A DNA stretch of 64,000 nucleotides, taken from IMG/VR virus record IMGVR_UViG_3300025132_000023, positions 32,168-96,167 of that record. One strand, given 5' to 3'. The translations under genes and the position numbers were made by a program. Positions 1 through 64,000 of this stretch are shown here, in pieces. The first letter of the stretch is position 1; each line of letters begins with the position of its first letter. The notes below the pieces were generated by a model. That model was not told the origin of the DNA and searched no databases. It worked only from the letters and a program-made list of their open reading frames with translations. The DNA is from a virus.

Positions 1-1654
1 TAACGCGAGACAAGTCTACATCTTCTGTCATAGTTTTAAACCCTTCTGGGCTTTCTTTATCTTTCACTCTTCTAGTTTCTGTAGGGAACATAGTCTTCTT
101 CTTTCTTTCTTCTTCGGCTACAAGTTCTTGTGCCTTTTCTGCAAAGAACTCTTTTTCCCATTGTTTTTCTTCATCCGATTTTGGTTTAGAAGTTACTTCT
201 CTATGTAATGTTTCTCTTTCTCTCTTAGCCTTTATTTTCTCTTGGGCTTGTGATTGATATTGTTTATACTCAGTAATATTTTCTTGTGCGCCTTCATAAA
301 AATCTAATATATTTTGCAGGTTTGGAAATTGGGTTAATGATTCATCTAAGTTTTTATCAGTATTATCATTTACTATCTGCTCTAACGCTTCTATAGCCTT
401 TTTATGGTCTACTATCTTTTCATATTCTTCTTCTATCTCTTGAACAATATCAATTATTTTCTCTGCCCTAAAGTCATCAAAGTCTTTTCCTTTCTTTTCA
501 GATTGAGTCATTTTATCATATTGGCTTCTAATATCTGTATCTAATTCATCTATTCCCCAATCCTCTGTACCGTCTTTCTCTTCGATAAAATCGGAAAAAG
601 CCTGATAAAATTTACCATCTCCACCAATAGACTGTTCAAACGATTTAACAAGTTTACTAAAATGCTTACCTGAATTTGCTTGAGAATATTTGTAACTATC
701 ATTATTTAGTTGTCTTATCAAATGTGGCACACTTGCTCTATCAGTTTTTTTCGCAGAGATTCTTTCTGCAACCCTTCTTAGTTTAGACGCACTAGGTAAT
801 CCCCTACCAAATTCCCCTTTCATAAATCTCTCAAACTTTTTGTATAAATCTGAGGGTTTTCTCTTTCCATCTTCCATAGTAATTAGGTTATCAATAATAA
901 CAGGGTGGACTGTCTTCTTGCCTCTCCACATTGACTCATCTAATTTTAATAAAAATTTACTAGAATTAATTTTATTCTCTACCAGTTTTTTCTTATCTGC
1001 GTCTGTTAATCTTACGTTATCTTTTAATGCTGATAGTATCTCATTTAATGTTCTCTCTTGAACACTCATGTTTCTAGTAGTTTCTTGTGTTTTAGGAGAA
1101 GTGCGTATAATTTTAGTAACTTTACTAATGACTTCCCATTCTTTTTCATCCATATAATCCTTTAAAGTAAATAAACTGTCTGCAATAAATTTAGCATCAC
1201 TTACCTTTAATCCTCTAGGTTTATAGGGGCCGCCCCATGCGTCCTTTAATTGTTTTGAAGACCATGTTATTTTGGGCATTCTGTCAATTGGTTGTTTATC
1301 TGCTTCAGAATATGTTAAGAACTCTTTACTATGTTTTGGTTTTCCCTCAAACCGAGTTCCCCGTTTCTTAACTTTAGATATTACATTCTTAAGAACTTTT
1401 TGCACCTGTTGTAATGTTAAATTATTTTTTGCTAGAAGGGTTTTATATTGTTTTTTTGATAATAATCTGTAAAGTTCTGTTTCTGCTGTAGCACTTTTTC
1501 TTTCAGGCTTCTTAGGCGCATATTTTTGTTTGGCATGAGAACGGGCTTGTTCTGCTGAAAACCGTTGCTTTCCTGTTTTCTTATGTTTCAATGAAAGTAA
1601 CCATTTAACATATTCTTGTTCAGTCATGTCTTCTTTCAACAAAATTTCGCCCAT
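1..1654 (-). CDS. Large charged hypothetical protein, runs off the left edge (head/morphogenesis arm)
   Basis: ATG at 1654 (MGEILLKEDMTEQEYVKW...) preceded by GGTGA RBS. The frame is open at both ends where I checked; absent from the ORF track, presumably because no stop lies in the window. Confidence 0.75.
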   Translation of the reverse strand, partial: MGEILLKEDMTEQEYVKWLLSLKHKKTGKQRFSAEQARSHAKQKYAPKKPERKSATAETELYRLLSKKQYKTLLAKNNLTLQQVQKVLKNVISKVKKRGTRFEGKPKHSKEFLTYSEADKQPIDRMPKITWSSKQLKDAWGGPYKPRGLKVSDAKFIADSLFTLKDYMDEKEWEVISKVTKIIRTSPKTQETTRNMSVQERTLNEILSALKDNVRLTDADKKKLVENKINSSKFLLKLDESMWRGKKTVHPVIIDNLITMEDGKRKPSDLYKKFERFMKGEFGRGLPSASKLRRVAERISAKKTDRASVPHLIRQLNNDSYKYSQANSGKHFSKLVKSFEQSIGGDGKFYQAFSDFIEEKDGTEDWGIDELDTDIRSQYDKMTQSEKKGKDFDDFRAEKIIDIVQEIEEEYEKIVDHKKAIEALEQIVNDNTDKNLDESLTQFPNLQNILDFYEGAQENITEYKQYQSQAQEKIKAKRERETLHREVTSKPKSDEEKQWEKEFFAEKAQELVAEEERKKKTMFPTETRRVKDKESPEGFKTMTEDVDLSRV

Positions 1655-1665
1655 TGTTCTCACCC

Positions 1666-1875
1666 CTAATAGAAAGGAATATTTTCCTTCTTCTTGTTCT
1701 TTGCCTTTTGATGTGTAATCACATTAGGCACATTATCTGGTTGCTTTCTTACCTTGGTGCTTGGGTCAGTTGCTACCATATCGTAACTCTTACTTTCAGT
1801 CACTCCTCTTTCATTGTGTAACTTGTTAATCTTCTTAACAAGTTCCTGCTTTGCTCTCTTTATTTCGTCTGTCAT
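1666..1875 (-). CDS. Small basic hypothetical protein
   Basis: ORF tightly packed in the minus-strand operon. Confidence 0.7.
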   Translation of the reverse strand: MTDEIKRAKQELVKKINKLHNERGVTESKSYDMVATDPSTKVRKQPDNVPNVITHQKAKNKKKENIPFY

Positions 1876-1876
1876 T

Positions 1877-2632
1877 TTAACGCCTCTTTGGGTCAGGGTC
1901 TAAGTGAACCTTATTTTGAGTTTCTAAATATTTTACTGGAATTTTCTTCCCACTAGCAAGGAACTTTTGTAGTTGTCGCCATTGTTTAAAACTAGATTTT
2001 AGGAAAGTATATGGAGGAGAATTTTCTCCATCCCCTATTCCTTTAATTACCACATCAAATTCAAACCATCCTAGTTTTTCAAATATTTTATCAAATTCTC
2101 TTGTAACTCTTCTCTTAGAGTAATCTTGTAGTTCTTCCCACGTTTGCCATCTTCTATTAAATTCTTTACTAGGGTATGTCGATACTTCTCTTTTATAATA
2201 TCTTTGATAACCATATCTGTTTGGGTCAGAAGTATGTGGTTTGCGGTCATATCTTCTTACATCAAAGAATCTTTGTAAGAAGTGAAAGAACTGTGCGGGG
2301 CTGCTATATGGGTGGTCAGGTTTTGTAGGTTCATGGCCCCAAGCCTTATTATTTCTAACTCGACTTGCTACTTGCCATAATGTTGTATAAGCGTTATCAA
2401 TTTCTGGTTTTAATTCTGTCCACTTATTTTTATACATATCTAGTTCTCTACTAAAATCCTCATCTTTAGGGTCTATTCCTATATGTTCTTTTAATCGTCT
2501 GGTATTTTCATCTCGTTGTGCTGCAAAATCATCGCCGGGAAATGCCCCATATAAACCCGGATTTTCTTCCAAAAGGTCTTCCAACCATTCAGGAATTTTA
2601 TCGTCTTTTTTAAGCACTAATAACCAATTCAT
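1877..2632 (-). CDS. Hypothetical protein with N-terminal WxxVLK motif
   Basis: MNWLLVLKK start; overlaps portal stop (ATGA). Confidence 0.8.
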   Translation of the reverse strand: MNWLLVLKKDDKIPEWLEDLLEENPGLYGAFPGDDFAAQRDENTRRLKEHIGIDPKDEDFSRELDMYKNKWTELKPEIDNAYTTLWQVASRVRNNKAWGHEPTKPDHPYSSPAQFFHFLQRFFDVRRYDRKPHTSDPNRYGYQRYYKREVSTYPSKEFNRRWQTWEELQDYSKRRVTREFDKIFEKLGWFEFDVVIKGIGDGENSPPYTFLKSSFKQWRQLQKFLASGKKIPVKYLETQNKVHLDPDPKRR

Positions 2633-4266
2633 CTTGTTCGCCTTTCTGTCCTACTATCTACGTTTGTATTTCCTGCTTCTCTAGGTAAGCCTGTATTTCT
2701 TTTATCTGGGCCTGTTTCAGATGAAGGTTTATTTCTTGTTGCTGGTGGGTTTTCTTGTGGTGTAGGTGCATTACCTTGTTCCATCATTTGTCCCATTTGA
2801 CTTGCATCAATATTTGTTCCAGCATAGGGGTCACGCTCAATTTGTCCCTCTTGACCTTTTGGTTGTTGTCCTCCTTCTGGTGGAGGTTTATGATATGAAA
2901 ATCTTCCTTCATCGTCCATTTCAACTTCAAATCCTAAGTTCTTAATTGATGCAGCAATTTGAACTTCAAGTTCTCTTAGCCTTATCTTTGCTAATTCATC
3001 TTCCTCTTCTGAAGGAGGCAATCTTAATTCCCAATCTGTAATGCCAAATTGTTGTGTAATAAATGGCAATACATAGTCATTCCAAATTGTTTGTGCCATT
3101 TCAACTGCACGGTTTGTAACAAGAATTTGCATACCTTCATTGTTTAATCCACCACTAGCAGAATTGTCTGCCATGAAAATTTTAGATACCCCATAGAAAG
3201 CAGAAATCCTATCTCTTAGGTCTTCTTTAACAGCAATGTAATCCATCTCTTTTAGAGTGTTCATAAAATTAATCCACTCAATAGAACCCTTACCATTTTC
3301 TGCTTCTATTCCCATTACAGGGATAAAGTGCGGGTCTTGTTCCATCTTTTCTTTAACGCCTCTCCAGAAATTTTTCATTGAATCAATGTTTCTGGTTTGA
3401 ACTGCAAGCAATCCTCTTGGCATTCTGCTCTTAGTATAAGAAGAATTTACATAATTTTCCATAGCAATTAAAGTAGTAATGTGATTCCAAAGAGTAAGGA
3501 TTGGTGATAACCCATAAAGTCTGCTTGGATTATATTTGCTAAAGTGTAGAACTTCTCCTTTAATATAATACTGTTCTTCACCATGCGCTCTATTCACATA
3601 ATGTATAGGATATGTTGGGCCACCACATTCTTCACAAAGTTCTGTCGGGTCATCAGATTTAAATTCTCTATGTCTAAGACAAGTAAATCCTTCATTACCT
3701 TTTGCCCCTTTCTCATCAGAATAAATTGCCATAGTTACAGGGTCACCCCTATACATTTCTTTGATTCTATGCATCTTAATTTCACTATTCCCATCTAGGA
3801 AATATTCTTTTACAAGAATAACATATGCATCATCCATAATGTTAAGGTCATCTTCCATTTCCTTAAGAACATCTATGAACATCTGTTCTGAACCATTAAT
3901 ATATCCTCCTAAGAATTTCTTAGCATATTTTAATTGGTCTTTGTCCGGCTTCTTTAAATTTTGTGAACCACATTCTTGACAAACAGGAGTAGGAGATTTA
4001 TGTTTCTTTCCACAATCAGCACACTTAACTACAAACTTCTCATCCCAATGATAGCCCCTTCTAAATATTTCATTCTTTAATTGATTAGTGCAAGTTCTAA
4101 CTATTACACATTGTTGGGCAACGTGATAAATCACAGGCCCGGTTATCATATACGAGGCATCTTTTTCTTGAATACCCGGATTGAATACTTTTCTATCCGC
4201 AGGTTTAGGAGTTCTTCTCCTAAACACATTACGAAGAGAAAATCTTCTTTGTTCTTCTTCTACCAT
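2629..4266 (-). CDS. Portal protein with zinc-ribbon insertions
   Basis: 545 aa, near terL; portal-like motifs (YGLSPI, PRGLL, ISAFYGVS); CxxC pairs. Confidence 0.85.
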   Translation of the reverse strand: MVEEEQRRFSLRNVFRRRTPKPADRKVFNPGIQEKDASYMITGPVIYHVAQQCVIVRTCTNQLKNEIFRRGYHWDEKFVVKCADCGKKHKSPTPVCQECGSQNLKKPDKDQLKYAKKFLGGYINGSEQMFIDVLKEMEDDLNIMDDAYVILVKEYFLDGNSEIKMHRIKEMYRGDPVTMAIYSDEKGAKGNEGFTCLRHREFKSDDPTELCEECGGPTYPIHYVNRAHGEEQYYIKGEVLHFSKYNPSRLYGLSPILTLWNHITTLIAMENYVNSSYTKSRMPRGLLAVQTRNIDSMKNFWRGVKEKMEQDPHFIPVMGIEAENGKGSIEWINFMNTLKEMDYIAVKEDLRDRISAFYGVSKIFMADNSASGGLNNEGMQILVTNRAVEMAQTIWNDYVLPFITQQFGITDWELRLPPSEEEDELAKIRLRELEVQIAASIKNLGFEVEMDDEGRFSYHKPPPEGGQQPKGQEGQIERDPYAGTNIDASQMGQMMEQGNAPTPQENPPATRNKPSSETGPDKRNTGLPREAGNTNVDSRTERRTR

Positions 4267-4269
4267 CTA

Positions 4270-5580
4270 TTATACATCCATCTTTGAATTTTCTTCTAAC
4301 TTACTAATTGAATCAATATCAATGTCCCATTCATTCCAATTGAAATTAGTGTTGTCTTTGTGATTGTGATACTTCATTAACTTAAACAATTCATCTTTCC
4401 TTTGCTTATACCAATCTTCTTTCTTATTCTGCTTTTTAATTTTTATTAGTTCTAATAATACTTTTGCATTAGGCCCCTTCATTCTAAAGTGCGGCATACA
4501 TTTTGTTAATAACTTTTTAATATCTGAGCCGGAATAAAAGTTTAATCTATTTACAGGTCTAGTATCTTGAGGGGATTTTTGGTCTAAATGTAATCTTCCA
4601 ATGCTTCCTAATGATTTATACATTTCAGTCATAAATGCTTTTCCTCTTTCTCCGGTTGCAATTAGTCCTACTCTAGGGTTATGATTTCTATCCATTGTAA
4701 TATAGCCATCGGAGTCAATAAATGCTGCTGTATATGCCCATATATTCTTTTTGATTTCGTCATTAAATTTATAGTATGCTCCATTTACAGAAGTTATGTT
4801 TTCTTCCCTAGCAAGTTTTGCAATTACCGCAGAAGAAGTTTTATCGTATAAATTCTTATCTAACGAATCATGTATTTCTCTTGCAGAAATTCCGGGATTA
4901 TCACAAACCGATTTAAGTATCTCGGCCTTCACTACCGCCTTAGTGCTAGGGCTTATAGAGGTTTCCTTTAGAATTGCCTTAAATTCTCTTTTGGCTTTTG
5001 TTGCTTTCTTTAGATTCTCAGCATAACCCTTACCATAATATTTACCTTTCATTTCTAGGTTTGCTTCCCAATTCTTACAAAGAGCATCAATAACATTTCG
5101 CCTAGTGTCTTCATCACTAATCTTACTTAACTTTAATAGGTGGGTTTCATTACAAGTCATACTTTGTAAAGGAGCCTTATACTTCTTAACCCAATATATT
5201 GAATCAATGCACTTATGTAAATAATCTGTGTAGCCATCAATCACATTATCTATAGCCTTAGTAAATTCTATCTTCTTTTCACCCTTAAGAGTTCTTCGAT
5301 GCATTCTCATCTCTTTAATAACGTCAGGTATAGTATGTCCTTGAATTTTATATTGGTCTGGATAAACATCTAACATCTTTTTAGCATCTGTTAGGTTCAT
5401 ATTAAATTCTTGGGCATAATCCTTTGCTATCTCTTCATGGCTTCTAATAGGCTTATCTCCTAACCACGCCCTATTAAGTTGTTCAATTTCTTGTGTTAAT
5501 TTAGACTTTTCATTTAGAAGTTTGGCTTGTTCTTCCAAAGTTTTTGCCTCTTCTTTCTCTGCTTCTGATTCTAATACCAT
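4270..5580 (-). CDS. Helical N-terminal region + winged HTH + C-terminal LAGLIDADG endonuclease-like domain
   Basis: YTAAFIDSDGYI LAGLIDADG motif; NPGISAREIH HTH-like segment. Confidence 0.75.
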   Translation of the reverse strand: MVLESEAEKEEAKTLEEQAKLLNEKSKLTQEIEQLNRAWLGDKPIRSHEEIAKDYAQEFNMNLTDAKKMLDVYPDQYKIQGHTIPDVIKEMRMHRRTLKGEKKIEFTKAIDNVIDGYTDYLHKCIDSIYWVKKYKAPLQSMTCNETHLLKLSKISDEDTRRNVIDALCKNWEANLEMKGKYYGKGYAENLKKATKAKREFKAILKETSISPSTKAVVKAEILKSVCDNPGISAREIHDSLDKNLYDKTSSAVIAKLAREENITSVNGAYYKFNDEIKKNIWAYTAAFIDSDGYITMDRNHNPRVGLIATGERGKAFMTEMYKSLGSIGRLHLDQKSPQDTRPVNRLNFYSGSDIKKLLTKCMPHFRMKGPNAKVLLELIKIKKQNKKEDWYKQRKDELFKLMKYHNHKDNTNFNWNEWDIDIDSISKLEENSKMDV

Positions 5581-5594
5581 AATTCATACCCGAC

Positions 5595-7034
5595 CTAAAA
5601 ATTTAATCCTACCATGCTCGCGTTTTGCCCGTATAGCGGCTCCTCAGGGGCTTCAAAGATTCCCATGTCATCAAGCAGCATAAACGCTTCTGTTGGAGTC
5701 TGTGAGGCCGCATTTGCTAATGCTAGTCCCATCACTAAGTCGTCATGTGCGCCTACTCCCTCAAACTTCCCAGATTGGGTAATAGAAAACATAGATAACT
5801 CTTCTAATAAGGCTTGAGACATCTTTCTACTGTTATTATCACCATAAGGAAGGTGTAATTTATTGTTTTCAAAATTCATTTGAAGATTTAAGATGATTTC
5901 TTGTTTCTTTCTTCTAGTTGTGTCAAAATCTCGAACATTTAAGTCAGAAACTGCCCTTAGTTCTTGAGTAAAGGCTTTTGCAAACGTATTTGTTTCATAT
6001 AGTATAACCTCAGGCTCAAATACTTGACCAATTAGCCTTAATTTATCAATATTCTCTCTAAACTGAACATTCTTGGCCCTATCCACATGAACAATGCTTT
6101 TATTTTTCTCATCATCAACTTCTAAAACCATAATTACGTTATAATCGCCATCTGTAGAGATAGCAGGGTCAACACCAACATAATATTTGTATCCTTTATC
6201 CTTTCTGTGACCCAATTTAAGAATTAAGTCTTTATTTTTAGCATTTTCCAAGTGTTCTTGTCCGAAAAGTGCCGTGCCTGTTGAAACAGGAATACATAAA
6301 TACTCTCTTGTAAACTTTAATGAACCAATCTCTGCTTTTCTTTGCATTAGAGCATCATAGTCCCATCTTTCAGGCCATAGTGGTTCATTCATAGAATCTA
6401 AACACGGATACTTTCTAACTGTATAAGCAGCATTCTCTTCTAACTGTGAGAAAATATCAGTATATGTGAAAGGGGTTCCTATCATTCTTAAATTAGCAGT
6501 ATGATGCAGAGTTGGTATCATATCTCCGAAGAACCAATCAGTAACTCTTTGAATACCTGTTAAACTAAACTCTTTCAAAGGGTCGTCAATAATAATTTCT
6601 TGAGGGTGAAGACCACGAATCTGTGAACCTACTGACCTTTCAAGAATAGAGTTTCCATTTGTTAATGTAATGTTTCCAATAGCCCAACCTCTTGAAGGTC
6701 TAAACTTTTTTAGTTGTGGTAGATTAAAATACCTATCAATTTCTCTCATGTGAACTAGGGTCTGCTTTTGGTTAGAGGAAATGTAAAGCATTTGGAATGG
6801 GGGTTCTTTGAATACTAAATTCCACACTACCCAAGAATGCATAAAGACAGACTTTCCGTGGTCACGACTACAAACAATAACACTTCTATCTGTGTCTTGC
6901 ATAGTTTGAAGCCACTCTTGCATATATTCAGGATACATCATTCCTAGAACATTTTGAAAGAAATATGGAAATGAATCCTTAGACATTTCCATGTCCATTC
7001 TGTGGGCAAAATTTAATTCTTCTAATTCTACCAT
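5595..7034 (-). CDS. terL: Terminase large subunit
   Basis: Walker A SRDHGKS, Walker B IIIDD, RNase H-like nuclease motifs VGVDPA and HDDLV. Confidence 0.95.
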   Translation of the reverse strand: MVELEELNFAHRMDMEMSKDSFPYFFQNVLGMMYPEYMQEWLQTMQDTDRSVIVCSRDHGKSVFMHSWVVWNLVFKEPPFQMLYISSNQKQTLVHMREIDRYFNLPQLKKFRPSRGWAIGNITLTNGNSILERSVGSQIRGLHPQEIIIDDPLKEFSLTGIQRVTDWFFGDMIPTLHHTANLRMIGTPFTYTDIFSQLEENAAYTVRKYPCLDSMNEPLWPERWDYDALMQRKAEIGSLKFTREYLCIPVSTGTALFGQEHLENAKNKDLILKLGHRKDKGYKYYVGVDPAISTDGDYNVIMVLEVDDEKNKSIVHVDRAKNVQFRENIDKLRLIGQVFEPEVILYETNTFAKAFTQELRAVSDLNVRDFDTTRRKKQEIILNLQMNFENNKLHLPYGDNNSRKMSQALLEELSMFSITQSGKFEGVGAHDDLVMGLALANAASQTPTEAFMLLDDMGIFEAPEEPLYGQNASMVGLNF

Positions 7035-7615
7035 TATCTTTCACCTTCTGCTTCATTCCATTCTTGTGCCATTGCTGTTGGAATATAAATTACCAAATCA
7101 TTATTTCTTTCTTCTGCTCTTGCTACATGGAAGTCTACAACTTTCTTTGGAATGTGTTCATAATATTTTGTTATATCTGTAGGATTAACATCAAAGAATT
7201 TTCTTCCAAAAGAATCTGCCCAATTCTTTCCTCCCAAAGACTTGTTATTTAATAAACCTATAGCGGCTTTGTGGCCCATCTTAGACATTTTCATTTTCTG
7301 TAGTTTTGCGCCAATATTTGTAAATCCTTTCTTTCCACCGTTTGCATAGTCTGGATGAACTCTTGCTCCTGCTAAGGCCCACCATTTACCGTGGTCTTCA
7401 AACCCAGAATAACCTATGATTCTATTATTATCCCAAGCAGTAAAATAGTCACCATCAAAAGTAAATGGGTTTAAACCTACAGGATTAGTTCTTCTTGCGG
7501 GTCTTGGATTATCTGGATTTGATTCAGTCCAAACTTCAACTATTTCATCTTCTGAAAATAATCTTGCTGGAAATGTAATTCCTTTGTATGCTTTTACAAT
7601 CTCAAACCAATCCAA
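7034..7615 (-). CDS. GNAT-family acetyltransferase-like protein
   Basis: RIIGYSG...LAGARVHPDY..GG acetyl-CoA-binding pattern; TTG start after GGTGG; WFEIVK motif. Confidence 0.6.
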   Translation of the reverse strand: MDWFEIVKAYKGITFPARLFSEDEIVEVWTESNPDNPRPARRTNPVGLNPFTFDGDYFTAWDNNRIIGYSGFEDHGKWWALAGARVHPDYANGGKKGFTNIGAKLQKMKMSKMGHKAAIGLLNNKSLGGKNWADSFGRKFFDVNPTDITKYYEHIPKKVVDFHVARAEERNNDLVIYIPTAMAQEWNEAEGER

Positions 7616-7675
7616 ATTCCCACCACCTAAATCTATTTAATTTAATTTTGCGTAAAGGCAAATTCTTTTTTCCCA

Positions 7676-7960
7676 TTAATATCCCATTTCAAATTTACTT
7701 GGACTTGTTAGTTCTCTTGCTTTTTGACAACAGAATCTAATTTTTTGAGTGGATTGTAGGAACCAAAAAGTATCTTTTTCAAGCCTAAATTGTTCTTCTA
7801 AATAATTACACAACTCTCTCCTAGTCATGGCTTCAATATCAGAATCAATTTTTAACTTAAGAATTGGCCCGGTTTCTGGTGGTAGCCTTGCATCTAACAC
7901 AACATATATGTGACCCATCCAATCAATGAGTTTACTAATTATTCTGTGTCTAAGTTTCAT
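7676..7960 (-). CDS. Hypothetical protein
   Basis: ORF in operon. Confidence 0.7.
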   Translation of the reverse strand: MKLRHRIISKLIDWMGHIYVVLDARLPPETGPILKLKIDSDIEAMTRRELCNYLEEQFRLEKDTFWFLQSTQKIRFCCQKARELTSPSKFEMGY

Positions 7961-8115
7961 TTCTTATCAACTACCTTATGTTCAAATAAATAATCTGAAG
8001 CATCATCAACAGATGACCAATCGTGTTCATCCAAATCATATTTATCTGCGACTTCCTCTAAATCATCTATTGCCTCATCAACAGGCTTTTTCTTTACGAT
8101 GTTAAACCAGTTCAT
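7957..8115 (-). CDS. 52-aa acidic protein not in the ORF track (MNWFNIVKKKPVDEAIDD...)
   Basis: Translated by hand; ATGA overlaps at both ends; carries the W-motif. Confidence 0.75.
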   Translation of the reverse strand: MNWFNIVKKKPVDEAIDDLEEVADKYDLDEHDWSSVDDASDYLFEHKVVDKK

Positions 8116-10679
8116 CGGAACACCGCCTTTACATGATAAACGACATCTTCATTAACACCAAATTTCTTTGCGATAGTGTTCATATTATCAAACTCACTAA
8201 CAATACCAACAATGTCAGTTGCAGTAATTTCTACGTTATATCGCTTCTTCACAAAGTCTATTGTATCGTTAACATTGTCAAAATCGCTGGTGTCTCCAAA
8301 GCCTAGATAAGTAGGCTTGTTTAACATCTTTCTAATTTCATCATGGGCAACTAATATAGAACGCTCTGGTATAGATAGTTTAATTTTATCTCCTCTTTCA
8401 GTATGAAGAGACATGAACTTTTCAACTTGTGCTTTCTTTGATAAATCCTTTTTAAACAATTTAGACTTAGAGGCAATAAATATTATTAAATATTTATACA
8501 TTGGTGTAGGCTTACCTGCTTTCTCATATTCTCTTGCAAGTCTTTCTACACTTTGTCCTTCAATCTTTAAATCATCTAAGGAAACATTATCATTTTCTTT
8601 TGCAATCCTTTCCAATATGTGTCCAAAATACTGATATTCTAGGGACATATTTTCAGTAAATTCTTCAAGAATAGTTAGAACGTTTTGAACAGAGGTTTCA
8701 AGATTTTGCTTAGAAGGAGAAGTAGTAGTCAATGCTGTTCTGTATTGGTTTATCTGAAGCAAATCATTATTATCAATCAACCCAATTCCATATTCTAAGA
8801 ATATAGTAAATAGATGAGAAATTAATCTGTCAGGTGCGCCTCGCGCCATAAATCGCGCTAACTCGCCCTTTCGTAAAAATTTAGGAACGTCCTTAAAAGG
8901 TTGCATTTCTCCTTGTGAAGGTTCTACATAATAGTCTTGTATTGCTTCTAATACATTTTGCATAGACTCTTCAAACTCTCCTAAATCTTCTCTAAGTGAA
9001 CCTAAATGTCCTAATCTAAATCTTGAGAAAACGTTATATAATTCTCTTTGTGACGCATCTTCTTTCTCTTCTCTTCCAGCAATTCCTCCTGATGGCATAT
9101 CTACTGCATCCCAAATCTCCGGCATAGAAGTTCTATCTAATGGGTCTTCTAAGAGATTACCTATTGCTTCTAATAAGTCTAAATGAAATTGTTCTAACTC
9201 ATCAAAAGAAGGCAAATCCTGTTCTCCTAAATAGTCTGCATTAAATTCAAATGCAGAGCCTCTATGTCTTAGAAACTCATTAACTTCTTGTGTATAAGGA
9301 ATATAATAAAATTCTCTTTTTGCATCAGAAATCATTTCTTTTCTATTTTTATGTTCATCTAATAGTTCTTGTAAGTCCTCTGCTATACCAGCATCCATTT
9401 CGTTTTCTTCTTTAATTTCTTGTTCTAGTACCTCCAAGAATTTCTCCCATGACTTCTTATCAAAGGGGTCTTCTACAATTCCTTTCTGAGCAGCAATTGC
9501 GTAAAGAGGGTCAACATCTGTTATTCTAGTTTTACGACCTGTTTGCTTTTTAAAGTTCTCAGCCGTTTCTTCAACTGTGCCACCACCTGTGCCAAACTCG
9601 CTGGTTGCGCCAGTATTTCCTGTAACATCTTCTTCGTTTACACCATAAAGGTCTATCATTTCTTCTTCTTCATCTATAGCGAAATCATCATCTTCTTCTT
9701 CACCAGAACGGTCATCACCTGCCTCATCAAACAACTCTTGTATTTTTGTCATTATTGCATTGTGAACATTATCTAAAGTATCTAATTCGTCATCACTTGC
9801 AACAGGATAATGCACAGTTCTACTTTTAATAACATAATTCATACTATCCATTTTTTCATATAGTTTGTGTAATACCTCTAATTCCTTGTCTAAGGTATGG
9901 AAGAAAGTCTCTGATTCTTTTCTATTAGTAATTGTTGTCTTCTCACCAACCACTTCGCCCTCTTCATTTAGAAGTTCTTCGACTTCTTTTTCAAGTCCTT
10001 CCCAATTAAGTAACAATTCTTTAATTGCATTTTGCAAGACTTCATATTCATCATACACACCAGACCAGAAGTCATAGAATTTCTCTCTTGATTTAATATA
10101 TTTAGGGTCAATCACTCCTATTAATTCTGAGTCATCAAATCTTTCAATTTTTAGTTTTCTTTTCCTGTCTGTTGTTTCAAGAGCATCTGATAAAGAAGAA
10201 AGTCCTAATGCATAGTGTGACATAAACTCTTTACCTTTTAGGGTATCCAACATATCATCTAAAAATTTCCTAGTATCTTTGTCTTTGTTTACTAAAGTAA
10301 TATCATCAATGTTAAGAGCAGATTTGAGTTGGTTGGGTCTTAGTTTTCTATTGCGATATTTGAAATTAATTAATATTTCCTTTAATGATGTTTTACTTAA
10401 CTTACCTGTATCGGTTCCTTTAGTAAGAAACTCAATATAGTCTTCAATATATTTATCAGAAAATCCTCTATCTTGTAGTTCTTCTGTAACATCCTTGATA
10501 CTTGCATCTCTATCTTGAGATTGAGTAACTTCTATAACATCACTTCTAGGAACATGGTCTTCTTGGAACTCTAATGTTTCTGCTTCATCCATCATATCAG
10601 CATATACCATCATGTCTTTAATATCATACTTATCCATGTAGGCGTGTCTTGTCAAACCAATATAATCTTTAATCTCCAT
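8112..10679 (-). CDS. Large acidic hypothetical protein (855 aa), possible internal virion protein; C-terminal HTH-like segment
   Basis: Long ORF; TIAKKFGVNEDVVY at the C-terminus; virion role inferred from position. Confidence 0.75.
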   Translation of the reverse strand: MEIKDYIGLTRHAYMDKYDIKDMMVYADMMDEAETLEFQEDHVPRSDVIEVTQSQDRDASIKDVTEELQDRGFSDKYIEDYIEFLTKGTDTGKLSKTSLKEILINFKYRNRKLRPNQLKSALNIDDITLVNKDKDTRKFLDDMLDTLKGKEFMSHYALGLSSLSDALETTDRKRKLKIERFDDSELIGVIDPKYIKSREKFYDFWSGVYDEYEVLQNAIKELLLNWEGLEKEVEELLNEEGEVVGEKTTITNRKESETFFHTLDKELEVLHKLYEKMDSMNYVIKSRTVHYPVASDDELDTLDNVHNAIMTKIQELFDEAGDDRSGEEEDDDFAIDEEEEMIDLYGVNEEDVTGNTGATSEFGTGGGTVEETAENFKKQTGRKTRITDVDPLYAIAAQKGIVEDPFDKKSWEKFLEVLEQEIKEENEMDAGIAEDLQELLDEHKNRKEMISDAKREFYYIPYTQEVNEFLRHRGSAFEFNADYLGEQDLPSFDELEQFHLDLLEAIGNLLEDPLDRTSMPEIWDAVDMPSGGIAGREEKEDASQRELYNVFSRFRLGHLGSLREDLGEFEESMQNVLEAIQDYYVEPSQGEMQPFKDVPKFLRKGELARFMARGAPDRLISHLFTIFLEYGIGLIDNNDLLQINQYRTALTTTSPSKQNLETSVQNVLTILEEFTENMSLEYQYFGHILERIAKENDNVSLDDLKIEGQSVERLAREYEKAGKPTPMYKYLIIFIASKSKLFKKDLSKKAQVEKFMSLHTERGDKIKLSIPERSILVAHDEIRKMLNKPTYLGFGDTSDFDNVNDTIDFVKKRYNVEITATDIVGIVSEFDNMNTIAKKFGVNEDVVYHVKAVFR

Positions 10680-12768
10680 CTTGTGTTACCTCCACTAAAT
10701 CCTTCTTTTCAAGCCGTCCCATAAGTGTATACATCTGGTCTTGAATAACTTCCCCTTTCTTTTCATATTCTAATAACTCTATATATACAGATGAATTATC
10801 TATAATATGTTGAACCTTTTCTTTAACTGCATCTACTAAACCTTGAACAATATCATCTTGATTTTTCTCCGCTAGTTTAATTAATTCTTTTAACATATCT
10901 AATTGTTTCTTTTCAACATCTTCATCCAATATGCGATTCTTCATGCCATTTAATTTCCTACTTCCATAATAATAATCTAACTTGATAATAGTATGCAGGA
11001 TACTTGAAGGAGTAACATCGTGTAGATTTTCATCATATTCTTCAAACTCATCTAATAGTGTATTTAATGTATTGGTTTTTGTCATTGATATGTCTATTCC
11101 ATCATCAGCATCTCTAAAGTTTTTCAGTTGGCTAACAAATATTTTAGCCTTTTCCATAGACACTCCAAGATGATTAAATTTATACATATCTTTAACAGGT
11201 TTAAACATTGGCTCATCTGTTTTTCTACCTTCTAAAAGAGAAACTATTGAAATCGCCATTCTATTATTGCCTTTTCCGTAAAATTCTTTTAACTCATTAT
11301 TAACAGCAGCAACATCATTTCTTGCTGTTTTAATAATTTCAGGTAGTTTTTCAAATAAATCTACTTCTTCCTTGGTGAATAAATTTGTTCCCTGTTGTTC
11401 ACCTTGGTAATATTTTTCTAAAGTTTGTAAATCATCTACTACTGCTCTTGCTTCGTCAGAACTAGAGTTCATAACATATGTATAAAACTTAGGAAATTCT
11501 TCTCCTCTCTTTCTATAAATATTTCTTAATTCTTTAATTTTCTCAGGAGCAACACCGGAGGGGTGAGTTTTAACATAACTATCTCTTTTACCGCCTTCTC
11601 CCCTATCATAAGATTCTGCTCTATCATCTCTAGTGTAATACTCTGATTGTTTATCTTTAGCCTTTTCAAACAATGCTACCAACTGTGAAGAAACTTTTCT
11701 TTTTGTTTTTACTTCTTCTCCTGTTTCCACAACGTTTCTTAAATTTAAAGTCCCGGATGTTAATATCGTTTCTAACGTTGCAGAAACTCCAACTTTCCCC
11801 TTAATCATTAATAACGATTGTCTTGCATTTTCAATAGCCTTTTTGCTTTTTGTTTTAGGCGTAGGCATAAATTCTATTTTCTTTCTCCAGCCTTTGCTTC
11901 CTAATAACTTTAAGTAGTTTAATGCATCTTCTTCGCCTTCTACCTTATTAGTATAACTATTTGCATCTATGCTTTCTTTTTCTCTTTGCACCCTATCAGA
12001 AACATCTGCCTTTCCTAATAGTTTCAATAGAACAGATTTACTAGCACCACCAGTTCTAGTAAATTTAATTTGGTTCCCTGTGCTTCTTTGTTCAAACTTA
12101 TTGATAATATCTTTTACTTGCTCTAAATGGTTAGGAGTAATTACTAATGGGCCATTTTCTATTTTGGCTTTCCCTAAAGTAATCACAATTTCAGAACCTG
12201 TTTTTTCAACAGTAACATTATAGTCTTTAAAAGCCTCTTGTATTTCTTTCATTGCGCCTACTTGCTTAGTTCTATATTCTTTGTCTGTTATGTAATACAA
12301 TAGTTCATCATCATCTTCATCTATCAACTCTAATAGTTCAGCCTTGTGCCTTGATAATACATCCATCTTACGTTGTCTATTTTTACCAGCCCAACTTCTA
12401 AACCCCTTACCTACAAACTTCTGTAGGGGTTTCTTGTCACCTTCTTTAAGGGACTCTAATATCTCATCAAATTTAAATTCTGATGTAGACTTTTCTTGAC
12501 GCTTTTTACTTTCTGCTGTAAGTATCTTATTTAGTCCTTCAACCACTTTCAATGCTTCTGCGGCAATAGTATCTTCTTGTTCTTTAAATTCACTAGGGAT
12601 TTGTTTCTTTTGAGAAAGAGCAGTAACTTTATTTTTAACACGAATAATGTTTGTCTTATCTTCTTTCTCTGCTTCACCTAAGATATAATCTGCACCTTTA
12701 TCTGTAGTTAAAAAACCCGCAACATTTGCAGGTTTTGGCAAAGCCTTTAACAAATTTTCCCAAGCCAC
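10669..12768 (-). CDS. Large hypothetical protein (699 aa) with W-motif
   Basis: MAWENLLKA start. Confidence 0.8.
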   Translation of the reverse strand: MAWENLLKALPKPANVAGFLTTDKGADYILGEAEKEDKTNIIRVKNKVTALSQKKQIPSEFKEQEDTIAAEALKVVEGLNKILTAESKKRQEKSTSEFKFDEILESLKEGDKKPLQKFVGKGFRSWAGKNRQRKMDVLSRHKAELLELIDEDDDELLYYITDKEYRTKQVGAMKEIQEAFKDYNVTVEKTGSEIVITLGKAKIENGPLVITPNHLEQVKDIINKFEQRSTGNQIKFTRTGGASKSVLLKLLGKADVSDRVQREKESIDANSYTNKVEGEEDALNYLKLLGSKGWRKKIEFMPTPKTKSKKAIENARQSLLMIKGKVGVSATLETILTSGTLNLRNVVETGEEVKTKRKVSSQLVALFEKAKDKQSEYYTRDDRAESYDRGEGGKRDSYVKTHPSGVAPEKIKELRNIYRKRGEEFPKFYTYVMNSSSDEARAVVDDLQTLEKYYQGEQQGTNLFTKEEVDLFEKLPEIIKTARNDVAAVNNELKEFYGKGNNRMAISIVSLLEGRKTDEPMFKPVKDMYKFNHLGVSMEKAKIFVSQLKNFRDADDGIDISMTKTNTLNTLLDEFEEYDENLHDVTPSSILHTIIKLDYYYGSRKLNGMKNRILDEDVEKKQLDMLKELIKLAEKNQDDIVQGLVDAVKEKVQHIIDNSSVYIELLEYEKKGEVIQDQMYTLMGRLEKKDLVEVTQDGD

Positions 12769-12772
12769 TCAA

Positions 12773-13630
12773 TCACGCCGTAAACCAATCATCTTCTTTT
12801 ATTCCTTCTGGTATAAACAAGAAGGATTTATTTGGATTCTTTCTGACTTCTTCTTTAAAGCCAGTTACAAAATCCGGTTTGTCCATGTTTGGTGCAACGC
12901 TTCGACCCCTATTTGTTACCTCAGGGAATCCTTTTAAGTTGTCATCTTTGAGCCTTTGTCTATTTAATCGGAAAAGACCCTTCTCAACCAAACTCATTAT
13001 TATTGGATTTTCCCCATGCTTTAGATTTACTAGTTTACCCAAACCAAACTGTTCCATCATGGCTCTTTGTTTTTTAAGGGCACTCTTACTATTATCATCA
13101 TACCATGTTCTAATGTATAGAACTGCTGCTTCTGCATTTGTTAAAGGAACATCGTCAGGCATAAACACCATGTCAGTATCGTGTGGTAAATCTATAGTAA
13201 CGCTATGGTAAGGTCTTTTAGTATCTTCCTTAATAGTAAGCCCTATCTCATTTGATGCCAAAGACCAAACTTGTCTACCATGTGATGCTTCTCGCTCTAA
13301 TGGAACCATACTTTGTCTATCCATCTTCCCCCACTTAGCCTCATTAAACTCTACGTCCCAATCGCGTAATTCCCAAGAGTCAATGTTTACTTTACCATAT
13401 ATTCCTCTTTGGGAATTACTCATTAATCTTGGCCTAAATTCGTTATTCTTTCTTTTAATCCACTTAGTCATAGTTCTTTCTTGATTGAACTTATCCATCC
13501 ATGTTCCTGTAGTATCAAAGACTAATGTTTTTAATTCTGGAAACTTATCCAGAAAGAAGAAACCTTCTTTTTCTCCACCCATTGTAGTGCCCATTTTAAG
13601 CACCTTTTCCCATATCTCTCTCTTATCCAT
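12773..13630 (-). CDS. Hypothetical protein with W-motif
   Basis: IWEKVLKM near the N-terminus; GGTGA RBS. Confidence 0.8.
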   Translation of the reverse strand: MDKREIWEKVLKMGTTMGGEKEGFFFLDKFPELKTLVFDTTGTWMDKFNQERTMTKWIKRKNNEFRPRLMSNSQRGIYGKVNIDSWELRDWDVEFNEAKWGKMDRQSMVPLEREASHGRQVWSLASNEIGLTIKEDTKRPYHSVTIDLPHDTDMVFMPDDVPLTNAEAAVLYIRTWYDDNSKSALKKQRAMMEQFGLGKLVNLKHGENPIIMSLVEKGLFRLNRQRLKDDNLKGFPEVTNRGRSVAPNMDKPDFVTGFKEEVRKNPNKSFLFIPEGIKEDDWFTA

Positions 13631-13638
13631 TTTATCAC

Positions 13639-14040
13639 CTAATCTTGAACTTCATCCCTACTTCTTTTTGTTTCTCCTGACTTACAATCCCAAGGGCGAA
13701 ATGCATGAACATCTTTTGCTCTTTGTCCGTTTGTTGGAGAACTAAAAGATTCTAATATTTCTTTATGTATATCACAAGATTGATGTCCACAGTTTCCGCA
13801 TTTCCATGTTGCTCTCATATTACATAATGGGTTTCTGCAAACGCATTCATCTTTTGTTTGTGGTGCAACATCTGTTTCAACTTTATCATCAGGTTTAGTT
13901 AAATCTGAAGTTTTAAACTTTGTTTTACTTTTACTCCTAGTCCTCTCAACATGGGGAGATGGTTCGCGGGTTAAAGGTTGTGGGCCGACAGGCCGAGGGC
14001 GATTGATTAGTTTGAGTATATTCGTCCATTCATTCGCCAT
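13639..14040 (-). CDS. Zinc-finger protein with W-motif
   Basis: Probable start MANEWTNILK at 14040; Cys/His cluster CVCRNPLC...CGNCGHQSCDIH. Confidence 0.7.
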   Translation of the reverse strand: MANEWTNILKLINRPRPVGPQPLTREPSPHVERTRSKSKTKFKTSDLTKPDDKVETDVAPQTKDECVCRNPLCNMRATWKCGNCGHQSCDIHKEILESFSSPTNGQRAKDVHAFRPWDCKSGETKRSRDEVQD

Positions 14041-14209
14041 ATGAAAACCTCTCATTTAATTTCTTCTTTCTCTCATCGCAACCGCAGCCTTTGCCTCTTA
14101 CTTCATTGATTGCGTAAACTGCTTTCTTAATACCTGTAGCAGTTGTGATTCTTTCTATGGTGTCACCCAAGCCTTTGTCTTCTTTAAGTAATGCTTTCTT
14201 CCAACTCAT
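14030..14209 (-). CDS. 59-aa protein not in the ORF track (MSWKKALLKEDKGLGDTIERITTATGIKK...GCGCDERKKKLN)
   Basis: Translated by hand; fills the gap in the operon. Confidence 0.75.
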   Translation of the reverse strand: MSWKKALLKEDKGLGDTIERITTATGIKKAVYAINEVRGKGCGCDERKKKLNERFSYGE

Positions 14210-14211
14210 AA

Positions 14212-14553
14212 TTACATATCTCCATATTGGAATAGGGTAGGAGAACTATCTGGTTTTACTGTTCTAGTTTGTACTAATGGTCTTTTTGCATCCATCTCTT
14301 GTTGCATATTAGAATGCAATAACTCTCTTACTTCAACAAACCATTCGTCTATCTGTTTAGCGATTTCTCCTAACCTCTTATCTTCAATTTGTTTAGCAGC
14401 CTGTTGAATGTTTTTACCACCTATTGATTGTCCTTTTACCATCTTTATTTGTCTTAAGATGTTATCCACCTTATTTAAATTAAAACGAATCCTTTTGGTG
14501 TCACCTGTGGCGTGAACCATTAAGTCCTGTTTAAGTATATCTTCCCATTTCAT
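14212..14553 (-). CDS. Hypothetical protein with W-motif
   Basis: MKWEDILKQ. Confidence 0.8.
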   Translation of the reverse strand: MKWEDILKQDLMVHATGDTKRIRFNLNKVDNILRQIKMVKGQSIGGKNIQQAAKQIEDKRLGEIAKQIDEWFVEVRELLHSNMQQEMDAKRPLVQTRTVKPDSSPTLFQYGDM

Positions 14554-15722
14554 ACTTCATTCCTCCTTGCGTCTAATGTTTCTTGTGTTACATCTGTTAA
14601 GTTATCCAAAGACTCTTTATGATTTTCTAATGCTTGAATCTCTTTTTGTTTATCTGCTACTGCTCCCGGCGATAATTGAATCTCTTTACTTCTTTGCCCC
14701 AACCTTTCGCTTATATCCTGAGTCCTCAATTTTTCGTCTTCTCTTTTTGTCTTGGCATTTTGAAGTTCTTGAATTAATTTATTTGTTGTGGGGTCTGATT
14801 TTGGGTCTTTCTTTAATCTTTCAAGCAAGGCATCATTTCTTTCATTTTCTTGTTGTTTTGTTTGTTCACGCCTAACTAATCCTGCTCTTGGTGTCCATTG
14901 TGGGGTATCTGTGCCAACAGGTGGTTTATTTCCACCATATGTTGTTTTAAGGTTCTTTCTCCAATTATCTCTTTTAGCCCTACTAAGTGGATTTAATATG
15001 TGAGACATTGTGCTTTGGCCTGTTTTACCTGAACCCGATAACATTGATAGTCTTTCACCCATGTTAGTTTTACCATCTGGGTTACGAAGTGCTTCTTCTC
15101 TTTCTGCATCGCTTAAGTGCGTGGTTTCTCCTATAACTTCCTCTCTTGTCTTACCACGAAGGTCGGATATTTTGTCTGCTGCTCCTGTTACTGCTTGTCC
15201 AAACTTTTTACCTGCTGCTCTCAATGGTGCAGTAAATGGGCTTTCAGTAGCATAACTTACTGCTGCATCACCTGTGCCCCTTAATGCACTTTCTGCAAGG
15301 TCTTTTGTTTTATCTTTAGCGCGAGATGCAGTATCTTTAATCTTTTTATTTCTTTCTGTTCTTTTGGCTTCTGCTTCCTTAACTTTTTGAGAATGTTCTT
15401 TATCTGCTTGTTCTTTTGCCTTTCTTCTTGCAGCGTCTTTCTTTTTCTTTGCTTCCATTTTTTCATTGTGTCTTTTCATTCTATCAGATACAACGGGAAA
15501 TTCTTCTAGTTGAGTAGTTTCTGGTGCGGTTGCTCTTTCTTGTCTTCTAGCAACTTTAGATTGAATCTCTTTTTTCTCTTTTCTTGAAACGCCTGTTTGA
15601 GTAACGGGTCTATCTTTTCTTGAACTCCTTAAACTTTCTTCTGCTAATCCTGCTCTTGCAGGGCTATCTTTTGGCGGGGTCGCCACCTTAGCGACTTCAA
15701 ACCAAGCAGCAGTTGCATTCAT
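14550..15722 (-). CDS. Basic, low-complexity/coiled-coil protein
   Basis: 390-aa K/R/E-rich ORF; WFEVAK near the start. Confidence 0.8.
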   Translation of the reverse strand: MNATAAWFEVAKVATPPKDSPARAGLAEESLRSSRKDRPVTQTGVSRKEKKEIQSKVARRQERATAPETTQLEEFPVVSDRMKRHNEKMEAKKKKDAARRKAKEQADKEHSQKVKEAEAKRTERNKKIKDTASRAKDKTKDLAESALRGTGDAAVSYATESPFTAPLRAAGKKFGQAVTGAADKISDLRGKTREEVIGETTHLSDAEREEALRNPDGKTNMGERLSMLSGSGKTGQSTMSHILNPLSRAKRDNWRKNLKTTYGGNKPPVGTDTPQWTPRAGLVRREQTKQQENERNDALLERLKKDPKSDPTTNKLIQELQNAKTKREDEKLRTQDISERLGQRSKEIQLSPGAVADKQKEIQALENHKESLDNLTDVTQETLDARRNEV

Positions 15723-15730
15723 TAAATCAC

Positions 15731-16072
15731 CTAATAATATGTTTCTGCTTGTCTTCTACCTTTGCGCGGCTGTGAACAAGCGGGGGCAGTTTTACTTCCT
15801 TTTTCTTCTACACAAATAGACCAAGATTGTTGATTCCATTCTTGATATTCTTTAATATTTTGTCCACGCCTTCCTATGATTAACCCTGCTGCGCCGGGTT
15901 TTGTTATTATTCTTATCTTTTTCATCATTCTATCTACAGTTATGCTAATTAGGTGTTTTGCCATCTTCTTTCTCTCAAAGAAACTCCACAAATTACTCCT
16001 AATCCTTTTATCTCCTGAAGGCCTATTTGACCTTGGACTTCTTGTTTTTAATAATTCAAACCATTCTTCCAT
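15731..16072 (-). CDS. KH-domain (GxxG) RNA-binding protein
   Basis: IRIITKPGAAGLIIGRRGQNIKE matches the KH signature. Confidence 0.7.
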   Translation of the reverse strand: MEEWFELLKTRSPRSNRPSGDKRIRSNLWSFFERKKMAKHLISITVDRMMKKIRIITKPGAAGLIIGRRGQNIKEYQEWNQQSWSICVEEKGSKTAPACSQPRKGRRQAETYY

Positions 16073-16076
16073 TAAA

Positions 16077-16373
16077 TCACCTCTCCTCTTGTCTTAACTT
16101 ATGTTGCCATGAGGAATCAAAAAATTGAGCATCTGTATCGCTCTTAGGGTCACTAACAAAACTTGGCTTTTTCATTTTAGGTAATTTATCTTGAACCATT
16201 TTAAGTCTATACAATACTACAAATCTATTACACTCATCACAAACTCTGCCATCACATAAAGGCTTACCATTGTTCCCAAATCCCTCATAGGGTTTACCAC
16301 ATAAAGCACAAATCTTTTCATCTTCCATATCTTCTGGTTGTCTAACCGTCTTAAGTGCTTTATCCCAACTCAT
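16077..16373 (-). CDS. Small zinc-finger protein with W-motif
   Basis: CALCG...CDEC; MSWDKALK. Confidence 0.75.
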   Translation of the reverse strand: MSWDKALKTVRQPEDMEDEKICALCGKPYEGFGNNGKPLCDGRVCDECNRFVVLYRLKMVQDKLPKMKKPSFVSDPKSDTDAQFFDSSWQHKLRQEER

Positions 16374-16374
16374 A

Positions 16375-17145
16375 TTATTCTTCCTCTAAAATGTCTCTTA
16401 ATATAACTTCTGTATCTAATAGAAATTTACTGTCTTTTGGCCCAACTAATGTGCTGGCTGTAATAAAAGCAAGACCTCTAAGAACAGTATCTATATGATA
16501 TTTCATTTTATCTGTTACTTTGGCATCAGCAGGTAATTTCTTTCTAGGAACCCTTGCCCATTCTTTACCGTCTTTCCTTTTATTCGCCTCTTGTTCTTTT
16601 ATATATTCTGGTGTTCCCCACCTATGCTCATCAGGATGATAAAAGTATGCCATTTCATCTTCTTTGGCTAATATCTCTTCCATTGATTTCATTACTGCAC
16701 CACCACGAAGTTTCTTCTGTTTAATGCGCCTAGTATCTCCTTCTTCATTTTTAACATAATCACAAATTGTATTATCATTTGTTAACTTAACCCACATTTC
16801 TGGAAAACTATCCATTTGAGTTCCATGATTTCTTAACCATACTTCTTTACAACTATCGCAAACATTCACATTTTTAGTTGCGTGCCTCCAAGAAGCAGGA
16901 TGAACCTCCATGCCTTCTCTTTCTAATGCCTCTCTAGTAACTTTAGGCGCACATTCTCTACATACTCTTGGAGTTGGTTGTCCTTCTAATCCTAAGTTTT
17001 TCCACTCCCTAGCAATTTGTTGTCTTCTTTTGTATGGGATGTTATAGATATATTCACCATTAACTTTAGGAACTTCTGCACCTACTCCTCTATATTGTCG
17101 CTTGCATTTTACGCAAGTGGCTTTTAATATGTTTTCCCAACTCAT
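16375..17145 (-). CDS. Zinc-binding hypothetical protein with W-motif
   Basis: Probable start MSWENILKA at 17145 with GGAG RBS; several CxxC. Confidence 0.75.
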   Translation of the reverse strand: MSWENILKATCVKCKRQYRGVGAEVPKVNGEYIYNIPYKRRQQIAREWKNLGLEGQPTPRVCRECAPKVTREALEREGMEVHPASWRHATKNVNVCDSCKEVWLRNHGTQMDSFPEMWVKLTNDNTICDYVKNEEGDTRRIKQKKLRGGAVMKSMEEILAKEDEMAYFYHPDEHRWGTPEYIKEQEANKRKDGKEWARVPRKKLPADAKVTDKMKYHIDTVLRGLAFITASTLVGPKDSKFLLDTEVILRDILEEE

Positions 17146-17798
17146 TGCATCTTCTCCTCCATCTTTTGTTTTACATCTAACCAAACTTGTGGATGATTCT
17201 GTGCTAATACTTCTTGAACAATCTGCATTTGCGCTACTATGATTGTATCCTGTCTCTTGTGAACTAACTTGCCCTTGAACTCCATTAGATACCGTAGGCT
17301 TTCCCTAATTTCTTTTGCCAACTTGGTCAAACTATCAATATATTTTGGATGCAATTCGTCCTCTTCAAAGAGAACATCAATCTTTTGCTCCAAACGGGTT
17401 ATGTTCTTCGATAGACTGTCTATCTCGTCTACCTCTTTCACGGCTATAATACTTGCCGCCGCCTTCTGAACCAATGGCTGAAGATGTTTCCTCATGTGCC
17501 TCTTTACCTGTTCTTCTGAACATTTCAAAAGCATAGACACGCCTTTGGGTGTAACAGCACCACTATGTAATTGCTGTTCTAATTCACCCCTTAACTCATG
17601 TATGCAGAAACTACACCGAGGATTAGAAGCATCTACATAATCCCCCATATGATTTCTATGATGCCTTGCAGTTGTTCCGCTAGGCCAATCCATTCTGTTA
17701 TCTAAATCATCGGCAGTAATTGCCATTGTCTCTAATTGTGCTTCTAAGTCATCACGTTCTTCGTGATTACATAATTTACATCTTCTTCGCTTTACCAT
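17142..17798 (-). CDS. Duplicated CxxC-H/HTH protein with coiled-coil tail; candidate terminase small subunit or regulator
   Basis: Two repeats CxxCxH...HxxxH followed by a helical oligomerisation-like region; function inferred. Confidence 0.45.
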   Translation of the reverse strand: MVKRRRCKLCNHEERDDLEAQLETMAITADDLDNRMDWPSGTTARHHRNHMGDYVDASNPRCSFCIHELRGELEQQLHSGAVTPKGVSMLLKCSEEQVKRHMRKHLQPLVQKAAASIIAVKEVDEIDSLSKNITRLEQKIDVLFEEDELHPKYIDSLTKLAKEIRESLRYLMEFKGKLVHKRQDTIIVAQMQIVQEVLAQNHPQVWLDVKQKMEEKMQ

Positions 17799-18979
17799 GC
17801 TAATACACTCTCCCAACTTTTCTTTACCTTAGTGTTCTTTTTCTTAGGTGCAGACTTTTTCTTTGGAACTTCCTTTTTCTCTACCAGACCCGGCATAAAT
17901 ACTGTTTCTTTTCCGGGGGTTCTCTTACAATGCCCAGATAGAATCGCAAGATTTTTCATCTGCCTTCTTGTAATATTAAGTGAAATACCCTTTACCTCAC
18001 CAATGAATTTATCATAGTCTGCTATTCTCTTAACAGTCTTACTGTCCTTTAAACCTATGTCAATAAAAGTAAATGCTTTTAATCTGCCATGTGCATGAGA
18101 ATCCCTAAACATACCTGTTGTTTTATTCATTCCCCAACCGGGATTATTTTTATCTCCAATCATTTCAGCAACATAGTCTTTAACTGCGTCTATTTGCATT
18201 AGTTCTGCCGCAGTAGTTCCTTTACCTGTATCTACAATCTTAAGTTTAAGATGTTCAAAACTAACATCTTCTTCTAGTGCTTTGACTACTTCACTTAAAA
18301 CATGAAGCAATCCGTTTTGGATTAACACCTTCTTGCGAATAAGCATCTTTTTAACTTCATACAAATCTCCACTACCTGCAAAGAACGCTTGCCACATTGG
18401 AGGCTCTGCTTGGTTTTCAGCAGTATTATACCAATCTGAAGAAACTGCTTTTATAGGCTCCTCTTTACCGCCAAATATTTTAGCCTTTAGATTTCTATAT
18501 TTAACATAGTCATCTGTTCTGTAATGTCCATAGACTTCAACAACATCTTCTTCCTCATCATAGTCTGCATTACTTCTATTGACTTCAGCCCAATTAGGAA
18601 TAGTAAATATAATGTTTCTAGGGTCATCTTTTGTGTCTCGCATATTTTTTAATTTTACATATACTTTAGTGACTTCCTTTTTATCTTGTTCTGTTATAGC
18701 CTCATTCATCTCTAACATATCATCTAGTAATTTAATTATGTTATGTCCACCGTCAGGTATTTCGTTTTCCTTATTCCTAGATACTTCCAACTCACCATGA
18801 CTTGCAACTAAATCGAGTAATGTTTTATCAGAAGTTATACCTAAAGCATCTCCTTTCGCAGACTCACATTCAGTCTTCCAACCTTCATATGCATCTTTAA
18901 ACTTAGAAGAATCAAATGTTTGGGTTCCTTGAGAGCCATCAATATTAACTACTGTTGAGGACTTCTTCTCTTTAACCAT
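17792..18979 (-). CDS. Hypothetical protein
   Basis: Long ORF; GGAGG RBS before ATG at 18979. Confidence 0.8.
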   Translation of the reverse strand: MVKEKKSSTVVNIDGSQGTQTFDSSKFKDAYEGWKTECESAKGDALGITSDKTLLDLVASHGELEVSRNKENEIPDGGHNIIKLLDDMLEMNEAITEQDKKEVTKVYVKLKNMRDTKDDPRNIIFTIPNWAEVNRSNADYDEEEDVVEVYGHYRTDDYVKYRNLKAKIFGGKEEPIKAVSSDWYNTAENQAEPPMWQAFFAGSGDLYEVKKMLIRKKVLIQNGLLHVLSEVVKALEEDVSFEHLKLKIVDTGKGTTAAELMQIDAVKDYVAEMIGDKNNPGWGMNKTTGMFRDSHAHGRLKAFTFIDIGLKDSKTVKRIADYDKFIGEVKGISLNITRRQMKNLAILSGHCKRTPGKETVFMPGLVEKKEVPKKKSAPKKKNTKVKKSWESVLAW

Positions 18980-18980
18980 A

Positions 18981-21900
18981 TTATTCCTCCTTACGATTAT
19001 CCTCATGTGTTGACATTAAACCTGCCGTCCCTGCCACAGCAGCACCCGCCAACGGTATTACCTTTTCCATATCGCATTTACAATCTCCGCCGCAACTACA
19101 ATCTTTCTTTTTTCCACCATAGGATATATTGAATAAAGCATCAGTTCCTCCACCTGATGATAATATTGCTCCACCTTCTTTAATTATATTCCACCACTTC
19201 ATAATCTGTTCACTTCCGTTATTAAATCTTCATAGTATTCGCTATCTGGATTGTGTAGTATCCAAACTTCTTTTTCCTTTTCTTTAATTAGAACTCCTAG
19301 CGGGTCGGTTCTTTGAAACCCGAATGTATTTACAAAGTCTGTAGGAATATCGAAGTTTTTAGTAAGAGTCTGCGAGCGAATTTTATAGTCGCTTTTGAAT
19401 AAATTAAACCACATATTAATTATACTCCTTTATTGCTGTTTTAATTTTAGAATATAATGGGTGCTTTGTATAAAAATTAATTTTATATTTATCTCCTTCT
19501 ACTTCTGGGGGAATGGGTTTAAAAACGTTTTCAGGATTATCACTCTTTATTTCAATAATCATCACATTAGTAGGTTCTTGTTTTACTTCTTCTTTAAAGC
19601 CCATAGCCTCATGGTATGTTTTTATATGTTCATCATTAAAAAATTCAAATCCATCTTTTCCTACAAAAGGTATTTTTGGCGCACCCATCCATTCTAAGTT
19701 TCTATTCATTCTTTCAACTGCATCATCCGTCATGTCACCTCTAACCCATTGATTCATAATTCCTTCTCCCGCAGATTTACCGTGCTTTCCATGTGTCTCT
19801 AGGAAAAAAGGAATGACTTTTGGTTTGAAAAAATCTGCCTTTATTTCTTTAGGAGAAACATCATCTTTAGTTCGTTGTAACATTTTGTCTGATAAAGTGT
19901 CAAATTTAATCCAATTAAAAAGAACCCCTCCTGCCTTCTTATCTTCCTTACTTACTGCTACAATAAATTTAGTTAAATCCCCCCAACGATTCGGCTTCCC
20001 ATGTCCTCCACTAAGAAACTTATTAATTTGTTTTTTTGTGAACTCCTGTTTTTCAATTAACTCAAACCAATTCATTCAATCCCATCCCCTTTTTGCTGGC
20101 TTTCTTCTGGGTATCTTTTTTCTTGGACTTACAACAGCATCTTTCCAATCTCTATGTTCTTCCCTATACCTTTCAGAAGGTTTCATCTCTCCTTCAGTTA
20201 TATGTCCTACTCCTACCTGATGTGGTTTAAGGTCGTTAGTGTCCTTTAGTGGAGAATAAAGGTCTACACAATCTTGCCATTGGTCTATAATGTCATCCAT
20301 ACTTAGCCTGCCACTTTCATCTTTTTGTGTCATCGCATATAAATCAACACCGAAAAGTTTTGCACTCTTTTCTTCAAGATTTTCGCTTTCAAACAAATTA
20401 CTAATGGTTACACAGTTCATGTTTCTAATAGTGTTGGTAATTTTCTTTATGTTAGCAGCAGTATTGTCAGCCATAGTAGACTCTAATACATACTCTGTTA
20501 ACATTTCTTTAACCTGCTCACAACAAAACTCATCATTTTCTGCTACCATAACATCTTCTTCCATTGTTACAGGATACACTTGGCTTATCTCGTCTTCAGC
20601 CATTCCTCCTTCTTTGGTGTATGGCTGGTCTTCATCGTCTTCTGGTGCTGAAGGCTGACCTCCTCTATTTGGGCCACCACCGCCACCGCCTCCTCCGCGC
20701 CTATTATCTAGTTCGGTGTCCCTTTCAACCTTAGTCTTCCATTTACCATCAGGCCCCTTAGTTCTGACCTTTATTATATCTTCCCACTTCATCTTAAATC
20801 CTCCATTCCGGTACAGTTCTCATAAATAAACATTGTCTCATTTACAATTTTTGATAGTGAATCTAAATAAATTCTTCTGTAATTGTTTGCTTTTGGTTCT
20901 GGATTTGCGTGATTAAGTGCTTCTTGCAACTTTGAAAAGTATTTAACAAAATCTCCATCTCTTGCTTGCACATAATCAAAAACTTCTTTCTCTCTTCTAA
21001 ATTCAGTATATTTTTGAAACAACGGGCCTACCTGTTTATTGAAATAATCCATTGCTGGTTTAACACATCTATCTGATTTAAGTATTGTTTCCCAGTTCAT
21101 GTCATTTCCTCTTTTAGTATTTGTTGTATTCCTGTTCCTCTCTTAATATTTGTCTTATTGTTTTCTTAAACCTGTCAGACTTTACTCCACCAACTTCTAA
21201 ATATGCGCTCATTAATCCCCGAATTAAATCCTTTGTTTTTGGTGAATCCTTCTCTAAATAAAACTTATAATAAAAGCGTTCTTTGTTATTAAACAATTCT
21301 GTTACTAATTTTTCTTCTACTTGTGCTGTAAGATTTCTAAACTGTCTTGCCATTATATCACCCGATAAAATGTCTTTTTTCCGTTCCTCCCAACACCGCG
21401 TTCCTGCTTAGTTGTAATATCCATACTCTCTAATCTCTTTCTAAGGAAAGAAGTTAAGTTTTCATCACTATCTTTTAGACCCGGATTCTGTTCCCTTAAT
21501 GATTTAACAATGTCATCAATTGATGACCACCCTTCTGCAATGCTGAAATAACTAGTAATTTGTTTTTCTAAAGAATCGTAAAATTCATTGCTTCTCTTTC
21601 CATGTTTCTTCCTAAGATAATCTAAGTGTTTCATATCGTTAGGCTGTGCATACTTTTCAGCAAGCATTTCAAACTCCTTCATTTCTGAAGACTTAACTAA
21701 TTCAAACCAAGTCATGTTTTCTGCATCCTTTCTGCACACTCTCGACAAAACGTCAAATCAATTTGCTTACCCTTAGCACTCTTACCATAGTCAATAGTGA
21801 ATCTATTACGCGCACCCAACATTCTACCACACATAGCACATTTATTCTTAGGCATAGTTTTAGTGGCCTTTGGTTTAATCGCTTCCATTGCTCCTCCTCC

Positions 21901-23935
21901 ACCACCCTCTAACTTTACTTCTCCTTCTTTAGCCTTTCTTGAACCTAATCTTGTTTGCATTTCAGGTGTAAAGTCTTTCTGCCTTTGAAGAACTTCTTTA
22001 TGTCTGTCTGCAATTGGAGTATTTGCTCTTACTGCGTCCATCCAATTTCCTTCTTCATCTTGCATTATTCCTCTACCCATTACTCGCGTTTTTTTGTTTG
22101 GGTCAACTTCTTCTCGCTTCTCACCAGAGAATACATTAGGAGGTTGAATCTTCTTTTTCTTCCTTGGACGATTCTTATCAATATTATACCAGTTCATTTG
22201 CACCACCCATTTCTGCACATTTATCCCATGCATCTACTATTTGTTGCATTCCGGGCATTCCCATGTCAGCAAACATTTCTAGTTCTTGTCTTAAATTACT
22301 ACAATTATAGTTCTTCCATTCAGAACTTTGTAATACTCCTCTTCCAATTTCTCCATATTCTCTTAATTGGTTTTCTGCTGCTTCTCTAGCGTGTTCACAA
22401 CAAAGGTCATTGTTCTCATGTGGATTATTCTTAGGTGGCCCATCTAAAATCATTCGTGCTGCTTGAGCATTATCAAGTTTTAATATTTGAATCCAAGTCA
22501 CTTCTCATCACCTTTCTTTTTTTGTTCCTCATCCCACTTTCTCTTATCTGACCTATCTAATCGCTTGCCCTTTTTACTTGGGTCTTTACCAATATACACT
22601 TGATTAGTATGTCCATCCATTCCGCTAAATCTATGGTCATCACACCATTGTGCGCCACAAGTAACACACGCCCACTCTGCTAAATTATGACATCCTCTTC
22701 CCATAGGTTGCCAAGAAGAACAAGCGTCTTTTGGGAAACTAGAAATATCAAAATCTTTCATGGTATCTTTAGCATCTTTCTTAGAAGTAAAACCTTTAAA
22801 CTTCTTTTTCTTTGGCCCATCGCCTTCTTTCTTAGGTATATTAAATTTAACTATATTTTGCCATGACATAATATTACCTCCAATCTGCTTCTTTATCAAA
22901 CGCACTTTTTTGTGATGCTGTAAGTGTTACTCCAGTATTAATAACATAGCCAATCTTGTATATTATTTTATCCCCTTTTCTAATGTTTAGAGTATTAACA
23001 TACATATGATGTTTATCATTACGAGAAGTTCTCCAAGCATAATATCTAACAATATGATACTTTTCATCAGTTGAAGATTTTGCACCTACGAACCTTTGCC
23101 TGCTTGTGCCTGTCTTTTTCTTCTTTCTTTCATAGTCGTCTTTAATATCTCTAAGAATTTCTGCTTCCCTCTCTCTAACTAGACCTATTAATTTGTTATA
23201 ATCATTATCTGCCCATCTAAATCCTTCTTTGAAATCAAAAGGAGGTACTCCGCTCTGCCATAAAGAACGTCTTTTCCACCTGCTTTCTACAAACTTCGTA
23301 AAATCAGGGTCAGCAGAACTTGTTTCTGATACTACGTCTTCTGCGGGCTTTAATGACCTACCCATTTCATCATCAAAAGGAGAAGGTTTAGCAGAGTCTG
23401 CTTTCCAAGGATTACCGTTTTTATCCAATGGGCCTAAAACTTCCTTTTTACCCATAGGAGTTACCTTAATCTTCCTTAATGCCATACAAGCAATCTCCTC
23501 TGGTATACTATCTGTATAAGTTCTATTAGTCATATACTTATTAAAGTTTGGAATATTGCTAATATTATGTTCTCTTCGCATCTCATGAAGCACTTCAGAT
23601 TCTAAACTCTTTGTTTTAGTGTTTACCTTATCAAGCAAGTTCTTTAATTCGTCCCTACAAGAATCGTCCGTGTAAACATCTAATTTGTCATCAATCATAG
23701 TTTCGTCCATAACATCTCGTTGAACTTCATCACTATCATCTAAAACATCATATTCGTGAAGTCTAGTTTTACCCCTGCCCCTGTTAACATCACTTTGATA
23801 CGCAGAAGCCCTTCTATCTTCCCAACCTATACCGTGTTCTCTAGCATAGGCTTCTGTAGCGTCTTCGCGCTCCTTTCTTTGACGCGCTTCTTCAGGCGTG
23901 AGTTTACGAGCCTTTAGGATGTCTCCCCAACTCAT
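18981..23935 (-). other. Run of about 11 small to medium hypothetical genes (18981-19202, 19199-19414, 19416-20075, 20076-20792, 20789-21100, 21114-21353, 21353-21715, 21712-22197, 22184-22501, 22498-22869, 22874-23935), nearly all starting with the W-motif
   Basis: Tightly packed or overlapping minus-strand ORFs with RBSs; starts adjusted to the M-x-W motif. Confidence 0.8.
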
Positions 23936-24520
23936 TCTTCTGCCTCGATTAATGTCTTCATAAAGTCCTTGAAAAATTTACATTCTCCGTTTGGATGTCT
24001 TGCTGCCATAATACTCCTCCTAATTGTCGCCCGGTTTAACTTATTTAACCATTAAAACTGAAAATTTGGCCCGTCATTTATTTGCCACTTGCGATTTTTC
24101 TTTTGCTCTTTTTATCCTATTCCCAGAATAAAAATAGTTTATTGTTTATTTAACTAGATAAAAACGTATTAATCTCTTGTATCTCTTTACGCGACCCGCG
24201 ATTTATTAATAGTTAATTATGCACCTTTACCTTTAGTGCGCTCTCTCTATATGACCCATGTGCGCCTACTATTTAGAATGTGACTTGACACAATTAACAT
24301 TTTAAGCCTGTTATAACTAAACAAATCATTAGAATATTAAAAGAAAAAAATCGACCCAAAGCATATGGTCATGTAAAATACATAGACCCGTCAGGAACTT
24401 CTTCCAACAACGATAGTCGTATTCAGCGTTCAATGGAGCATAATAGTGATAGCACTTATTATTGGCCTCATTCTCTGAATACTCATCGTTTGTTTACATC
24501 GTTCCATATGGTTGTCTATT

Positions 24521-25444
24521 AGGACGTATTACGGTATTACAAGGAGTAAACGCCAGCACTTGCGCGGTGTTAATAGAACTCTATTCATAAATAGAGCCTA
24601 AGCGGTAGTTCGTAGTTAACACAGCGGCAGGGTGCTTGGTCGTTTACTTCCTTGTAATACCCAAATGTCCATATAAGACATTGCCCGATAAATGGGGATA
24701 TATGCCGTTACACTAACATGAAATGTATTCACTCCGTTGCATTGGAGAGCAAGAGTAAATTCCGGGACGTTTAGACTCTTGCTTTAGCAATCCCTGCACA
24801 TTACTCTGCTCTCCAATCCTCTACGTTTACATACATTTCATTACACTACCATATGGTTACTTAGTCATGGAGTAAGGCAAGAATGTGCGTATTCAGTCAG
24901 GCTCCTAAGAGTCTGAGTCTAAATGTGGTGAATACCGCATTCTTGCCTTACTCCGAGCAAGATAATCCCATATCGGGTTCTTTTGATTTATGGTCTGTCT
25001 CAAACAGTTCAGATGCTAATCATAAACTTTTAGCAGAGACAGTACCGCTTAGGCTGAGTCTTACGACTCCCTTATGCACGCTAACTACCTCCGGCTGTTA
25101 TCGTACCGCTAAAAGATTATGTTAACATCATCACAACTCACCAGACCTTTTCTTTTTTAATTAACAACCATATGGTTTAGTAAGTGGTTGGTTTAAGGCG
25201 GGAACCTATGTAGAATGTTAAACACGGCTGTTCTTAAGAACGAGCCTAAGCGGTAGTGTTGGAAATTCTACCGGGTTCCTCGCCTTAAGCACAACCCTAC
25301 ATAACCAGACATCGGGTAACATTCGGTTAATCCCAACATTCACTCCGTAGTATCTCCTGAACGGAACCTGTATTGACATTTAGATTAACGCTTAAGCGTT
25401 CATACTTGGTTCCCTTCAGGTTATCTCACTTCGTTCATTTAACC
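24521..25444. ncRNA. Six structured hairpin elements (E1-E6) in three convergent pairs; RNA or ssDNA structure
   Basis: Long imperfect inverted repeats with an apical mini-hairpin followed by the RRYCTAARYG motif; G-T wobbles indicate the folding strand. Confidence 0.6.
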
Positions 25445-25497
25445 TCACTACCATATGGTAGGCTGTGCTTTGCTAACAGAATGCCCGATAACGGGAC

Positions 25498-25740
25498 TTA
25501 CTTCATTGTTACGATTTTACAGCAATTACCCATTTTTACTCTTAAATCGCCTAATTCCATTCCGCAGTTATTACATATCTCAATCATTATTTTTACATCC
25601 ATTAAACCAGCACCAATAGAACGAGGAATCACATTCTTTACAATCAGGAGGGAGAGTATCTCTCATTCCTCTCCCCCCTTTTTACCAATAGCATATATTC
25701 TACAAAACTCTGCATGAGCCTTTAACAAGTTCCAACTCAT
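25498..25740 (-). CDS. Three coupled micro-ORFs: 25663-25740 (25 aa), 25580-25666 (28 aa, four Cys), 25498-25587 (29 aa, four Cys)
   Basis: Translated by hand; ATGA or 8-nt overlaps; purine-rich RBS before the second. Confidence 0.55.
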
Positions 25741-26459
25741 TCTTCTTCCCCCATTACAAGTTTAGTTGTTTCTGGGGAGCATTGATATGAAGCCTCACTA
25801 ATTATCTTCGTTTCGCAATCAACAGTATGTGTTACTTCACAAGCACTTAATTCTGTAAGGGTACTTTCTACTGCCTTGCGTATTCTTAGCATCTCTGCCA
25901 ATGGGACTTGAACAACTCTATCTTCTACTGCCTTTCTATCTGTTATTGACTCCACTTCATAAGTAATCCAAAAGGTTAGAGTGTAGGTATGACCGTAATT
26001 ATCAAGTCTTGTTAACAAAGTTACGTTATCGTCATATTTCAGCATGGCTCTACCATAAAAGGACTGTGTGCCATTAGTAGGCCCAAAGTAAATACCTAGA
26101 TATGGGCCTCTTACGCGCATCCACTTATCCATAGTCTTTGTAGTCTGAACTACGGCTACATCAGTATTAATACCATAGTCTGTCAATCCCTTCTGTGCTA
26201 GTCTTGCTTGACTACTGTAATCTAACTCCATAAGGACTTGACCGTTTTCATCAGTTACTGCATAAGTAGTGGTTGTATCGTCCGTTGATTGAAAGCCGTA
26301 TAATCTAGCATCATCCTCAGGATTATCATAGTTATAGTTACTAGTCTGTGCTATGCCTCTATCATACAACATACTCTGCACCTTATTAGGGTGAAAGTTG
26401 ACTTCTGACATATCTGTATCAAAGACTATTTCCATTTTTCTCTCATAGATAGTCATCAT
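25737..26459 (-). CDS. Hypothetical protein (240 aa) inside a TIR-flanked cassette
   Basis: ORF with GGTGA RBS. Confidence 0.8.
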   Translation of the reverse strand: MMTIYERKMEIVFDTDMSEVNFHPNKVQSMLYDRGIAQTSNYNYDNPEDDARLYGFQSTDDTTTTYAVTDENGQVLMELDYSSQARLAQKGLTDYGINTDVAVVQTTKTMDKWMRVRGPYLGIYFGPTNGTQSFYGRAMLKYDDNVTLLTRLDNYGHTYTLTFWITYEVESITDRKAVEDRVVQVPLAEMLRIRKAVESTLTELSACEVTHTVDCETKIISEASYQCSPETTKLVMGEEE

Positions 26460-26659
26460 TCATCACCTATCGCTTCAACGTAGTCTGATAGTGCAGATTG
26501 CATATCAGCCATTACTTCCTTTAGGTTATCACCAGATACTCGTAGTTTGCTAATACATAGAACAAGGGCAGACCCCGATTTCATATGCTTAACTTCTAGC
26601 ACGTATTTTGGCTCAGTTATTGGTATTGTTTCATTATTCTCGTTCATCATTTGAATCAT
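26456..26659 (-). CDS. Small hypothetical protein, probably leaderless
   Basis: ATG at 26659 coincides with the AAGAATG initiator of the cassette promoter. Confidence 0.65.
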   Translation of the reverse strand: MIQMMNENNETIPITEPKYVLEVKHMKSGSALVLCISKLRVSGDNLKEVMADMQSALSDYVEAIGDE

Positions 26660-26689
26660 TCTTATGTTGGGAGATGAATATATCAGGTG
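26657..26689 (-). promoter_or_regulatory. Cassette promoter CACCTGATATATTCA-N9-ATAAGAATG
   Basis: Same motif and spacing at 27357-27389 (-) and 27812-27844 (-); variant at 29030-29064 (+). Confidence 0.65.
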
Positions 26690-26764
26690 AGTGTTAGCAA
26701 AGCACACTACCATATGGTTTGCTTTGCGTTAAACCGGAGAGGTGGAGAGGGGCGCAAAACCCAC

Positions 26765-27304
26765 CTATTCCTCCTCATCGCCTCCGATGAAGGATACCAC
26801 AGGATAACCGTTCTCATCATAAGAACCATCCCAATGGTATTTCTTTGACATATCTCCGTTTGCGTGTGCATTGAATGCCGCATTAAGGAACAATCGCTCC
26901 TTCTTCACGCCATCCTTAGCAAAGACAGTTTCACCGTCTGTTAGGGTGTTGTAAAGAACTCCACCCGACTTACCGTGGGTTCTTGCCGTAGCATAAACCG
27001 CAGGATAAACCACATCGCGTAGGCTGATGTAAAGCGTATCATTAAGGTAAAGGTCGAAGGAAGACTTCGTTGCCGTATCCATAAGGGACTTTCGGCCCTG
27101 TCCAATGGGCGAATTTGCCACATCGGTGAATACACCTACAATGCTGTTCCAATATCTCTTACGAGTGCTTGGGTTAGCATCACCGAGAGCGAACATTGAA
27201 CGCACAATCATTGCCAAATCGCTTTGGTCTGGATTAACTGCGAACCACTCTTCAAGGTCAGTTTTCTTTGTTTCCCACTTGCTGTCATCTATTTCATTAC
27301 TCAT
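26765..27304 (-). CDS. Hypothetical protein, paralog of 29111-29620
   Basis: Shares GDxNxSTR..NSI, RxHGKSxG and WDGS with the 169-aa ORF. Confidence 0.85.
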   Translation of the reverse strand: MSNEIDDSKWETKKTDLEEWFAVNPDQSDLAMIVRSMFALGDANPSTRKRYWNSIVGVFTDVANSPIGQGRKSLMDTATKSSFDLYLNDTLYISLRDVVYPAVYATARTHGKSGGVLYNTLTDGETVFAKDGVKKERLFLNAAFNAHANGDMSKKYHWDGSYDENGYPVVSFIGGDEEE

Positions 27305-27356
27305 GTTATCAATCTCCGAAAAGGTTTGATAGGTTTGCGCCCCTAAAATTCCTCTC

Positions 27357-27389
27357 CATTATTATAATTCGGTATGAACATATGAGGTG
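27357..27389 (-). promoter_or_regulatory. Cassette promoter copy
   Basis: CACCTCATATGTTCA-N9-ATAATAATG. Confidence 0.6.
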
Positions 27390-27434
27390 TGTTTAATACA
27401 AAGTAACACACCATATGGTTTTACTTTGTGTCAA

Positions 27435-27815
27435 AAACCAGACGGGAGAATTGCTCAGATTTAAACATGGGCTAAACTACCGTGATTCCATGTCTGAGGC
27501 TTACGATTCTCCGCTAAGAGTCTGAATGGGTTTTGTTTCGTGCTTTCCTAAGGCACTCTCAGACCCGACTGAGCAAATGAAGTGGATATTGGACTCTCTT
27601 TCGATTACCAATAAAGACGCATGGGCGTTAGTTCTACATATCTTTGAGTATACAGTTCTAACCCGCGCTTACCCCGTATTACCCCGCTAAGGGTGTTGTC
27701 CTGCCTTTCCTTTGTAAGAACGACTCGGTGGCCCGCTAAGGCCCAATACGGTTGCTTTACACCCTAACGATGGTGTTATTCAGCCAATCCGTGGTGACTC
27801 GCGAAGGTCACCATT
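27435..27815 (-). ncRNA. Putative ~380-nt structured non-coding RNA
   Basis: ORF-less cassette with the cassette promoter and multiple GC-rich hairpins; strand taken from the promoter. Confidence 0.45.
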
Positions 27816-27844
27816 CTTATGATTAAGGGTGAATATATCAGGTG
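27812..27844 (-). promoter_or_regulatory. Cassette promoter copy
   Basis: CACCTGATATATTCA-N9-ATAAGAATG, identical boxes to 26657-26689. Confidence 0.65.
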
Positions 27845-27883
27845 CAATTGACACAAAGTATCACACCATATGGTTTAGTAAGT

Positions 27884-28771
27884 ATGCAAGTTAAACTTGC
27901 AAAGGGAGGGAGTTAAACTCAGGTGTAAGGGCCAAAGGCCTAATCTAAATGTTGCCTGAGTGGACTCCTCAGTTTGCAAGTTTAACGCCAGCATCTACAT
28001 AACCAGATTTGAAAATCTGGTACTGGGTTATCTTGCATCGGCTAAAGGTAGACTATGAGCAGCACGAACACTAAGGCTCGTATTCTTAGGAACACGCCTT
28101 GCTGCTACTATTCTACCTTTAGACGCTGACTAAGTAACCTTAATACCATATGGTAGTAGAAAGGTCTTTTTAGTATATTGGTGCTATAAGAATAATATAT
28201 ATGTGAGTTCAAACTCAAGCCTAAGCGTTCATATAAATTATTGTAGTTGCGTGCAACTGCCCTCTTATAGTGCGAATCTAATAAAAAGCATATAGAAGTC
28301 ATCTTTTTACGCAGTAAAACGGGGCTTATTTTTGTAGGCTTTCAAGACCCCAATTTTCTCTGGTATGGTTATCTTGCTCCGAAGTGTATTCTGTTACTTG
28401 CAGCAACCACACTCAGGCTCGTAATCTTAGGACTACGACTTGCTGCAATTAACAGCATACACTCCGTTGACTAAGTAACCTAATACCATATGGTTTGATA
28501 AAGTGGTTTGCGTTTAGACGCTAGTTTACAGACGCAAAATCTACGGTCTGGTTTAGTAACAAGAGGTCACCAAAGTGACAATCTAAATGTCTCGCCAGTT
28601 AATCAACCAGAGCGTAGAGTTTGGGGCTTAAAGTAGCGTCTAAACGCATAACCCATATCATTCCCGATAAATAGGGTATGTATTCCACATAGCGAAAGCC
28701 GAAGGAGATAAACCTATGAACACTTAGGTTCTTGTTATGACAAGCCCTATGTTCACCTCCTTCAACCTCGC
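27884..28771. ncRNA. Six structured hairpin elements (E7-E12) in three convergent pairs
   Basis: Same architecture and motif as E1-E6. Confidence 0.6.
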
Positions 28772-29029
28772 AGTTCCATCATTACCATATGGTAGTATAA
28801 TTAGAATTAGATGGGTTAATCGTATCTGTTAAAGTGTAGGATTCGGAACCCGTCCCTTGTGAATCGAATTAGCGGTCACCCGTGACCCCTGACCATTTTT
28901 CTTATTTCTCGTTTTTCCAAAACGCGATAATAACCTTAACATCCTCGCAGAAAACGGCTTGTTTTTCCTTCTCGGCCTTTCAGACCCCTGAAAAACGCTA
29001 TCATTACCATATGGTTCTGCTTTGCACGG

Positions 29030-29064
29030 AACCTCTTATATATCCGATGACTGTCCCAAGAATG
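29030..29064 (+). promoter_or_regulatory. Cassette promoter variant
   Basis: ACCTCTTATATATCC...CCAAGAATG with the same TATAT-to-ATG spacing. Confidence 0.55.
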
Positions 29065-29110
29065 CCCCCGAAACTTGGGCGCGAAAGAAAATACACATAG
29101 GTGATAAAAG

Positions 29111-29620
29111 ATGGAAGATATTGAGTGGGATTCAGTAAAGATAAAAGTAAGCACTATGCTTGAAGGTAACGCGGAAGTTGGAGACATTCCAGAAGACGTT
29201 GTTACTCTAGCACAGATGCTAATAACGACTGGTGACAATAACGCTTCAACGCGTGATTCGTTGACCAACAGCATTAAGGATATGCTAAAGCCCTACGCGG
29301 GTTATCCTTGGAAGAGAGGCAATCAGGGCATTCTACCTGCCGCAGCACGCGCAGTAGTGGATTCAGCAACTGATAACATCCGAGAGGCAGCAAGAGAGTT
29401 CTTTAACTCTACTTCGCAGTATTCTCAGCCCCTTCTACGAAAGCACGGAAAGAGCAAGGGTTCCCCTGTTTACTCCGATGCTGACGAGTATGCAAACGAA
29501 CTTGCTTCAAAGGCTCGTAAGGCTGCAACACAACTCTTCAAGGATGGAGAGTGGGATGGTTCGCTATCCGGTCTTGCTGCTTGTGCGGCTTATGACGACA
29601 TAACCACGGAGGATGAGTAA
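29111..29620 (+). CDS. Hypothetical protein, paralog of 26765-27304
   Basis: GGTGA RBS; shared motifs as above. Confidence 0.85.
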   Translation: MEDIEWDSVKIKVSTMLEGNAEVGDIPEDVVTLAQMLITTGDNNASTRDSLTNSIKDMLKPYAGYPWKRGNQGILPAAARAVVDSATDNIREAAREFFNSTSQYSQPLLRKHGKSKGSPVYSDADEYANELASKARKAATQLFKDGEWDGSLSGLAACAAYDDITTEDE

Positions 29621-29659
29621 TTCTTCCTTCGTTAACCTAAGTTTCGGGGTGCAACTACC

Positions 29660-29716
29660 GGAGGGGGGAATAGGGCTTAAAGGCCTTATTTCCCTCTCCA
29701 CTTCTTTCAGGTTTTT
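29660..29716 (+). terminator. Strong hairpin plus T-rich tract after the 169-aa gene
   Basis: GGAGGGGGGAATAGGGC...GCCTTATTTCCCTCTCC followed by T-rich sequence. Confidence 0.5.
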
Positions 29717-30139
29717 GCTGGAAGCAAAGCCCAGATAAAACCATATGGTAGTGTTTGGCTTCTTAACGGAGGGGGGCCGCGAGGGGTTCCGCACCGTTTA
29801 TATGTTCTCACGAAAGGGTATGATTGCTTTCGGCATTAGCGTTCTATTAACGCAGAAAGAACCTAATCTGATAATTCCAGTATATGAAAGGACTCAGATT
29901 TATGGTGTAAAAAGTTACTGCCGTTAAAGAGTGGGGAAATTAATAGTGGACAATGAGGCTTATATGTATAATATATCCATTATGTATATACATATCCATA
30001 TGCCATATCCTATATGATATGATAAGGGAGTCAATTTCTACAACTCATCCCCCCAAAAGTAGGCATGATATGTCATGTTTCTATTATTCTAGTGGGGGTA
30101 GAATAATGAAGTGGACATGATGTGTTAGGATATAAGTAA

Positions 30140-30217
30140 TAAGTTAATATATTATATATTATTATATTATTATTATTATTATTATACTCTCTTACTACTC
30201 CTCCTCCTCCTCCTCCT
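30140..30217. repeat. AT-rich tract with (ATT)n and (CCT)n microsatellites
   Basis: Directly visible tandem triplets. Confidence 0.85.
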
Positions 30218-30374
30218 TTCGGGGTAGGGGGGTGGAAAAACGATAAAAATAGAAAGATGCTAGAAGTGGGCATATAGTATTATCTTTACGGGAATTTGTG
30301 ATGATATTATGTTTCTATCGAAGGTGGAAAGATGGGAGAAAGATGACGAGAGCAAAGTTTTAACAGGTGACAAA

Positions 30375-30980
30375 ATGAGAACAAGTTGGACAAAAGCAGA
30401 CATTAAGAAGTTGGTTCGGTTATGGAATAAAGGAACCAAGATAAAGGATATTCATAAAGAGTTTCCTAATAGAACCACAGGTTCAGTAACTAATAAGATT
30501 TATTCGTTACAACGAAGTGGTGAATTGGAGAGCCGTCATAAAGATGGCAAGAATCCACCAAAGAAAACAAAGGCTACTATTGGAGGAAGACCTTTGGATG
30601 ACAAACATTACCCGTGGGAAGAAAAGGTTCCTTATGGGAAATACCCTAAAGGATGGAAGAATCCTTGGGGTAAAACCACAGAGAATTTACAGAAGATGGC
30701 ACAGGATTCAAAAAAGTGGGGCGAATCTGGGACAGCAATCGTATCCATGATTGAAGAAATCAAGGAATTTTTGCTAACCAAGAATACGCAGTATGGAGAT
30801 AGTGCGCTAAATCCAATACGAATTTTCTCAAAGGCGGATAAATCAGAACAACTTAAAGTCAGAATAGACGATAAGTTAAATAGACTCATGCAAGGTAACG
30901 CATCACTAGAGTCTGATGAAGACGTTATTAAGGATTTAATAGGATATTTAATTCTATTACTAATCCATTTACGAGAATAA
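30375..30980 (+). CDS. Myb/GcrA-like HTH fused to a DUF1599/Nmad1-like (MazG-superfamily) domain
   Basis: WTKADIKKLVRLW...RTTGSVTNK; KNTQYGDS...RIDDKLNRL...DLIGY; GGTGA RBS before 30375. Confidence 0.6.
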   Translation: MRTSWTKADIKKLVRLWNKGTKIKDIHKEFPNRTTGSVTNKIYSLQRSGELESRHKDGKNPPKKTKATIGGRPLDDKHYPWEEKVPYGKYPKGWKNPWGKTTENLQKMAQDSKKWGESGTAIVSMIEEIKEFLLTKNTQYGDSALNPIRIFSKADKSEQLKVRIDDKLNRLMQGNASLESDEDVIKDLIGYLILLLIHLRE

Positions 30981-31553
30981 AACTACCTCTGAACCAATAG
31001 GTCAGAAGATATTTAGTAGGTTTGCAAAGTAATAACCATGAAGTTTTTACCTCCATAAAAGCATAGTATAGTTCGTTTACTAATGGTTTCCCTACACAAC
31101 AAATTCCAAGGCATGAGAATATTAAGAATGGTATATGCCCCGTTGATTGAAACAGTATTCTAAGAGAGAGTATTTTGAACTTGAAGATTTACTGGACTGA
31201 AGCAAGCCACTTAATAAAACCTGCCGAGACTAGGGGCAAAACAGTTTCAAGACTGTAAGCGGATTATACCGCACAAACAAATAAATAAAGGAACTCAATT
31301 CTCGCGAGTTGTTTTAGTGGTTTTACTACAAGTAATAAAAGAAGAACAAAAGTCCATGCTGGGACGTTTCATTGATTCGGTGTAGTTGTTCGTTACTTCT
31401 TTTTTCCACGACCCTTTTTAGATTCCTTTTCGGAATAAGGTTTGATAAATAAAAAGAACAAACTCTGCTAGATAACATCATGGTTATTGCGATTAACCTG
31501 TTCTTCCTTACTCCGTTAGTTTCAAACTCTAGGAGTATTTAAACTCCGTAAAA

Positions 31554-31640
31554 TGCGGGATTCCCAAGTATGGTCAAAGGGGCCGGACTTAAGATTCGGT
31601 GCGTAGTGCTTCGGGGGTTCAAATCCCCCTCCCGCAACCA
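31554..31640 (+). tRNA. tRNA-Leu(TAA) with encoded CCA
   Basis: Acceptor stem TGCGGGA/TCCCGCA, anticodon arm CCGGA-CTTAAGA-TTCGG, long variable arm, GTTCAAATC T-loop, ACCA end. Confidence 0.92.
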
Positions 31641-31658
31641 AAATTAAAAGTGATTATT

Positions 31659-32150
31659 ATGAATATATTTATATTAGATAAAGACCCAAAGATGAGTGCA
31701 AAGATGATGGTAGATAAACACATAGTTAAGATGCCATTAGAAAGTATGCAAATGATTTCAACTTGCCTACGATTACGAGGTTTTGATGCCCCGTATCGTA
31801 GTGCTTTTATGTATCATCCTTGCACTATATGGGCAAGAGAATCAAGTCAAAACATGGCTTGGTTAGTAGAACATTTCAAGGCATTATGTGAAGAATATAC
31901 CTTACGATATGGTAAGACTCACAAGTGCGAGATTGTATTTAGTCAGTATGCTTCAGAAGTAAATGAATTAATTGACTATTTACCTGACAAAGGTTTAACA
32001 CCCTTTGTTCAAGCAATGCCCGAACCATATCAAAATAATGATGTAGTTAAGGCATATAGAACATATTATGTAAATGGCAAGAACCATATTGCAGATTGGA
32101 AGACAGAGATACCGGAGTGGTGGAATAATGAAGTGTATAAAATGTGTTAA
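31659..32150 (+). CDS. Pyrimidine-dimer DNA glycosylase-like (DenV/Pyr_excise family) protein
   Basis: MNIFILD...DKHIVKMPLESMQM...HPCTIWAR...EYTLRYGKTH pattern. Confidence 0.8.
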   Translation: MNIFILDKDPKMSAKMMVDKHIVKMPLESMQMISTCLRLRGFDAPYRSAFMYHPCTIWARESSQNMAWLVEHFKALCEEYTLRYGKTHKCEIVFSQYASEVNELIDYLPDKGLTPFVQAMPEPYQNNDVVKAYRTYYVNGKNHIADWKTEIPEWWNNEVYKMC

Positions 32151-32278
32151 CGGAGTAATTATGAAACAGATTCGATTGGCGGAATTTGTTCCAGAAGAAT
32201 GTGATTGTGTAATTAAGGGATGGTTTAAGTCCCTCAAGCGCAATCCTTATAGCCAAAACAAAACAGGAGAGAAATGAT

Positions 32279-32674
32279 ATGAGTAGTTGGAAGAAGACTA
32301 ATAAGACGGTGTGTCGAGTGCATTACTCGATGGATAAATATAGAGAGACAGAAGAAAGCACAAGTGTTAAGACTGTAGAAGGAGAGATGGTTTATGTTAA
32401 TATGCCATTTGCTTCTACGTTTGTTAACATCGAAGATAGTGATGGTAAGATGACCAGTATATCAAGAGATTGTATTCTCAAGGTAGACTGGCTTAAGTTG
32501 CCAAAGTGGGCTTTACTCACAGAAGGACAAGTTGTTGATTCTGCTGAGATGAGACTCAAGAATCTTGATAGAGAAATTACTGAGGAAAAGAAGAGATTTA
32601 ACTCACAAGAGAACTTAGATAAGATGTTAGATTCACATGATGAAGAATCTAAGAAGAGTATGGAGTCAGTCTAA
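32279..32674 (+). CDS. Hypothetical protein
   Basis: ORF on the coding strand. Confidence 0.7.
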   Translation: MSSWKKTNKTVCRVHYSMDKYRETEESTSVKTVEGEMVYVNMPFASTFVNIEDSDGKMTSISRDCILKVDWLKLPKWALLTEGQVVDSAEMRLKNLDREITEEKKRFNSQENLDKMLDSHDEESKKSMESV

Positions 32675-32914
32675 TGTCAATAGACAAGGCTCTAAAAAGA
32701 TATGGCAAAAAGCCTAGACTAATAGATTTTCTACTAGCAGGTAGTGAATCAACACACGGAGATGATTAAATGATAGAAATAAGAACAGATTGGATAAACG
32801 ATATTGAATACGCTTGGAGTGATTTTAGCACAGTAATAGCAATTTACATGGTAGCCCTATGTATTGTGCCTGCTGTTTATATTTACTACAAGCAAGATGT
32901 AATGGAGTGGTAAT

Positions 32915-33184
32915 GTGAGAATGGAACCTACTGAAAAGCCACAAAGAGAAATAGAATTTAAGTTAGTAAACGATGAGGAAATGCCTCCAATTATTATTAC
33001 AATGGATGAGAACGATATGCCAAAGGTTGTTATAAATAGAAACCATGCAATATGGTTGAGTTTGTATCGTAAGACTATTGGTGGTTGTGCAGAAGCATTG
33101 TATAGTAAGATAGATGATTTACTACACTCCCATCTTTCAGAACAGAGAATGTATGAAAAGATGGATAATGACATGGGGGCATAA
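32915..33184 (+). CDS. Hypothetical protein
   Basis: ORF on the coding strand. Confidence 0.65.
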   Translation: MRMEPTEKPQREIEFKLVNDEEMPPIIITMDENDMPKVVINRNHAIWLSLYRKTIGGCAEALYSKIDDLLHSHLSEQRMYEKMDNDMGA

Positions 33185-33293
33185 GCATGACCGGCATCAT
33201 CCAAGTCAGATGCGAAACCTGTGATGAATGGGTCGCAAAAGGCCAAAGATGGTGTAAGTCCTGTATAGAAAAACAAATAGAAGAGGAATAAAA

Positions 33294-33587
33294 ATGGAAG
33301 AACAATTAAAACAATATATAGATAACTTGTATTCTAGTGAAGCAGGAAGTCACGATAAGCCCGGAAATAGATGTATGTGTAATCCACTTGCAGGTCTTTT
33401 ATCAGAAGAATCTTGGGGATTATATGGCCCTAATGTTACTGAAGAGGATATTAATGTTAGAGAATTTATTATCAAATTGCTTTATGTTGCTCAAGAATCT
33501 GGGTCAGCATCAGCAATGGATTATACTATTCGCCAATTGGCACAAGAAACAAGTATCTATAACTTTCAAAAGGAGGAAGAAGAATGA
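33294..33587 (+). CDS. Hypothetical protein
   Basis: ORF with RBS. Confidence 0.7.
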   Translation: MEEQLKQYIDNLYSSEAGSHDKPGNRCMCNPLAGLLSEESWGLYGPNVTEEDINVREFIIKLLYVAQESGSASAMDYTIRQLAQETSIYNFQKEEEE

Positions 33588-33869
33588 CAAAATTTAAGAC
33601 AAGAAACGGAATGACAACATTTAATAAAGAATGCATATGTGCATATACTGTGTATGTGAATGACCAGAACCAGCGATTGGTTGACGTTCACATCAATGGA
33701 GGGTCAATATTTACAATATTGGCTGGTTCAACAAAAGACTTTCTATCGTGGGTGGAAGCGTAATGGCTAAACATTATTGCACTACTTGTGGATTTGGAAT
33801 ACCGCAAGGTTCAATTCACAAGCAGCATCCTTGCGCCCATTGTAGAAAGAAAACAAAAGGAGTGATTGA

Positions 33870-34178
33870 ATGAAGAGAAAGTTTGTAGTTTTCTCTACTG
33901 AGAGTTGTGCGCCTTGTCGCCAACTGTTTAATTACTGTCAAGAAAATGGAAAGCATTGGGATTTTATTTATCCCGGTGGAAATGAGTTGTTGTTTAATAC
34001 CATGCGTATTTCAACTTCTCCCACATTGACAGAAGTAAAGAATGGTGAACATACTGTTCTAGCAGTTGGATTGGGCGATATTTACAAGATGATGGCAGCA
34101 GGTCTATTAGAAGATTGGCCTACTGAAATTGACTTGGATAAAAGAGAAGCAACTCCGGTGGTGAAAGAAGATGAGTAG
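33870..34178 (+). CDS. Thioredoxin/glutaredoxin-like protein
   Basis: FSTESCAPC redox motif; later SPT cis-Pro-like segment. Confidence 0.75.
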   Translation: MKRKFVVFSTESCAPCRQLFNYCQENGKHWDFIYPGGNELLFNTMRISTSPTLTEVKNGEHTVLAVGLGDIYKMMAAGLLEDWPTEIDLDKREATPVVKEDE

Positions 34179-34531
34179 TGGCAAAGTTAGTTTTATACTA
34201 GACGGTGAACGTGTAGTTTCTATGCCACTAGAAGAATACCATGCAATGGTATCTGAATTAATGAAACTAAGAGTTAGAGTAAAACAACTGGAGGCAGGAT
34301 TATGAGTAAATTAAGAGTATGTAGAATTTGTGGATTAGATGAAACCGTTGGCGGAGAATGGTGTGATAAATATAACCCCATATATTTTCGTGAGAAAGTA
34401 TATTACGCCAAGGATTCTTCATTAGAAGGACATGGTATATGTCTGAAGATGGCACACAATGCAAGACATAAGAAAAACACAATATTATCAAAAGTAAATG
34501 ATAGAACCTATGTATGGGTAAATAAGGATGA

Positions 34532-35704
34532 ATGAATATGGATATTAAACCAAGAAGAAGTTTAAAGAACGGTAGATGGGATAGAAGACTGAAAGAACGC
34601 ATGGTTGCGCTAAGTAACGCAGACAACTATGATGATGCAAAACATGAGTGGATTGCCACCGGAAATGTATGGTGGAATGAAATTGGTAATTATGAACAGT
34701 TACCAGATTATGTTGCAGTTCACCCAGACAAATGCCTATGTGGACATGACATTGTATATCACTTTGAAATCCATAATACTGAGACTGATGTTAGAGAATG
34801 TGTTGGTTCAGACCACATTAATTCGTATCTAATTCTACGAGCAATTCGTGAAGAAACAGGATTAGAAGATGACTATATTACTGATGAAATGATTGAAGAG
34901 TGGATTCAAGTAAGAGTTACTACATTGAAAAAGAACGCTTGGTGGAAGATGCATGGTGAACAGTTTACTGAAATGTTTGATGCAGTAAAAGACATTGACC
35001 TTAGAGTTAATGTTAGAAAGAGTGGTAAGAAATACTATGACTCTACTTTGAGAATGTATAGAGATAAAACTCTAGTGCGTAAGAGAAGTGAAGGAACGTT
35101 TGGAACGCCACGTTATCAAATGGCATCAATAGTATGGCGGTGGAATCACCCCGACAATAAAAAGGCTCAAATCAACACAAAGGGTTGGCCTAACAAGAAA
35201 CTGTATAATGATTTAATGATGTTTTATTTCACGCTTGAAAAAGCAAACGCAATTATCAAAAAAGAAGATGATTTTGTGATAGCGAGAATGGCAGAAATTA
35301 AAAAACATGATGAAATCCAAGAGAACCGACTTGTGGCGGCAAAAGAACGCCGTGAAAGAGTGGTCGCTACAGTAGAAGACATGACACATCAGCCTAAATT
35401 TTTAGAGATGTGCGAATATTATGGACTAGAACCTTTCGTTCCTGAACAAGGAAAAGACAATTGGGAAGAAAGATTCTTAAATGATATTAAACACCGGATG
35501 ATAAAGGGGAACCCACTAACAGATAAGCAATTAACTAAACTGTGGGAAATCCTAGATTCAGACACAAGAGAAGCAGTACCTGCAACTCAAAAACAGAAGG
35601 ACTATTTGATTCGTTTAGGATTTGAAGGGGATATTGACGACATTAGCAAGTCCGATGCAAGCGAACAAATAAATAGAATAAAACAAGAGAGATGGAACAC
35701 ATGA
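34532..35704 (+). CDS. Hypothetical metal-binding protein (390 aa)
   Basis: CLCGH...CVGSDH; C-terminal PATQKQKDYL motif. Confidence 0.75.
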   Translation: MNMDIKPRRSLKNGRWDRRLKERMVALSNADNYDDAKHEWIATGNVWWNEIGNYEQLPDYVAVHPDKCLCGHDIVYHFEIHNTETDVRECVGSDHINSYLILRAIREETGLEDDYITDEMIEEWIQVRVTTLKKNAWWKMHGEQFTEMFDAVKDIDLRVNVRKSGKKYYDSTLRMYRDKTLVRKRSEGTFGTPRYQMASIVWRWNHPDNKKAQINTKGWPNKKLYNDLMMFYFTLEKANAIIKKEDDFVIARMAEIKKHDEIQENRLVAAKERRERVVATVEDMTHQPKFLEMCEYYGLEPFVPEQGKDNWEERFLNDIKHRMIKGNPLTDKQLTKLWEILDSDTREAVPATQKQKDYLIRLGFEGDIDDISKSDASEQINRIKQERWNT

Positions 35705-35898
35705 GTGACAAAAAGATAACTAAGGCTGACTTAGAGAAGGAGTTAGAGGAAACTACTGACCAGTTGCAAAAGGTAAGCGGTGCTTATCAGCAACTTCTAG
35801 TAGCAAATCAGAACCTGAATCTATTAGTTAGCAAATATGAAGAAACCATCAATCTGCTTACCGCGAGAATTTTAGAATCTCGCCAACAGCAAGGTTGA
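35692..35898 (+). CDS. Small coiled-coil protein
   Basis: Heptad leucine pattern. Confidence 0.65.
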   Translation: MEHMSDKKITKADLEKELEETTDQLQKVSGAYQQLLVANQNLNLLVSKYEETINLLTARILESRQQQG

Positions 35899-35955
35899 TA
35901 AGCCCTGTCGGGTAGGGAAACCTACCGACATGGGACAATAAATGAGGCGATAAAT

Positions 35956-36156
35956 ATGATATTGACTATAATGAACGATACTGGACATACCACCTTAGAA
36001 GTTACTGCTTCTGAGGTAATAGACCAAATTAACGACCACCCTACCCATTGGGTTTTTATTGATGGGGAAATCACATCGAGAGAGATGATTTCGGAAGTTA
36101 ATTGGGATAGTGTTGAGGATGTTTCCTTAACACAGGCTATTGTTGGCGGCTTCTAA
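35956..36156 (+). CDS. Ubiquitin-like (beta-grasp, ThiS/SAMP-like) protein precursor ending GG-F
   Basis: 66 aa; WVFIDGE...DVSLTQAIVGGF resembles ThiS/MoaD C-termini. Confidence 0.75.
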   Translation: MILTIMNDTGHTTLEVTASEVIDQINDHPTHWVFIDGEITSREMISEVNWDSVEDVSLTQAIVGGF

Positions 36157-36230
36157 GCCCCTTCAATACGCCTAAAATTTTAGAAGATTACTGAGCGCAG
36201 CCCCTTCGCGCTCGGTTTTCTTCGCCCTTA

Positions 36231-36632
36231 ATGGAGGTTAAGAACTTGATTGAAAATGATAATTTTAATTTTGTAACTGATTCACATTTTCCAAAGATAA
36301 TGGAAATATTTGGATGGTCTTTGAAGGAATATAAGACATATAACAATCTTGCAGTTGTAAGAGCAGACTTCTATCCTGTTGGATATGTATTAGGCTTTAG
36401 TAAGAAAGCAGTAATAGTATGTGATGGGGAGATGTTGATTACTTACAAAGGTAAAGAGTATAATGACTTTTCACAATTATATGAAGAATATGGGGATGGA
36501 GCATATGAAACATTTCCAGAATGGGACATAAAAATTGTGAAAGAATGGCTCATTAAAGGGCTGAACGGAGAATGGGTTTTCGCATTCTCAAACTTGGCAG
36601 AAATGCCTTATAGAACACAGGTGAAGTGCTAA
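36231..36632 (+). CDS. Hypothetical protein
   Basis: ORF upstream of RNR. Confidence 0.7.
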   Translation: MEVKNLIENDNFNFVTDSHFPKIMEIFGWSLKEYKTYNNLAVVRADFYPVGYVLGFSKKAVIVCDGEMLITYKGKEYNDFSQLYEEYGDGAYETFPEWDIKIVKEWLIKGLNGEWVFAFSNLAEMPYRTQVKC

Positions 36633-38503
36633 TGACAGAAGAAACAGCAGGACAGATAATGAGTAACGTTACGCATTACTTAAAGTATGCGAAATATAAA
36701 CACGATGAGCAAAAGAAGGAAACATGGGAAGAAACGGTAAATAGAAACCGTGATATGCATTTAAAGAATTTTGGGCATTTAGGCCCAGAAGTATATGAGG
36801 GTATTAATAACATATATGATAACTTTGTAATGACAAAGAAGATTCTACCTTCAATGCGCTCATTCCAATATGCAGGTAAGCCAATTGAAATTGCTCCAAA
36901 TAGCATTTATAATTGTGCATATTTGCCTATTGATGACATGGCTTGTTTCCATGAAATATTCTTTTTATTATTGAATGGAACAGGCGTAGGATATTCGGTG
37001 CAACGACACCACGTTGTCAAACTACCGGAGATTCGTAAACCAAATCCAGCAAGAAGTAGAAAGATTGTAATACAGGATTCTATTGTTGGATGGGCAGACG
37101 CTATTAAGGAACTATTTCGTTCCTATACAGGCGAACTGACACAAAAGCCTAGATTTATCTATGATGATATTAGACCCAAAGGAACTCCTTTGAAGACTAG
37201 AGGCGGTAAAGCACCCGGCCCCGAACCTTTGAGAGAATGTCTAGTTATTATAGAGAATATGCTTACACAGATGGAAGATGGTTCTTATCTATCTCCACTA
37301 CAATGCCATGATATAATTTGTCATATGGCAAACGCAGTAACTGCGGGTGGAAATAGACGAGCAGCATTAATCTCTTTATTTAGTGCAAACGATGAAGAGA
37401 TGAAAACGTGCAAGTCTGGGCATTGGTGGGATGGTAACTCTCAAAGAATGAGAGCAAACAATTCTGCCGTTATTCTAAGAAGCAAGGTAACTAAAGATTA
37501 CTTTAATTCCTTGTGGAAGAATATTGAGGAATCCGGTTCAGGAGAACCCGGAATCTATTTCACGCATGATAAGGATTGGGGAACTAATCCTTGTTGTGAA
37601 ATAGCATTGCGTCCTTATCAGTTCTGTAACTTAACAGAAGTAAATGCCTCTACAATAGAGGATGATAAGGATTTGTATGAAAGAGTAGAAGCCGCAACTA
37701 TACTTGGAACATTGCAAGCAACATATACTGACTTCTATTATCTGCGTGATATATGGAAGACAACAACTGAAAGAGATGCCCTTCTAGGTGTATCAATGAC
37801 AGGAATTGCTTCACAGAAGACAGACATATTAGATGTAACAGGTGCGGCACTTCATGCTAAAGAAGTAAACAAGAAGTGGGCAGGGCTATTAGATATTAAC
37901 CCTGCTTCAAGAATTACTTGTGTTAAACCATCGGGAACATCTTCGATGATATTAGGAACGTCAAGCGGTATTCACGCTTGGCACGCTGATTACTATATTA
38001 GAAGAATTAGAATCGGTAAAGACGAAGCAATCTACAAGTATCTGTATGAGAACCATCCAGAGTTAGTAGTAGATGAAATCGGTAACACAAGCGGTGCAAT
38101 AATTGAGATACCTCAAAAAGCACCAGAGGGAGCCTTAACAGGACAAAAAGAAGACGCTTTTGGTTTCCTTGAAAGAGTGAAGAACATGACTATTAGATGG
38201 GTTAACCCCGGACATAGTGATGGTCAAAACACTCACAATATCTCAGCGACTGTATATATTAATGACGGTCAATGGGATGAAGTTGGCGAATGGATGTGGT
38301 TAAACAGACATTATTATAATGGATTGTCTTGTTATCCAGAGATGGCAGTTTATACCCAAGCACCATTTGAAGCGTGCGATAAAGAAACTTACTTGAAGAT
38401 GTTAGTTCCATTGAGAGAAATTGATTTGACTAACATTGTGGAGTTTGAAGATAGCACCGATTTTAGTGACCCCGCTTGCGGTGGTGGCGGCTGTGACATA
38501 TAG
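36626..38503 (+). CDS. nrdJ: Class II (adenosylcobalamin-dependent) ribonucleotide reductase
   Basis: YNC, GTGVG, AGGNRRAA, TNPCCEI, CNLTE, KPSGTSS; C-terminal CGGGGC. Confidence 0.92.
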   Translation: MLMTEETAGQIMSNVTHYLKYAKYKHDEQKKETWEETVNRNRDMHLKNFGHLGPEVYEGINNIYDNFVMTKKILPSMRSFQYAGKPIEIAPNSIYNCAYLPIDDMACFHEIFFLLLNGTGVGYSVQRHHVVKLPEIRKPNPARSRKIVIQDSIVGWADAIKELFRSYTGELTQKPRFIYDDIRPKGTPLKTRGGKAPGPEPLRECLVIIENMLTQMEDGSYLSPLQCHDIICHMANAVTAGGNRRAALISLFSANDEEMKTCKSGHWWDGNSQRMRANNSAVILRSKVTKDYFNSLWKNIEESGSGEPGIYFTHDKDWGTNPCCEIALRPYQFCNLTEVNASTIEDDKDLYERVEAATILGTLQATYTDFYYLRDIWKTTTERDALLGVSMTGIASQKTDILDVTGAALHAKEVNKKWAGLLDINPASRITCVKPSGTSSMILGTSSGIHAWHADYYIRRIRIGKDEAIYKYLYENHPELVVDEIGNTSGAIIEIPQKAPEGALTGQKEDAFGFLERVKNMTIRWVNPGHSDGQNTHNISATVYINDGQWDEVGEWMWLNRHYYNGLSCYPEMAVYTQAPFEACDKETYLKMLVPLREIDLTNIVEFEDSTDFSDPACGGGGCDI

Positions 38504-39679
38504 TTATCACACCGTAAGAAATTTAAAAATCCTTAAGACAATTTGGCCTCTAATGCTAGAACAAGCAGAAAAAGAAATAGAAATACCAACTTCGACATAT
38601 GTTGGACACTATCGTGACGAATATATGTATAATAGCAAAGAGTCAGCACTAAAGGCTCTAACTAGATATTATGAGGACACAATTGTTGAACTAGAAACGA
38701 TTAAAAGTTTCATGAACTATGCGCGGAGACTTTTTATAGTATCGGGTATAGTAGGTAGTGATAGAGAGTATAATAAGTTAATCAAATTATACTACGATAT
38801 TGGAATGTATATAGAAGTGAATAAAAATGATGATTTGTAAATGTGGAAATAATAATTTTGAATTAATGATGAATGCCAAACTGCAATGCCAAAGTTGCGG
38901 TAAATATTGGAACCCCTTCTCTGCTCAAGAGCATAAGGTAATGGAGAAGGACGGGTTTCATTTCTTCTGGGTAGTAATGCGAAGCCATTTCTTAGATAGA
39001 TGGGATATTCAATTGCCCGACTTAGAAGAAGAAGAACTGTTAAAAGACTGTGTAGCGTTGAAGAACGTTAGTAAGCAAAACAAGGCTTACTTTACCCCAT
39101 ATCATGGGGGCCATCTTTTCTGGAAGTTTAAGTTTAACAAGCAAAAGAGAAGACTAGAATTAGAGTTAATAACAGTTACTTCAACTAAGGTAAAAGAGTT
39201 GAAGTATGAGAAGAACCCAAAGAAAATGGATATAAAATTTAAGTGATAAAATGGATGATAATGCAGTATTAGAATTATATGGTAAATTAAATAAAACTCA
39301 GATAATAAGTGGCTATAAAAAGTATCTTGAGGACAATAAGAGATTTCGTAAGAAGAACGATGGGTTTAAGGGATGTATCCCATCTACATTAGAAAGACCT
39401 AAGATTGGTGACACAGTATATTCTTGGAGACAATTCAAGAAACTGCCAAAGGCTTCTGTCATCGTTTACACCTTTAGCCAAGGGTGTGACGTAAAGTATT
39501 TGTCTAAGTTATTAGACAATGGTTTCTTTAGTAATAAGAAACATAAGCCACCGCAGAAGAAATTACCATCGCACTATCGTAAAAGAAGAAAGGTTCAAGT
39601 AATTGAAATGGGACGTTATGGTAAAACCGTATCCAAGTATTTTTGGCCGCACGAATTAAAGCAAAGAGAGGAAGAGTAA
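38436..39679 (+). other. Three hypothetical genes (38436-38840, 38827-39246 with Zn ribbon, 39251-39679)
   Basis: Packed ORFs on the coding strand. Confidence 0.65.
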
Positions 39680-39680
39680 A

Positions 39681-41024
39681 ATGTTAGATAAATATCAATA
39701 TACATATAATTGCACGTTCATAATAAATACGGCAGATGATAATCGTGATAACACGCAGATAACAGATGTTGATATTTATACTAGTTATCCTCTTTACCGC
39801 ACAAGAGTAGAAGGCCCGTCTTACCGAAAAGAAATCATGTGTCATTTGACTCGTTCAAACAAGAAAGGTGACCCTGTAATGCTAGGGATTGCAAACACTC
39901 TTGAGTCTACACTTAGATTGCAAACTAGCCGAGGAGGACGTTATGGGACTTCAGAAATGCCTGAGAATTTTAAGGTGGCTATTGTATTCCCTAACACAGT
40001 TACCGAATCAACCGGCGGGCCTATGATAATAAACATAGAGAAGAAGAACCCCTATTACTATCTAATGAATAACAGAGTGACTAAGAAGAACTGTTTACTC
40101 AATGTTGCTAGAACAATTTACCGTTCTTGTTTTGAAGAAGATTCATTGAAACTAATGGAGTATATGTTTAACATGATTGTGTTACCCGAAAACATCAAGT
40201 ATGTTTTGGAAAATAGAACCCCTTACTTCTTTATTAACGACCCTCTCAATAAAAAGGGACAACGTGAAAGAGTAGAGGTTAGATTAAACACAGAAATGAT
40301 TGGGCCAACAACCGCAGCGTTAGAAATCTCTGATGGTATTTGGGCCCCCATTGAAGTTAAAGACCTAGATGTGTTTATTAACTTTCATTATCATGGACAC
40401 CAGCGTTCTACTAAATGGATGCTAAGTCCTAAAGGACTATGGACTACTTTAATAGGTGAGAAACCTACTGAGTCACAAGAGCATTTAATGTATGAGTTTC
40501 TAACTCAAAACAGAACATCAGATTTGATTGAGGAAAGAGCAAAACAACTTATGCAAGATTTAGTGGATAAGTATCCAGAAAAAATTAAAATTGTTAAGTA
40601 TCAAAACAATCAAAAGAAATGGATTACTGCTATGTTAGTAAGAGGTAAGATGGCTGATTGGATTATCATAGATTCTGCATATAAGACGCAGATTCAAAAG
40701 GTAAAGACGTTCCTCTTTGTTCATAAGGATACTCTACTAACTGAGCCTGAACGAAGACATGGTATAACTGAAGTTAATAACTTTGATGCAGGTTTGTTAA
40801 GAGGCCCAATCTGTATTGATAACATTCATACTAACACTAGTCTAGGTGACCAATATGCTGCTAGAGCATTAGCACTACTAAATGATAATGTGACTATACA
40901 GTTAGTAAATACTATCCAAAGATATGTGCCTACAGCAGTATTGAATGGAGAAATGGAATCCCGATTTGACTTTGAAAACTTAACGGGTTCTGATATTAGA
41001 GATAGATTGGGGAATCAAATGTGA
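39681..41024 (+). CDS. 447-aa protein with putative C-terminal E2/UBC-like domain
   Basis: GPICIDNIH...ALALLND resembles the UBC active-site segment GxICLDIL...LLxD; E1 and JAB genes nearby. Confidence 0.45.
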   Translation: MLDKYQYTYNCTFIINTADDNRDNTQITDVDIYTSYPLYRTRVEGPSYRKEIMCHLTRSNKKGDPVMLGIANTLESTLRLQTSRGGRYGTSEMPENFKVAIVFPNTVTESTGGPMIINIEKKNPYYYLMNNRVTKKNCLLNVARTIYRSCFEEDSLKLMEYMFNMIVLPENIKYVLENRTPYFFINDPLNKKGQRERVEVRLNTEMIGPTTAALEISDGIWAPIEVKDLDVFINFHYHGHQRSTKWMLSPKGLWTTLIGEKPTESQEHLMYEFLTQNRTSDLIEERAKQLMQDLVDKYPEKIKIVKYQNNQKKWITAMLVRGKMADWIIIDSAYKTQIQKVKTFLFVHKDTLLTEPERRHGITEVNNFDAGLLRGPICIDNIHTNTSLGDQYAARALALLNDNVTIQLVNTIQRYVPTAVLNGEMESRFDFENLTGSDIRDRLGNQM

Positions 41025-41821
41025 ACTGTTTGAATTGTTCTAGTAATTTAATAGATTTTGACGACAGACTTGATGAGTTTGTATGTGGGGAATGCAGAAC
41101 CGTGTTGGTAAACAGAATACATGAAGAAGTATTACCAATAACTTACAAGCCTAATGTCACTCATGTGAGAAGTGGTATAAACACATTGCAGACAGAAGTA
41201 AATATGATTTCTTCATACTATGAGTTTGGTTATGAAGTAGAAGACGACATTATTGCACTAATCCGCGAAGTGATAGAAAGAGGGATGCCTTACTCCGAAA
41301 GAATGATAGCCAAGGCAATTCTTCATTACGTCTTTAAATGCCACTTAGTCCCTAACAATATCCGAAAGGATATTAGAGGAGAACGAGATAAACGGACATT
41401 TAAAAAGGCATTAGGTGTAATTAAGCATTATGTTGATACGCCTTGGTGGAGAACAAATAACCCGGAAGGACACATTGCGAAAATAGTAAGTAATATGTTT
41501 GTGGTGAGCGAAGCAGTTCCTGATGATTTTAGAGATAATATGATTAACGATGTAAAAAAGGTTATTCATTATATGGATGGGGTATTGTCGTTTCAAGGAT
41601 ATGGTCAGACTATGACAAACTATGCCATGATGGTATGGTTAGCCACTAGTGTGTTACTTAGAATAAACTTAAGTGTTAATGAAATAGCAGAAGTGTTCTT
41701 TGTATCGGCAAGTTCTATTAAGAAAAGATGGGACACAACACAACACTTGTTTAACGTTACAAGTAGAAGTATTCTAAACTTAACGTTAGAAGAATTTATA
41801 GAAGGAATAAGATATGAATAA
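41021..41821 (+). CDS. tfb: Transcription factor B (TFIIB/TFB) homolog
   Basis: N-terminal Zn ribbon CLNCSS...FVCGECRTV; C-terminal EIAEVFFVSASSIKKRW cyclin HTH. Confidence 0.75.
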   Translation: MNCLNCSSNLIDFDDRLDEFVCGECRTVLVNRIHEEVLPITYKPNVTHVRSGINTLQTEVNMISSYYEFGYEVEDDIIALIREVIERGMPYSERMIAKAILHYVFKCHLVPNNIRKDIRGERDKRTFKKALGVIKHYVDTPWWRTNNPEGHIAKIVSNMFVVSEAVPDDFRDNMINDVKKVIHYMDGVLSFQGYGQTMTNYAMMVWLATSVLLRINLSVNEIAEVFFVSASSIKKRWDTTQHLFNVTSRSILNLTLEEFIEGIRYE

Positions 41822-42398
41822 AGATAAAAGAAATATAATGATAATAGGGGTAGGGGGAATAGGTAGTTATCTTGCCCCACTACTAAAGAGAGTAGGTGTT
41901 TATTCTATGTTTTTGGCAGACCCAGATATTGTAGAAGAAAAGAACCTATTGTATCAAAACTTTCATAAGATAACTGTAGGAGAAAAGAAAGTTAATTCTC
42001 TACATATGAATGGTCATGTTAGAAGTGACTATCCTATAAGAACAGATGTTTGTCTTAGAAAAGATAAAATGGATTTAATTGTTTGTTGTGCAGACAACTT
42101 AGACATTAGACGACTTGTATACCGTCAAGGATTTCAAGACGATGCTAAAGTTAAATGGTTAGATTTAAGAGCGCAAGGTAGAAATGGGGCATTGATTAGT
42201 TACTTAACTGACCCCAAATTTAGCGATATGTTCTTACAAGGGCCGGAAGGTTCTTTCTCCTGTCAAGGAGAGCAAGATGAGATTACACCAGAGAGCGTGC
42301 ATTTTACCCACGTTGCAGTAGCAGGTATGGCTGCACAATGGATTCAAAGATGGTTCAATGGTGAAGAAGTAAAAGATAAAATGGTGATAAATATATGA
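41814..42398 (+). CDS. ThiF/MoeB/E1-family ubiquitin-activating enzyme
   Basis: IIGVGGIGS, DPDIVEEKNLLYQ, VCCADNLDIR. Confidence 0.88.
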   Translation: MNKDKRNIMIIGVGGIGSYLAPLLKRVGVYSMFLADPDIVEEKNLLYQNFHKITVGEKKVNSLHMNGHVRSDYPIRTDVCLRKDKMDLIVCCADNLDIRRLVYRQGFQDDAKVKWLDLRAQGRNGALISYLTDPKFSDMFLQGPEGSFSCQGEQDEITPESVHFTHVAVAGMAAQWIQRWFNGEEVKDKMVINI

Positions 42399-43075
42399 AA
42401 CACAAAAGAAGAGTTTGGAATGAAGAGGAAAAGAAATTCCTTTGGGAATTGCACACAACAAAGATGGATGATGGTAAGAAATTACCTCATGCTCTAGTAG
42501 TGCATTTCTTTAATGAAAGATATAAGAGTAGAACGCGTAGTTCTAAAAGCATAGAGTATATGCTAGGGAAGATGACTAAGGTTGAGGCAATAAAGAAAGT
42601 CAAGGTAACTCCTGACATGGAGAAGACAGTTGCTCAACTTACTAAGGCAATTGAAGAGAAGCCAAAGAAGAAGTCGATGCGAGGAAAGGTTGATAGACGT
42701 AAGTTTAATACTAAGAACGCTAGAAAGGCTTGGAACTATCCCGGAGATAAGTACCTAATAATGAATTGGGACGCAAATGATGAAAACAGAAAGAAGATTG
42801 CAAAACATCTAGGTAGAACACTACATTCTTGTCGTACTAGATTAAGTAAGATTAAGAAGCAACCAGATTATTATGATAAGTTGTTAGGAATGGATACTTC
42901 TACACATTCTGTTGTTATTGAACCTACTGTAAGTGAACAACTTGTGGCAAAGGTTGATAACGGCGGGGGGCTGTTGGAGAAATTGCTGAGATGGCTAGTC
43001 CACAGACGGCAAACCAAAGAACAACGTAAGATTGCAAAGATTGAAAGAAAGTTGCAAAAGTTGAGAGGGATTTAA
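42395..43075 (+). CDS. Myb/SANT-like repeat DNA-binding protein
   Basis: WNEEEKKFL and AWNYPGDKYL...IAKHLGRTLHSCRTRL. Confidence 0.6.
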   Translation: MKHKRRVWNEEEKKFLWELHTTKMDDGKKLPHALVVHFFNERYKSRTRSSKSIEYMLGKMTKVEAIKKVKVTPDMEKTVAQLTKAIEEKPKKKSMRGKVDRRKFNTKNARKAWNYPGDKYLIMNWDANDENRKKIAKHLGRTLHSCRTRLSKIKKQPDYYDKLLGMDTSTHSVVIEPTVSEQLVAKVDNGGGLLEKLLRWLVHRRQTKEQRKIAKIERKLQKLRGI

Positions 43076-43570
43076 ATGGTGTTAAACATGGTTGGTTTTG
43101 AAGTTAAGATAGAAGATTGGAAAGAGCAGATTCAATGGGCTTATCGGAACGGAAGCACTCAAGATTTCCATGATGCTATTTGGGCTATGTCAACATATGC
43201 CTTCGATATACCTAGAGAAGTGCAGGTAGTTATTGATAGACATGATATGCTCTTTATGAGTGTAGGCACACCGGGTTTTGTATCCTTTGATGGACATTTC
43301 CCTAAAGGCATGGTAATACCTTTGAAAGAATGGATTCATACTCATCCATTCGGGCAAGCATATTTTAGCGGAACCGATAAGAATACCGTAAAGATATGGC
43401 ACTCTCTGTTAGAGTCTGCTACTGTTTTGGGTAAGCATCAAAAAGCAGAATTAAAGTTTAGAGTATTAAACGATGGGAAAGACCATTTGTATACCCATAG
43501 TGAAAGAGAAAACAGATGGAACACAGTCAACCAAGTAATGAATACACTTTGGGGTGACGAAGAAGAATGA
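43076..43570 (+). CDS. JAB/MPN+ (JAMM) metalloprotease
   Basis: Upstream Glu (PREVQ) plus WIHTHPFGQAYFSGTD = HxH-x7-S-xx-D. Confidence 0.88.
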   Translation: MVLNMVGFEVKIEDWKEQIQWAYRNGSTQDFHDAIWAMSTYAFDIPREVQVVIDRHDMLFMSVGTPGFVSFDGHFPKGMVIPLKEWIHTHPFGQAYFSGTDKNTVKIWHSLLESATVLGKHQKAELKFRVLNDGKDHLYTHSERENRWNTVNQVMNTLWGDEEE

Positions 43571-43638
43571 TTCAAGAGATGCTAATATGGTTTGTAATCA
43601 TAACAGTATTCTTTTGGTTCTTTGATTGAGGTGAAAAA

Positions 43639-43836
43639 ATGTTTGGAAAAGAAACAGAAACATCGGTAAGTGTAAGAGATGTAGATTGTGGAGATGAAAC
43701 GATACTACGTCTAAAGCGTGATGGCAGAGTATTTGCACACGTTACAATAACAAAGCATGGGCACACCCATGTGTTTGATATAATTCAGAGAGATGTTATG
43801 TCAAACGCTAAAAACGGAAGTGAAAATAATGAATAA
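43639..43836 (+). CDS. Small hypothetical protein
   Basis: GAGGTGA RBS. Confidence 0.65.
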   Translation: MFGKETETSVSVRDVDCGDETILRLKRDGRVFAHVTITKHGHTHVFDIIQRDVMSNAKNGSENNE

Positions 43837-44269
43837 GGCATATGTAATGGGCCTCCTGTTTATGACAGGAATGTTGGCAGGTTGTGCGGAAGCAATTCCT
43901 GACCCGCCAAGTGTAGTTGAAGGAGATAATGCACCTGATTGGGTGTATTTGAACGGAACCTACACATATATAGTTGAAGATAACAATTCAACGATTCCTG
44001 TGATTTCACTAGGAAATGAAAGCACTTGGCTACAGGTTGATTCCTTTACGCTGAATGCAACTCACATGAGTTTTGTGACAGAAGATAATGCTATTACCTT
44101 CAACAACAAGTCCTTTACTCTAGGTGGGTATCTACAACAAGAAAGTGTGCTTTGGGATGGCGGTTATGCCCCACTTATGGGTAATAACACATTGTTCTTC
44201 CCTAAGTTCCCATACGATATAACTGTGGATTACATGGTTGTATATCGTGAGTGGACAGGAACAGAGTGA
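43829..44269 (+). CDS. Lipoprotein
   Basis: MNKAYVMGLLFMTGMLAGC signal peptide with LAGC lipobox. Confidence 0.7.
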   Translation: MNKAYVMGLLFMTGMLAGCAEAIPDPPSVVEGDNAPDWVYLNGTYTYIVEDNNSTIPVISLGNESTWLQVDSFTLNATHMSFVTEDNAITFNNKSFTLGGYLQQESVLWDGGYAPLMGNNTLFFPKFPYDITVDYMVVYREWTGTE

Positions 44270-44694
44270 GCAAAATGAAGAAGGCAATCACAGTTAAGTT
44301 TCCTGCTCCAATGCCAGCAGAAGTACCTTGTCCTATTTGCAGTAAAGAAGAAGGCAAGAGAGGAGGAGGTTGCTTAGGTTGTAATTGGAAGGGTAAGATG
44401 GAAGTAACTGTTGATGCCAAAATACCAATTCAAAGAGTGCATATTATACAATATGTTGCTGATAATTTAAGTGCGGTTTCATCTGAATTAACTAGATTAT
44501 TTGGGTTAGTTCCTGAGGTATCTACTTTAGAAGTAATTGATAGTGAGTTGGGTCAATACGAAATCGTGCAAATCAGCAGTTTAGGGGGGGCAGTTTGGGT
44601 AGCCAATCGGTTAGACGAATTTGCCGCCCCTAGATACTTGTTTAATTCAAAGGACTTATCCAATTTTAGAAAGGGGTTAGAACATGAAAGATGA
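44251..44694 (+). CDS. Zinc-finger hypothetical protein
   Basis: CPIC...CLGCNWKG, DnaJ-like spacing. Confidence 0.65.
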   Translation: MDRNRVSKMKKAITVKFPAPMPAEVPCPICSKEEGKRGGGCLGCNWKGKMEVTVDAKIPIQRVHIIQYVADNLSAVSSELTRLFGLVPEVSTLEVIDSELGQYEIVQISSLGGAVWVANRLDEFAAPRYLFNSKDLSNFRKGLEHER

Positions 44695-44929
44695 AAGAAT
44701 AATAGCAAGAATACCAAGAAACGCTGCTGATGAGTTAGTCATTAGAACGGCGAACTTTTGGAATATAGATATAATAGATATGCGTTGGTATAAGAATGGT
44801 GAACCAACTCGTAAAGGACTTAGAGTAAATATGCAAGAAGGCAAGACTTTACTCAAGGCAATTAAAAAAGCAATAGGTGATGAAAATGATAACAAGCAAG
44901 AATCAAGTGAAGACAACGGTGAAGAATAG
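44684..44929 (+). CDS. PC4/p15-like ssDNA-binding protein
   Basis: IDMRWY...PTRKGLRV signature. Confidence 0.75.
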   Translation: MKDERIIARIPRNAADELVIRTANFWNIDIIDMRWYKNGEPTRKGLRVNMQEGKTLLKAIKKAIGDENDNKQESSEDNGEE

Positions 44930-45119
44930 ATTCACCAATGTATATGTGAATCCAAACGCATATGATGAAATGAAACTAGCAATAGAAGATTACGTTGAAA
45001 AACTTCTATCTTATGTAGAAGAAGAATATGTAACCGATGCTAGAAAGAAATTGGACGGTAACCACGTTAATAGTGCGGTGGTTAAAATGAATAGAATACT
45101 GCCGGGAGGTAGATATTAA
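44877..45119 (+). CDS. Histone-fold protein
   Basis: Short helix, long helix AYDEMKLAIEDYVEKLLSYVEE, then RKKLDGNHV (compare RKTIKAEDI). Confidence 0.55.
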   Translation: MMKMITSKNQVKTTVKNRFTNVYVNPNAYDEMKLAIEDYVEKLLSYVEEEYVTDARKKLDGNHVNSAVVKMNRILPGGRY

Positions 45120-45572
45120 TGAGTGCTTTAAATTGGTGTATGTGTTGGAGAACCGAATGGGAATATAAACACATGACAGATGATAAAGGTGGATGTAAAC
45201 ATTGTGGAAAGAGAGTTAAGTTCTTTTTCGTGAAGAAGGTGACAGCATGAAACCTTGTTTTAACTGTGGAACCTATGATGGTAAGAATAAAGACGGCAAT
45301 ACTATTGCATTACAATCAACCAAGTTTGGTAGTGTTTGTGGTGCTTGTATAGAAGACGCGCTTTCTTTTTTGTATGCCAAAAAGAAAGGAGGACTATAGA
45401 TGACAGAATGTTTTATATGTAATAAAGATAAAGAGCAACTACTTGCGATTGATAATAAGAGATTAAATTTCAAGGCTACAGTTTGCTTTCCTTGTGTCGT
45501 CCTTAAACTAAAAGAAGAAAAGGATAAGGATGCTCATGCACAAATTGCTAAACTATTTGCAGAGGAAGCAGC

Positions 45573-47102
45573 ATGAAGTTTGCAGAATTTGCTAGACTAT
45601 GTGAAGCAATAGAATTTGTAAACCCTACTATTAAGATAACGATTGCTTCACAGGCAATGCACGGTGTAAAGAATAAACACCACCTTATGGAAATTTTAGC
45701 AATGGAGTATCCTATTGCTAACATCGGTTCTAAGAGAATCCAAAAGTGGGTATGTTCTTCACTAGGAATTTTTGATGATGAATTAGATGATGCAATGTAT
45801 ACTTGGGGAGACATAGGTGAAGCGATTGCTCAAGTAGATGAGGGTAATGAAACAGATTCAAATCTAACTCTATCATCTATACTGCAACTATTGCGTATGG
45901 ATTATAGTAGAATAGAAAGTAATACTTATACTAATTTTGATGCTGCATTTAGTGCAATGAGTGCTAGAGAAAAGAAGTGGTTTATAAGATACTTATTGAG
46001 AAAGCCACGCAACGGTGTTAATAATAAGATACCGTTGAAACTATTAGCAAAGGTTTTTGATAAAGGCGTTAGAGAGATTGAAAAGTTTAGAATGTTTAAT
46101 AGCGTAGTAGATATTACTCAAGCGTTAGAACTAGGAGAAGACCCTGAATGTAATTTAGAACATGGGGTCTTTGTATCCCCTATGTTAGCAAAGGCCCGAA
46201 AGGGTGCAGAGAAACCAGCAGAGTTTATCATTGACGTTAAGTATGATGGTAACCGCTATCAAATTCATAAGCATGGCAATAACGTTATTATATTTAATAG
46301 AAAGGGTAAGATTGTTACAGACCAATTCCCAGATGTTAAGGATATAGTTTCTGAGTTTGAAGGAAACATGATATTGGACACAGAAATATATCCTATCAAA
46401 AGAGATGGTTCTCCTGCTGAACACAAGTTGATGGCAAAGAGAGTGCATAAGAAAGACAAGGCAAAAGCAGTAGAAGAATGTCCTGTTCATTTAGCAGTAT
46501 TCGACATACTATCTTATAATGGTGAAACATTCTTAGAAGAGAAGTTTTCTGATAGAAGACTTTTGTTGGAAGATAAAGTGCCTGAAGACTACCACGCTAC
46601 TACCTTACCCGAAAACATTAAGGCGGCGTATAATCTCGCTATTGATTGGGGCTATGAAGGTATTATGATTAAGGATGCTACCATGTCTTATCAAGCAGGT
46701 AAGAGAAGCAAAGGATGGTTAAAGTATAAACCTCCTCTAATCGAACTAGATGTAGTCATTACATCTGCTGAGTATGGTGAAGGAAAAAGAAGTAGTGTGT
46801 TTGGAACATATGGTATATCTGTAAAGGATGGTTCAGACTATGTATCTGTTGGTAAGGTTGGAACAGGCTTTTCTGATTTAGACCTAGACTTCTTAACTAC
46901 TGAGTTAAGAAAGAATGTTGACCACTTTGAAGGAGATACCTATCATTTCTTACCTAGAGTAGTATTGACAGTAAGAAGCGACTTGGTATCAATGGACGCT
47001 AAAGGAAACCTCGGACTGAGATTCCCAAGATGCGTAGCCATCAGACATGACAAGTATGCTTCTGATGCTGATACGCTGACAAGACTACAGGAGATGGCTT
47101 AA
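45573..47102 (+). CDS. lig: ATP-dependent DNA ligase
   Basis: KYDGNR, EGIMIK, WLKYK, VGTGFS, LRFPR. Confidence 0.95.
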   Translation: MKFAEFARLCEAIEFVNPTIKITIASQAMHGVKNKHHLMEILAMEYPIANIGSKRIQKWVCSSLGIFDDELDDAMYTWGDIGEAIAQVDEGNETDSNLTLSSILQLLRMDYSRIESNTYTNFDAAFSAMSAREKKWFIRYLLRKPRNGVNNKIPLKLLAKVFDKGVREIEKFRMFNSVVDITQALELGEDPECNLEHGVFVSPMLAKARKGAEKPAEFIIDVKYDGNRYQIHKHGNNVIIFNRKGKIVTDQFPDVKDIVSEFEGNMILDTEIYPIKRDGSPAEHKLMAKRVHKKDKAKAVEECPVHLAVFDILSYNGETFLEEKFSDRRLLLEDKVPEDYHATTLPENIKAAYNLAIDWGYEGIMIKDATMSYQAGKRSKGWLKYKPPLIELDVVITSAEYGEGKRSSVFGTYGISVKDGSDYVSVGKVGTGFSDLDLDFLTTELRKNVDHFEGDTYHFLPRVVLTVRSDLVSMDAKGNLGLRFPRCVAIRHDKYASDADTLTRLQEMA

Positions 47103-47103
47103 A

Positions 47104-47595
47104 ATGATAGCAGAAGGTGATATAACGCTAATAGACAATTTGCCCTATAATTGTATAAAAATTGAGGGTGGAGTGGCATTTTTGAAGATGGTTGGTGAAG
47201 AGAAGCGGGGTCGTTTCCGAAAGATGGATGCAAAAATGGTTCCCTATCTGGACGAGAATAAAAACTTAATCGTTCCAAAGGCAAAACCATTCTCAAGAAG
47301 ACGAATGCTTCGATTTGATTACATGAAGGTCATTAAGGAGAATGTTGATATGGGTGTATCCCACGATTTACCTTATTGGGTTGCTGAATGGTTAGAAGAA
47401 CTTATAGTTCAATTGGCTCATAAGGCGGAACAGAACGCAATTGATAGTAAGTCAAGAACAATCAATGCAGGTCATTGGTATTGGTTTGAAGTAGGGCCAA
47501 CAGAAGGTTTAGGTCATTGGCCCCAACACGTTGAGTATGCTAAGGATTACAAAGAATACTTACGAGATGAACAAAACAAAGTAGAAGAGGAATAA
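47104..47595 (+). CDS. Protein with C-terminal histone fold
   Basis: GVSHD...WLEELIVQLAHKAEQNAIDSKSRTINAGH follows the archaeal histone pattern. Confidence 0.55.
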   Translation: MIAEGDITLIDNLPYNCIKIEGGVAFLKMVGEEKRGRFRKMDAKMVPYLDENKNLIVPKAKPFSRRRMLRFDYMKVIKENVDMGVSHDLPYWVAEWLEELIVQLAHKAEQNAIDSKSRTINAGHWYWFEVGPTEGLGHWPQHVEYAKDYKEYLRDEQNKVEEE

Positions 47596-47598
47596 AGA

Positions 47599-47997
47599 AT
47601 GTTTAGTAAAGGACAATTAGAAGGAATATTGTTATCCTTGACAAAACCAGAAGTGCATATGTCAAGGTCTGATGATACATCTATTGGATATAGAGTAAGA
47701 GTCAGAATAAACTTTAGGGGGAGTGAACCTTTTTTACTTGCCTTAGGAGATACCTTTAATAAAAGAGGTATTAAGTATACGTTTAAAGAAAAGGAACATA
47801 AAAGCAGACCGCGACCAATATTAACTGTTGGTGGTTTAGTAAATATTTGGAAACTATGTCAATTGGTTCCAGATGATTTACCAGATTCAAAAAATATGTG
47901 GTCTGATTTTAAAGAGATAATTAGATTGATAGACAATGGAGAACATTTAACGTTAGAAGGGTTTGAAAAGATTCTTAAACTTAAAGGTGAAATCTAA
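47599..47997 (+). CDS. Degenerate single-motif LAGLIDADG-like protein
   Basis: GYRVRVRINF beta-strand region and HLTLEGFEKILKLK tail; catalytic D/E-G not evident. Confidence 0.55.
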   Translation: MFSKGQLEGILLSLTKPEVHMSRSDDTSIGYRVRVRINFRGSEPFLLALGDTFNKRGIKYTFKEKEHKSRPRPILTVGGLVNIWKLCQLVPDDLPDSKNMWSDFKEIIRLIDNGEHLTLEGFEKILKLKGEI

Positions 47998-48203
47998 TGT
48001 TTAACAAACAAGATGTTACTAAGTTGGTAATGTTTTCAGAAGACACGCTTAGGCGTGGATGTAGAGAATGTAACTATGACCAACTAGCATTTACGGCAGG
48101 AATAAGTGTAGAACCTAGAACAAGGGTTTACTTCTTAGATATTGATTGCCCTAAATGTGGAACATCTTACAAAGAGATTATGAATATGGAAGAGATTGAA
48201 TGA
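47997..48203 (+). CDS. Small zinc-ribbon protein
   Basis: CREC...CPKCG. Confidence 0.7.
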   Translation: MFNKQDVTKLVMFSEDTLRRGCRECNYDQLAFTAGISVEPRTRVYFLDIDCPKCGTSYKEIMNMEEIE

Positions 48204-49036
48204 TTGGTATAGAAATAAAAAGACCGATAATAATTGTAGGTAAAGAAGGAACGCCTAAAGACCAAAAGGCAATGGAGTTTCTTAGTAATGACCCTATAAT
48301 TAAATATGCAAATGAATATGATATTACTGAAAATAACAGTATTCCCATTAATAGAGGCATCTTGATTAAGGATGTTACTTACAAGCCTCAACTTGATTTG
48401 ATTATTGATACGTTAGATAATTATAGAGGACAGGTTGTAATAACATCCCTTAATCAAAAGGATGTTCCTAAGAAACTTTTTAACAAGTGTAAGTTAAAAA
48501 GAGCAACAAAGAATGTAATGCGAGAAGAGTTAAGTCGCATTGCCCCAAATTCAGATGACCCCGGAATTGATAGCCAAAATATCTTTTCCCTCATCCATTT
48601 CTATTTAAGAGAAAAGGATAGAGAAAAGGTAGTTGCTGAATTAAAATGGAGTAAGCCTTTTGATGAACAGTTTATTTCTTGGGTTGCAAGTAATATAAGC
48701 CCTCATAAGTTGGCATATATTGACGCAAAGGTTAAGAGAAGATGGTCGCAAGATTACTTCTATGAATTACTTGGTTATGCCCACACCGGAGAGGTAATAG
48801 GTAAAGCAAAGTTTCCTAGTAAGAAACCTAAAAACCATAAAGGCCCAATATGTAGAAAGTTAAAACTAAAAACTAGTCAGTTTTATTTATTAGAACAACT
48901 GGTTAAAGACAAAGACTTTGCACGCTATGCTTCTAAACAACTAAACAATGTTGAAAGAAGAGTGCTTAGACTACCTGAACCTACAAAGAGAAAGAAGGTA
49001 TTAACTCAAAAGATAATCACATTAGGTGATTTTTAA
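48200..49036 (+). CDS. Probable degenerate clamp-loader (RFC large-like) subunit
   Basis: Degenerate P-loop IIIVGKEGTPK; FISWVASN resembles RFC-L WIxEN; near rfcS. Confidence 0.45.
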   Translation: MIGIEIKRPIIIVGKEGTPKDQKAMEFLSNDPIIKYANEYDITENNSIPINRGILIKDVTYKPQLDLIIDTLDNYRGQVVITSLNQKDVPKKLFNKCKLKRATKNVMREELSRIAPNSDDPGIDSQNIFSLIHFYLREKDREKVVAELKWSKPFDEQFISWVASNISPHKLAYIDAKVKRRWSQDYFYELLGYAHTGEVIGKAKFPSKKPKNHKGPICRKLKLKTSQFYLLEQLVKDKDFARYASKQLNNVERRVLRLPEPTKRKKVLTQKIITLGDF

Positions 49037-49888
49037 TGGCAGGAAAAAATAAACATTATTATAGAAAGAAAGCAGCCAAAGAGTTTGGCTTAAGAACCAA
49101 GACTCAATTTCATATAACTGAGATAGTCGAGTTTTGTAATAAATATAAGAACCAAAGAGGAACACAACATCTAAGAACGCAGACTAATGCTCAACAGATG
49201 GGAAATCTTTTGAAAGGAAGTAAAGATTTTGAGTGTATTACTCCGGGGATTTGGGAATATATAGGAGAAGAAGAAGAATGACTATATGGTTTGCTGGAGA
49301 CAAAACCCAACATAAAGTAGAAACTTGTGTTGTGTGTAAACACACTAATAGATATATATTTGGAATAAGAGAATATGTTAGCGTAGATGGGGGTTCGGTT
49401 TGTATTCCTTGTATCAATGTATTTGTTAATGATTACATTGTTATGGTAAACCCTTGGGACAAATCAAAATGGAAAAAGGAGGAAGAAGAATGAGAGATGA
49501 AAGACACAACTTTGTTGTAGAAAAACTTAAAGAAATGTTAATAGAAATGAAAGAATCATATGAAAATAGAGAATTGATTCGTCAAGATATTATAAGACAG
49601 TATAGAGAATTAGAACAATTGGTAAAATATTTACCAGAAGATTTTGCGGGGAAAGATTGGATGGAACAGAATCTTGTAAAACAAGAAGCCTTACTTGACG
49701 AGATGGAAGAGGTATCAAAATCAAATAGAAAGTATATTGAGCAATGTGAGAAATCTAGTGCTTCAATTACATATGCTATTGACTTACACGCACAAGATGT
49801 TTTAAGCGATGAAGAGTTGCAAGACACAATACGAATGGAAGCCGAAATAATTGAGGCTCATAATCCAGTATTCTTTGGAGTAGATTAA
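49036..49888 (+). other. Three small hypothetical genes (49036-49281, ~49278-49493 Zn finger, ~49490-49888 coiled coil)
   Basis: Packed ORFs with ATGA overlaps. Confidence 0.65.
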
Positions 49889-49889
49889 T

Positions 49890-50804
49890 ATGTTATGGAC
49901 AGAAAAATATAGACCTCATCATTTGGATGAGATAATAGGACAAGATAAGTTTGTTGATGATGCTTTATCTTGGGAAAATGGTATGCCAAATGTATTGCTT
50001 TATGGTGTGGCAGGTGTAGGTAAAACTGCCGCAGCAGGAGCATTGGCAAATCATATATTAGATGGCAGCAAAGATGGTAATTTCTTTGAGATAAATGCCT
50101 CTGATGATAGAAGACTAGAAGTGGTTAGAACCACTATTAAAGAAATCGCCACGGCGATGAAGGTGGGTGATGTGCCCCATAAGATTGTTTTGTTAGATGA
50201 AATGGATGGTATGACACCGGATGCTCAAAACGCATTGAAGCGCATAATGGAAAGATATAGTCATAATATTAGATTTGTTATTACTTGTAATAATAGACAT
50301 AAAATCATTACACCTTTGCAATCAAGATGTGCAAACTATTTATTTGTAAAGATAAGTAATGAGGACATAAAGATTGTATTGCAAAGAATTATAGATAAAG
50401 AGAACATAACTACCATTAGCGAAGGTGATTTAGAAACGTTTATATCTGCCATCGGGGGTGACTTGCGTAGAGCAATCACGGAGTTACAGGCTTCGGTTGC
50501 GAGCAATACGCCCTTAACAATACAGATAACTAGAATGATGGAACCTTACGATGATTTGTTGAACCTCATTCTTGATAAGAAATACGAATTAGCACTATCA
50601 AAAATGACAGAACTGTTAGCCTTATCGGTAGATATGAAAACCATTTGTATTCATTTACATGATAGCATAACTATAGGAAGAGGTAAAGATTTGGGGCCAT
50701 TAGTTAAATTCAAACTATTAAGAGTTGTAGGCGAAACCGAGTGGAGAAGTAGTAATATGACACCGAAGTTATTAGCCGGATGGATGATAGGTCAGATGAT
50801 ATAA
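49890..50804 (+). CDS. rfcS: Replication factor C small subunit
   Basis: LWTEKYRP, GVAGVGKT, EINASD, LLDEMD, LQSRC, GDLRRAI. Confidence 0.95.
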   Translation: MLWTEKYRPHHLDEIIGQDKFVDDALSWENGMPNVLLYGVAGVGKTAAAGALANHILDGSKDGNFFEINASDDRRLEVVRTTIKEIATAMKVGDVPHKIVLLDEMDGMTPDAQNALKRIMERYSHNIRFVITCNNRHKIITPLQSRCANYLFVKISNEDIKIVLQRIIDKENITTISEGDLETFISAIGGDLRRAITELQASVASNTPLTIQITRMMEPYDDLLNLILDKKYELALSKMTELLALSVDMKTICIHLHDSITIGRGKDLGPLVKFKLLRVVGETEWRSSNMTPKLLAGWMIGQMI

Positions 50805-50972
50805 TGGATGGAGTAGTAGTTGTTGTATTATTATTCTTTCTATGGAGAGCGTTGTTTGGGGGGCAACATCATTGACTAGTTCTGAAGCAATGGCCGTAGG
50901 ATGTGTTGGCGTAATATGTTATGGTTATGCAACACTACAATTTCTACGGTTTATACATAAGGGGAAATAAAT

Positions 50973-51245
50973 ATGGCTAAGAGCATATTAGACTTAAATG
51001 ATGATGGAAAGATTGACATGGAAGACATAAAACACCTTCTATTGAGATATGAAATAATCCTTGTTGGAGGATTATTATTGATTGTATTGCCCGTATTAAA
51101 CGCTATGGGTTTTATTACAGTAAGTAGCGATACGTTCTGGGTATTAGCAGGTGTTGTAATTACAGCAGAAGCACTACTAGAAATATACTACGAAAAACAA
51201 AAATTGAAGAATAAGCAATTTATAAGTGAGGATGAGGAAAGATGA
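50973..51245 (+). CDS. Two-TM membrane protein with an EF-hand-like loop
   Basis: DLNDDGKIDMED followed by two hydrophobic helices. Confidence 0.65.
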   Translation: MAKSILDLNDDGKIDMEDIKHLLLRYEIILVGGLLLIVLPVLNAMGFITVSSDTFWVLAGVVITAEALLEIYYEKQKLKNKQFISEDEER

Positions 51246-51371
51246 GACAGACAAGTTTGACAGAATTTGGATTAAAGGTAGGCATTAGACAAACAGTAAT
51301 AACGGAGTTTGTTGAATGACATGGGAAGAATATAGAAAAAGAGTTATTGAATATAAGAAGAACAGAAAATA

Positions 51372-52610
51372 TTGGAAGTGAAAAAAATGGATGAATATAT
51401 ACAAAAGGAAATAGCCAAGGCTGCTGAAGTCTTGGAAATGGAAGTATCAGAAGTAGAAGCAAAGTGGCTGGATATTTGTGATAAAAATAATATAACTGCT
51501 GATGAAAGCAAGTTAGGACTAAGCCTGTTTAGACAATGGTTTAGTGGAATGAACGCTCTTAAGGAGCAAGACGTAGCACCTGCGGCTACGGGTGGAGGAG
51601 GAAACGACTTCATTAAGGAAGCCTATGGTTTCTTTATCTCTGCTGAAGCAGCAAGAGATATGGGTAAGTGGCAAAATGACCGTGTAAAGGGTGAATATGA
51701 TGCTGCACCACAGGCAACCTATGAGGCAGGAAAGGTCGCAATTGTAACGCAAGTGCAAGATGGCTTTGAAGCAAAGCGAATGGATGCAGAAGAGGGTGAA
51801 AAGATTGGTATCCTAAAGGAACTACCAGAAAACAATTTTGGTGTTGATTTGGATACTTGGATTGTTCCCCTACATGACCGCCATGCTTGGGCTAATGGTG
51901 ACAAGAACCCAATGTATGGGAAGCCCTTGCCTCATGCACAATGGATGATGGCAGGAGTCTTTGTTGGAGAAGTAGCCGGAGAAACAGGAACATACTTCTT
52001 TTCATACAAGGGAGATGCTTGTAAGGAGTTTACTCCTGAAACGTTTAAGTTAGTATCTGTTCCTTGCATTAAGGACAGAAACTATGGAAACAGAATCTAT
52101 GGATTCAAGCGCGGAACACTAGAGGGTCTTAAGTATGAAGAAGATACTGATAAGCAACCTTCTATTACTGATATGCAAAACTATGTAATGGAACACGCAT
52201 CGGGTAACTATAGTGCATTGTTGAATCTAAACAGATACCACACGCAAATGCAATCTTCTGGTAAGAGAAGCCCAGAGCGATTTGTTATTACTGATGGTTC
52301 TGTATCTAGTATCAACATGACACCTAATTCATTCGGAACACGCCGAATGACTGTAACTGATATTAATGCTGACTTCGATTATGAAGGCGGTTCTTGGGCT
52401 GGAACAACTTGTTGGGTTCCTGAGCATTTGGGCATTGATTTCGGTATCGGTTCTAGCGTGGTTGTTGTGGGTAGAACCTCACAACGCAAGAATGATGACG
52501 GCTCTTGGGGAGATGTATCGCTTAACGTTAGCGGCATTCTTTGCACCGAGAACCGTGGAGTAGCCGTTGAGCCATTTGAGGCTCAAGAAGAAGACCTTGA
52601 CTGGTTTTAG
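51372..52610 (+). CDS. Probable ssDNA-binding (RPA/OB-fold) protein
   Basis: OB-like C-terminal strands, acidic-aromatic tail EEDLDWF, replication cluster context. Confidence 0.55.
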   Translation: MEVKKMDEYIQKEIAKAAEVLEMEVSEVEAKWLDICDKNNITADESKLGLSLFRQWFSGMNALKEQDVAPAATGGGGNDFIKEAYGFFISAEAARDMGKWQNDRVKGEYDAAPQATYEAGKVAIVTQVQDGFEAKRMDAEEGEKIGILKELPENNFGVDLDTWIVPLHDRHAWANGDKNPMYGKPLPHAQWMMAGVFVGEVAGETGTYFFSYKGDACKEFTPETFKLVSVPCIKDRNYGNRIYGFKRGTLEGLKYEEDTDKQPSITDMQNYVMEHASGNYSALLNLNRYHTQMQSSGKRSPERFVITDGSVSSINMTPNSFGTRRMTVTDINADFDYEGGSWAGTTCWVPEHLGIDFGIGSSVVVVGRTSQRKNDDGSWGDVSLNVSGILCTENRGVAVEPFEAQEEDLDWF

Positions 52611-52676
52611 AGTTATATATCCTATCGGTGGTAGTGACCGACAGGTGGGTGCGAAGCCCACAAAAGAGGAATAACT

Positions 52677-52919
52677 ATGTTTAAAATAGAAAATGGTGTA
52701 ATTCACGGTGTTAGTTTTGCAGTTAAATTATCAACTGTAGAATTTCTAACGTGGAGAATGAATGAAGATACTTTTATGTATTGGCTTAAGTTCCATCTAC
52801 CGTCTGCTAAGGAAATTAGAATCCAAGTAGAAGAAGATGACTTAAGAGATATAATTAATGAATGGGGAAATGGAAATATAAATTTGGAATTGGTGTATGA
52901 AAATGGATTGGACGACTGA
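52677..52919 (+). CDS. Hypothetical protein
   Basis: ORF with GAGG RBS. Confidence 0.7.
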   Translation: MFKIENGVIHGVSFAVKLSTVEFLTWRMNEDTFMYWLKFHLPSAKEIRIQVEEDDLRDIINEWGNGNINLELVYENGLDD

Positions 52920-53766
52920 GAAAAAAGGTAGCGCAGTAACTGAAGAAAATTTAGAAACTGCTGATAAGATTAAGAATGAGATTGATAAGGTCAATTTCGG
53001 TAAGGAACAAGAAGAATGGAATAAGCAATATGCTAAGGCTTTCTTGAAGAAGAGAACCGAAAAGAGCAGAATTTGCTGTGGTCTTTGGGGTGACCCAAAG
53101 AGAGGTAAAACAGGAGTAGCCTTAGATTTTCCTGATAGACCAATCTTTGTATTAGATTGGGATAGAGGAGTTGAATCTATTTGGCGAGAGCATCATGGTG
53201 CAGATGAAAGAATAAAGGTATTCTGTCCTATTGTCAAAGATAAGGATAATATTATTGATATTAATAAGTCTGAAAAGAACTCACTTATGTTCATAAACAT
53301 GGCTAGAGTTTTCATGCAGGAGAATCCTGATGAAAAACCTGTGTTTGTGTTTGATGGTGTAGATACGTTTCATAATGCGGCTCTGTTAAAAGTTAACCCT
53401 AATCCGTTAGTCGTCACGCAGTTAATGCCGTGGCAATACGGTGAAAGAAACAAAACCTTTAACTTCATGTTAGAGGCTGTGTATTCTTTGCCTTGCGATG
53501 TAATCTATATTACTCACAAGAAGGAACGTTATCTCAACAACGCGGTTGTTGGGTATGACCCAGTTTGGAAAGATTGGGGTGGCAAACTAGAGCAAGAGAT
53601 TTCTTTCTCTGCTCAAGAGTCTAAAGGCGAGATTAAGTATGTCGCCAAGTTATTAGCAAGCAGAACAAATGGGAATCTTGTTGGAACAATTTGGACAGTT
53701 AGAGAGGGTAAGCCTCCTAATACTGTTTGGCATGGAATACCAGAACTGCGAGAGGGAAACATATGA
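52897..53766 (+). CDS. RecA-like AAA ATPase (Sak4/AAA_24-like)
   Basis: GDPKRGKT, FVLDWDRG, FVFDGVD, YITH. Confidence 0.75.
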   Translation: MKMDWTTEKKGSAVTEENLETADKIKNEIDKVNFGKEQEEWNKQYAKAFLKKRTEKSRICCGLWGDPKRGKTGVALDFPDRPIFVLDWDRGVESIWREHHGADERIKVFCPIVKDKDNIIDINKSEKNSLMFINMARVFMQENPDEKPVFVFDGVDTFHNAALLKVNPNPLVVTQLMPWQYGERNKTFNFMLEAVYSLPCDVIYITHKKERYLNNAVVGYDPVWKDWGGKLEQEISFSAQESKGEIKYVAKLLASRTNGNLVGTIWTVREGKPPNTVWHGIPELREGNI

Positions 53767-54530
53767 TGGAAATATCCGTGAATTTAAATGAATTTAAAGA
53801 CGCGGTTGAGGCAATTTGGCTGAAAGGCAAGTATAAGTCCTCAACCGTTTCTAAGATAGATTCTATAAATAACTTAGGTGTGGCCTTTGTTAAGAAGAAT
53901 AATACTATTACTCTAGCAAACGCAAGCGAAACGATTGCTGCTAGTGTAACAATAAGAGCGTCTGCTGAAGATGTGAAAGAGGAACAAATGTTTATATTTG
54001 ATATTGAAAAACTAAACAAATATATGAAGGTGTTTAAGTCTGAACACTTGACAATGAGAATTGGTAATTCTCGATTAACATTAAAGAACGAGACACAATC
54101 TGCACAATTGCAAATGTCAATAGAACATAACAATCTAAATGCTATTATGAAGGTTCAAGGGCTAAAGATACCTAGTGAAGGTATGGCTCAATTTGGCAAA
54201 ACATTATTGGATGCCAAACTCTGTATGCAAGGAAAGGAACTTGCAAAGGCTATCAAACATTGTAACATTGTTGGAACAGCCACATTCAAATTAGATTATA
54301 ACGGAGAAACTTGTATGGTTTCTTCTGGTAATTTTCATGCAACTGAGCATTTTGAATATAATTTGCCTATGATTTCCCATGAAGGAGAACCTGCTACTGT
54401 TGAGTTTTCAGCACCCATAGATAGATTTTGTCAAGATGGGGTTATGTTTCTTTACATTAAAGACGATAAGCCTATACTACTAATAGGCTCAAATAGAAAA
54501 CTTGTAGTAGCACCATATATTAGAGCGTGA
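53763..54530 (+). CDS. pcn: Sliding clamp (PCNA-like)
   Basis: About 255 aa, two-domain beta/alpha pattern, C-terminal DDKPILL...VAP; directly upstream of polB. Confidence 0.7.
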   Translation: MMEISVNLNEFKDAVEAIWLKGKYKSSTVSKIDSINNLGVAFVKKNNTITLANASETIAASVTIRASAEDVKEEQMFIFDIEKLNKYMKVFKSEHLTMRIGNSRLTLKNETQSAQLQMSIEHNNLNAIMKVQGLKIPSEGMAQFGKTLLDAKLCMQGKELAKAIKHCNIVGTATFKLDYNGETCMVSSGNFHATEHFEYNLPMISHEGEPATVEFSAPIDRFCQDGVMFLYIKDDKPILLIGSNRKLVVAPYIRA

Positions 54531-54534
54531 AATA

Positions 54535-56196
54535 ATGATAATAACAACATTAAGTAAGACCAATGAAGTAGCACTTCGTTGGAGAGAAGAGGGAGAAAGA
54601 AAAGAAGAGAAGATTTCTTTTGTTGATTTCAAACCATATTTTTATATTGAAGATGTAGACCAAGAAAAAGCACACCTTCGTATTAGAGAAAGAGGAGTAA
54701 ACACTCGTATTGAGTTATCTTATGAAAGAGGAGATTGGGTTTCCCTTGAAGGTAAGAGATTAAAAAAGGTTACTTGGTATCCTCCCTTGCCTTCTTACAA
54801 TAGAATACTTAAAAAAGAATGGGAACAAACGTATGAAGCAGATGTTCCTTTTCACTATAGATATGTAGTAGATAACTTGGAGTCAATACCAGAATATGAT
54901 TTAAGAAAGTGGTATTGGGATATGGAATGGCAACAGGGTGGAGATTTTGATGGTATGATAACTGCGTTAGTAGTTTATGATAACCATTCAAAAACCATGA
55001 ATAACTTTCATTGGTTTCCTCCTACCGCAGTAGGGGATTATTCTGACACAACATGGCGACATGAATCAGAAAAAGAGATGCTTGAGAATTTTATCCAATG
55101 GATGAATACTCGCGACCCCGATATGATGATTTCATGGTTCGGGTCTAAGTTCGATTTACCTAAACTTATTGAAAGACTTCTAGCAAACGGAATAGACCCT
55201 AGAAAAATTTCTCCTTACAACGAAGTGAAGGGAATATATTTTGATAACCGAGCAGGAGAACTAAAGTTATCAAAGGCAGTATCACATTATACCCCAATAG
55301 AACAACCCGTTAGAGGAAGAATTTTATTGAATTTAGATGTGGCATTTGAAAGACAATGGAACGACTCACAAAGAGGAACGCTCCCTTCTATGGCATTGGA
55401 TTATGTAGCAGAAATGGTTCTAGGTGAAAAGAAAATGGTGAGTGAAAAGTTCCCAGATAAAAATGAGTTTTTCGCTAAGGCATGGTTAGAAGAATCGCAG
55501 ACTTATATGGACTATGCTAAGAAAGATGTTGAGTTGCTTGTAAAGATAGATGAGAAAAATTATCTATCGGAGTCTATCCTTGCTTTACAGCGACTACTAA
55601 TAGCACCATTCGATGCGTGTTTTTATGCAAGCAATATGGGTAGCATATATTTTATGAGAAACGCTGATTGGAAAGCCCCAACAGGAAAAGAGGGGCCAAA
55701 GATAGATTATCAAGGGGCCATGATTTATGACCCTTCTGTTGAAGGAACATTTGGATTACATGAAAATGTTGCTGCGTTTGATTTCGCAGGTCTGTATCCT
55801 TCAATTACTGTAGCACTCAACATAAGTTGGGAAACCAAGTCTTCTGAAGAAACTGAATTTGGTATAAATATTTTAACTCCTAGAGATTTTAGTGATGAGG
55901 ATGAAGTCAATATGCTCTACTATAAAACAGATAAACTAGGTATGTTGCCGAAGGCTGTCCTTGAATTAAAAGAACTTCGTAATGAGTATAAGAAAAATAT
56001 GAAGGAAGCCAAGACAGATGATGAGTATTACAAATGGTATAATAACCAAATGGCAGTTAAAAGATTGATGGCATCTTTTTATGGTATCATTGGCTACCAA
56101 GGTTTTTCATGGGCTGACATTGATATGGCTGCTAGTATTACAGCAGGTGCGAGAAAAGCAATTAGAAGTGCAGCATTTAAGGTGATGGAACTATGA
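54535..56196 (+). CDS. polB: Family B DNA polymerase, N-terminal half (exonuclease, motifs A and B)
   Basis: WDME, FDLPKL, YAKKD, FDFAGLYPS, KRLMASFYG. Confidence 0.93.
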   Translation: MIITTLSKTNEVALRWREEGERKEEKISFVDFKPYFYIEDVDQEKAHLRIRERGVNTRIELSYERGDWVSLEGKRLKKVTWYPPLPSYNRILKKEWEQTYEADVPFHYRYVVDNLESIPEYDLRKWYWDMEWQQGGDFDGMITALVVYDNHSKTMNNFHWFPPTAVGDYSDTTWRHESEKEMLENFIQWMNTRDPDMMISWFGSKFDLPKLIERLLANGIDPRKISPYNEVKGIYFDNRAGELKLSKAVSHYTPIEQPVRGRILLNLDVAFERQWNDSQRGTLPSMALDYVAEMVLGEKKMVSEKFPDKNEFFAKAWLEESQTYMDYAKKDVELLVKIDEKNYLSESILALQRLLIAPFDACFYASNMGSIYFMRNADWKAPTGKEGPKIDYQGAMIYDPSVEGTFGLHENVAAFDFAGLYPSITVALNISWETKSSEETEFGINILTPRDFSDEDEVNMLYYKTDKLGMLPKAVLELKELRNEYKKNMKEAKTDDEYYKWYNNQMAVKRLMASFYGIIGYQGFSWADIDMAASITAGARKAIRSAAFKVMEL

Positions 56197-56286
56197 CAGG
56201 ACACCAAAGAGATAAAACCCGATACACCAAAAAGTGTAGTGTATGCGGCGCACTTACTAGAGCGATAACAAATAATTATCATCGTT

Positions 56287-56580
56287 GTGGTAAGTGTTAC
56301 TTGGAATGGAAAAGAAAAGAACGGAGAGAAGAAAATGAAAAAAGATGAAAGAATAAATATGGTGTGGAAACAAACTAGCGGAACAGGTCAGCGCGTAAGA
56401 AAATGGATAAATTTTGCTCGTTATTCTGATAGAAATAATTGTATCGGAAAGGGTAGAATATTACAAACTGAGATTCGTAATAAGACAGAAGAATTTCCTA
56501 GACAATTATATATTGAAATGCGATTAGATGGGGAACTTTTTATTGGAAGCCTCAACGCTATTAATGAGGAAGAAGAATGA
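56287..56580 (+). CDS. Hypothetical gene between the PolB halves (flanked by further micro-ORFs)
   Basis: ORF track; true start probably ~56335. Confidence 0.6.
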   Translation: MVSVTWNGKEKNGEKKMKKDERINMVWKQTSGTGQRVRKWINFARYSDRNNCIGKGRILQTEIRNKTEEFPRQLYIEMRLDGELFIGSLNAINEEEE

Positions 56581-56698
56581 CAAGAGGAGAAATAGAAATG
56601 TGGGCGCAAGATAATTTTGCGAGCCTTGCATTAGCAAGAACGGTCTTTAGTTTTGTAAAGATAGTTATTGCTTCTGCTATTATGATAGAAGTATTTGG

Positions 56699-57610
56699 GT
56701 GGGTATGATGAAATTAGTATATGGACACACAGATTCTATTTATGTGCAAATGCCAATGGAACAAACAGAAGAAATTTTAGCACTATTGAATACCCATGTG
56801 CGGCAAGAGTTTCCTAATGTCTTAGGACTAGAAGAACATCCTATTAAATTAGAACATGAAAAATACTTTCAAACCCTTGGAGTAGGAACAACTAAGAACA
56901 GAAATGCAGGATTGATAAATTGGAAAGATGGAGAATATTTAGATGAACCTGAGTTTGTTATGACAGGCTTTGTGGCAAAGAGAGTAGCAATATCTGAGAT
57001 TGAAAAGTTTATACAAATGTCAGTATTGAGAATGTGGGTTGAGAAAAAGACAGAAGCGGAAGTAACTTCTTTTATCAAACTATGGTATAACAAAGTAATC
57101 TCAGGCGACATTGAGTTGAAAAAATTATCAAACAGAAGCAGATATAGGCCCGAAAGACTTACCTTCAAATGTAGTAAATGCAATAAGGAATCTACTGTAA
57201 AACAACTAATAGATTCACAAGTTAATTACTGTGTAAAGTGTGGGCATGAAGATTCTTTGACAACCTTAGAAGGAAAAAGACCTTCTATCTCGCAAGGGAC
57301 AGAAGGATTGATTTGGTATAATCAGCAGGATTTTTCAGAACCTATAGAAGATTCTTATTTGTATATCAGAGTATCCGATATACCAACTAGACCTACTTAT
57401 AAAAACCCAATAACAAATGTATGGAAAAGACCAAAATACATTTCAGCACCCACCTTGCAAAGATTAGGTGAGATAGCAACTACACCAGATTATCATCACT
57501 ATGGTAATGCTTTGGTGAAAAAAGCCGACCCAATTTATCGAGCGATGGGGTGGGACTTAGATAAAATAAAGTTCGATATAAATCAGAAAACATTAGATGA
57601 ATGGTGGTAA
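56699..57610 (+). CDS. polB: Family B DNA polymerase, C-terminal half (motif C, thumb, Zn-finger insertion)
   Basis: YGHTDS, KNRNAG, CSKC...CVKC, PIP-box-like QKTLDEWW. Confidence 0.9.
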   Translation: MGMMKLVYGHTDSIYVQMPMEQTEEILALLNTHVRQEFPNVLGLEEHPIKLEHEKYFQTLGVGTTKNRNAGLINWKDGEYLDEPEFVMTGFVAKRVAISEIEKFIQMSVLRMWVEKKTEAEVTSFIKLWYNKVISGDIELKKLSNRSRYRPERLTFKCSKCNKESTVKQLIDSQVNYCVKCGHEDSLTTLEGKRPSISQGTEGLIWYNQQDFSEPIEDSYLYIRVSDIPTRPTYKNPITNVWKRPKYISAPTLQRLGEIATTPDYHHYGNALVKKADPIYRAMGWDLDKIKFDINQKTLDEWW

Positions 57611-58464
57611 AAATGAAAGAATACACATACCAATGGAACCCGCAAGAAGATGAACCTATATTGAAGATAACAAAATCTTCATATGGTTCTTTTAAGTGGT
57701 GTCCTAAGAAATATGAATTTTCGTATATCGAGAGATTACCTCAAGATACTTCGGAAGCAATGATAAAAGGAACAGTAGTTCATAATACGAGAGAAGAATT
57801 TTTTGATATTTTCGATGTGAAGAAAGCAGAAAATTTATCCTACGATGAACTGGTTCAATATAATATTGGCCTACATCCAGTAGACGAATATGGTGACATT
57901 TATAAAACAATGTCAAGTTTTGAAGCACAACGTTTTGTTGATGCTAGAGATAGAGGAGAACTAAATGATTATTTGCCAGTAATCAATGAGGTTATGTTAG
58001 ATGCACAAATAACAATACCACATGATATAAACTCTAAGGCAATTTTATTGCGAGACTATACTGTGCATTTGCAAGGAATCATTGATAGAATGTTTAGACA
58101 GGGGGATAATTATATCCCAATAGAATTAAAGACAGGCCCTTGGAAAGACTATAAACTCACAGGTATGAGAGCAGAAATGTCTTTTTATAAGTTACTAATG
58201 GATAATGCTACTGATGAATACTTAGCAGAAAAGGGAATAGAGAGACAAGAAATAACACATTGGGGATGGTATTATCCTGTATCTAATTATATCCAAGTAG
58301 AACCAGTTAAGAAAACAAGTATGAATGCAGTTATGAAAGGAATTGCAAAGTTAATTTATGCTTATGAGAGAAACGAGTTCCCAGAAAAATATTACTACAA
58401 AACTTGCGAGTGGTGTAGTTTTAAGCCATTATGCCCTGCGGCACAAAAGGCGGAATTTATATGA
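57601..58464 (+). CDS. Cas4/AddB-like PD-(D/E)XK exonuclease with Fe-S cysteines
   Basis: WCPKKY, GIIDR, ELKTG, CEWCSFKPLC. Confidence 0.88.
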   Translation: MVVKMKEYTYQWNPQEDEPILKITKSSYGSFKWCPKKYEFSYIERLPQDTSEAMIKGTVVHNTREEFFDIFDVKKAENLSYDELVQYNIGLHPVDEYGDIYKTMSSFEAQRFVDARDRGELNDYLPVINEVMLDAQITIPHDINSKAILLRDYTVHLQGIIDRMFRQGDNYIPIELKTGPWKDYKLTGMRAEMSFYKLLMDNATDEYLAEKGIERQEITHWGWYYPVSNYIQVEPVKKTSMNAVMKGIAKLIYAYERNEFPEKYYYKTCEWCSFKPLCPAAQKAEFI

Positions 58465-58829
58465 TAGAAGAAAAAGTAATAGAAAAATTGAAAGGAAAGA
58501 CATGGACATTTGATGAAATTAGTCAAGTGAACATATTAATAGAACAAATCCAAGAAGAGTTATACGATGAATTGGATGCAAAGGAAAAACTAGATTTAGT
58601 TTGGACTAAAGAAATAAGTGAAAATGGTAATACATTTGGGTCATTTTTTAAATCAAATGTAGACTATGTTTTATCAGAACAAATAGCAATAATAATAAAG
58701 GCACAATTAAGCCAAGCAAAAATAAATTTTAATGAGGATGATAAAGATGAAATTTCCGAGAGAAGTGTGGGCGGGAAGCCACCTGCCAAACGCGCCACAA
58801 ATGAAAAGACAAGTAGTAAGAAGTCATAA
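58461..58829 (+). CDS. Hypothetical protein
   Basis: ORF overlapping its neighbours. Confidence 0.65.
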   Translation: MIEEKVIEKLKGKTWTFDEISQVNILIEQIQEELYDELDAKEKLDLVWTKEISENGNTFGSFFKSNVDYVLSEQIAIIIKAQLSQAKINFNEDDKDEISERSVGGKPPAKRATNEKTSSKKS

Positions 58830-59754
58830 AGAATATGTTGATTGGATTAATGCATTCAATGGCAAAATGAATTGTTATACTACAGTATATGATTTTGAAC
58901 ATTTTGCAGAAACGGCAAAAGTAGATTCATCTGTTATTATTGATAGAGCGTTTTTAGATTTTGATGCACACGGAGAGCCATTAGAAAAAGCATATGTAGA
59001 TTTCAAAGATATTTACCATGACTTACAAGGAAGAGGTTTAAAATTTGATGCGTTGTTTTCAGGTAAAGGATTTCACATTATAGTATATGGAGAGAAGGTA
59101 GATGATATTAGAAACATTCAAGCGTATTTTACCACGCTGGTTCAGCATTATCCTACTCTTGATAGAAGCGGAATCCAAACTAACAGACTTCGTAGAATCC
59201 CTAACACGGTGAATCTTAGTAGTGAAGGCCCATACTTTTGTATCCCCATTGATGCTGAAATAGTTGAAAGTTTAGAAGACATATTAACTCATGCTATGGA
59301 ACCTAGAATAAAACCTGTTGTCCAAAGACATTATCGTTATAATCAATTAATGAGTTGGCCTGTAGTTAAACCAATTGAAATGGTAGATATAGAAATAGAA
59401 GCACCAAAACCACCGGGAGAATTACCAATATTACCATGTTTATACAATGCAATTATGGTAGAGAATCCGGGACATTATGCAAGAGTATATTTAGCACAAT
59501 GGTATAGAGACATATTAGCAATGGGAGAAAGAGAAATACCCACAGAAGAACGTGAAAAGATAGTAGGTATTATTATGGAAGAGTTTAAGGCAATAGCCTC
59601 TAATGAAAACGTGTGGTTAGATTGGAATGAAGGAGTTACTAAACGCCACGTTAGATTTATTGTTAATGGTGGTTATCATGCGCCTAGTTGTAAAGACAAA
59701 TTAATACCTCAGGGTTATTGCCCCGGAAAGTGTTGGAGATATGCAGATGGATAA
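58732..59754 (+). CDS. Archaeo-eukaryotic primase (PriS with fused PriL-like C-terminal domain)
   Basis: FLDFD, SGKGFH, RLRRIPNT; LPC...PSC...C...C. Confidence 0.88.
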   Translation: MRMIKMKFPREVWAGSHLPNAPQMKRQVVRSHKEYVDWINAFNGKMNCYTTVYDFEHFAETAKVDSSVIIDRAFLDFDAHGEPLEKAYVDFKDIYHDLQGRGLKFDALFSGKGFHIIVYGEKVDDIRNIQAYFTTLVQHYPTLDRSGIQTNRLRRIPNTVNLSSEGPYFCIPIDAEIVESLEDILTHAMEPRIKPVVQRHYRYNQLMSWPVVKPIEMVDIEIEAPKPPGELPILPCLYNAIMVENPGHYARVYLAQWYRDILAMGEREIPTEEREKIVGIIMEEFKAIASNENVWLDWNEGVTKRHVRFIVNGGYHAPSCKDKLIPQGYCPGKCWRYADG

Positions 59755-60427
59755 GTTAATAATAGATAGCAGAGAAAAGTCTGACTTGTGTGCTTATGTT
59801 GAATCAGAAGCAAGTAGATTAAATATTCCTAGTGAGAAACAATGGATAGAGATTGGAGATTATGTTTATAGAGATGTTTGTTTTGAAGCAAAATCTACTA
59901 TTGATTTCTTAATGTCTGTAATTAATAAGAGACTATGGAATCAAATAGATAATATGGATAGACACTTTGAACATTCTATAGTAATAATACATGGTTCTCT
60001 TCACCAATTAGTTGCTTATCCTAAATTTGTTAATATAAACATTCCCGAACAAACCCTGTTAAATAAGTTCTACGGTGCTATTAGTAAGATAACACTAGAT
60101 ACTGATACCAGAGTGTTCTGGACAGAAAGCCCAAAGAAAGCAGCAAGATTAATGACAACGATATGTAAAATGAGACCGTTTAATAGAGATGTAATAAGAC
60201 CGAGTTTACTAAAAAGAATAACAACAGATGATTTAAGAATAGATATGTTATGCACAGTTAAAGGTGTTAGTGAAAGTAAAGCGAAAAAGATAATAGAAAG
60301 ATATGGTTCCATAATGGAAATAGGAGAGGCAACGTCAGGGGAGTTAACTTTAATAGAGGGAATTGGCCCCACGATTGCACAGCGAATCATAGACACGTTG
60401 AATAGTGAAGATAGAGTGATAGTATGA
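59741..60427 (+). CDS. ERCC4/XPF-family nuclease with HhH motifs
   Basis: IIDSRE, GDY, FEAKS..DF..S, IEGIGPTIA. Confidence 0.88.
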   Translation: MQMDKLIIDSREKSDLCAYVESEASRLNIPSEKQWIEIGDYVYRDVCFEAKSTIDFLMSVINKRLWNQIDNMDRHFEHSIVIIHGSLHQLVAYPKFVNINIPEQTLLNKFYGAISKITLDTDTRVFWTESPKKAARLMTTICKMRPFNRDVIRPSLLKRITTDDLRIDMLCTVKGVSESKAKKIIERYGSIMEIGEATSGELTLIEGIGPTIAQRIIDTLNSEDRVIV

Positions 60428-61884
60428 ATATTGAAAATAATAATGAAGATGAAGCGTTTTACGCTTTTATAGATGATGATAAGCAGGTAACAAGTAATAA
60501 ATTAACATTACCTGAAATAGCACAGAAGTTTACCGAAGATGCGGTGCAGGCTTCTAACTATAATAACGTACCTGCGTCACTAGCATTTTTTACAATGTTA
60601 GGGCAGTTATGTAAGGACATGGTAGCAATACCTAGTGGTGTAAATAAAGATGATATACGATTGCATTTCTTGTGGCTTCAGACCTCAGGAACTGGTAAAT
60701 CTACTTTAACAAATTGGTTTAAGCCGATTGTTGAAAGAACCTTTACCATATTAAATACTGACCACGGACAGGATTTTAATATATTTGATGTAACTGATTA
60801 TACAGATGCTGCATTAATTGGTTCAATGGAAAATGCTGAAGAACAAGTTCAGCAAGAAGATGGTAGTTTTGTAACAGTTCAAGTTGCTAGACCAACCCCC
60901 GGTCAATTAGAGGGTAATGGATTAGCAATGTGGGATGAGTTTGAGTATTCAGGAATATTTAAACAATCACAACACAAAGAAAATTCTATTGTATATCTAA
61001 ATACATTTATGAATACTTTGTGGGGTTCTACTTGGATTATTAAGAAGAAATTGAAATTAGGTGATGAACCTTTAGAGTGTAGATGTAAGCGTTCTTCGTT
61101 TGCTACAAGTTATATCCCTAAACAGTTAACAACTGTTATTACAGAAAAGGGTGTTCTACAGCGAATGCTCATATTTATATGGGAAGTTCCACAACACCAA
61201 CAACAACAGATGAGAAGAAGATTAATTTCTGATTGGGGAACAATAAAAAGTGCAGAAGAACCACTATTAAAATATGCAGACGCTTTTGTAAAACTTTTCC
61301 AAGTAGTCAAAGAAAGATATGAAGAAGTAGATTGTGACCCACTTAAGGTTGTTACAATTAATAAACAAGCAAACGATGCGTTAACTAGAGAATGTATATT
61401 GATGGAAGAATATATTACAGATAGTAGACAAGAAGTCTTTGAAGCAATGGAAACTTTCATTAATAGAATTTTGAAACATATTCAGAAACTTGCGGTTCTA
61501 TGTTGTATTGCCGAAGCCCCAAGTATTCCTGATAAATCAAAAAGATTTATTGTAACGCAAAACCATGTGCTACAGGCCTCTTCTCTTGTCCGACAATGTT
61601 ATAAGAGTCTTGTATCTTGGCTAGATGAAGCCCTTAGAGTGGAACACAAGAGTATGGCAAATCAAGCCAATTATGCCGTCTTTAAAAAGATTTGTAAACA
61701 AGAAGCAGATGAACAAGGATGGATTCATAAGGCAGAGTTGTTTTCTAAGGTTAGACAAGAAACTCAAAAAGGTGCAGCAACTATTTATAAATGGTGGCCT
61801 AAGGTAGAAGAATATTTTGAAACCAGAAAGATTAGTAAAAGCACATATGTAAGATTAAAGGAAGATGTAAACAATGAAACATAA
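60424..61884 (+). CDS. AAA+ ATPase, probable MCM-like replicative helicase
   Basis: SGTGKS, TDAALIG, AMWDEF, LQR arginine finger, C-terminal wHTH-like region. Confidence 0.65.
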   Translation: MNIENNNEDEAFYAFIDDDKQVTSNKLTLPEIAQKFTEDAVQASNYNNVPASLAFFTMLGQLCKDMVAIPSGVNKDDIRLHFLWLQTSGTGKSTLTNWFKPIVERTFTILNTDHGQDFNIFDVTDYTDAALIGSMENAEEQVQQEDGSFVTVQVARPTPGQLEGNGLAMWDEFEYSGIFKQSQHKENSIVYLNTFMNTLWGSTWIIKKKLKLGDEPLECRCKRSSFATSYIPKQLTTVITEKGVLQRMLIFIWEVPQHQQQQMRRRLISDWGTIKSAEEPLLKYADAFVKLFQVVKERYEEVDCDPLKVVTINKQANDALTRECILMEEYITDSRQEVFEAMETFINRILKHIQKLAVLCCIAEAPSIPDKSKRFIVTQNHVLQASSLVRQCYKSLVSWLDEALRVEHKSMANQANYAVFKKICKQEADEQGWIHKAELFSKVRQETQKGAATIYKWWPKVEEYFETRKISKSTYVRLKEDVNNET

Positions 61885-62104
61885 GACTAAGTTTTTAGTA
61901 TTTGATGTAAACAATGGCCCCAAGACGGTGGTTGATAGTTTAAATGTTGAGGGAGAAGCCGGATGGCAACTAGCCTCTATAATAGCAGTAGGTGATGGAA
62001 ATCATCTTGTGGCTTTCTTAACCAAGTCATGGGAAGATAGCATAGTTAATCCAGAAGAAGATAAGAAAAAGAGTATTTCTAAGTTATGGGGTAGTTCAGA
62101 ATGA
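61874..62104 (+). CDS. Small hypothetical protein (DUF4177-like)
   Basis: LNVEGEAGWQL motif. Confidence 0.55.
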   Translation: MKHKTKFLVFDVNNGPKTVVDSLNVEGEAGWQLASIIAVGDGNHLVAFLTKSWEDSIVNPEEDKKKSISKLWGSSE

Positions 62105-62697
62105 GTGATGTAATGGCCCTTGATATTGAAACTAAGAACTATTCTTATGATATTGGCGGGTGGGATAATACCCATATGTTTCAAGTGTCTACTGTATGCA
62201 CATGGGATGGAGATAAAGGAACCATCTATATTGATAAAGCAGTAGATGACTTAAAGAAAGGTAACATAGATGTTAAGCCTATATCTCAACTTAAGTTTGA
62301 TTTAGATGACCACCTTGAAAAGGGTGGTAAGTTGCTAGGACATAACATTGCAGGATTTGATTTACCTGTATTAAGAGATGCACTTGATATATATTGTATA
62401 CAAAAGTATTTAAATAAAAGAGCATATATTGATACTAGCCGAGAGATAACTAAAATTGCAGGTGAAAGATATAGCCTTAACAATTTAGTATCTCACACAC
62501 TCGATGAATCCAAAATAATGGATAGCGCAGATGCACCTAAGGTCTGGAAAGCAGGGGGATATTCAGAAGTTGCTGAATATTGCTTAAAGGATTGTCAGTT
62601 GGTTTATGACCTATGGCAGAAGGGTGTAACTGAAAACGTTGTTAAAGGATTTTCAAACGAGAAAGAAGAAGAAGTAATAATGGAAGTGAATTGGTAA
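62101..62697 (+). CDS. DEDD/RNase H-like 3'-5' exonuclease
   Basis: LDIET, GHNIAGFDLP, YCLKD. Confidence 0.85.
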   Translation: MSDVMALDIETKNYSYDIGGWDNTHMFQVSTVCTWDGDKGTIYIDKAVDDLKKGNIDVKPISQLKFDLDDHLEKGGKLLGHNIAGFDLPVLRDALDIYCIQKYLNKRAYIDTSREITKIAGERYSLNNLVSHTLDESKIMDSADAPKVWKAGGYSEVAEYCLKDCQLVYDLWQKGVTENVVKGFSNEKEEEVIMEVNW

Positions 62698-62855
62698 TGG
62701 TGTCAACAATAGAAGCCGTGCTATGGGTAGTATTTATCCTTGGAGTTAGCCTGTTATTCTTCGCTGCGTTTGGTTCAGATAGAGTATCGAATCAAACCAT
62801 CGAAGAATACATGGATAATCTAATAACTGAGGAAAGTGGAATCCGTGGCCCTTAG
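62697..62855 (+). CDS. Small single-TM protein (not in ORF track)
   Basis: MVSTIEAVLWVVFILGVSLLFFAAFG..., translated by hand. Confidence 0.6.
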   Translation: MVSTIEAVLWVVFILGVSLLFFAAFGSDRVSNQTIEEYMDNLITEESGIRGP

Positions 62856-63006
62856 AGAACAATGCCCGTCTTGTGGTGTTGAAACAATCCCTAGAAGGAT
62901 TCTAGGGTTTTATGTGGGTTCTCCGCAAAGAGTAAAGATTTGGGAATGCCGAGAGTGTAATGCTCTTTGGTCTGAGAAAGTCTTACCCTTAGCGGAGGCT
63001 CACTAA
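62845..63006 (+). CDS. 53-aa zinc-ribbon protein (not in ORF track)
   Basis: GTG start; CPSCG...WECRECNALW. Confidence 0.6.
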   Translation: MALREQCPSCGVETIPRRILGFYVGSPQRVKIWECRECNALWSEKVLPLAEAH

Positions 63007-63007
63007 C

Positions 63008-63065
63008 TTTTTTTTGGCTTTTGAAAAATTCCAAAAGTTAATTTAGAAATAAGCCTTTTTTTGAT
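63008..63065 (+). terminator. Oligo-T archaeal-type terminator at the convergence of the two arms
   Basis: T-run immediately after the last plus-strand stop. Confidence 0.6.
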
Positions 63066-63337
63066 TCTAGGAAAATTAATTACCAGCATTAACTTGTTAT
63101 ATATTTTCCTCAGTTTTGTATCTCTTGGGGTTTTGAAACACCCCGAAAATGTGCGATTGCGGGCCTTCTGAGAGCGTTCTTTGGGTCGGTTATCCCATCA
63201 CAGCATCAGCCCCCAAATGCCGCTATTTGGCCCCTGTGGGGGAATATGCTGGACTAAAAAGTTCCGCCAATGCTTCGTCAGTTTATATATGCTCGACACC
63301 AGAACTTCTTCTTTTAACACTTGTTCTTAACAAACTA

Positions 63338-63634
63338 TTACATCCAATCAGGTCTAGTAGGCCAATTAGCCCATGCTTCTGCTGTTGTATCATACTCTGT
63401 AATATCTAATAAAGCCTGTCTATATGTGGCTAACTCAGTTTGTTGTGTTGTGGTTAATGTATTGTAAAACAGAATGCCTTGATACTTATCTGCCATCTTT
63501 AACCTACCATTTCTTTTCGCTCTTAGTTCTTCCCAGTTAAATTCTTCTTGTGTATCTGGGTTATATAATTCATGGCCGGGGCCAACATTGTAACTTACTG
63601 TTACATTTGGGTTTACATATTCTTCTTCTGTCAT
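63338..63634 (-). CDS. Tail fibre assembly/chaperone-like protein
   Basis: LRAKRNGRL...D...YRQALLDI...WPTRP pattern. Confidence 0.7.
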   Translation of the reverse strand: MTEEEYVNPNVTVSYNVGPGHELYNPDTQEEFNWEELRAKRNGRLKMADKYQGILFYNTLTTTQQTELATYRQALLDITEYDTTAEAWANWPTRPDWM

Positions 63635-63642
63635 TTAATCAC

Positions 63643-64000
63643 CTAAATATCATGGCTATAATAAATATCTACTATCACATCACCCATGTCTACTCCACCA
63701 GATTCTCTTCTTATTGCCATAATGTCACCTGCGTTATAGGATGCGTTTAGACCTGTTACTGTGTAATAATGTGCTGTTGAGTTTGCATTCTCTGAGTTCT
63801 GTCTTGTGAAGTCACTTGCATCAAGGCTGATATTAGTCAATGTTCCTGCACCTGCATCCCCATTTGCGAATATCCTCCAAACCTGTGCGGTTGTTCCACT
63901 AAGAACAACACCGCTTGTTCTGAATTGAACGGCTCTAATTGTAATATCTGTTGGTATTACGATGTTTCCATACCCCGCTTCGTTATCATCAAAGGTAAGT
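63643..64000 (-). CDS. C-terminus of a probable tail fibre/structural protein entering from the right edge
   Basis: Beta-rich frame appears to continue past the ORF-track start; adjacent to the chaperone gene. Confidence 0.55.
   Translation of the reverse strand, partial: LTFDDNEAGYGNIVIPTDITIRAVQFRTSGVVLSGTTAQVWRIFANGDAGAGTLTNISLDASDFTRQNSENANSTAHYYTVTGLNASYNAGDIMAIRRESGGVDMGDVIVDIYYSHDI

Follow-up and report, generated by a model that had tools for sequence, protein, structure and literature searches.

About one gene in five in the genome of a magrovirus carries, at one end of the encoded chain, the same eight-residue peptide (M-x-W-x-x-I-L-K; broader consensus M-x-W-x-x-[IVL]-[LIV]-K), and the explanation that we favor, at a probability of roughly 0.55, is a capsid-targeting tag that would be trimmed by the prohead protease, analogous rather than homologous to the targeting sequence of phage T4. 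Magroviruses rank among the most abundant viruses of archaea in the surface ocean; the source genome of this ocean archaeal virus (96,167 bp, rated complete by CheckV) contains genes for the large terminase (terL), the portal, the protease and the tail. The GenBank phage collection contains no magrovirus, the best matches being haloviruses (31–32% identity), and no mention of the tag was found in the literature searched. Coordinates in Table 1 refer to the window, i.e., the whole 64,000-nt stretch of DNA that was analyzed, except for two additional tagged genes given in genome coordinates. A position-weight matrix was used to scan 130 ORFs of the whole 96,167-bp genome, and a census of relatives extended 10 kb to each side of the portal gene in 80 related contigs.

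All 22 tagged N-termini listed by an initial sequence-only reading of this DNA were found, on the minus strand between positions 1877 and 23935, in proteins of 52–699 aa as it had claimed. Genome-wide, 24 genes are tagged N-terminally and one (encoding a 404-aa protein) C-terminally. In the 22 listed minus-strand genes, the tag starts 1–6 codons past the start codon, and a Shine-Dalgarno-like GGAGG or GGTGA lies upstream of each start. Trp is residue 3 of the tag in 83% of cases, and acidic residues are interspersed with the two or three hydrophobic ones. The position-weight scan of the 130 ORFs gave no internal match of at least 9 bits, the sole match away from the N-terminus being located at the extreme C-terminus of the 404-aa protein. 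Further claims of the same reading, that terL and portal are untagged and that no tag was seen in the replication arm, were also borne out: the sequences of both head-gene products lack it, as does every replication-arm protein, and none of 49 plus-arm ORFs is tagged (Fisher p = 5e-8). Its placement of the tagged genes in the head arm is corrected here: they are not head structural genes and form a gapless, tightly packed co-directional array directly upstream of terL, with a few more located between portal and protease.

Table 1. Tagged genes and head-module landmarks, in window coordinates unless marked as genome coordinates.
Feature	Coordinates	Strand	Remarks
Tagged gene, 353 aa, MSWGDILK	22874..23935	-	no Pfam or PHROG family
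Tagged gene, 123 aa, MSWQNIVK	22498..22869	-	weak paralogue of the 13639-14040 gene (bodies E = 3e-5)
Tagged gene, 105 aa, GTG start, (M)TWIQILK	22184..22501	-	
Tagged gene, 161 aa, MNWYNIDK, basic, two CxxC motifs	21712..22197	-	
Tagged gene, 120 aa, MTWFELVK	21353..21715	-	
Tagged gene, 103 aa, MNWETILK	20789..21100	-	
Tagged gene, 238 aa, MKWEDIIK	20076..20792	-	
Tagged gene, 219 aa, MNWFELIEK, extra residue preceding Lys	19416..20075	-	
Tagged gene, 71 aa, MWFNLFK	19199..19414	-	
Tagged gene, 73 aa, MKWWNIIK	18981..19202	-	
404-aa protein, C-terminal motif ...KKSWESVLAW	17792..19006	-	true start probably 18979
Tagged gene, 256 aa, MSWENILK, three CxxC motifs	16375..17145	-	
Tagged gene, 98 aa, MSWDKALK, zinc-ribbon-like	16077..16373	-	
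Tagged gene, 113 aa, MEEWFELLK, KH (RNA-binding) domain, pI 10.4	15731..16072	-	PF07650, E = 2.4e-5, above curated cut-off
Tagged gene, 390 aa, MNATAAWFEVAK, Lys/Arg/Glu-rich low-complexity, pI 9.8	14550..15722	-	
Tagged gene, 113 aa, MKWEDILK	14212..14553	-	
Tagged gene, 59 aa, MSWKKALLK	14030..14209	-	
Tagged gene, 133 aa, MANEWTNILK	13639..14040	-	
Tagged gene, 285 aa, MDKREIWEKVLK	12773..13630	-	
Tagged gene, 699 aa, GTG start, (M)AWENLLK, largest cargo candidate	10669..12768	-	no family
Tagged gene, 52 aa, MNWFNIVK	7957..8115	-	
Tagged gene, 193 aa, TTG start, (M)DWFEIVK, GNAT-fold acetyltransferase candidate	7034..7615	-	tag residues 1-8 disordered in model
Large terminase, untagged	5595..7034	-	phrog_38, E = 7e-48
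Portal protein, untagged	2629..4266	-	phrog_18178, E = 4e-70
Tagged gene, 251 aa, MNWLLVLK	1877..2632	-	adjoins portal (directly after)
687-aa head-module protein, N-terminal part, Trp-less tag variant MGEILLK	2..1654	-	homologues begin MSFLDALLK or MVELLLK
Tagged gene left of window, MWDIILK	genome 23412-23627		
Tagged gene left of window, MWENVILK	genome 31428-31763		

The position of the tag at gene starts, with Trp so often the third residue, would also suit a nucleic-acid motif (a translation-initiation enhancer, a small-RNA target or a recombination site), and conservation at the nucleotide level had been named by the sequence-only reading as an outcome that would speak against its own proposal. 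We observed instead synonymous and conservative variation at every tag codon except that of Trp, with information highest at second codon positions; the two hydrophobic positions draw on eight and eleven different codons, and the Lys is encoded by AAA 13 times and by AAG 8 times. Moreover, the peptide is also encoded at the 3' ends of genes and within the tails of two scaffold-type proteins. The 404-aa protein has homologues (40–43% identity) that end in K-M-D-W-x-x-I-L-K followed by two residues, while the copy in this genome has lost the tag Lys and kept W-x-x-V-L, and a second protein family with a C-terminal tag occurs in the related contigs. This pattern argues that the signal operates at the protein level and is independent of which chain end bears it, leaving a nucleic-acid motif with next to no likelihood.

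The bodies behind the tag are mutually unrelated in an all-against-all BLAST comparison, with the exception of one weak pair (E = 3e-5), and their folds differ (GNAT, KH and a three-helix bundle, the rest being mostly orphans). That single pair is what speaks for diverged paralogues of one family in which the tag is the last conserved block, an origin that we regard as extremely unlikely in view of the range of lengths (52–699 aa), the lack of any further similar pair, the different folds, and a GNAT homologue that retains the N-terminal tag despite an extra 100-aa domain inserted ahead of the GNAT body. In AlphaFold2 models, the tag is a low-confidence appendage that falls outside the fold, with pLDDT below 50 in the GNAT protein; in a 111-aa protein, it is predicted as a weak helix (residues 2–7), after which comes a linker of 10 residues. 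A signal for secretion or membrane targeting (of the Sec, Tat or lipoprotein type) would likewise be N-terminal and common to unrelated proteins; nevertheless, we consider it very improbable, since the tag, in which acidic residues accompany just two or three hydrophobic ones, provides no 7–15-residue hydrophobic core after a basic N-region, since the tagged proteins have neither a membrane segment nor a hydrophobic stretch (maximum 19-residue Kyte-Doolittle mean of 1.22), and since the motif also occurs C-terminally.

The bodies of tagged cargo proteins turn over fast between relatives: within 10 kb of the portal gene, the 80 relatives encode 312 distinct tagged proteins in 119 clusters, including 56 singletons. 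Tagged proteins have a median pI of 8.35 vs. 5.8–6.0 in other proteins. A Pfam search provided names for only 8 of the 119 cluster representatives, so that the generalization of cargo as enzymes is unsupported, and a query of the ESM Atlas with the 699-aa tagged protein yielded no lead.

Sequences resembling the tag are found in head-assembly proteins. Two of these carry a conserved C-terminal M-[SD]-W-x-[DE]-I, namely an HK97-type protease-scaffold fusion (Pfam S78, PF04586, E = 2e-10) and an 82-aa scaffold-like protein of the head module. The protease-scaffold tail reads [ML]-S-W-x-[DE]-I-H-N-h (h, hydrophobic) in all 64 close homologues and is found in representatives down to 30% identity, with an overall form of [ML]-S-W-x-[DE]-[IV]-H-x-h; the tail of the 82-aa protein is K-M-D-W-x-D-I-[HN] at 61 loci. 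Among the protease representatives, P0180 belongs to a small unrelated virus without tags, and no related locus was found for P0137, which has a Tyr-variant tail. The h-h-K end of the tag, in turn, resembles a conserved G-N-[AS]-L-L-K|[SA] at residue 28 of the capsid protein (in two other lineages, [DE]-L-L-K|A-D), a site that may parallel the maturation cut of HK97 gp5 at K103|S104; a PDB sequence search with the capsid protein gave no match. A conserved F-x-I-L-K at the N-terminus of the protease was downgraded as a candidate cleavage site, because it may be a part of the S78 fold (HK97 gp4 begins M-P-E-I-V-K). No shared tag or W-tail was found in the halovirus HVTV-1, which is among the nearest cultured relatives, and its published virion data are for this reason not transferable.

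According to the capsid-targeting explanation, the tag would serve as a portable end-of-chain address, a very short amphipathic helix connected by a flexible linker to its protein, and would dock soluble proteins onto the inner side of the assembling procapsid by a contact of the kind that the C-terminal, Trp-containing tails of the protease-scaffold and of the 82-aa protein would make. The S78 prohead protease would next cut behind the tag Lys, releasing the cargo within the head, from where it would exit with the DNA at the next infection. Binding to capsid or scaffold, cleavage after the Lys, presence in the virion and injection into the host are all steps that we only infer. Twenty-five cargo species, one of them of 699 aa, are a lot to crowd into a head holding 96 kb of DNA. 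The residue following the tag Lys is variable (K 20%, A 17%, E 12%), unlike the [SA] at the capsid-protein site, which counts against the protease cut. The T4-like cargo tag put forward by the sequence-only reading is supported in part and indirectly (a protein-level tag usable at either end, look-alike tails, a Lys site in the capsid protein), while the variable residue after the Lys and the uncoupling of tag and tail types in two other magrovirus lineages tell against it. A covariation test across three lineages showed that tag type does not track protease tail type in lineages 2 and 3: lineage 3 combines M-S-W-[DE]-E-V-H tails, as in this virus, with F-[DE]-x-A-W-x-h-L-K tags, and lineage 2 has tags of the latter type with D-L-D-G-W-R-A-A-E tails. 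Literal mimicry of one pocket is therefore weakened.

This missing covariation is compatible with a short linear motif for some other shared partner, such as the portal, the terminase, a hub of viral assembly or of a replication factory, or a host protein sought by many take-over proteins, and hub-binding motifs do typically sit at either chain end, in disordered surroundings, and spread rapidly to unrelated proteins. We nevertheless judge such a partner unlikely, given that the only non-cargo look-alikes are the two head-morphogenesis proteins, that the tagged genes join terL in one array apart from an untagged replication arm, and that the CheckV-complete genome has no chaperonin gene. A chaperonin-substrate tag in particular was rejected, as this genome lacks a Cpn60/thermosome gene. 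Less plausible still would be a protease-removable propeptide that delays activity and has no addressing role. The hydrophobic-hydrophobic-Lys end, like the capsid-protein site and the HK97 K|S cut, would suit it; however, in the 404-aa family, the motif lies two residues from the C-terminus, where trimming is unlikely to be the purpose, and the copy in this genome dispenses with the Lys itself. HK97-type prohead proteases act within the shell, and substrates of such proteases must already be inside it.

The closest counterpart of the proposed capsid-targeting tag is the capsid targeting sequence (CTS) of the T4 internal proteins IPI-III and Alt (Mullaney and Black 1996, via PMC9958956, PMC7411985). 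The CTS is an N-terminal peptide of ~10 residues on otherwise unrelated, non-essential, partly basic proteins (PMC9958956, PMC7411985), whose genes are grouped in a variable region; it ends at a prohead-protease site, to which the h-h-K end of the tag is a candidate counterpart, and its cargo includes an enzyme, Alt, with the GNAT-fold protein as a magrovirus counterpart. There are also differences: the T4 site is cut after Glu, in contrast to the W-x-x-h-h-K motif, and T4 has four or five carriers vs. ~25 per magrovirus genome and more than 100 cargo families. In addition, the magrovirus protease is of HK97 type rather than T4 gp21, with no homology to T4 components, the tag is also C-terminal, and the host is archaeal. 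The maturation protease of HK97, gp4, has a C-terminal encapsidation tail, whose role was shown by experiment (Duda, Oh and Hendrix 2013, via PMC12749128), and a targeting role was proposed for the protease C-terminus of SPN3US (PMC7411985). Similarly, the magrovirus protease-scaffold ends in a conserved short tail that the tags resemble (M-S-W-x-D-I), although its sequence is unrelated to that of gp4, its role is a presumed one, and the tail-like peptide has spread to many other magrovirus proteins.

Cargo-loading peptides of encapsulins (PMC7355545) are also short, portable and terminal on diverse cargo, and bind the inner face of an HK97-fold shell; they are mostly C-terminal, have another consensus and are kept after loading, and encapsulins have no portal, terminase, protease or DNA, in contrast to the gene set of this virus. 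In the giant phages SPN3US and phiKZ (PMC7411985) and among the Dar proteins of phage P1 (PMC12810830), the prohead protease processes many head-internal proteins at one short shared motif, after which they are packaged and leave together with the DNA, but their propeptides are 70–130 residues long and mutually dissimilar save for the cut site, and a uniform eight-residue tag is not known there. MuF polymorphic toxins of temperate phages share the logic of a constant N-terminal module thought to bring variable C-terminal effectors into the head, this module being a whole portal-binding domain of several hundred residues rather than an eight-residue tag (PMC5576092); no tagged protein has a Pfam or PHROG match to the MuF (SPP1 gp7-like) domain.

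A broader proposal, which we put forward more tentatively than capsid targeting as such, is a two-end sorting code, in which the eight-residue peptide would be indispensable for loading a soluble protein of any kind into an HK97-type head and would suffice for it, well over 100 fast-turnover effector families would be injected, and the tag would have been copied onto other genes from the capsid-binding tail of scaffold and protease. Indirect hints of such sufficiency are the natural gain of the tag by more than 100 protein families and its use at both chain ends. If true, about a fifth of the genes in globally abundant uncultured archaeal viruses would receive their first label, as virion-delivered proteins, and their hypervariable "dark matter" would turn into a list of candidate effectors for taking over Marine Group II archaea or countering their defences. 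Capsid cargo-addressing of the kind seen in T4-type phages and encapsulins would be extended to archaeal HK97-type viruses, with a tag that is much shorter than any known one, is used much more widely, and could also provide a minimal means of loading protein containers. The arsenal of such a code would span acetyltransferases, RNA-binding and zinc-ribbon proteins, and many orphans.

The eight-residue peptide M-x-W-x-x-I-L-K (the tag) at one end of many proteins of this virus is a real and strong feature: it is a protein-level, modular element located at chain ends. All N-termini listed in the sequence-only reading were confirmed and, after correction of starts, 22 minus-strand genes of the window begin with M-x-W-x-x-[ILV]-[ILV]-K or a one-residue variant, two further N-terminally tagged genes lying left of the window. 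The reported lack of tags in the replication (plus) arm also held (0 of 49 ORFs; Fisher p = 5e-8). Scanning all 130 ORFs with a weight matrix derived from related contigs (threshold 9 bits) gave no internal match of at least 9 bits, and the sole non-N-terminal match was the extreme C-terminus of a 404-aa protein. Because the tagged genes abut or overlap each other, typically by 4 nt, and run unbroken into the large terminase gene (terL), they make up an accessory array that runs in the same direction as the head genes and are not themselves head structural genes. An untagged 224-aa protein within this array (CxxC pairs, weak HTH_20 match) could be a regulator or a small terminase.

Coordinates of the features discussed (window positions unless a locus is named; L002, retrieved locus left of the window, own numbering; L239, HK97 locus)
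Feature	Position	Strand or arm
N-tagged genes (22)	1877-23935	minus
Portal protein	2629-4266	minus arm
436-aa ORF	4270-5580	minus
Large terminase (terL)	5595-7034	minus arm
193-aa GNAT-like tagged protein	7034-7615	
Related pair of tagged bodies	13639-14040; 22498-22869	minus
113-aa KH-domain tagged protein	15731-16072	
224-aa untagged protein	17142-17816	minus
404-aa protein with the C-terminal match	17792-19006	
Three-domain DNA ligase	45573-47102	replication arm
DNA polymerase, first ORF	54535-56196	plus
DNA polymerase, second ORF	56699-57610	plus
Major capsid protein, 474 aa	L002:9427-10851, left of window	minus
S78 (HK97-type) prohead protease with ~200-aa acidic coiled C-terminal part, 411 aa	L002:10863-12098, left of window	minus arm
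838-aa ligase-domain protein	L002:12141-14657 (genome 28441-30957), left of window	minus
HK97 protease gp4	L239 3348-4025	

The proteins behind the tag are diverse. Pfam and PHROGs name almost none of them, apart from a KH domain in a 113-aa protein and a weak GNAT match in a 193-aa protein, whose AlphaFold2 model (pLDDT 79.6) matches GNAT/GCN5 acetyltransferases (Foldseek E = 8e-6, probability 1.0) and leaves the tag (residues 1–8, pLDDT < 50) outside the fold. In the model of the conserved 111-aa head-module protein, residues 2–7 of the tag form a helix of low confidence, joined by a 10-residue linker to a three-helix body. Median pI is 8.35 for tagged proteins vs. 5.8–6.0 for the rest of the proteome. 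Among 80 related contigs (portals 71–99% identical; ORFs up to 10 kb either side of the portal gene), 312 distinct tagged ORFs share the consensus M-S-W-[FQE]-[DSEN]-[IV]-[LIV]-K, with Trp as residue 3 in 83%. Their bodies (proteins without the tag) form 119 BLAST clusters, of which 56 are singletons; only eight cluster representatives have a Pfam match, only the 111-aa protein is universal (77 loci), and apparently untagged members mostly proved to have tags that are slightly degenerate. The seven database homologues of the GNAT protein all bear the tag, and in one an additional 100-aa domain separates tag from body, so that the tag keeps to the chain end rather than to a given body.

Several explanations of this pattern are contradicted by the data. 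A nucleic-acid signal does not fit the synonymous variety of codons (8 and 11 distinct codons at the two hydrophobic positions; AAA n = 13 and AAG n = 8 for Lys) or an information content peaking at second codon positions; on these grounds the conservation lies at the amino-acid level, and the nucleotide-level conservation that the sequence-only reading had named as refuting it is not seen. C-terminal tags speak against such a signal as well, and exclude explanations that depend on translation initiation or on processing of the N-terminus. The 404-aa protein has homologues (37–97% identity) ending in K-K-S-W-x-S-V-L-A-W, the more distant ones in K-M-D-W-x-x-I-L-K plus two residues, and a second family in related contigs is also C-terminally tagged. 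Taken as they read, these occurrences show that the Met preceding [SD]-W belongs to the motif; they also argue for a binding role, since trimming two residues would be an unlikely purpose and this genome's copy retains W-x-x-V-L but not the Lys. Descent of the tagged proteins from one family is contradicted by their differing folds and by all-against-all BLAST of the bodies, which found a single related pair (E = 3e-5); this pair suggests a local duplication within the array. A secretion signal is incompatible with the lack of a membrane-like segment in any tagged protein, and a chaperonin-substrate signal is unlikely because no chaperonin gene was found in this genome.

A link to the head comes from look-alike tails. 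The protease-scaffold fusion carries E-M-S-W-G-E-I-H-N-F nine residues from its C-terminus, and the tail [ML]-S-W-x-[DE]-[IL]-H-N-h recurs in 64/64 close homologues and, among representatives of 50%-identity clusters, in sequences with as little as 30% identity. An 82-aa helical, scaffold-like head-module protein ends in K-M-D-W-A-D-I-N-A-M-V, conserved in 61 loci; 0.6 such tail matches are expected by chance (shuffled proteome). Since both tails read M-[SD]-W-x-[DE]-I, the first six tag residues, M-S-W-x-D-I, are at the sequence level those of the two scaffold-type tails. In HK97, encapsidation is signalled by the C-terminus of the protease (Duda et al., 2013, as cited in PMC12749128), and a comparable role has been proposed in SPN3US (PMC7411985). 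The capsid protein has an internal H-L-W-L-S-V-M-K-P-T (residues 419–424 fitting W-x-x-h-h-K), invariant in ~45 homologues, which could be a chance match or a segment imitated by the tag.

The most likely reading, unproven and with a probability of about 0.55, is that the tag is a capsid-loading signal trimmed by the protease. Service to some other hub is less likely, given that outside the cargo (the tagged proteins proposed for loading) look-alike sequence occurs only on head-morphogenesis proteins. Comparison of three magrovirus lineages, two reached via distant protease representatives, did not find tag type tracking tail type. Lineage 1 (this virus) combines tags M-S-W-x-[DE]-I-L-K with the protease tail M-S-W-x-[DE]-I-H-N-h, and lineage 2 combines M-S-x-F-[DE]-x-A-W-x-V-V-K with D-L-D-G-W-R-A-A-E-x-L-A; lineage 3 has tags of the lineage 2 type (F-[DE]-x-A-W-x-h-L-K), a protease tail like that of this virus (M-S-W-[DE]-E-V-H-x-L-A) and a small scaffold-like protein ending in M-[ST]-W-x-[ED]-I-H. 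Both scaffold-type tails match each other within a lineage, and common to all tags and tails is a Trp with small or aliphatic flanking residues on one helical face. Literal identity of tag and tail, as in this virus, is not general, which keeps our confidence in capsid loading moderate.

Regarding a possible cut after the Lys (slash), a conserved G-N-[AS]-L-L-K/[SA]-[AS]-G stands at residue 28 of the capsid protein, with [DE]-L-L-K/A-D-[SA]-P at the same place in two other magrovirus lineages. Using its 102-residue scaffold domain (PMC12749128), the HK97 gp5 maturation site is read from the HK97 record between Lys103 and Ser104. Two L-L-M-K sites occur in the 82-aa protein, and a 687-aa head-module protein has Trp-less N-terminal variants (e.g., MGEILLK, MSFLDALLK). 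In the tags themselves, the Lys is followed by a variable residue. A conserved F-x-I-L-K ahead of G-G-Y-A-S at the magrovirus protease N-terminus was discounted as a cut site because HK97 gp4 starts similarly (M-P-E-I-V-K just ahead of E-G-Y-A-S-V); its conservation may reflect the S78 fold instead.

In function, the nearest system is that of phage T4, whose capsid targeting sequence is carried by IPI-III and Alt (PMC9958956, PMC7411985); encapsulin cargo-loading peptides (PMC7355545), giant-phage ejection proteins with long propeptides (PMC7411985), P1 Dar proteins and MuF polymorphic toxins (PMC5576092) are related in kind. The tag system belongs to none of these because of its S78 protease, different motif, eight-residue length, use at either chain end and breadth (~25 proteins per genome, > 100 families). 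The motif is unmentioned in the magrovirus literature searched, and a search on capsid targeting and archaeal viruses found nothing.

The 96,167-bp record, whose bases 32168-96167 form the window, is rated complete by CheckV. Tail genes share the minus arm with the terminase, portal, protease and capsid genes; the best matches of the protease among GenBank phages are haloarchaeal tailed viruses (31–32% identity), a pattern reported for magroviruses of Marine Group II archaea (PMC5434244). On the plus arm are genes for a clamp-loader ATPase, ATP-dependent ligase, ribonucleotide reductase, tRNA-Leu and a family-B DNA polymerase split into two ORFs ~500 nt apart, the first with the exonuclease and the start of the polymerase domain and the second with its remainder. 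Between terL and portal, a 436-aa ORF has a weak HNH-endonuclease PHROG match (E = 1e-4), and HVTV-1 likewise has an HNH gene there. Besides the canonical three-domain ligase of the replication arm, the virus has an ATP-dependent DNA ligase domain (PF01068, E = 1e-29) in an 838-aa protein, encoded in the head module between the portal and protease genes. This protein may be a large enzyme carried inside the virion; the corresponding place in HVTV-1 is occupied by a 1313-aa protein.

Follow-up and report, generated by a model that had tools for sequence, protein, structure and literature searches.

A palindrome-bounded array of putative mini transcription units in the genome of a probable magrovirus

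The array described here is best explained as a series of autonomous mini transcription units bounded by a short palindrome. It is probably the archaeal-virus functional counterpart of the promoter-early stem-loop (PeSL) regulatory cassettes of T4-type phages (Arbiol et al. 2010, PMC2839356; Comeau et al. 2014, PMC4122927), the palindrome being a putative factor-binding junction as well as a putative crossover point. As part of the same reading, and with the same better than even confidence, the carrier would be a magrovirus, one of the tailed viruses that infect marine group II archaea, and the stretch its central cassette array. Each unit would be self-contained and bounded by the invariant ACCATATGGT, with a cargo consisting mostly of structured non-coding RNA. 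A conserved dimeric factor, either viral or from the host, may bind the palindrome and would then mark, and probably co-regulate, the junctions; comparison of related viruses shows that whole units have been gained, lost, replaced and moved at these points. Coordinates are collected in Table 1 and count from the first nucleotide of the window (W), that is, the whole stretch of 64,000 nucleotides that was analysed. L001 to L004, L018, L025 and L026 designate the relatives compared.

Table 1. Features of the array in the window; exact palindromes are copies of ACCATATGGT, degenerate ones differ from it by one mismatch
Position	Strand	Feature	Details
24360..24369	.	Degenerate palindrome AGCATATGGT	Left edge of array, faces minus-strand left arm; CTTTG overlaps on outward (left) side
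24503..24512	.	Degenerate palindrome TCCATATGGT	L001 and L004 homology blocks end here
24526..24668	+	Long-hairpin RNA gene	Apical mini-hairpin plus GAGCCTAAGCGG
24716..24843	-	Long-hairpin RNA gene	Apical motif GAGTCTAAACG
24848..24857	.	Exact palindrome	Flanked by two divergent hairpin RNA genes
24858..24975	+	Long-hairpin RNA gene	Motif GAGTCTAAATG; compensatory pairs 14/36 in orthologues of 3 relatives
25000..25125	-	Long-hairpin RNA gene	Motif AGCCTAAGCGG
25167..25176	.	Exact palindrome	Flanked by two divergent hairpin RNA genes; edge of relocated block W 24831-25177
25184..25298	+	Long-hairpin RNA gene	Motif GAGCCTAAGCGG
25340..25425	-	Long-hairpin RNA gene	Motif AATCTAAATG
25450..25459	.	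Exact palindrome (extended CTACCATATGGTAG)	Left: hairpin RNA gene; right: 3' end of 240-aa operon
25737..26459	-	240-aa protein gene, unassigned function	Second in two-gene cassette; homologues in cassettes of L001-L003 and L018
26456..26659	-	Gene for a small protein, likely 67 aa	Probable start at the ATG in AAGAATG
26660..26708	-	Promoter-side junction, 67/240-aa operon	Covarying CTTTG-apex hairpin, then CACCTGATATATTCA (BRE/TATA-like), then AAGAATG
26709..26718	.	Exact palindrome, composite junction	Right: 3' end of 179-aa unit; left: promoter of 67/240-aa operon; CAAAG/CTTTG hairpins on both sides
26765..27304	-	179-aa protein gene, ~170-aa cassette family	Helical protein with an acidic tail (EEE); 5' UTR complementary to 3' UTR
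27353..27409	-	Promoter-side junction, 179-aa gene	CTTTG hairpin, CACCTCATATGTTCA
27410..27419	.	Exact palindrome, composite junction	Right: T-run end of manA-like unit; left: promoter of 179-aa gene
27579..27813	-	manA-like structured RNA (RF01745)	46.4 bits; start ~52 nt from palindrome; metatranscriptome contigs 27575-27793
27814..27864	-	Promoter-side junction, manA-like RNA	CTTTG hairpin, CACCTGATATATTCA, AAGAATG
27865..27874	.	Exact palindrome	Left: promoter of manA-like RNA; right: hairpin RNA gene; block edge with L001, L004
27883..27996	+	Long-hairpin RNA gene	Motif AATCTAAATG
28022..28140	-	Long-hairpin RNA gene	Variant motif GAGCCTTAGTG; unrelated sequence instead in L002 and run X2
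28145..28154	.	Exact palindrome	Divergent hairpin RNA genes on either side; block edge with L002
28176..28278	+	Long-hairpin RNA gene	Motif AAGCCTAAGCG
28363..28481	-	Long-hairpin RNA gene	Variant motif GAGCCTGAGTG
28485..28494	.	Exact palindrome	Divergent hairpin RNA genes on either side; block edge with L001; marks one end of the unit absent from DNA run X11
28505..28652	+	Long-hairpin RNA gene	Motif AATCTAAATG
28683..28775	-	Long-hairpin RNA gene	Motif GAACCTAAGTG
28784..28793	.	Exact palindrome	Left: hairpin RNA gene; right: unit U10; marks the other end of the unit absent from run X11
28794..29005	.	Short unit U10	Without long hairpins; TATA-like box by each palindrome; internal T-runs; kept in L001-L003
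29006..29015	.	Exact palindrome	Right: promoter of 169-aa gene
29016..29064	+	Promoter-side junction, 169-aa gene	CTTTG, AACCTCTTATATATCC, AAGAATG
29111..29620	+	169-aa paralogue, ~170-aa family	Most conserved cassette of the array; 5'/3' UTRs complementary; metatranscriptome contigs 29094-29647
29740..29749	.	Exact palindrome	Right edge of array; left: T-run/CAAAG hairpin end of 169-aa unit; TATA-like box facing right arm

Within 5.4 kb, the window holds 11 exact and two one-mismatch copies of ACCATATGGT, spaced by 143, 345, 319, 283, 1259, 701, 455, 280, 340, 299, 222 and 734 bp. By chance, 0.05 exact copies per window are expected, and none of 100 shuffles reached 11. No exact copy lies outside the array in the whole 96,167-bp genome, where all 12 occurrences of the 8-mer CCATATGG also fall inside the array stretch, and one palindrome extends to CTACCATATGGTAG at 25448-25461. 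These counts reproduce exactly the copies and spacings reported in an earlier note on this DNA, which had also seen a longer palindrome around 25450 and no exact copy elsewhere. A CRISPR array or a tandem repeat, both already dismissed in that note, would call for direct repeats at regular distances with short unique spacers and was rejected: the repeat is a 10-bp palindrome, the spacings range from 143 to 1259 bp and the intervals contain genes. The exact 10-mer recurs as one array, at the matching position, in more than 20 related viral contigs and is kept even where the cassette protein of the relatives is only 28-36% identical. The adjoining positions carry at most 0.3 bit each. Spacing and number of palindromes (4-14) vary among relatives; in four near-complete ones, 6-13 copies are confined to a single stretch of 2.4-4.6 kb each. 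No palindrome array was found among 185,000 prokaryotic genomes.

The array sits at a divergent strand switch, with long ORFs on the minus strand leftward and on the plus strand rightward and a change of sign of the GC skew near 28-29 kb, in agreement with the placement given earlier. The same location was found in 14 of 14 relatives examined. AT-rich, partly low-complexity non-coding flanks border it on both sides (GC 0.33 at 23936-24359 and 0.32 at 29930-30308, against 0.42 in the interior). Such a setting, together with a site that is exact, repeated and restricted to one locus, could suit an array that is or contains a bidirectional origin, with the palindromes as binding sites for a replication initiator. 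We consider this very unlikely. The sites lie hundreds of bp apart, in numbers and at spacings that differ from relative to relative, unlike iterons or ORB clusters, and every one of them is associated with transcription-unit ends. Archaeal origins have closely set ORB or mini-ORB boxes, clustered by an initiator gene, that flank an AT-rich unwinding element; AT-rich stretches do border the array, and its palindromes are widely separated. The GC skew does not constitute independent evidence for an origin since it tracks the coding strand. Staged DNA entry, an alternative raised in the earlier note, is disfavored by a complete relative with direct terminal repeats, in which the array lies mid-genome.

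In the protein and manA-like units the junctions are composite, as far as the sequence alone can tell: the incoming unit ends in a T-run or hairpin, after which come the palindrome, a covarying hairpin with CTTTG at its apex, a BRE/TATA-like box of the form ACC-N2-4-TATATAT and, about 60 nt from the palindrome, the start of the next unit. The stem of the CTTTG hairpin incorporates the GGT of the palindrome, and an ATG or AAGAATG is found downstream of the boxes. Among 307 distinct flanks, 116 had CTTTG no more than 30 nt away, compared with 4 in a control window; 53 of these 116 could form a stem of at least 5 bp closing on GGT...ACC, compared with about 12 of 116 when flanks were swapped as a control. 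T-runs favored the incoming over the outgoing strand (54 versus 26; 21 versus 5 at CTTTG flanks). The distance between palindrome and structure varied, from about 7-42 nt for the hairpin RNAs to about 60 nt for the manA-like and protein units, and one simple operator or core-promoter geometry therefore fails to fit all junctions. Most of the intervals had previously been described as modules, consisting of convergent hairpin pairs or of expression units ended by inverted repeats. These modules are real, but the composite terminator/promoter junctions and the outward reading of the hairpin RNA genes had gone unrecognized.

The protein cargo is limited to a few small proteins, mainly of the ~170-aa family without assigned function. 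For the 67-aa gene, a longer version of 85 aa (to 26713) would start inside the palindrome; homologues in relatives measure 62-67 aa. Another unit carries an RNA resembling the manA motif. The full 192-position model aligned to the copies of the window and of at least four relatives, with 41.9-54.3 bits and E-values of 1e-7 to 4e-11. All viral copies score below the Rfam gathering score of RF01745, 55.2, and we therefore call the RNA manA-like. Compensatory changes at 23 of 42 predicted pairs across five viral copies retain the consensus helices, and in five viruses the RNA starts 52-63 nt past a palindrome. The manA family (Weinberg et al. 2010, PMC2864571) was described in T4-like cyanophages, in two gamma-proteobacteria and in marine metagenomes. 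The viral copies share its marine habitat but stand alone with their own promoter, whereas the family otherwise resides in 5' UTRs, and their carrier would be an archaeal virus. Metatranscriptome contigs within 24000-30300 covered only this RNA and the 169-aa gene and left the hairpin units uncovered, in one small run that cannot show starts, ends or absence; the coverage of these two units is a weak hint in favor of the explanation preferred here.

Twelve long-hairpin RNAs of about 90-150 nt form a single family reading outward from the palindromes. The outward strand folded better in 12 of 12 and showed 32 G·U pairs versus 0 A·C 1x1 mismatches, and an apical mini-hairpin was present in 24 of 35 distinct instances, compared with 9% of shuffles. 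Unit U10 may also give rise to small RNAs. For seven of the hairpin RNAs, the gap between palindrome and start is too short to accommodate a separate TATA box. The palindrome might itself act as a compact bidirectional core promoter, ACC-ATAT-GGT being read as BRE-TATA-BRE in both directions and firing the two adjoining divergent RNA genes; the ACC-TATATAT boxes of the protein and manA-like units would then be a second, unidirectional copy of the signal. Indeed, the unidirectional promoters likewise combine ACC with an AT core, as in ACC-TCATATG left of 27410 compared with ACC-ATATG in the palindrome. At hairpin-hairpin junctions, 43-66 bp separate the starts of the two structures and the palindrome takes a roughly central place, as expected of a TATA element common to both, and strict conservation over distant relatives fits recognition by conserved TBP/TFB of the host. 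This explanation nevertheless appears unlikely. Four AT base pairs between CC and GG make a poor TBP site, and the distance from palindrome center to structure, mostly 15-25 nt with a range of 11-41 nt, is often below the usual value of about 26 nt. Compensatory pairs 21-23 nt from the center show that these bases belong to the hairpin RNA, which further counts against a promoter of this kind, as do the terminator/promoter junctions at 26709, 27410 and 29740, where no RNA gene start lies nearby.

The palindrome could also act in RNA, if long precursors spanned the junctions and an endonuclease cut ACCAUAUGGU between the flanking hairpins to free the units. A single-stranded junction would consist of two hairpins with AUAU between them, and protein mRNAs and hairpin RNAs alike have paired 5' and 3' ends, as processed RNAs do. 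Neighboring units, however, use opposite strands and point outward from the palindrome they share; a precursor would thus hold alternate units in antisense. The restriction of G·U pairs to the outward strand and the start of the manA-like RNA some 52 nt from the palindrome, downstream of its own TATA-like box, likewise speak against processing, which we regard as highly improbable.

For a junction bound by a factor and serving as a crossover point, the preferred explanation, the comparison of relatives is informative. Whole units were gained, lost, replaced or relocated between W and L001, L002 or L003/L004 as well as between L025 and L026, relocation being seen in L001 and in the latter pair. 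Homology blocks in W have their edges at 24512, 24831, 25177, 25436/25447, 27874/27875, 28136 and 28484, and in the comparisons with L001, L002 and L004 they end at palindromes or no more than 17 nt away. In DNA run X11, a natural variant is missing a single unit, precisely from one palindrome to the next. The modular system postulated in the earlier note is supported by these relatives, which share the architecture, and by this population variant; the alignment suggested there revealed gain, loss, replacement and relocation with edges at the palindrome, but no inversion of a unit. The block edges could in part be explained if only functional recombinants had survived, without the site itself having been their cause.

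A rival explanation makes the palindrome the core of a dedicated, site-specific, integron-like recombination or nuclease system that inserts and excises cassettes, with each insertion regenerating the site on both sides; it seems quite unlikely to us. It would account for the presence of the same exact 10-mer around all cassette types, whatever their promoter geometry or strand, and for the edges of whole-unit insertions, deletions and relocations; the 10 bp shared are short for homologous exchange, and the virus encodes ERCC4/XPF-type and PD-(D/E)XK nucleases. However, the complete 96-kb genome gave no match to the tyrosine integrase family PF00589, which all control genomes matched, nor to Resolvase (serine recombinase) or Y1_Tnp (Y1 HUH transposase). 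A symmetric site should permit inversion, and none was seen among the arrays of the relatives. The half-unit replacements have their second breakpoint mid-unit, not at a palindrome, and to our knowledge all recombinase sites exceed 10 bp. Among the roles proposed earlier for the palindrome (operator of a dimeric protein, processing site or symmetric recombination site), dedicated symmetric site-specific recombination is weakened by the lack of these three enzymes and of unit inversion.

Integrons resemble the array in their rows of small cassettes, in a recurring site with hairpin-forming flanks and in a content that varies among relatives. They differ by their IntI-type integrase (PF00589), absent from the complete genome of the present virus, by cassettes that are promoterless and in one orientation, whereas the present units have their own TATA-like promoters on both strands, and by imperfect attC sites of 60-140 bp in place of a perfect 10-bp palindrome; the present array, moreover, would belong to a virus of archaea. 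Phage early-gene modules, such as the host-takeover region of SPO1 and the early regions of T4, also gather many short units with their own promoter and terminator in one region, but these are not known to have a palindromic core at their junctions, carry protein cargo and belong to bacterial hosts.

The closest parallels are with PeSL cassettes. Both show repeated composite junctions of terminator and promoter (deduced here from nucleotide sequence), grouped in a part of the genome that is plastic and holds small, non-essential genes. PeSLs are further characterized by measured promoter and terminator activity and by excised mini-circles. In both, every gene is an insulated unit, and endpoints of insertion, deletion and replacement between related viruses fall inside the junctions. 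The array would work like PeSLs without being a member of them, since its carrier encodes replication proteins of archaeal type (family B polymerase, ATP-dependent ligase with N-terminal domain, RFC-like AAA protein and ERCC4) and TATA-like promoters: a BRE/TATA-like box stands in place of the sigma-70 early promoter of the bacterial T4-type phage. The present junctions are further distinguished by their symmetry, serving units on both strands, by a cargo of mainly structured RNA genes and by their grouping in a single array per genome at the strand switch. Their core is an exact 10-bp palindrome with little conservation of the flanks, compared with a PeSL motif of about 50 bp. With only 10 bp strictly shared, compared with tens of bp among PeSLs, the junctions offer little sequence for ordinary homologous recombination.

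The 10-bp palindrome ACCATATGGT was present in 11 exact copies in the window, all within 24848-29749, against 0.05 expected, and two more copies with one mismatch, at 24360 and 24503, marked the left end of the array. The earlier note had seen no exact copy elsewhere, and counting over the whole 96,167-bp genome upheld this, with all 12 CCATATGG 8-mers lying inside the array stretch. CATATG, the inner part of the palindrome, occurred 34 times outside this stretch and is not unusual elsewhere. The spacings listed before and the extended palindrome at 25448-25461 were found as described on direct count.

Long ORFs lay on the minus strand to the left of the array and on the plus strand to its right, and the GC skew changed sign near 28-29 kb. 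The G+C content of the array was 0.42, compared with 0.36 for the genome and 0.32-0.33 for the two AT-rich non-coding flanks. The window encoded a family B DNA polymerase, an ATP-dependent ligase with an archaeo-eukaryotic N-terminal domain, an RFC-like AAA protein, an ERCC4 nuclease, a ribonucleotide reductase, a ThiF-type E1, a portal and a tail chaperone. CheckV rated the record as complete, and every DNA run containing the array stretch was a marine metagenome. Gene content and sample origin fit the magrovirus identity proposed earlier. The position at the strand switch, where the skew changes sign, would suit an origin of replication; the occurrence of the word at the borders of individual transcription units, described below, speaks against this function, and we rank it fourth of five readings of the palindrome.

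The array was found in a series of related viruses. Four contigs retrieved with the 179-aa cassette protein carried 10-11 exact palindromes around the gene of that protein. When IMG/VR was scanned for pairs of palindromes separated by 280-310 nt, 23 stretches were returned; these came from about 19 contigs (33-99 kb), and a further pair, on a contig of 367 kb, is probably due to chance. More contigs came from searching with the 169-aa subfamily. In the related loci L041 and L042, the cassette protein of which is 28-36% identical, the exact 10-mer was present 8-11 times and outnumbered every other palindromic 10-mer by a wide margin. Four near-complete relatives (86-99 kb) held all of their 6-13 copies in a single stretch of 2.4-4.6 kb, the reversed control word being absent, and in 14 of 14 loci examined the array lay between a minus-strand and a plus-strand arm. 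Copy numbers and spacings varied from virus to virus. The bases beside the 10-mer carried at most 0.3 bit each, so that the conserved word consists of just these ten bases. Searching 185,579 prokaryote genomes for the palindrome-pair pattern gave 11 scattered matches, about the number expected by chance, with none in marine group II archaea, and BLAST of the 5.5-kb array stretch against 50,697 GenBank phage records gave no match. The two main publications on magroviruses are silent about repeats, palindromes, non-coding regions and promoters of this kind; judging by titles, the 10-mer appears in the literature within primers or constructs only. The invariance of the palindrome over deep divergence points to a conserved reader. 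Staged DNA entry, suggested earlier in analogy to T5, is disfavoured, and a T5-like first-step-transfer region was rejected, since a complete relative with direct terminal repeats carries its array mid-genome.

To describe the junctions, each palindrome was read outward both ways, yielding 307 distinct flanks from the window and the related contigs L001-L027, among which two kinds recurred. Flanks of kind A formed a short stem opened by the last GGT of the palindrome, with CTTTG (often GCTTTGC) at the apex, and closing on ACC. CTTTG was found at most 30 nt from the palindrome in 116 of the 307 flanks (a control window gave 4), and 53 of these 116 had an uninterrupted GGT...ACC stem of at least 5 bp, compared with about 12 after swapping of the 3' parts. 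Stem sequences differed widely, indicating that the pairing is kept rather than the sequence. On promoter sides a TATA-like box followed 2-4 nt after ACC (see table), with AAGAATG about 14 nt further on in the window and, in relatives, often an ATG at about equal distance or a Shine-Dalgarno sequence with ATG. An 85-aa ORF at 26456-26713 begins inside a palindrome; the real product is probably the 67-aa protein starting at the ATG of AAGAATG, a start choice matched by homologues of 62-67 aa. On the 3' sides of kind A this same hairpin was made of a T-rich and an A-rich arm, such as GGTTTTT...AAAACC at 27410R and 29740L, or else had a GC-clamped tetraloop hairpin or a long T-run ahead of it. 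T-runs were more frequent on the incoming than on the outgoing strand (54 vs 26; 21 vs 5 at CTTTG flanks), a bias that fits archaeal oligo-T termination just ahead of the palindrome. In kind B, a long hairpin began 7-42 nt past the palindrome.

Features of the array, its surroundings and related loci. Positions are those of the window unless a related contig (L008, L010, L024, L025, L026) is named; L and R after a position denote the left and right flank of the palindrome starting there.
Feature	Position	Strand	Remark
manA-like RNA	27579-27813	-	below Rfam cut-off
manA-like RNA	L025 9507-9734		below Rfam cut-off
manA-like RNA	L024 6765-6998		below Rfam cut-off
manA-like RNA	L010 2297-2520		below Rfam cut-off
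manA-like RNA	L008 635-863		below Rfam cut-off
TATA-like box CACCTGATATATTCA	26709L, 27865L
TATA-like box CACCTCATATGTTCA	27410L
TATA-like box AACCTCTTATATATCC	29006R
Complementary UTRs	27305-27352 with 26719-26766	-	about 15-25 bp
Complementary UTRs	29058-29110 with 29621-29700	+	about 15-25 bp
Hairpin with GGCATTAAGCC apex	L025 8076R, L026 1297L, L010 2237L		examples
Short unit	28794-29005		candidate pair of very small RNAs
34-codon ORF	29830-29934	+	hydrophobic
AT-rich stretch, left	23936-24359
AT-rich low-complexity stretch, right	29950-30220
tRNA-Leu (anticodon TAA)	31554-31640	+	1.8 kb right of array
tRNA near array	L024 832-915

One cassette contained a full-length match to the Rfam manA motif (RF01745; 46.4 bits, E 1e-9, gathering score 55.2), and the same full-length match was present in four relatives with 42-54 bits, each starting 52-63 nt after a palindrome. 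In the alignment of the five copies, 23 of the 42 predicted pairs showed compensatory changes, and four copies had an ATG just ahead of the first helix. The 5' boundary places the start of the RNA 22-26 nt downstream of the TATA-like box, a distance that corresponds to archaeal promoter geometry, and the palindrome centre at about -57. The manA-like RNA stood alone behind its own predicted promoter in the window virus and at least four relatives. The manA motif, hitherto linked to cyanophages and bacteria, is thereby placed in archaeal viruses, and many of the 'marine metagenome' manA matches may in fact stem from magroviruses.

These positions bear on two further readings. The palindrome itself might be a bidirectional BRE-TATA-BRE core promoter, in line with the promoter elements found beside it, and we rank this second; the variable distance from palindrome to transcript start argues against a single operator or core-promoter geometry. 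An RNA processing site ranks last of the five; against it speaks that the manA-like RNA is predicted to start well beyond the palindrome, behind its own TATA-like box.

Six intervals (24513-25449 and 27875-28783) held two convergent hairpins each, 12 in total, with a common plan: a long basal stem, then an apical mini-hairpin (4-9 bp; in most cases with a YNAA tetraloop), and on the 3' side an unpaired RRYCTAARYG (variants CCTTAGTG and CCTGAGTG) before the returning strand. This motif came in two flavours, GCCTAAGYG and TCTAAAYG, one of each in five of the six intervals. Our own scripts and an orthologue alignment provided the statistics of this family. For every one of the 12 hairpins, the predicted fold was more stable, by 2.4-15 kcal/mol, on the strand that leads outward from the closest palindrome. 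On this outward strand G·U pairs numbered 32, and A·C 1x1 mismatches, which would be G·U on the opposite strand, were absent. For hairpin 24858-24972, 14 of 36 pairs were kept via double changes in three orthologues. A mini-hairpin of at least 5 bp was formed by 24 of the 35 distinct motif instances located 40-140 nt downstream of a palindrome in the window and close relatives, against 9% of shuffles; a first, unrepeated motif scan counted 33 oriented instances outward and 2 inward. MAFFT aligned the apical region of the family without gaps, even though the position of the mini-hairpin loop varies by 2-3 columns. Folding bias, G·U/A·C asymmetry, double changes and mini-hairpin excess are evidence for predicted outward-reading RNA genes. 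An AT-rich box lay between palindrome and hairpin for four hairpins; the others start too near the palindrome for one. Rfam at E up to 1 gave no family match for any long hairpin; besides the manA match it returned only hits to MIR5020 and a trypanosome snoRNA, which were discarded as spurious. More distant relatives were mostly without this family and had other hairpins instead, indicating that the RNA cargo family differs between magrovirus lineages; a hairpin with GGCATTAAGCC at its apex recurred beside palindromes of three related contigs.

The commonest cargo across the arrays was a protein family of about 160-200 aa with 24 distinct members, present in nearly every array and usually with two members per virus. 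The 179-aa and 169-aa proteins of the window both belong to it (22% identity, E 2e-6). Members share an N-terminal M-E-x-x-x-W, an HGKSGG motif, W-DG and an acidic EEE end, and the confidently predicted fold (pLDDT 87) comprises five helices and a beta-hairpin. The family had no match in Pfam, PHROGs, PDB sequence profiles or the ESM Atlas, and Foldseek against the PDB found nothing at E <= 0.001; VIA-align gave generic three-helix matches only (Z <= 6.7, residues 1-70). In both window genes the 5' UTR could pair with the 3' UTR, the duplexes reaching -31.8 and -37.1 kcal/mol (z about -4.3), and such pairing was also predicted in 15 of 15 scorable cassettes of relatives (-26 to -42 kcal/mol, z -1.6 to -6.1), with a different sequence in each. 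Paired ends, shared by the protein mRNAs and the hairpin RNAs, thus seem to be a general trait of array products, and the predicted panhandle mRNAs could be protected, processed or circularised. One of the 24 runs holding the array stretch was a metatranscriptome. Within 24000-30300 its contigs covered only 27575-27793, ending within 4 nt of the manA match, and 29094-29647, corresponding to the 169-aa gene, which at most hints that these two units are highly expressed. RNA run X23 had no contigs on hairpin units and run X24 small pieces only, and one small run cannot show non-expression.

Comparison of relatives revealed exchange of units. L002 was collinear with the window but mosaic, its units being 90-100% identical, and hairpin 28008-28135 was replaced there, with the palindrome and the unit middle as edges. 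L001 had one unit in place of three in the window (24513-25449), two units absent from the window, and a homologue of unit 24858-25166 moved across the protein cassettes with unchanged orientation. In L003 and L004 the manA-like cassette was separated from the 179-aa cassette by two additional hairpin units, and between L025 and L026 four units were lost and one was relocated. Homology blocks ended at 24512, 24831, 25177, 25436/25447, 27874/27875, 28136 and 28484, each at most 17 nt from a palindrome. In DNA run X11, from another marine sample, a natural variant was without exactly the 28485-28784 unit (window positions 28455-28781), and in run X2 hairpin 28004-28144 was exchanged for 147 unrelated bases; joints of X2 with 21-22 nt on one side (26729>29739, 27875>29664) were left out as likely palindrome-only matches. 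The cassette shuffling proposed earlier was thus supported for gain, loss, replacement and movement of units with edges at palindromes, but not for inversion, as no single unit was inverted among the compared relatives, locus orientation allowed for. A dedicated recombination site, the third-ranked reading, would account for these edges. Phage_integrase, Resolvase and Y1_Tnp had no match in the complete genome, control genomes matching; the virus does encode nucleases of the ERCC4 and PD-(D/E)XK types. With so short a palindrome and no recombinase genes, homologous and site-specific exchange are both uncertain.

We favour, as first of the five readings, a palindrome that would act as a factor-bound junction doubling as a crossover point. 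Judged by its sequence, the array consists of insulated mini-genes linked through a composite terminator/palindrome/hairpin/promoter element, and it is at these joints that units have been cut and pasted in evolution. We consider it rather unlikely that magroviruses possess a dedicated system, in which a putative protein binds or cuts ACCATATGGT and so inserts, excises and reshuffles self-expressing RNA-gene cassettes; such a protein could possibly belong to the ubiquitous ~170-aa cassette family or be one of the viral nucleases. If true, this would be an integron-like mechanism in archaeal viruses, with a new family of paired-end structured RNAs as cargo.

Magroviruses belong to the most abundant viral groups in the surface ocean, and to our knowledge none has been cultivated. 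The ACCATATGGT array would give them a defined, conserved regulatory and recombination landmark, searchable in any metagenome by one 10-bp word, and a genome centre devoted to about a dozen predicted structured RNAs rather than proteins. For experiments it offers a palindrome that can serve as bait in pull-downs, along with promoter and terminator predictions for an archaeal host that is itself uncultivated. The closest described system is the PeSLs of T4-type phages, promoter-plus-stem-loop cassettes that cluster in hyperplastic regions, are sites of ORF insertion, deletion and replacement, and give rise to mini-circles (PMC2839356, PMC4122927). The magrovirus array is not a member of the PeSL family: its predicted promoters are archaeal, its shared core is a 10-bp palindrome, its junctions are symmetric and serve both strands, and its cargo is mostly RNA. 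The idea of modular gene shuffling by repeated promoter/terminator junctions would thus extend from T4-type phages to archaeal viruses.

Some minor features deserve mention. The short unit next to the 169-aa cassette had no long hairpin; TATA-like boxes adjoined both of its palindromes, and it contained internal T-runs and a UUAGCG element. ARAGORN found no tRNA within the array; a tRNA-Leu gene lies to its right, and L024 also has a tRNA near its array. Between the right TATA-like box of the last palindrome and the low-complexity stretch there was only the 34-codon ORF, which may be a micro-protein or a right-arm transcript leader. The low-complexity stretch itself, just right of the array, contained ATATCC-like words as well as runs of (TTA)n and (CTC)n; it and the AT-rich stretch on the other side together make a candidate for an unwinding region or origin.

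What the first reader, a model, noticed from the sequence alone, without database searches (positions are those of the whole stretch)
24521..28771. Twelve long hairpins each presenting a mini-hairpin plus a conserved unpaired RRYCTAARYG motif
Seen: plus-strand motifs at 24594 GAGCCTAAGCGG, 24915 GAGTCTAAATGT, 25242 GAGCCTAAGCGG, 27942 AATCTAAATGT, 28217 AAGCCTAAGCGT and 28580 AATCTAAATGT. Minus-strand motifs lie at 24766-78 (GAGTCTAAACGT), 25044-56 (CAGCCTAAGCGG), 25375-86 (AATCTAAATGT), 28068-79 (GAGCCTTAGTGT), 28409-20 (GAGCCTGAGTGT) and 28720-31 (GAACCTAAGTGT). Each follows a 4-8 bp hairpin with an A-rich loop (CTAA, TTAA, CAAA, CATA, GTAA) and sits atop a long imperfect stem of unrelated sequence. 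Every element reads away from a palindrome, giving six convergent pairs. The G-T wobbles I checked fall on the motif strand, implying folding of a single strand. Inference: an undescribed structured ncRNA family (decoy, guide or ribozyme) or ssDNA recognition sites. From memory, hairpin plus TAARTG recalls MOBQ oriT nic regions, but no HUH relaxase is visible here.
Basis: partly seen in the sequence, partly recalled or inferred. Interest (0 to 1): 0.9.

Follow-up and report, generated by a model that had tools for sequence, protein, structure and literature searches.

The report
Hairpin RNA gene family in magrovirus
An abundant ocean virus of archaea carries twelve gene-less units that each fold into a long hairpin topped by the same small loop-plus-bulge module; they are most likely an undescribed family of small structured viral RNAs, but their expression and job are still unproven.

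Summary
Folding z-scores run from -2.4 to -10.3. All twelve elements read away from an ACCATATGGT palindrome.

The motif strand folds better than its complement in 12 of 12 elements (G.U pairs 44 against 14; A.C mismatches 0).

Between three related viral lineages, the ends and the apical module stay nearly identical. The middle of the stem is replaced but remains paired: 44 compensated double changes in all, and for E3, 14 pairs changed on both sides with 0 of 500 shuffles as high.

No Rfam family matches, and the stems match nothing in this genome or in five other magroviruses. The genome shows no integrase, HUH transposase, relaxase or reverse transcriptase.

The units sit in a palindrome-bounded promoter-cassette array. 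Other agents in this scan described that array on other magrovirus genomes and compared it with T4 PeSL cassettes. A manA-like RNA lies in the same array.

Best reading (about 0.5): independently transcribed small RNAs whose apical module is a docking site and whose stem needs only to be double-stranded.

The parts
24533..24660 (+). E1 hairpin element (bulge GCCUAAGCGGUA, loop CAUA)
   Evidence: z -7.7
24717..24842 (-). E2 hairpin element (bulge GAGUCUAAACG, loop UAAA)
   Evidence: z -7.8
24868..24955 (+). E3 hairpin element (bulge AGUCUAAAUGU, loop CUAA); mid-stem replaced in two relatives but still paired
   Evidence: (z -10.3)
25010..25148 (-). E4 hairpin element, outlier with a large internal loop (bulge AGCCUAAGCGG, loop GUAA)
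   Evidence: z -2.4
25186..25300 (+). E5 hairpin element (bulge AGCCUAAGCG, loop UUAA); its only 4 differences from the L010 strain are 2 compensated pairs
   Evidence: z -6.9
25345..25425 (-). E6 hairpin element (bulge UAAUCUAAAUG, loop UUAA)
   Evidence: z -4.7
27884..27992 (+). E7 hairpin element (bulge AAUCUAAAUGU, loop AAA)
   Evidence: z -5.6
28031..28139 (-). E8 hairpin element (bulge AGCCUUAGUGU, loop CUAA); replaced by an unrelated hairpin with the same kind of apical module in three contigs
   Evidence: (z -3.9)
28164..28287 (+). E9 hairpin element (bulge AGCCUAAGCGUU, loop CAAA/UCAA)
   Evidence: z -3.4
28368..28480 (-). E10 hairpin element (bulge AGCCUGAGUGU, loop CUAA)
   Evidence: z -6.3
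28505..28649 (+). E11 hairpin element (bulge AAUCUAAAUGU, loop CAAA)
   Evidence: z -9.0
28694..28772 (-). E12 hairpin element (bulge AACCUAAGUGU, loop CAUA)
   Evidence: z -5.0
24503..24512 (.). Palindrome TCCATATGGT, left boundary of the E1/E2 unit
24848..24857 (.). Palindrome ACCATATGGT between E2 and E3 (divergent start point)
25167..25176 (.). Palindrome ACCATATGGT between E4 and E5
25450..25459 (.). Palindrome ACCATATGGT between E6 and the two-gene cassette
27865..27874 (.). Palindrome ACCATATGGT between the manA-like RNA cassette and E7
28145..28154 (.). Palindrome ACCATATGGT between E8 and E9
28485..28494 (.). Palindrome ACCATATGGT between E10 and E11
28784..28793 (.). Palindrome ACCATATGGT, right boundary of E12
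24684..24697 (.). Central GC-clamped mini-hairpin CCCGATAAATGGGG between convergent E1 and E2 (inferred shared 3'-end signal)
   Evidence: read directly; inference
24967..24977 (.). Central CCCATATCGGG between E3 and E4, followed by TTCTTTTGATTT
   Evidence: inference
25304..25317 (.). Central ACCAGACATCGGGT between E5 and E6
   Evidence: inference
28002..28021 (.). Central perfect hairpin ACCAGATTT-GAAA-ATCTGGT between E7 and E8
28321..28351 (.). Central GGGGC...GACCCC hairpin with T-runs between E9 and E10
   Evidence: inference
28663..28676 (.). Central CCCGATAAATAGGG between E11 and E12
   Evidence: inference
27579..27813 (-). Neighbouring manA-like RNA in its own cassette (context; possible partner)
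   Evidence: RF01745, 46.4 bits, gathering score 55.2, E 7e-10

Best explanation
The twelve elements are genes for small structured RNAs of about 80-145 nt. They occupy non-coding slots in the magrovirus array of palindrome-bounded promoter cassettes.

Proposed route: each ACCATATGGT palindrome lies in a compact divergent promoter. An A/T-rich TATA-like box directly upstream of the palindrome fires across it, so the RNA would begin about 15 nt past the palindrome centre, near where the strong stem starts in roughly half of the elements. Two such RNAs converge on a short GC-clamped hairpin in the middle of each unit, which probably marks their 3' ends.

Each RNA folds into a rigid, imperfect duplex rod. 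Its tip carries a constant module: a 4-7 bp helix with an A-rich tetraloop, then an 11-nt single-stranded bulge (A-R-Y-C-U-A-A-R-Y-G-U) on the 3' side. That module is the working part, a docking site for a protein or RNA partner. The stem only has to be double-stranded. That would explain why its sequence is free and differs between copies, which would also keep twelve copies from recombining or mispairing.

Twelve copies of one site suggest a dose-dependent role such as titrating or scaffolding a host or viral factor.

Shown: the fold, the module, its conservation, compensatory change, the strand asymmetry, spread of palindrome pairs at unit spacing to 22 further viral contigs (hairpins with the module checked in a subset), and absence from Rfam.

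Inferred: transcription, RNA ends, the partner and the function.
For: The structure exceeds chance in all 12 elements. The apical architecture is uniform.

The motif-defined strand is the more stable one in 12 of 12, with G.U 44 against 14 and A.C 0. This asymmetry flips every ~150 nt with element orientation. That fits short alternating transcription units, not replication.

Across orthologues in three lineages there are 44 compensated double changes, 17 single changes that keep the pair, and 22 broken cells. For E3, 14 of 41 pairs changed on both sides, 0 of 500 shuffles reached that, and slid controls gave 0-3. E5's only four differences form two compensated pairs. The ends and apical module are nearly invariant while 20-35 nt per arm is replaced.

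Neighbouring slots in the same array are real transcription units. ACCT+TATA motifs lie 22-26 nt before the start of the manA-like RNA and before the ATG of the small protein (about 68 aa) and the 179-aa protein.

Hairpin-type palindrome flanks from many contigs show an upstream consensus A-N-TATAC-N-ACCAT. TAT[AC] is present in 14 of 44 of them against 34 of 401 other flanks.

26 loci from 22 IMG/VR contigs of 4-367 kb (most 35-99 kb) carry palindrome pairs at unit spacing. Hairpins with a loop-plus-bulge module recur among them.

No Rfam family matches. The magrovirus papers held in the library do not mention these elements.
Against: The predicted start sites rest on a weak, degenerate A/T box, and E1 and E6 lack a good one. 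Only some elements are followed by an oligo-T run.

The outer basal pairing (GGUUACUUAG with CAAGAUAACC) would lie partly upstream of the predicted start, which the model does not explain.

G.T pairs and the G>C skew could come from a strand-specific mutation bias instead of selection on RNA.

In distant relatives the bulge sequence differs (AAGUGAAGCG, UAGAAAUACG), so one shared partner is not assured.

No partner has been identified. The 179-aa protein embedded in the array has no recognisable fold relative.
Confidence: 0.5

Rival explanations
1. The hairpins act as DNA. Single-stranded or cruciform hairpins in the control region are recognised by a replication, priming, packaging or recombination protein through the tip module.
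For: The array sits at the strand switch and at the cumulative GC-skew minimum. It is dense in exact palindromes. Whole units have been swapped and reordered between strains at the palindromes. G.T pairs also stabilise DNA hairpins. There is no RNA evidence.
Against: Elements alternate strand every ~150 nt, which no single origin's lagging-strand template can explain. Ten or more origins in 5 kb is implausible. No tyrosine recombinase, Y1-HUH transposase, relaxase or reverse transcriptase is detectable in the 96-kb genome. Neighbouring slots are promoter-driven RNA or protein genes. TATA-like boxes are enriched upstream of hairpin-type flanks.
Confidence: 0.2
2. They are passive parts of the cassette system: stop-and-protect stem-loops or insulators that end the transcripts fired outward from each palindrome promoter, like the stem-loops of T4 PeSL elements, with no function of their own.
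For: An earlier follow-up in this scan read a 190-nt two-hairpin stretch in another magrovirus this way (e1-5359082). E6 lies directly downstream of the minus-strand two-gene cassette. The convergent layout with a central hairpin looks like back-to-back terminators.
Against: Six consecutive units hold no gene to terminate or protect. A specific loop-plus-bulge module is conserved across twelve unrelated stems and across lineages, which a terminator does not need. Stems of 35-50 bp are far more than archaeal termination requires; from general knowledge, that relies on oligo-T runs.
Confidence: 0.12
3. They are guide or antisense RNAs, or hairpin precursors of small RNAs, and the variable mid-stem is the specificity part aimed at host or rival-virus nucleic acid.
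For: The mid-stem is the fastest-changing part and is replaced wholesale between strains whose neighbouring elements are 98-100% identical. One whole element is swapped.
Against: No stem arm matches the rest of this genome; the best hit is 17 of 18 at E 0.03, which is chance for 12 queries. Five other complete or near-complete magroviruses matched only at the palindromes, and only the left cluster E1-E6 was queried. Changes are double substitutions that keep pairing, as expected if only duplex shape matters. Host genomes could not be searched: the genome scan returned no Poseidoniales handle.
Confidence: 0.08
4. They are selfish miniature mobile elements (MITE, PATE or REPIN-like) that insert at CATATG.
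For: Presence, absence and replacement vary between strains. Each element ends in a degenerate half-palindrome (GGTTA...TAACC(C)ATAT).
Against: Copies share no stem sequence, unlike any transposing family. None lies outside the array. No transposase is detectable.
Confidence: 0.04

Closest known systems
PeSL (promoter-early stem-loop) cassettes of T4-type phages
   Same: Short self-contained units are bounded by one repeated regulatory sequence. Related viruses gain, lose, swap and reorder units at that sequence. The array sits in a plastic accessory region.
   Different: Here the boundary is an exact 10-bp palindrome in an archaeal-type promoter context. Twelve of the slots hold no gene, only a long hairpin with a conserved tip module.
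manA RNA (Rfam RF01745; Weinberg et al. 2010, PMC2864571)
   Same: A marine-virus structured RNA in the same array. It has its own promoter and hairpin loops carrying a recurring pentamer.
   Different: The hairpin elements do not match the manA model and have a single-rod architecture. The manA-like RNA is a neighbour, not a member.
Small SRP (4.5S) RNA, and sponge RNAs such as CsrB/RsmZ (from general knowledge)
   Same: 4.5S RNA is a long imperfect hairpin whose conserved tip (tetraloop plus asymmetric loops) is the protein-binding part while the lower stem varies. CsrB-type RNAs present many copies of one short exposed motif to titrate a protein.
   Different: No sequence or model similarity. 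Here the copies are separate genes. No partner is known.
phi29 pRNA (from general knowledge)
   Same: About 120 nt, with a long helix formed by the 5' and 3' ends, and a hairpin loop and a bulge loop near the tip that pair between molecules.
   Different: Loop-bulge complementarity holds only in E8. There are twelve different genes. No Rfam match.
Integron attC sites
   Same: Imperfect hairpins of 60-140 nt conserved in structure but not sequence. One strand is functional. GTT/AAC-like bases lie at the stem base. They occur in cassette arrays.
   Different: No integrase. Orientation alternates. The conserved part is at the tip, not the base. Most units carry no cargo.

Membership tests
Any Rfam 15 family | Covariance-model match at or near the gathering score | tested here: not met
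   Gathering thresholds over the whole window found only tRNA. At E<=1 over 24300-29100 the only hit on a hairpin was MIR5020 at 25.9 bits (gathering score 73), E 0.05, a generic long-hairpin hit.
MOBQ-type oriT / nic site | A cognate relaxase (MobA/MobL or Relaxase family) in the same replicon | tested here: not met
   PF03389 and PF03432: no match at E<=0.01 in the 96-kb genome; control genomes responded.
Integron attC | Adjacent tyrosine integrase (IntI) | tested here: not met
   PF00589: no match in the genome; 14 of 14 controls positive.
Integron attC | All sites in one orientation, with the conserved core at the stem base and a variable tip | tested here: not met
   Orientation alternates in six convergent pairs. 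The most conserved part across paralogues is the tip.
IS200/IS605 PATE or REP/RAYT elements | Y1 HUH transposase present, and copies similar in sequence | tested here: not met
   PF01797: no match. Stems are unrelated between copies apart from one recent pair, E8/E10.
Retron / reverse-transcriptase-associated ncRNA | Reverse transcriptase gene | tested here: not met
   PF00078: no match.
PeSL-like promoter cassette array | Units bounded by one repeated regulatory sequence that includes a promoter | tested here: met
   12 palindromes bound the units. ACCT+TATA motifs lie 22-26 nt before the manA-like RNA start and before gene ATGs.
PeSL-like promoter cassette array | Units gained, lost, replaced or reordered between relatives at the boundary | tested here: met
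   E8 is replaced in L010, L046 and L047. The E3/E4 unit lies next to the E11/E12 side in L009 and L045.
11-nt GAAA tetraloop receptor (CCUAAG / UAUGG) | UAUGG strand opposite CCUAAG in the same helix, and a GAAA loop | tested here: not met
   Nothing lies opposite the bulge in 10 of 12 elements. The 5' strands read UAGAAC, CAGGGA and so on. Only E4 has a GNRA loop.
Structured ncRNA (general) | Compensatory base changes between homologues | tested here: met
   44 double changes over nine orthologue groups. E3: 0 of 500 shuffles as high.
Structured ncRNA (general) | Transcript detected on the predicted strand | not testable with these tools

The most novel reading that the evidence does not exclude
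The hairpin RNAs are partners of the manA-like RNA encoded in the same array.

Their exposed CUAAG occurs 8 times in the twelve tips, at 5.9 per kb against a background of 1.15. It would pair loop-to-loop with the exact complement CUUAG. The manA-like RNA strand carries CUUAG 4 times here, read as hairpin loops on the sequence. It carries CUUAG 1-5 times in each of five lineages, with CUAAG almost absent.

A 2026 preprint shows that manA RNAs assemble through kissing loops into RNA-only cages of up to 60 subunits (10.64898/2026.07.01.735769). The hairpin rods could therefore be cargo, spokes or regulators of a virus-made RNA assembly.

Weak point: in three of the five lineages the hairpin tips carry CUAAA or UUAAG, which pair less well.
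Probability: 0.08. Interest if true: 0.9.

Novelty: new variant of a known kind. Interest (0 to 1): 0.6.

Why it matters
Magroviruses are among the most abundant viruses of the surface ocean, their hosts are uncultured, and no non-coding RNA biology is described for them in the papers I could search. If these twelve units are expressed, the virus gives about 2 kb of its control region to a private, fast-turning-over repertoire of rod-shaped RNAs that all show one docking module. These lie beside a relative of an RNA now known to build RNA-only cages. That would give a concrete, synthesisable set of RNAs for asking how an archaeal virus uses structured RNA against or with its host. It would also add a new RNA family for marine metatranscriptome annotation.

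Tried and rejected
**Covariance model.** Not built. MAFFT right-justified mini-hairpins of different length (alignment A2), so no single bracket string fitted. Only 8 apical windows shared one architecture. I used a descriptor scan and orthologue alignments instead.

**Host target search.** The one genome-contig scan, with the viral PolB, returned Woesearchaeota, Methanocella and an unnamed archaeon, but no Poseidoniales. Stems were therefore never compared with host genomes.

**Stem targets in viruses.** No match in the rest of this genome. For the left cluster E1-E6, the only part queried, no match in five other magroviruses.

**179-aa protein inside the array.**
- 47 cluster representatives were found, and the AlphaFold2 model has pLDDT 92.
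- Foldseek against PDB gave nothing at E<=0.001.
- VIA-wide gave best Z 6.7, on the first 69 residues only, a generic helical bundle.
- The protein atlas gave 0.81, which is chance level.
- Pfam and PHROGs gave nothing.

**Controls that did not work.** The orientation control in relatives (modules reading away from against toward the palindrome, 43 against 31 at score 12) is contaminated by the convergent partner and is not used. The G.U replication in relatives (28 of 35) is biased by how modules were chosen and is quoted only as consistent. The stem-start distribution was uninformative.

**Ideas dropped.**
- 11-nt tetraloop receptor in cis: no UAUGG lies opposite the bulge.
- T-box-like Leu codon display (CUA, CUU, CUG): not kept in distant relatives.
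- Bulge-helix-bulge splice sites: the helix length is wrong.
- C/D and H/ACA guides: no boxes and no Rfam hit.
- Short ORFs: changes are pair-wise, not codon-wise.

**Metagenome scan.** It added only strains of the three lineages already known.

Full report
**Where this is.** The window is the right two-thirds of a 96,167-bp IMG/VR virus record that CheckV rates complete. Minus-strand genes of mostly unknown function run up to about 24 kb. Plus-strand replication genes (ribonucleotide reductase, ATP-dependent ligase, family-B polymerase, primase) run from about 29 kb. Earlier notes of this scan call the genome a magrovirus, a tailed virus of marine group II archaea. Its size, gene set and relatives fit that. 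The finding lies exactly at the strand switch and at the cumulative GC-skew minimum.

- All twelve motif sites exist at the stated places and strands.
- The bare 9-mer RYCTNARYG is not unusual across the window (36 found, 25.9 expected). But half of all copies lie in these 4.3 kb, and twelve occupy one structural position.
- When the motif is kept unpaired, ten of twelve elements show the same tip. The 5' strand of the long stem runs without a break into a 4-7 bp mini-hairpin closed by an A-rich 3-4 nt loop. The 3' strand then carries a 10-12 nt bulge, A-R-Y-C-U-N-A-R-Y-G-(U), before rejoining the long stem.
- So the 'unpaired motif' is better described as an 11-nt 3' bulge just below a capped helix. 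E4 is an outlier with a large internal loop.
- The long stems hold 35-50 pairs with bulges and mismatches. They fold far better than dinucleotide shuffles, with z from -2.4 to -10.3 and no shuffle as good in ten of twelve.
- ACCATATGGT is found eleven times exactly in the whole genome, only between 24848 and 29749 of the window, plus one 9/10 copy at 24503.
- Each element begins at a palindrome and reads away from it, so two elements converge inside each 280-345 bp unit.

**One strand is the working strand.**
- The strand of each element was fixed by the motif alone. That strand is still the more stable one in 12 of 12.
- It has 44 G.U pairs against 14 on the complement.
- Its single mismatches include no A.C, which would be G.U on the other strand.
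- The asymmetry changes sign every ~150 nt with element orientation. A replication-linked bias cannot do this; short alternating transcription units, or selection on a folded single strand, can.
- One oddity remains: most single mismatches are purine-purine (G.G 10, A.G 8).

**The structure is conserved and the stem sequence is not.** Two other lineages carry orthologues.
- IMGVR_UViG_3300025110_000009 (L005, L006, L010, L048) has flanks 96-98% identical to the window.
- IMGVR_UViG_3300030333_001969 (L009, L038) is further away.
- Against the first lineage, identity per element is uneven. E1 and E10 are 100% identical. E3 is 81%, E9 89% and E12 90%. E8 is replaced by an unrelated hairpin that still has a mini-hairpin followed by AUCUAAAUGU.
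- The same replacement is seen in two further metagenome contigs from other samples, so it is not an assembly error.
- Alignments of E3 and E11 show basal stems and apical modules that are almost invariant. In contrast, 20-35 nt on each arm are replaced yet still pair.
- Over nine orthologue groups I count 44 compensated double changes, 17 single changes that keep a pair, and 22 broken cells. Many of the broken cells lie in poorly alignable mid-stems.
- For E3, 14 of 41 pairs changed on both sides and none on one side only. No shuffle in 500 reached this, and slid controls gave 0-3.
- E5 differs from its orthologue at four bases, which form two compensated pairs.
- Neighbours are identical, so the divergent alleles were most simply imported by recombination, not evolved in place.
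- The lesson for function is that the mid-stem is constrained to be double-stranded and not to any sequence.

**The family is wider.**
- A pattern of two palindromes 270-300 nt apart hits 26 loci in 22 IMG/VR contigs of 4-367 kb, most of them 35-99 kb.
- A motif-blind descriptor (mini-hairpin, 9-13 nt 3' bulge, paired lower stem) anchored at their palindromes recovers many hairpins. Close lineages show AGCCUAAGYG or AAUCUAAAUG bulges. Distant ones show loops GCAUUAAGC or CGCUAAGU with bulges such as AAGUGAAGCG or UAGAAAUACG.
- The common denominator is an exposed YUAAR-type sequence with two adenines. Hairpin repertoires are otherwise private to each lineage.

**Context: a promoter-cassette array.**
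- Between the two hairpin clusters lie three other slots. One holds two genes: a 240-aa protein, and a small protein annotated as an 85-aa ORF (26456-26713) whose likely start is the ATG at about 26656, giving about 68 aa. One holds a 179-aa gene. One is a 445-nt non-coding slot.
- The non-coding slot matches Rfam manA on the minus strand (27579-27813; 46.4 bits, below the gathering score of 55.2, E 7e-10).
- A motif ACCT plus TATA box lies 22-26 nt before the manA-like RNA start and before the ATG of the small and 179-aa proteins. The same motif follows the 29006 palindrome. These are archaeal-type promoters giving leaderless or near-leaderless RNAs.
- Other follow-ups in this scan described the same palindrome-bounded promoter cassettes on other magrovirus genomes and compared them with T4 PeSL cassettes. 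My strain comparisons agree: whole units are replaced or reordered at the palindromes.
- What is specific to this finding is that twelve slots hold only a hairpin.

**Are the hairpins transcribed?**
- Hairpin slots lack the ACCT+TATA motif.
- In 44 hairpin-type flanks from many contigs, the bases just upstream of the palindrome have the consensus A-N-TATAC-N-ACCAT. TAT[AC] occurs there in 32% of them against 8.5% of other flanks.
- A TATA box centred about 10 nt before the palindrome centre would start RNA about 15 nt past it. That is where the strong stem begins in E3, E5, E7, E9 and E11.
- Between convergent elements there is always a short GC-clamped hairpin (CCCGATAAATGGGG, CCCATATCGGG, ACCAGATTTGAAAATCTGGT and similar). 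A like one follows the two-gene cassette, so it probably marks 3' ends.
- These steps are inference.

**What they are not.**
- No Rfam family matches, including self-cleaving ribozymes, C/D or H/ACA guides, or tRNA-like RNAs.
- The stems match nothing else in this genome. For the left cluster, they match nothing outside the palindromes in five other magroviruses.
- The genome has no detectable tyrosine recombinase, Y1-HUH transposase, reverse transcriptase or relaxase. Integron attC, IS200/IS605-type, retron and oriT readings therefore each fail a defining feature.
- The CCUAAG in five bulges is one strand of the classical 11-nt tetraloop receptor, but the partner strand is not opposite it.

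**Most likely mechanism (about 0.5).** These are small RNA genes. The tip module is a docking site, and the duplex is a sequence-free rod. Keeping the rods different lets the virus hold twelve copies of the site without recombination between them. Many copies of one site point to titration or scaffolding of a factor.
- One candidate partner is the viral KH-domain protein (15731-16072; KH_2 24.5 bits, over the cut-off). This is untested.
- The other is the manA-like RNA. Its strand carries CUUAG four times, read as hairpin loops on the sequence, and no CUAAG. The hairpin tips expose the complement CUAAG eight times.
- The same bias holds for the manA-like RNA in five lineages, but the hairpin side keeps CUAAG in only two.
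- manA RNAs were recently reported to assemble through kissing loops into RNA-only cages. I rate this link at about 0.08.

**Rivals.**
- Single-stranded or cruciform DNA sites: 0.2.
- Passive terminator or insulator stem-loops of the cassette system, as an earlier follow-up concluded for a two-hairpin stretch elsewhere: 0.12.
- Guide or antisense RNAs: 0.08.
- Miniature mobile elements: 0.04.

**Verdict.** This is a real, well-defined and apparently undescribed family of structured elements in abundant ocean viruses, most likely RNA genes. It sits inside a cassette system that this scan has already described on other genomes. Function and expression are open.

Noticed in passing
window 27579-27813 (-), cassette 27420-27864: A manA-like structured RNA (RF01745, 46.4 bits, below the gathering score of 55.2, E 7e-10) with its own ACCTGATATATTC promoter about 22-24 nt upstream. 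It is conserved in five lineages. Its strand carries CUUAG four times, read as hairpin loops on the sequence. Earlier follow-ups in this scan reported manA-like RNAs in other magroviruses.
   Followed up: partly
window 15731-16072 (-): A 113-aa protein with a type II KH domain (PF07650, 24.5 bits, cut-off 22). It is the only recognisable RNA or single-strand-binding protein I saw in the window.
   Followed up: no
window 26765-27304 (-): A 179-aa protein encoded inside the array. It is conserved (57% identity to L007; 47 cluster representatives) and confidently modelled (pLDDT 92, helical with a small beta hairpin). It has no Pfam, PHROG, Foldseek or convincing VIA match.
   Followed up: yes
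window 26688, 27388, 27843 (-), 29031 (+): A recurrent promoter motif, ACCT plus a TATA box, lies 22-26 nt before an ATG or RNA start. Each copy sits 15-26 nt from an ACCATATGGT palindrome with a CTTTG box between. Gene-type cassettes carry matching 'private' inverted CTTTG-box repeats at both ends.
   Followed up: partly
window 31554-31640 (+) and 31599-32150 (+): A tRNA-Leu(UAA) gene whose 3' part overlaps the called start (GTG) of an ORF with a pyrimidine-dimer DNA glycosylase domain (PF03013, E 7e-11). The real ORF start is probably further downstream.
   Followed up: no
window 28005-28143 against L010, L046, L047: One hairpin slot (E8) holds a different, unrelated hairpin in three contigs from different samples, while both flanks are 96-98% identical. 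This is a clean example of slot replacement.
   Followed up: yes
the twelve hairpins, sense strand: Single mismatches in the stems are almost all purine-purine (G.G 10, A.G 8, A.A 2, against U.U 1, C.U 2, A.C 0). Selection for pairing alone does not explain this.
   Followed up: no

Follow-up and report, generated by a model that had tools for sequence, protein, structure and literature searches.

The window analysed here, a stretch of 64,000 nucleotides (positions 32,168 to 96,167 of the IMG/VR record IMGVR_UViG_3300025132_000023), is part of a complete 96-kb genome of a marine, magrovirus-like tailed archaeal virus, which confirms its presumed viral origin. It contains four genes of interest on the plus strand, encoding a ubiquitin-like protein (Ubl) precursor, a 447-aa E2-like protein, a minimal E1 and a JAMM/JAB protease, and all four reading frames lie where the original prediction had placed them. 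The genes from the E2-like one through JAB overlap or abut in this window. The proteins of the set are small and soluble-looking.

The Ubl gene (35956-36156, + strand) encodes 66 aa ending in IVGGF, that is, V63-G64-G65 followed by a single Phe. This acidic protein contains no lysine. Its proposed beta-grasp fold was confirmed by structure comparison, with a flexible tail, and the nearest structures are ubiquitin, ISG15, MoaD and BilA. The top ranks of the Foldseek list are held by ubiquitin, ISG15 and NEDD8, and MoaD, ThiS, TtuB, CysO and SAMP1 are among the fold neighbors. The profile of the family showed no match to PDB sequences. Only one of 30 family members matches Pfam ThiS (E=0.0014), and this applies also to the TIGR01683 and SAMP1 models, with one member each (E 0.0014-0.03 across the three models). 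One cluster of the family carries the JGI name "sulfur carrier protein ThiS".

The VGG is invariant and the tail beyond it variable, both in 30 aligned homologues and in 75 distinct sequences. In the latter, the tail is 0-2 residues long with 27 different forms, and GG is the exact C-terminal end in seven of them. This variability fits maturation by the JAB protease. Since Arg42 is the last Lys or Arg of the mature Ubl, trypsin would leave a remnant of ~23 residues instead of diGly, and diGly proteomics is therefore unsuited to this modifier.

The Ubl gene is flanked by two hairpins on the plus strand, neither of which was equalled in stability by any of 200 shuffles. The upstream one (35903..35934; -20.6 kcal/mol, z -4.6) is followed by a GAGG ribosome-binding-like motif. 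The downstream one (36190..36222; -17.8 kcal/mol, z -4.55) is followed by a U-run and looks like a terminator. The next gene (36231..36632, + strand) encodes a 133-aa protein with neither a Pfam nor a PHROG match. By tblastn synteny, 53 of 80 relatives have it, and it is a candidate member of the system.

The E2-like protein (39681-41024, + strand; 447 aa) was modelled with AF2 at a pLDDT of 83. Its N-terminal region is variable and its middle domain conserved, with the motifs YxLENRxP and ALEISDGIW; a UBC-like domain forms the C-terminal part (residues 278-431; 40512-40973, + strand). The N-terminal domains have no recognised fold or relatives. In the predicted UBC-like domain, a helix and four strands are followed by a variable loop, Cys378 and then helices. 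Cys378 (codon 40812-40814) is located within an invariant G-P-I-C-I-D-N and is conserved without exception in sets of 26 and 55 homologues and in 13 very divergent ones, down to 23% identity. According to DSSP on the AF2 model, it comes after strands 341-348 and 371-377 and ahead of helix 388-400; in the model it thus sits after strand 4 and before a long helix, which is where E2s have their Cys. A variable loop ahead of the Cys is also described for BilB (PMC10557695).

In an unbiased structure search of residues 278-430 against 48,161 chains, the top matches were UBC-superfamily folds, and in a second comparison UBC, UEV and RWD made up 50 of the 50 matches listed. Chains 7yw1 and 9mc9 of UBE2O are among the structural matches. 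Among the best fold matches, the non-catalytic UEV, RWD and FANCL score the same Z as true E2s. An HPN motif is absent upstream of Cys378, where the 25-30 preceding residues vary in length and sequence; HPN is also missing from several accepted E2-like families. No match of the protein was found to Pfam (UQ_con, Prok-E2_B) or to the PADLOC E2 models, and its profile gave none among PDB sequences at E<=10. The alignment of the family to Prok-E2_B by hhalign had a probability of 0.15%, a deep profile search recovered the protein's own family alone, indicating an orphan, and a language-model search returned no named match. The family comprises 229 clusters, none of them annotated. The putative E2 of the original prediction is partly upheld, by the predicted UBC-like fold and the invariant Cys378, but not by an HPN motif or by a sequence or profile link to E2 families.

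The E1 gene (41814-42398, + strand) encodes a minimal enzyme of 194 aa. Its assignment to the ThiF family is secure (Pfam PF00899, residues 7-184, E=7.6e-16, 58.4 bits against a cut-off of 28.1 bits). The residues expected of an adenylation domain include the GxGGxG loop at 12-17, D36, K59 and D94-N95. The loop, K59 and D94-N95 are invariant among the homologues, the last two having K86 and D130 of MoeB as counterparts, and an invariant Tyr47 occupies the Arg position of the NLxRQ found in canonical E1s. The N-terminal helix from which MoeB and ThiF derive their arginine finger is presumably absent, judged by length. No CxxC zinc motifs were found in the enzyme. Cys150 (codon 42261-42263), in S-F-S-C-Q, is invariant in 69 of 69 sequences. 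In the PDB, the E1 profile matches UBA5 (4.8e-11), Uba4, MoeB, Cap2 (7tsx), Uba1, MccB and BubCD; no solved E1 could be aligned with the C-terminal half of the enzyme, and Cys150 is a putative equivalent of the crossover-loop Cys. Several E1 clusters bear the JGI label alcohol dehydrogenase.

The last gene of the block encodes a JAMM/MPN+ metalloprotease of 164 aa (43076-43570, + strand), whose motif HTHPFGQAYFSGTD, at 43337-43378, reads HxHx7SxxD. The earlier assignment is well founded, as none of 71 orthologues departs from E48, H88, H90, S98 and D101. In the motif region only, the JAB profile matches AMSH-LP (7.9e-5), STAMBP, Sst2 and the archaeal Rpn11-like protein 6fjv (0.0019) of the PDB. 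Pfam Prok-JAB gives 17 bits, under its cut-off of 25 bits.

Two further genes are placed among the four. A TFB-like zinc-ribbon protein (41021..41821, + strand; weak Pfam Zn_Ribbon_TF match) is encoded by a gene that overlaps both its neighbors, at the stop of E2-like and at the start of E1. Of 77 loci, 71 have a CxxC...CxxC homologue between E2-like and E1; the gene has a fixed position in the block but is not known to take part in the chemistry. The 226-aa protein between E1 and JAB (42395..43075, + strand) appears Myb/SANT-like by eye, with weak matches to PHROG regulators. It is found by tblastn in just 13 of 80 loci and is a variable passenger.

Co-occurrence across viruses, by which the predicted set could be checked, was borne out, as all relatives examined whose contig spans the region carry the set. 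The order Ubl, E2-like, TFB-like, E1, JAB is held in every related viral locus covering the region, a divergent subgroup included. Of 80 related viral loci, 65 have the four genes together, arranged in a single order and on one strand; the remaining 15 loci are truncated. Order and strand are identical in 65/65 loci with the complete set. The gap from Ubl to E2-like is 259-592 bp in nine compact genomes, and E1 adjoins JAB, 4-13 bp apart, in five loci. Ubl is the best-conserved gene of the block, with a median identity of 63% versus 39% for the E2-like protein. Since the relatives are all of a single syntenic virus lineage, the co-occurrence is partly inherited gene order.

The set resembles several known systems and is distinct from each. 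BilABCD (PMC10557695) are bacterial ubiquitination-like operons in host defence islands, whereas the present set is virus-encoded. The Bil E1 has two domains (IAD/AAD), a CYS insertion and a zinc site; on the contrary, the viral E1 is a single adenylation domain. In sequence, the viral E2-like domain does not resemble the Bil or Cap2 E2s; it lacks the CEHH motif of BilB and is fused to ~270 further residues. The SAMP/UbaA/HvJAMM1 system is likewise archaeal and likewise combines a MoeB-like E1 and a JAMM protease with a small beta-grasp modifier that ends in GG. SAMPylation has no E2, however, while the viral set includes a linked UBC-like protein with an invariant Cys; moreover, the viral Ubl is in most cases synthesised with extra residues after GG, and no close cellular homologues of the viral genes were found. 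The pairing of E1 and JAB recalls Cap2/Cap3 of type II CBASS, and the PADLOC Cap2-type E1-E2 models match the viral E1 at 8e-11 in its N-terminus only, but the viral set has neither a cyclase target nor an E2-E1 fusion. The Ub operons of Caldiarchaeum and Asgard (PMC3082918, PMC5654768) are similar in their Ubl, E1, E2, Rpn11-like JAMM and archaeal context, 6fjv being the Caldiarchaeum protein matched by the JAB profile. They encode canonical, sequence-recognisable UBC E2s and a RING E3, neither of which was found in the viral set. The ubiquitin genes of eukaryotic viruses (the E2 I215L of ASFV, giant-virus E2s) are single captured host-like genes feeding the host pathway, unlike the full divergent set in a virus of a prokaryotic host. 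Finally, in hybrid E2/E3s of the UBE2O type the UBC domain is also C-terminal in a larger protein, and in UBE2O substrates are bound by the remaining domains; this likeness is an architectural analogy only.

We estimate a probability of roughly 0.6 that the set forms a Ubl conjugation cascade encoded by the virus. Our observations concern the folds, the strictly conserved catalytic motifs and the linkage among these genes, and from them we infer conjugation itself, each chemical step and the targets. Under an unlikely alternative, Ubl, E1 and JAB would perform an E2-independent, SAMP-like modification and the 447-aa protein would be a non-catalytic, UEV/RWD-like adaptor with a UBC fold, a target or unrelated. 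The hosts are Archaea, where SAMPylation requires a MoeB-like E1 alone (PMC2948915, PMC4895103), and the viral E1 is a small single-domain enzyme similar to MoeB and UBA5. The Z shared by true E2s and non-catalytic folds, and the missing sequence link to E2s, would also agree with an adaptor. On the other hand, Cys378 is invariant at the E2-equivalent site, with conserved neighbors, in a family diverging to 23% identity, and the place of its gene beside those of Ubl and E1 is conserved. To our knowledge, such a Cys is lacking in non-catalytic UEV and RWD domains.

A role as sulfur carrier, modelled on the ThiS, MoaD, CysO, QbsE or TtuB systems, is quite improbable. The trimmed Ubl would then be adenylated and converted to a thiocarboxylate, donating sulfur to a pathway of the host, for instance tRNA thiolation, cofactor or cysteine synthesis. 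The single matches and the one JGI name pointing to ThiS, and the sulfur carriers among the fold neighbors, are in its favor. JAMM trimming of carriers with GG plus a tail is known from the sulfur systems CysO/Mec+ and QbsE/QbsD, so this feature does not discriminate between the two roles. The reported absence of thiamine and molybdopterin genes was found to extend over the whole 96-kb genome (Pfam E<=1e-4; 103 ORFs, each 70 aa or longer), where ThiG, MoaE, CysM, TtuA/PP-loop, rhodanese and cysteine desulfurase were not recognised either, though host enzymes could take their place. The Foldseek ranking and the linkage of a UBC-like protein with an invariant Cys also speak against this role, and a lytic virus would hardly be expected to keep a sulfur carrier as the best-conserved gene of the block. 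It would be similarly surprising if the same machinery acted in counter-defence, JAB stripping host SAMP/Ubl marks off viral proteins while Ubl and E1 act as competitors of a host Ubl defence or redirect it. Bil-type bacterial defence puts Ubls on phage parts, as cited in passages of PMC10557695 and PMC12660748, and the many JAMM "deSAMPylases" of the archaeal Borg elements are read in this way (PMC12660748). Stripping, though, would need JAB alone, and a Ubl precursor, an E1 and a Cys protein kept together point to making conjugates, not just removing them; nor is a Ubl-based defence known in the presumed hosts.

In the favored conjugation cascade, the VGG-Phe precursor would be trimmed by the JAMM protease to expose Gly65, and the same protease may also undo conjugates. 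The E1, presumed to be a homodimer like MoeB or UBA5, would adenylate Gly65, after which its Cys150 would probably form a thioester with the Ubl. The Ubl would then move to Cys378 of the UBC-like domain, and the N-terminal and middle domains of the 447-aa protein may act as an in-built substrate adaptor, as in E2/E3 hybrids, with host or viral targets finally receiving the Ubl on their lysines. Because the TFB-like gene is fixed within the block, these targets could be transcription or proteasome-linked factors. It is about an even chance that the set is a core module of magroviruses, a complete and self-contained Ubl cascade around a hitherto unrecognised, virus-only E2/E3-hybrid family, modifying host or viral proteins during infection.

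Magroviruses rank among the commonest archaeal viruses of the surface ocean. As far as we know, prokaryotic Ubl conjugation has been described so far as cellular, namely archaeal SAMPylation and bacterial Bil, CBASS and Bub; several systems of these types act against phages. The literature searched holds no description of a virus-encoded Ubl conjugation set of this type, and its magrovirus genome descriptions do not mention the four genes. Viruses of this group probably attach a ubiquitin-like modifier of their own to proteins. If this is true, a core set of Ubl, E1, E2-like protein and JAB in globally abundant archaeal viruses would place the same chemistry on the virus side. It would be the first Ubl conjugation system in a prokaryotic virus, and the sequence-orphan E2-like family with its in-built extra domains would be a new addition.

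The virus record is complete (96,167 bp), with the window spanning its bases 32168–96167. The portal, prohead protease, major capsid protein and tail tube of its structural arm are those of a tailed virus. The replication arm is of archaeal type and includes a split family-B polymerase (in two parts, 54535–56196 and 56699–57610, with a small ORF in between), an RFC-like ATPase, an ATP-dependent ligase, a Cas4-like nuclease, XPF, a class II ribonucleotide reductase (RNR) and a TFB-like protein. The published gene content of magroviruses, which are viruses of marine group II archaea, agrees with that of this genome (PMC5434244, PMC10768690). Other elements of the genome are a tRNA-Leu(UAA) at 31554–31640 and a T4 endonuclease V-like pyrimidine-dimer glycosylase in the non-structural arm (window 24883–63406; Pfam Pyr_excise, 7.3e-11). 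The structural arm (genome bases 1–56000; window 1–24000) also encodes a KH-domain protein and, in addition to the ligase of the replication arm, a further protein carrying an ATP-dependent DNA/RNA ligase domain (E=1.2e-29).

The four ORFs named in the original prediction are all present: the ubiquitin-like protein (Ubl, 35956–36156), the 447-aa E2-like protein (39681–41024, with the Cys codon correctly placed at 40812–40814), the E1 (41814–42398) and the JAB protease (43076–43570). They are located in the replication/early arm, every gene of which is on the + strand, with a consistent GC skew. Among 222 related IMG/VR loci, 80 were examined. E1 and JAB were found in 77 of them, the three misses being loci cut off at their ends, and Ubl was found in 67, the misses having a short upstream flank. 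The co-occurrence across viruses that had been proposed as a check was observed, since order and strand are identical in all 65 loci holding the four genes. Even in a subgroup with an E2-like protein of only ~24% identity, Ubl (ending IVGG-CY or IVGG-QN), E2-like, E1 and JAB genes follow each other in order. The neighboring genes vary: RNR is found in 49 of the 80 loci, three small genes after RNR in 17–23 and a Myb-like gene in 13. When RNR is absent, Ubl lies 259–592 bp from the E2-like gene, and in five loci the gap between E1 and JAB is 4–13 bp. In 71 of 77 loci a TFB-like zinc-ribbon gene (41021–41821) separates the E2-like gene from E1, and all 71 copies have the CxxC...CxxC pattern; in the window the gene overlaps both neighbors, and it may be a target or simply a syntenic early gene. 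Because all loci come from one syntenic lineage, this linkage supports, and does not prove, a functional tie among the four genes.

Ubl is the best conserved gene of the block, with homologues in 129 clusters (59–100% identity) on contigs up to about 100 kb. In their alignment V63-G64-G65 is invariant. The C-terminus that follows is variable; among 75 distinct sequences seven end exactly at GG, and the rest have 27 different tails, which with few exceptions are one or two residues long. Structures were predicted with AF2 for Ubl and for the full 447-aa protein. The beta-grasp fold, on which the original prediction depended, is present in the confident Ubl model (pLDDT 87), where the order of the elements is that of a beta-grasp and the tail is disordered. 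With this model, the first 50 Foldseek matches are all ubiquitin, ISG15 or NEDD8 (probability 0.96–1.0, ~21% identity). Sequence models barely detect the family, as Pfam ThiS, TIGR01683 and SAMP1 each match one of 30 members, and the Ubl profile gave no relevant match against PDB sequences. The nearest named cluster to Ubl in the ESM Atlas, a Thermoplasmatota ThiS-domain family at 0.83, is a lead only.

The mature Ubl is acidic (pI about 4.2). Its internal Lys residues are not conserved, being absent in 31 of the 75 sequences and mostly single, at positions 2–4, in the others, so Lys-linked Ubl chains appear unlikely. With the last Arg at R42 in addition, tryptic diGly proteomics, which had been suggested as a check, would not work; after trypsin, about 23 residues of Ubl would stay on the target. 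Stable hairpins (z about -4.6) are located on both sides of the gene, at 35903–35934 and at 36190–36222, the latter followed by UUUUCUU; given these elements, Ubl may be expressed strongly as a unit of its own. A 133-aa protein (36231–36632) follows Ubl in 53 of 80 relatives and could be a further component.

The JAMM residues of JAB (E48, H88-x-H90, S98 and D101) do not vary across 71 orthologues. Its profile matches AMSH-LP (7.9e-5), STAMBP, Sst2 and an archaeal Rpn11-like protein, and its Pfam Prok-JAB score is under the family cut-off. A variable tail after an invariant GG, next to an intact JAMM protease, follows the same logic as the trimming of BilA by BilC (PMC10557695). Matches of JAB to WD40 and armadillo proteins were rejected as artefacts of summed repeats, each stretch having E >1. 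The segment SGTDKNTVKIW, C-terminal to the JAMM motif, resembles a WD40 repeat and, in PDB sequence searches, causes spurious summed matches to WD40 proteins and to designed repeat proteins.

The E1 scores well over the Pfam ThiF cut-off, and its profile matches UBA5, Uba4, MoeB, Cap2, Uba1, MccB, UBA3, ThiF and BubCD over the first ~105 residues only. The Gly loop, D36, K59, D94-N95, the block D117-L-R-x-Q-G-R-N124 and Cys150 in S-F-S-C-Q are invariant. An invariant Tyr47 stands where canonical E1s such as MoeB and UBA5 have the Arg of NLxRQ, and the N-terminal helix and CxxC pairs of canonical E1s are absent. Adenylation is likely, not certain. The homologue search was filled by the E1's own family (1197 or more clusters at the 90% identity level), with distant relatives outside its view. 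Several of these clusters bear the JGI name 'D-arabinose 1-dehydrogenase-like Zn-dependent alcohol dehydrogenase'; the Rossmann fold probably led to this wrong label.

The E2-like family comprises 229 homologue clusters, none annotated. The N-terminal ~100 residues are variable and the middle domain is strongly conserved. In the C-terminal domain (residues 278–431), GPICIDN resembles the active-site stretch of E2s, and its Cys378, together with D390, Q391, R395 and D402, is invariant even at 23–30% identity. The HPN motif is absent. No match was found for the protein or the domain in Pfam, PHROG or PADLOC, and the domain retrieved nothing among PDB sequences and no named ESM Atlas cluster. The full-length model had no PDB match in Foldseek at the E<=0.001 level, E2s reaching probabilities of 0.3–0.5. 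BFVD returned only three unnamed family members. Against ten Cap2-type Prok-E2_B domains from Pseudomonadota genomes, whose reference profile is thin and poorly aligned, hhalign gave a probability of 0.15%; this value, no better than the negative controls, is not taken as evidence against a link. Since HPN and any sequence or profile link to E2s are missing, the 447-aa protein may be called E2-like by predicted fold, topology and context only, and is not assigned to a known E2 family.

Searched against 1.84 billion representatives, the domain profile retrieved only 158 proteins, and each of these has the same architecture or is a fragment of it. The divergent query protein P0336 matched no viral contig. 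The E2-like protein occurs in only three of 185,579 species genomes; each copy lies on a short contig in the MAG of a marine bacterium and is most likely viral DNA placed in the wrong bin. Contigs L084, L085 and L086 are of magrovirus type and carry the module inside MAGs labelled Maricaulis, Altibacter and Balneolaceae, a placement most likely due to binning error rather than to a bacterial host. The 1617-aa repeat protein P0378 has ten matches to positions 51–84 of the domain profile (E=2e-10).

In the searched literature outside subscription papers, no paper mentions both magroviruses and ubiquitin. Neither the main magrovirus papers nor the ICTV profile names ThiF, JAB or Ubl, and by title and abstract none of the five papers in which Poseidoniales, viruses and ubiquitin all occur concerns these viruses. 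The nearest precedents are the JAMM 'deSAMPylases' of Borgs (PMC12660748) and the bacterial Bil system (PMC10557695).

Ubl, E1 and JAB very probably operate as a system. A role in tail assembly, like that of the lambda-type Ubl/JAB proteins, was rejected because the genes are outside the structural arm. Alternatively, Ubl could serve sulfur transfer, possibly through enzymes of the host. However, a Pfam scan of the whole genome (103 ORFs, none shorter than 70 aa) recognised only replication, repair and structural families, with no acceptor enzyme, rhodanese or RING, which also bears out the lack of thiamine and molybdopterin genes noted originally. The best reading, with a probability of about 0.6, is that these viruses encode a conjugation cascade in which the 447-aa protein would act as an E2 or an E2/E3 hybrid.
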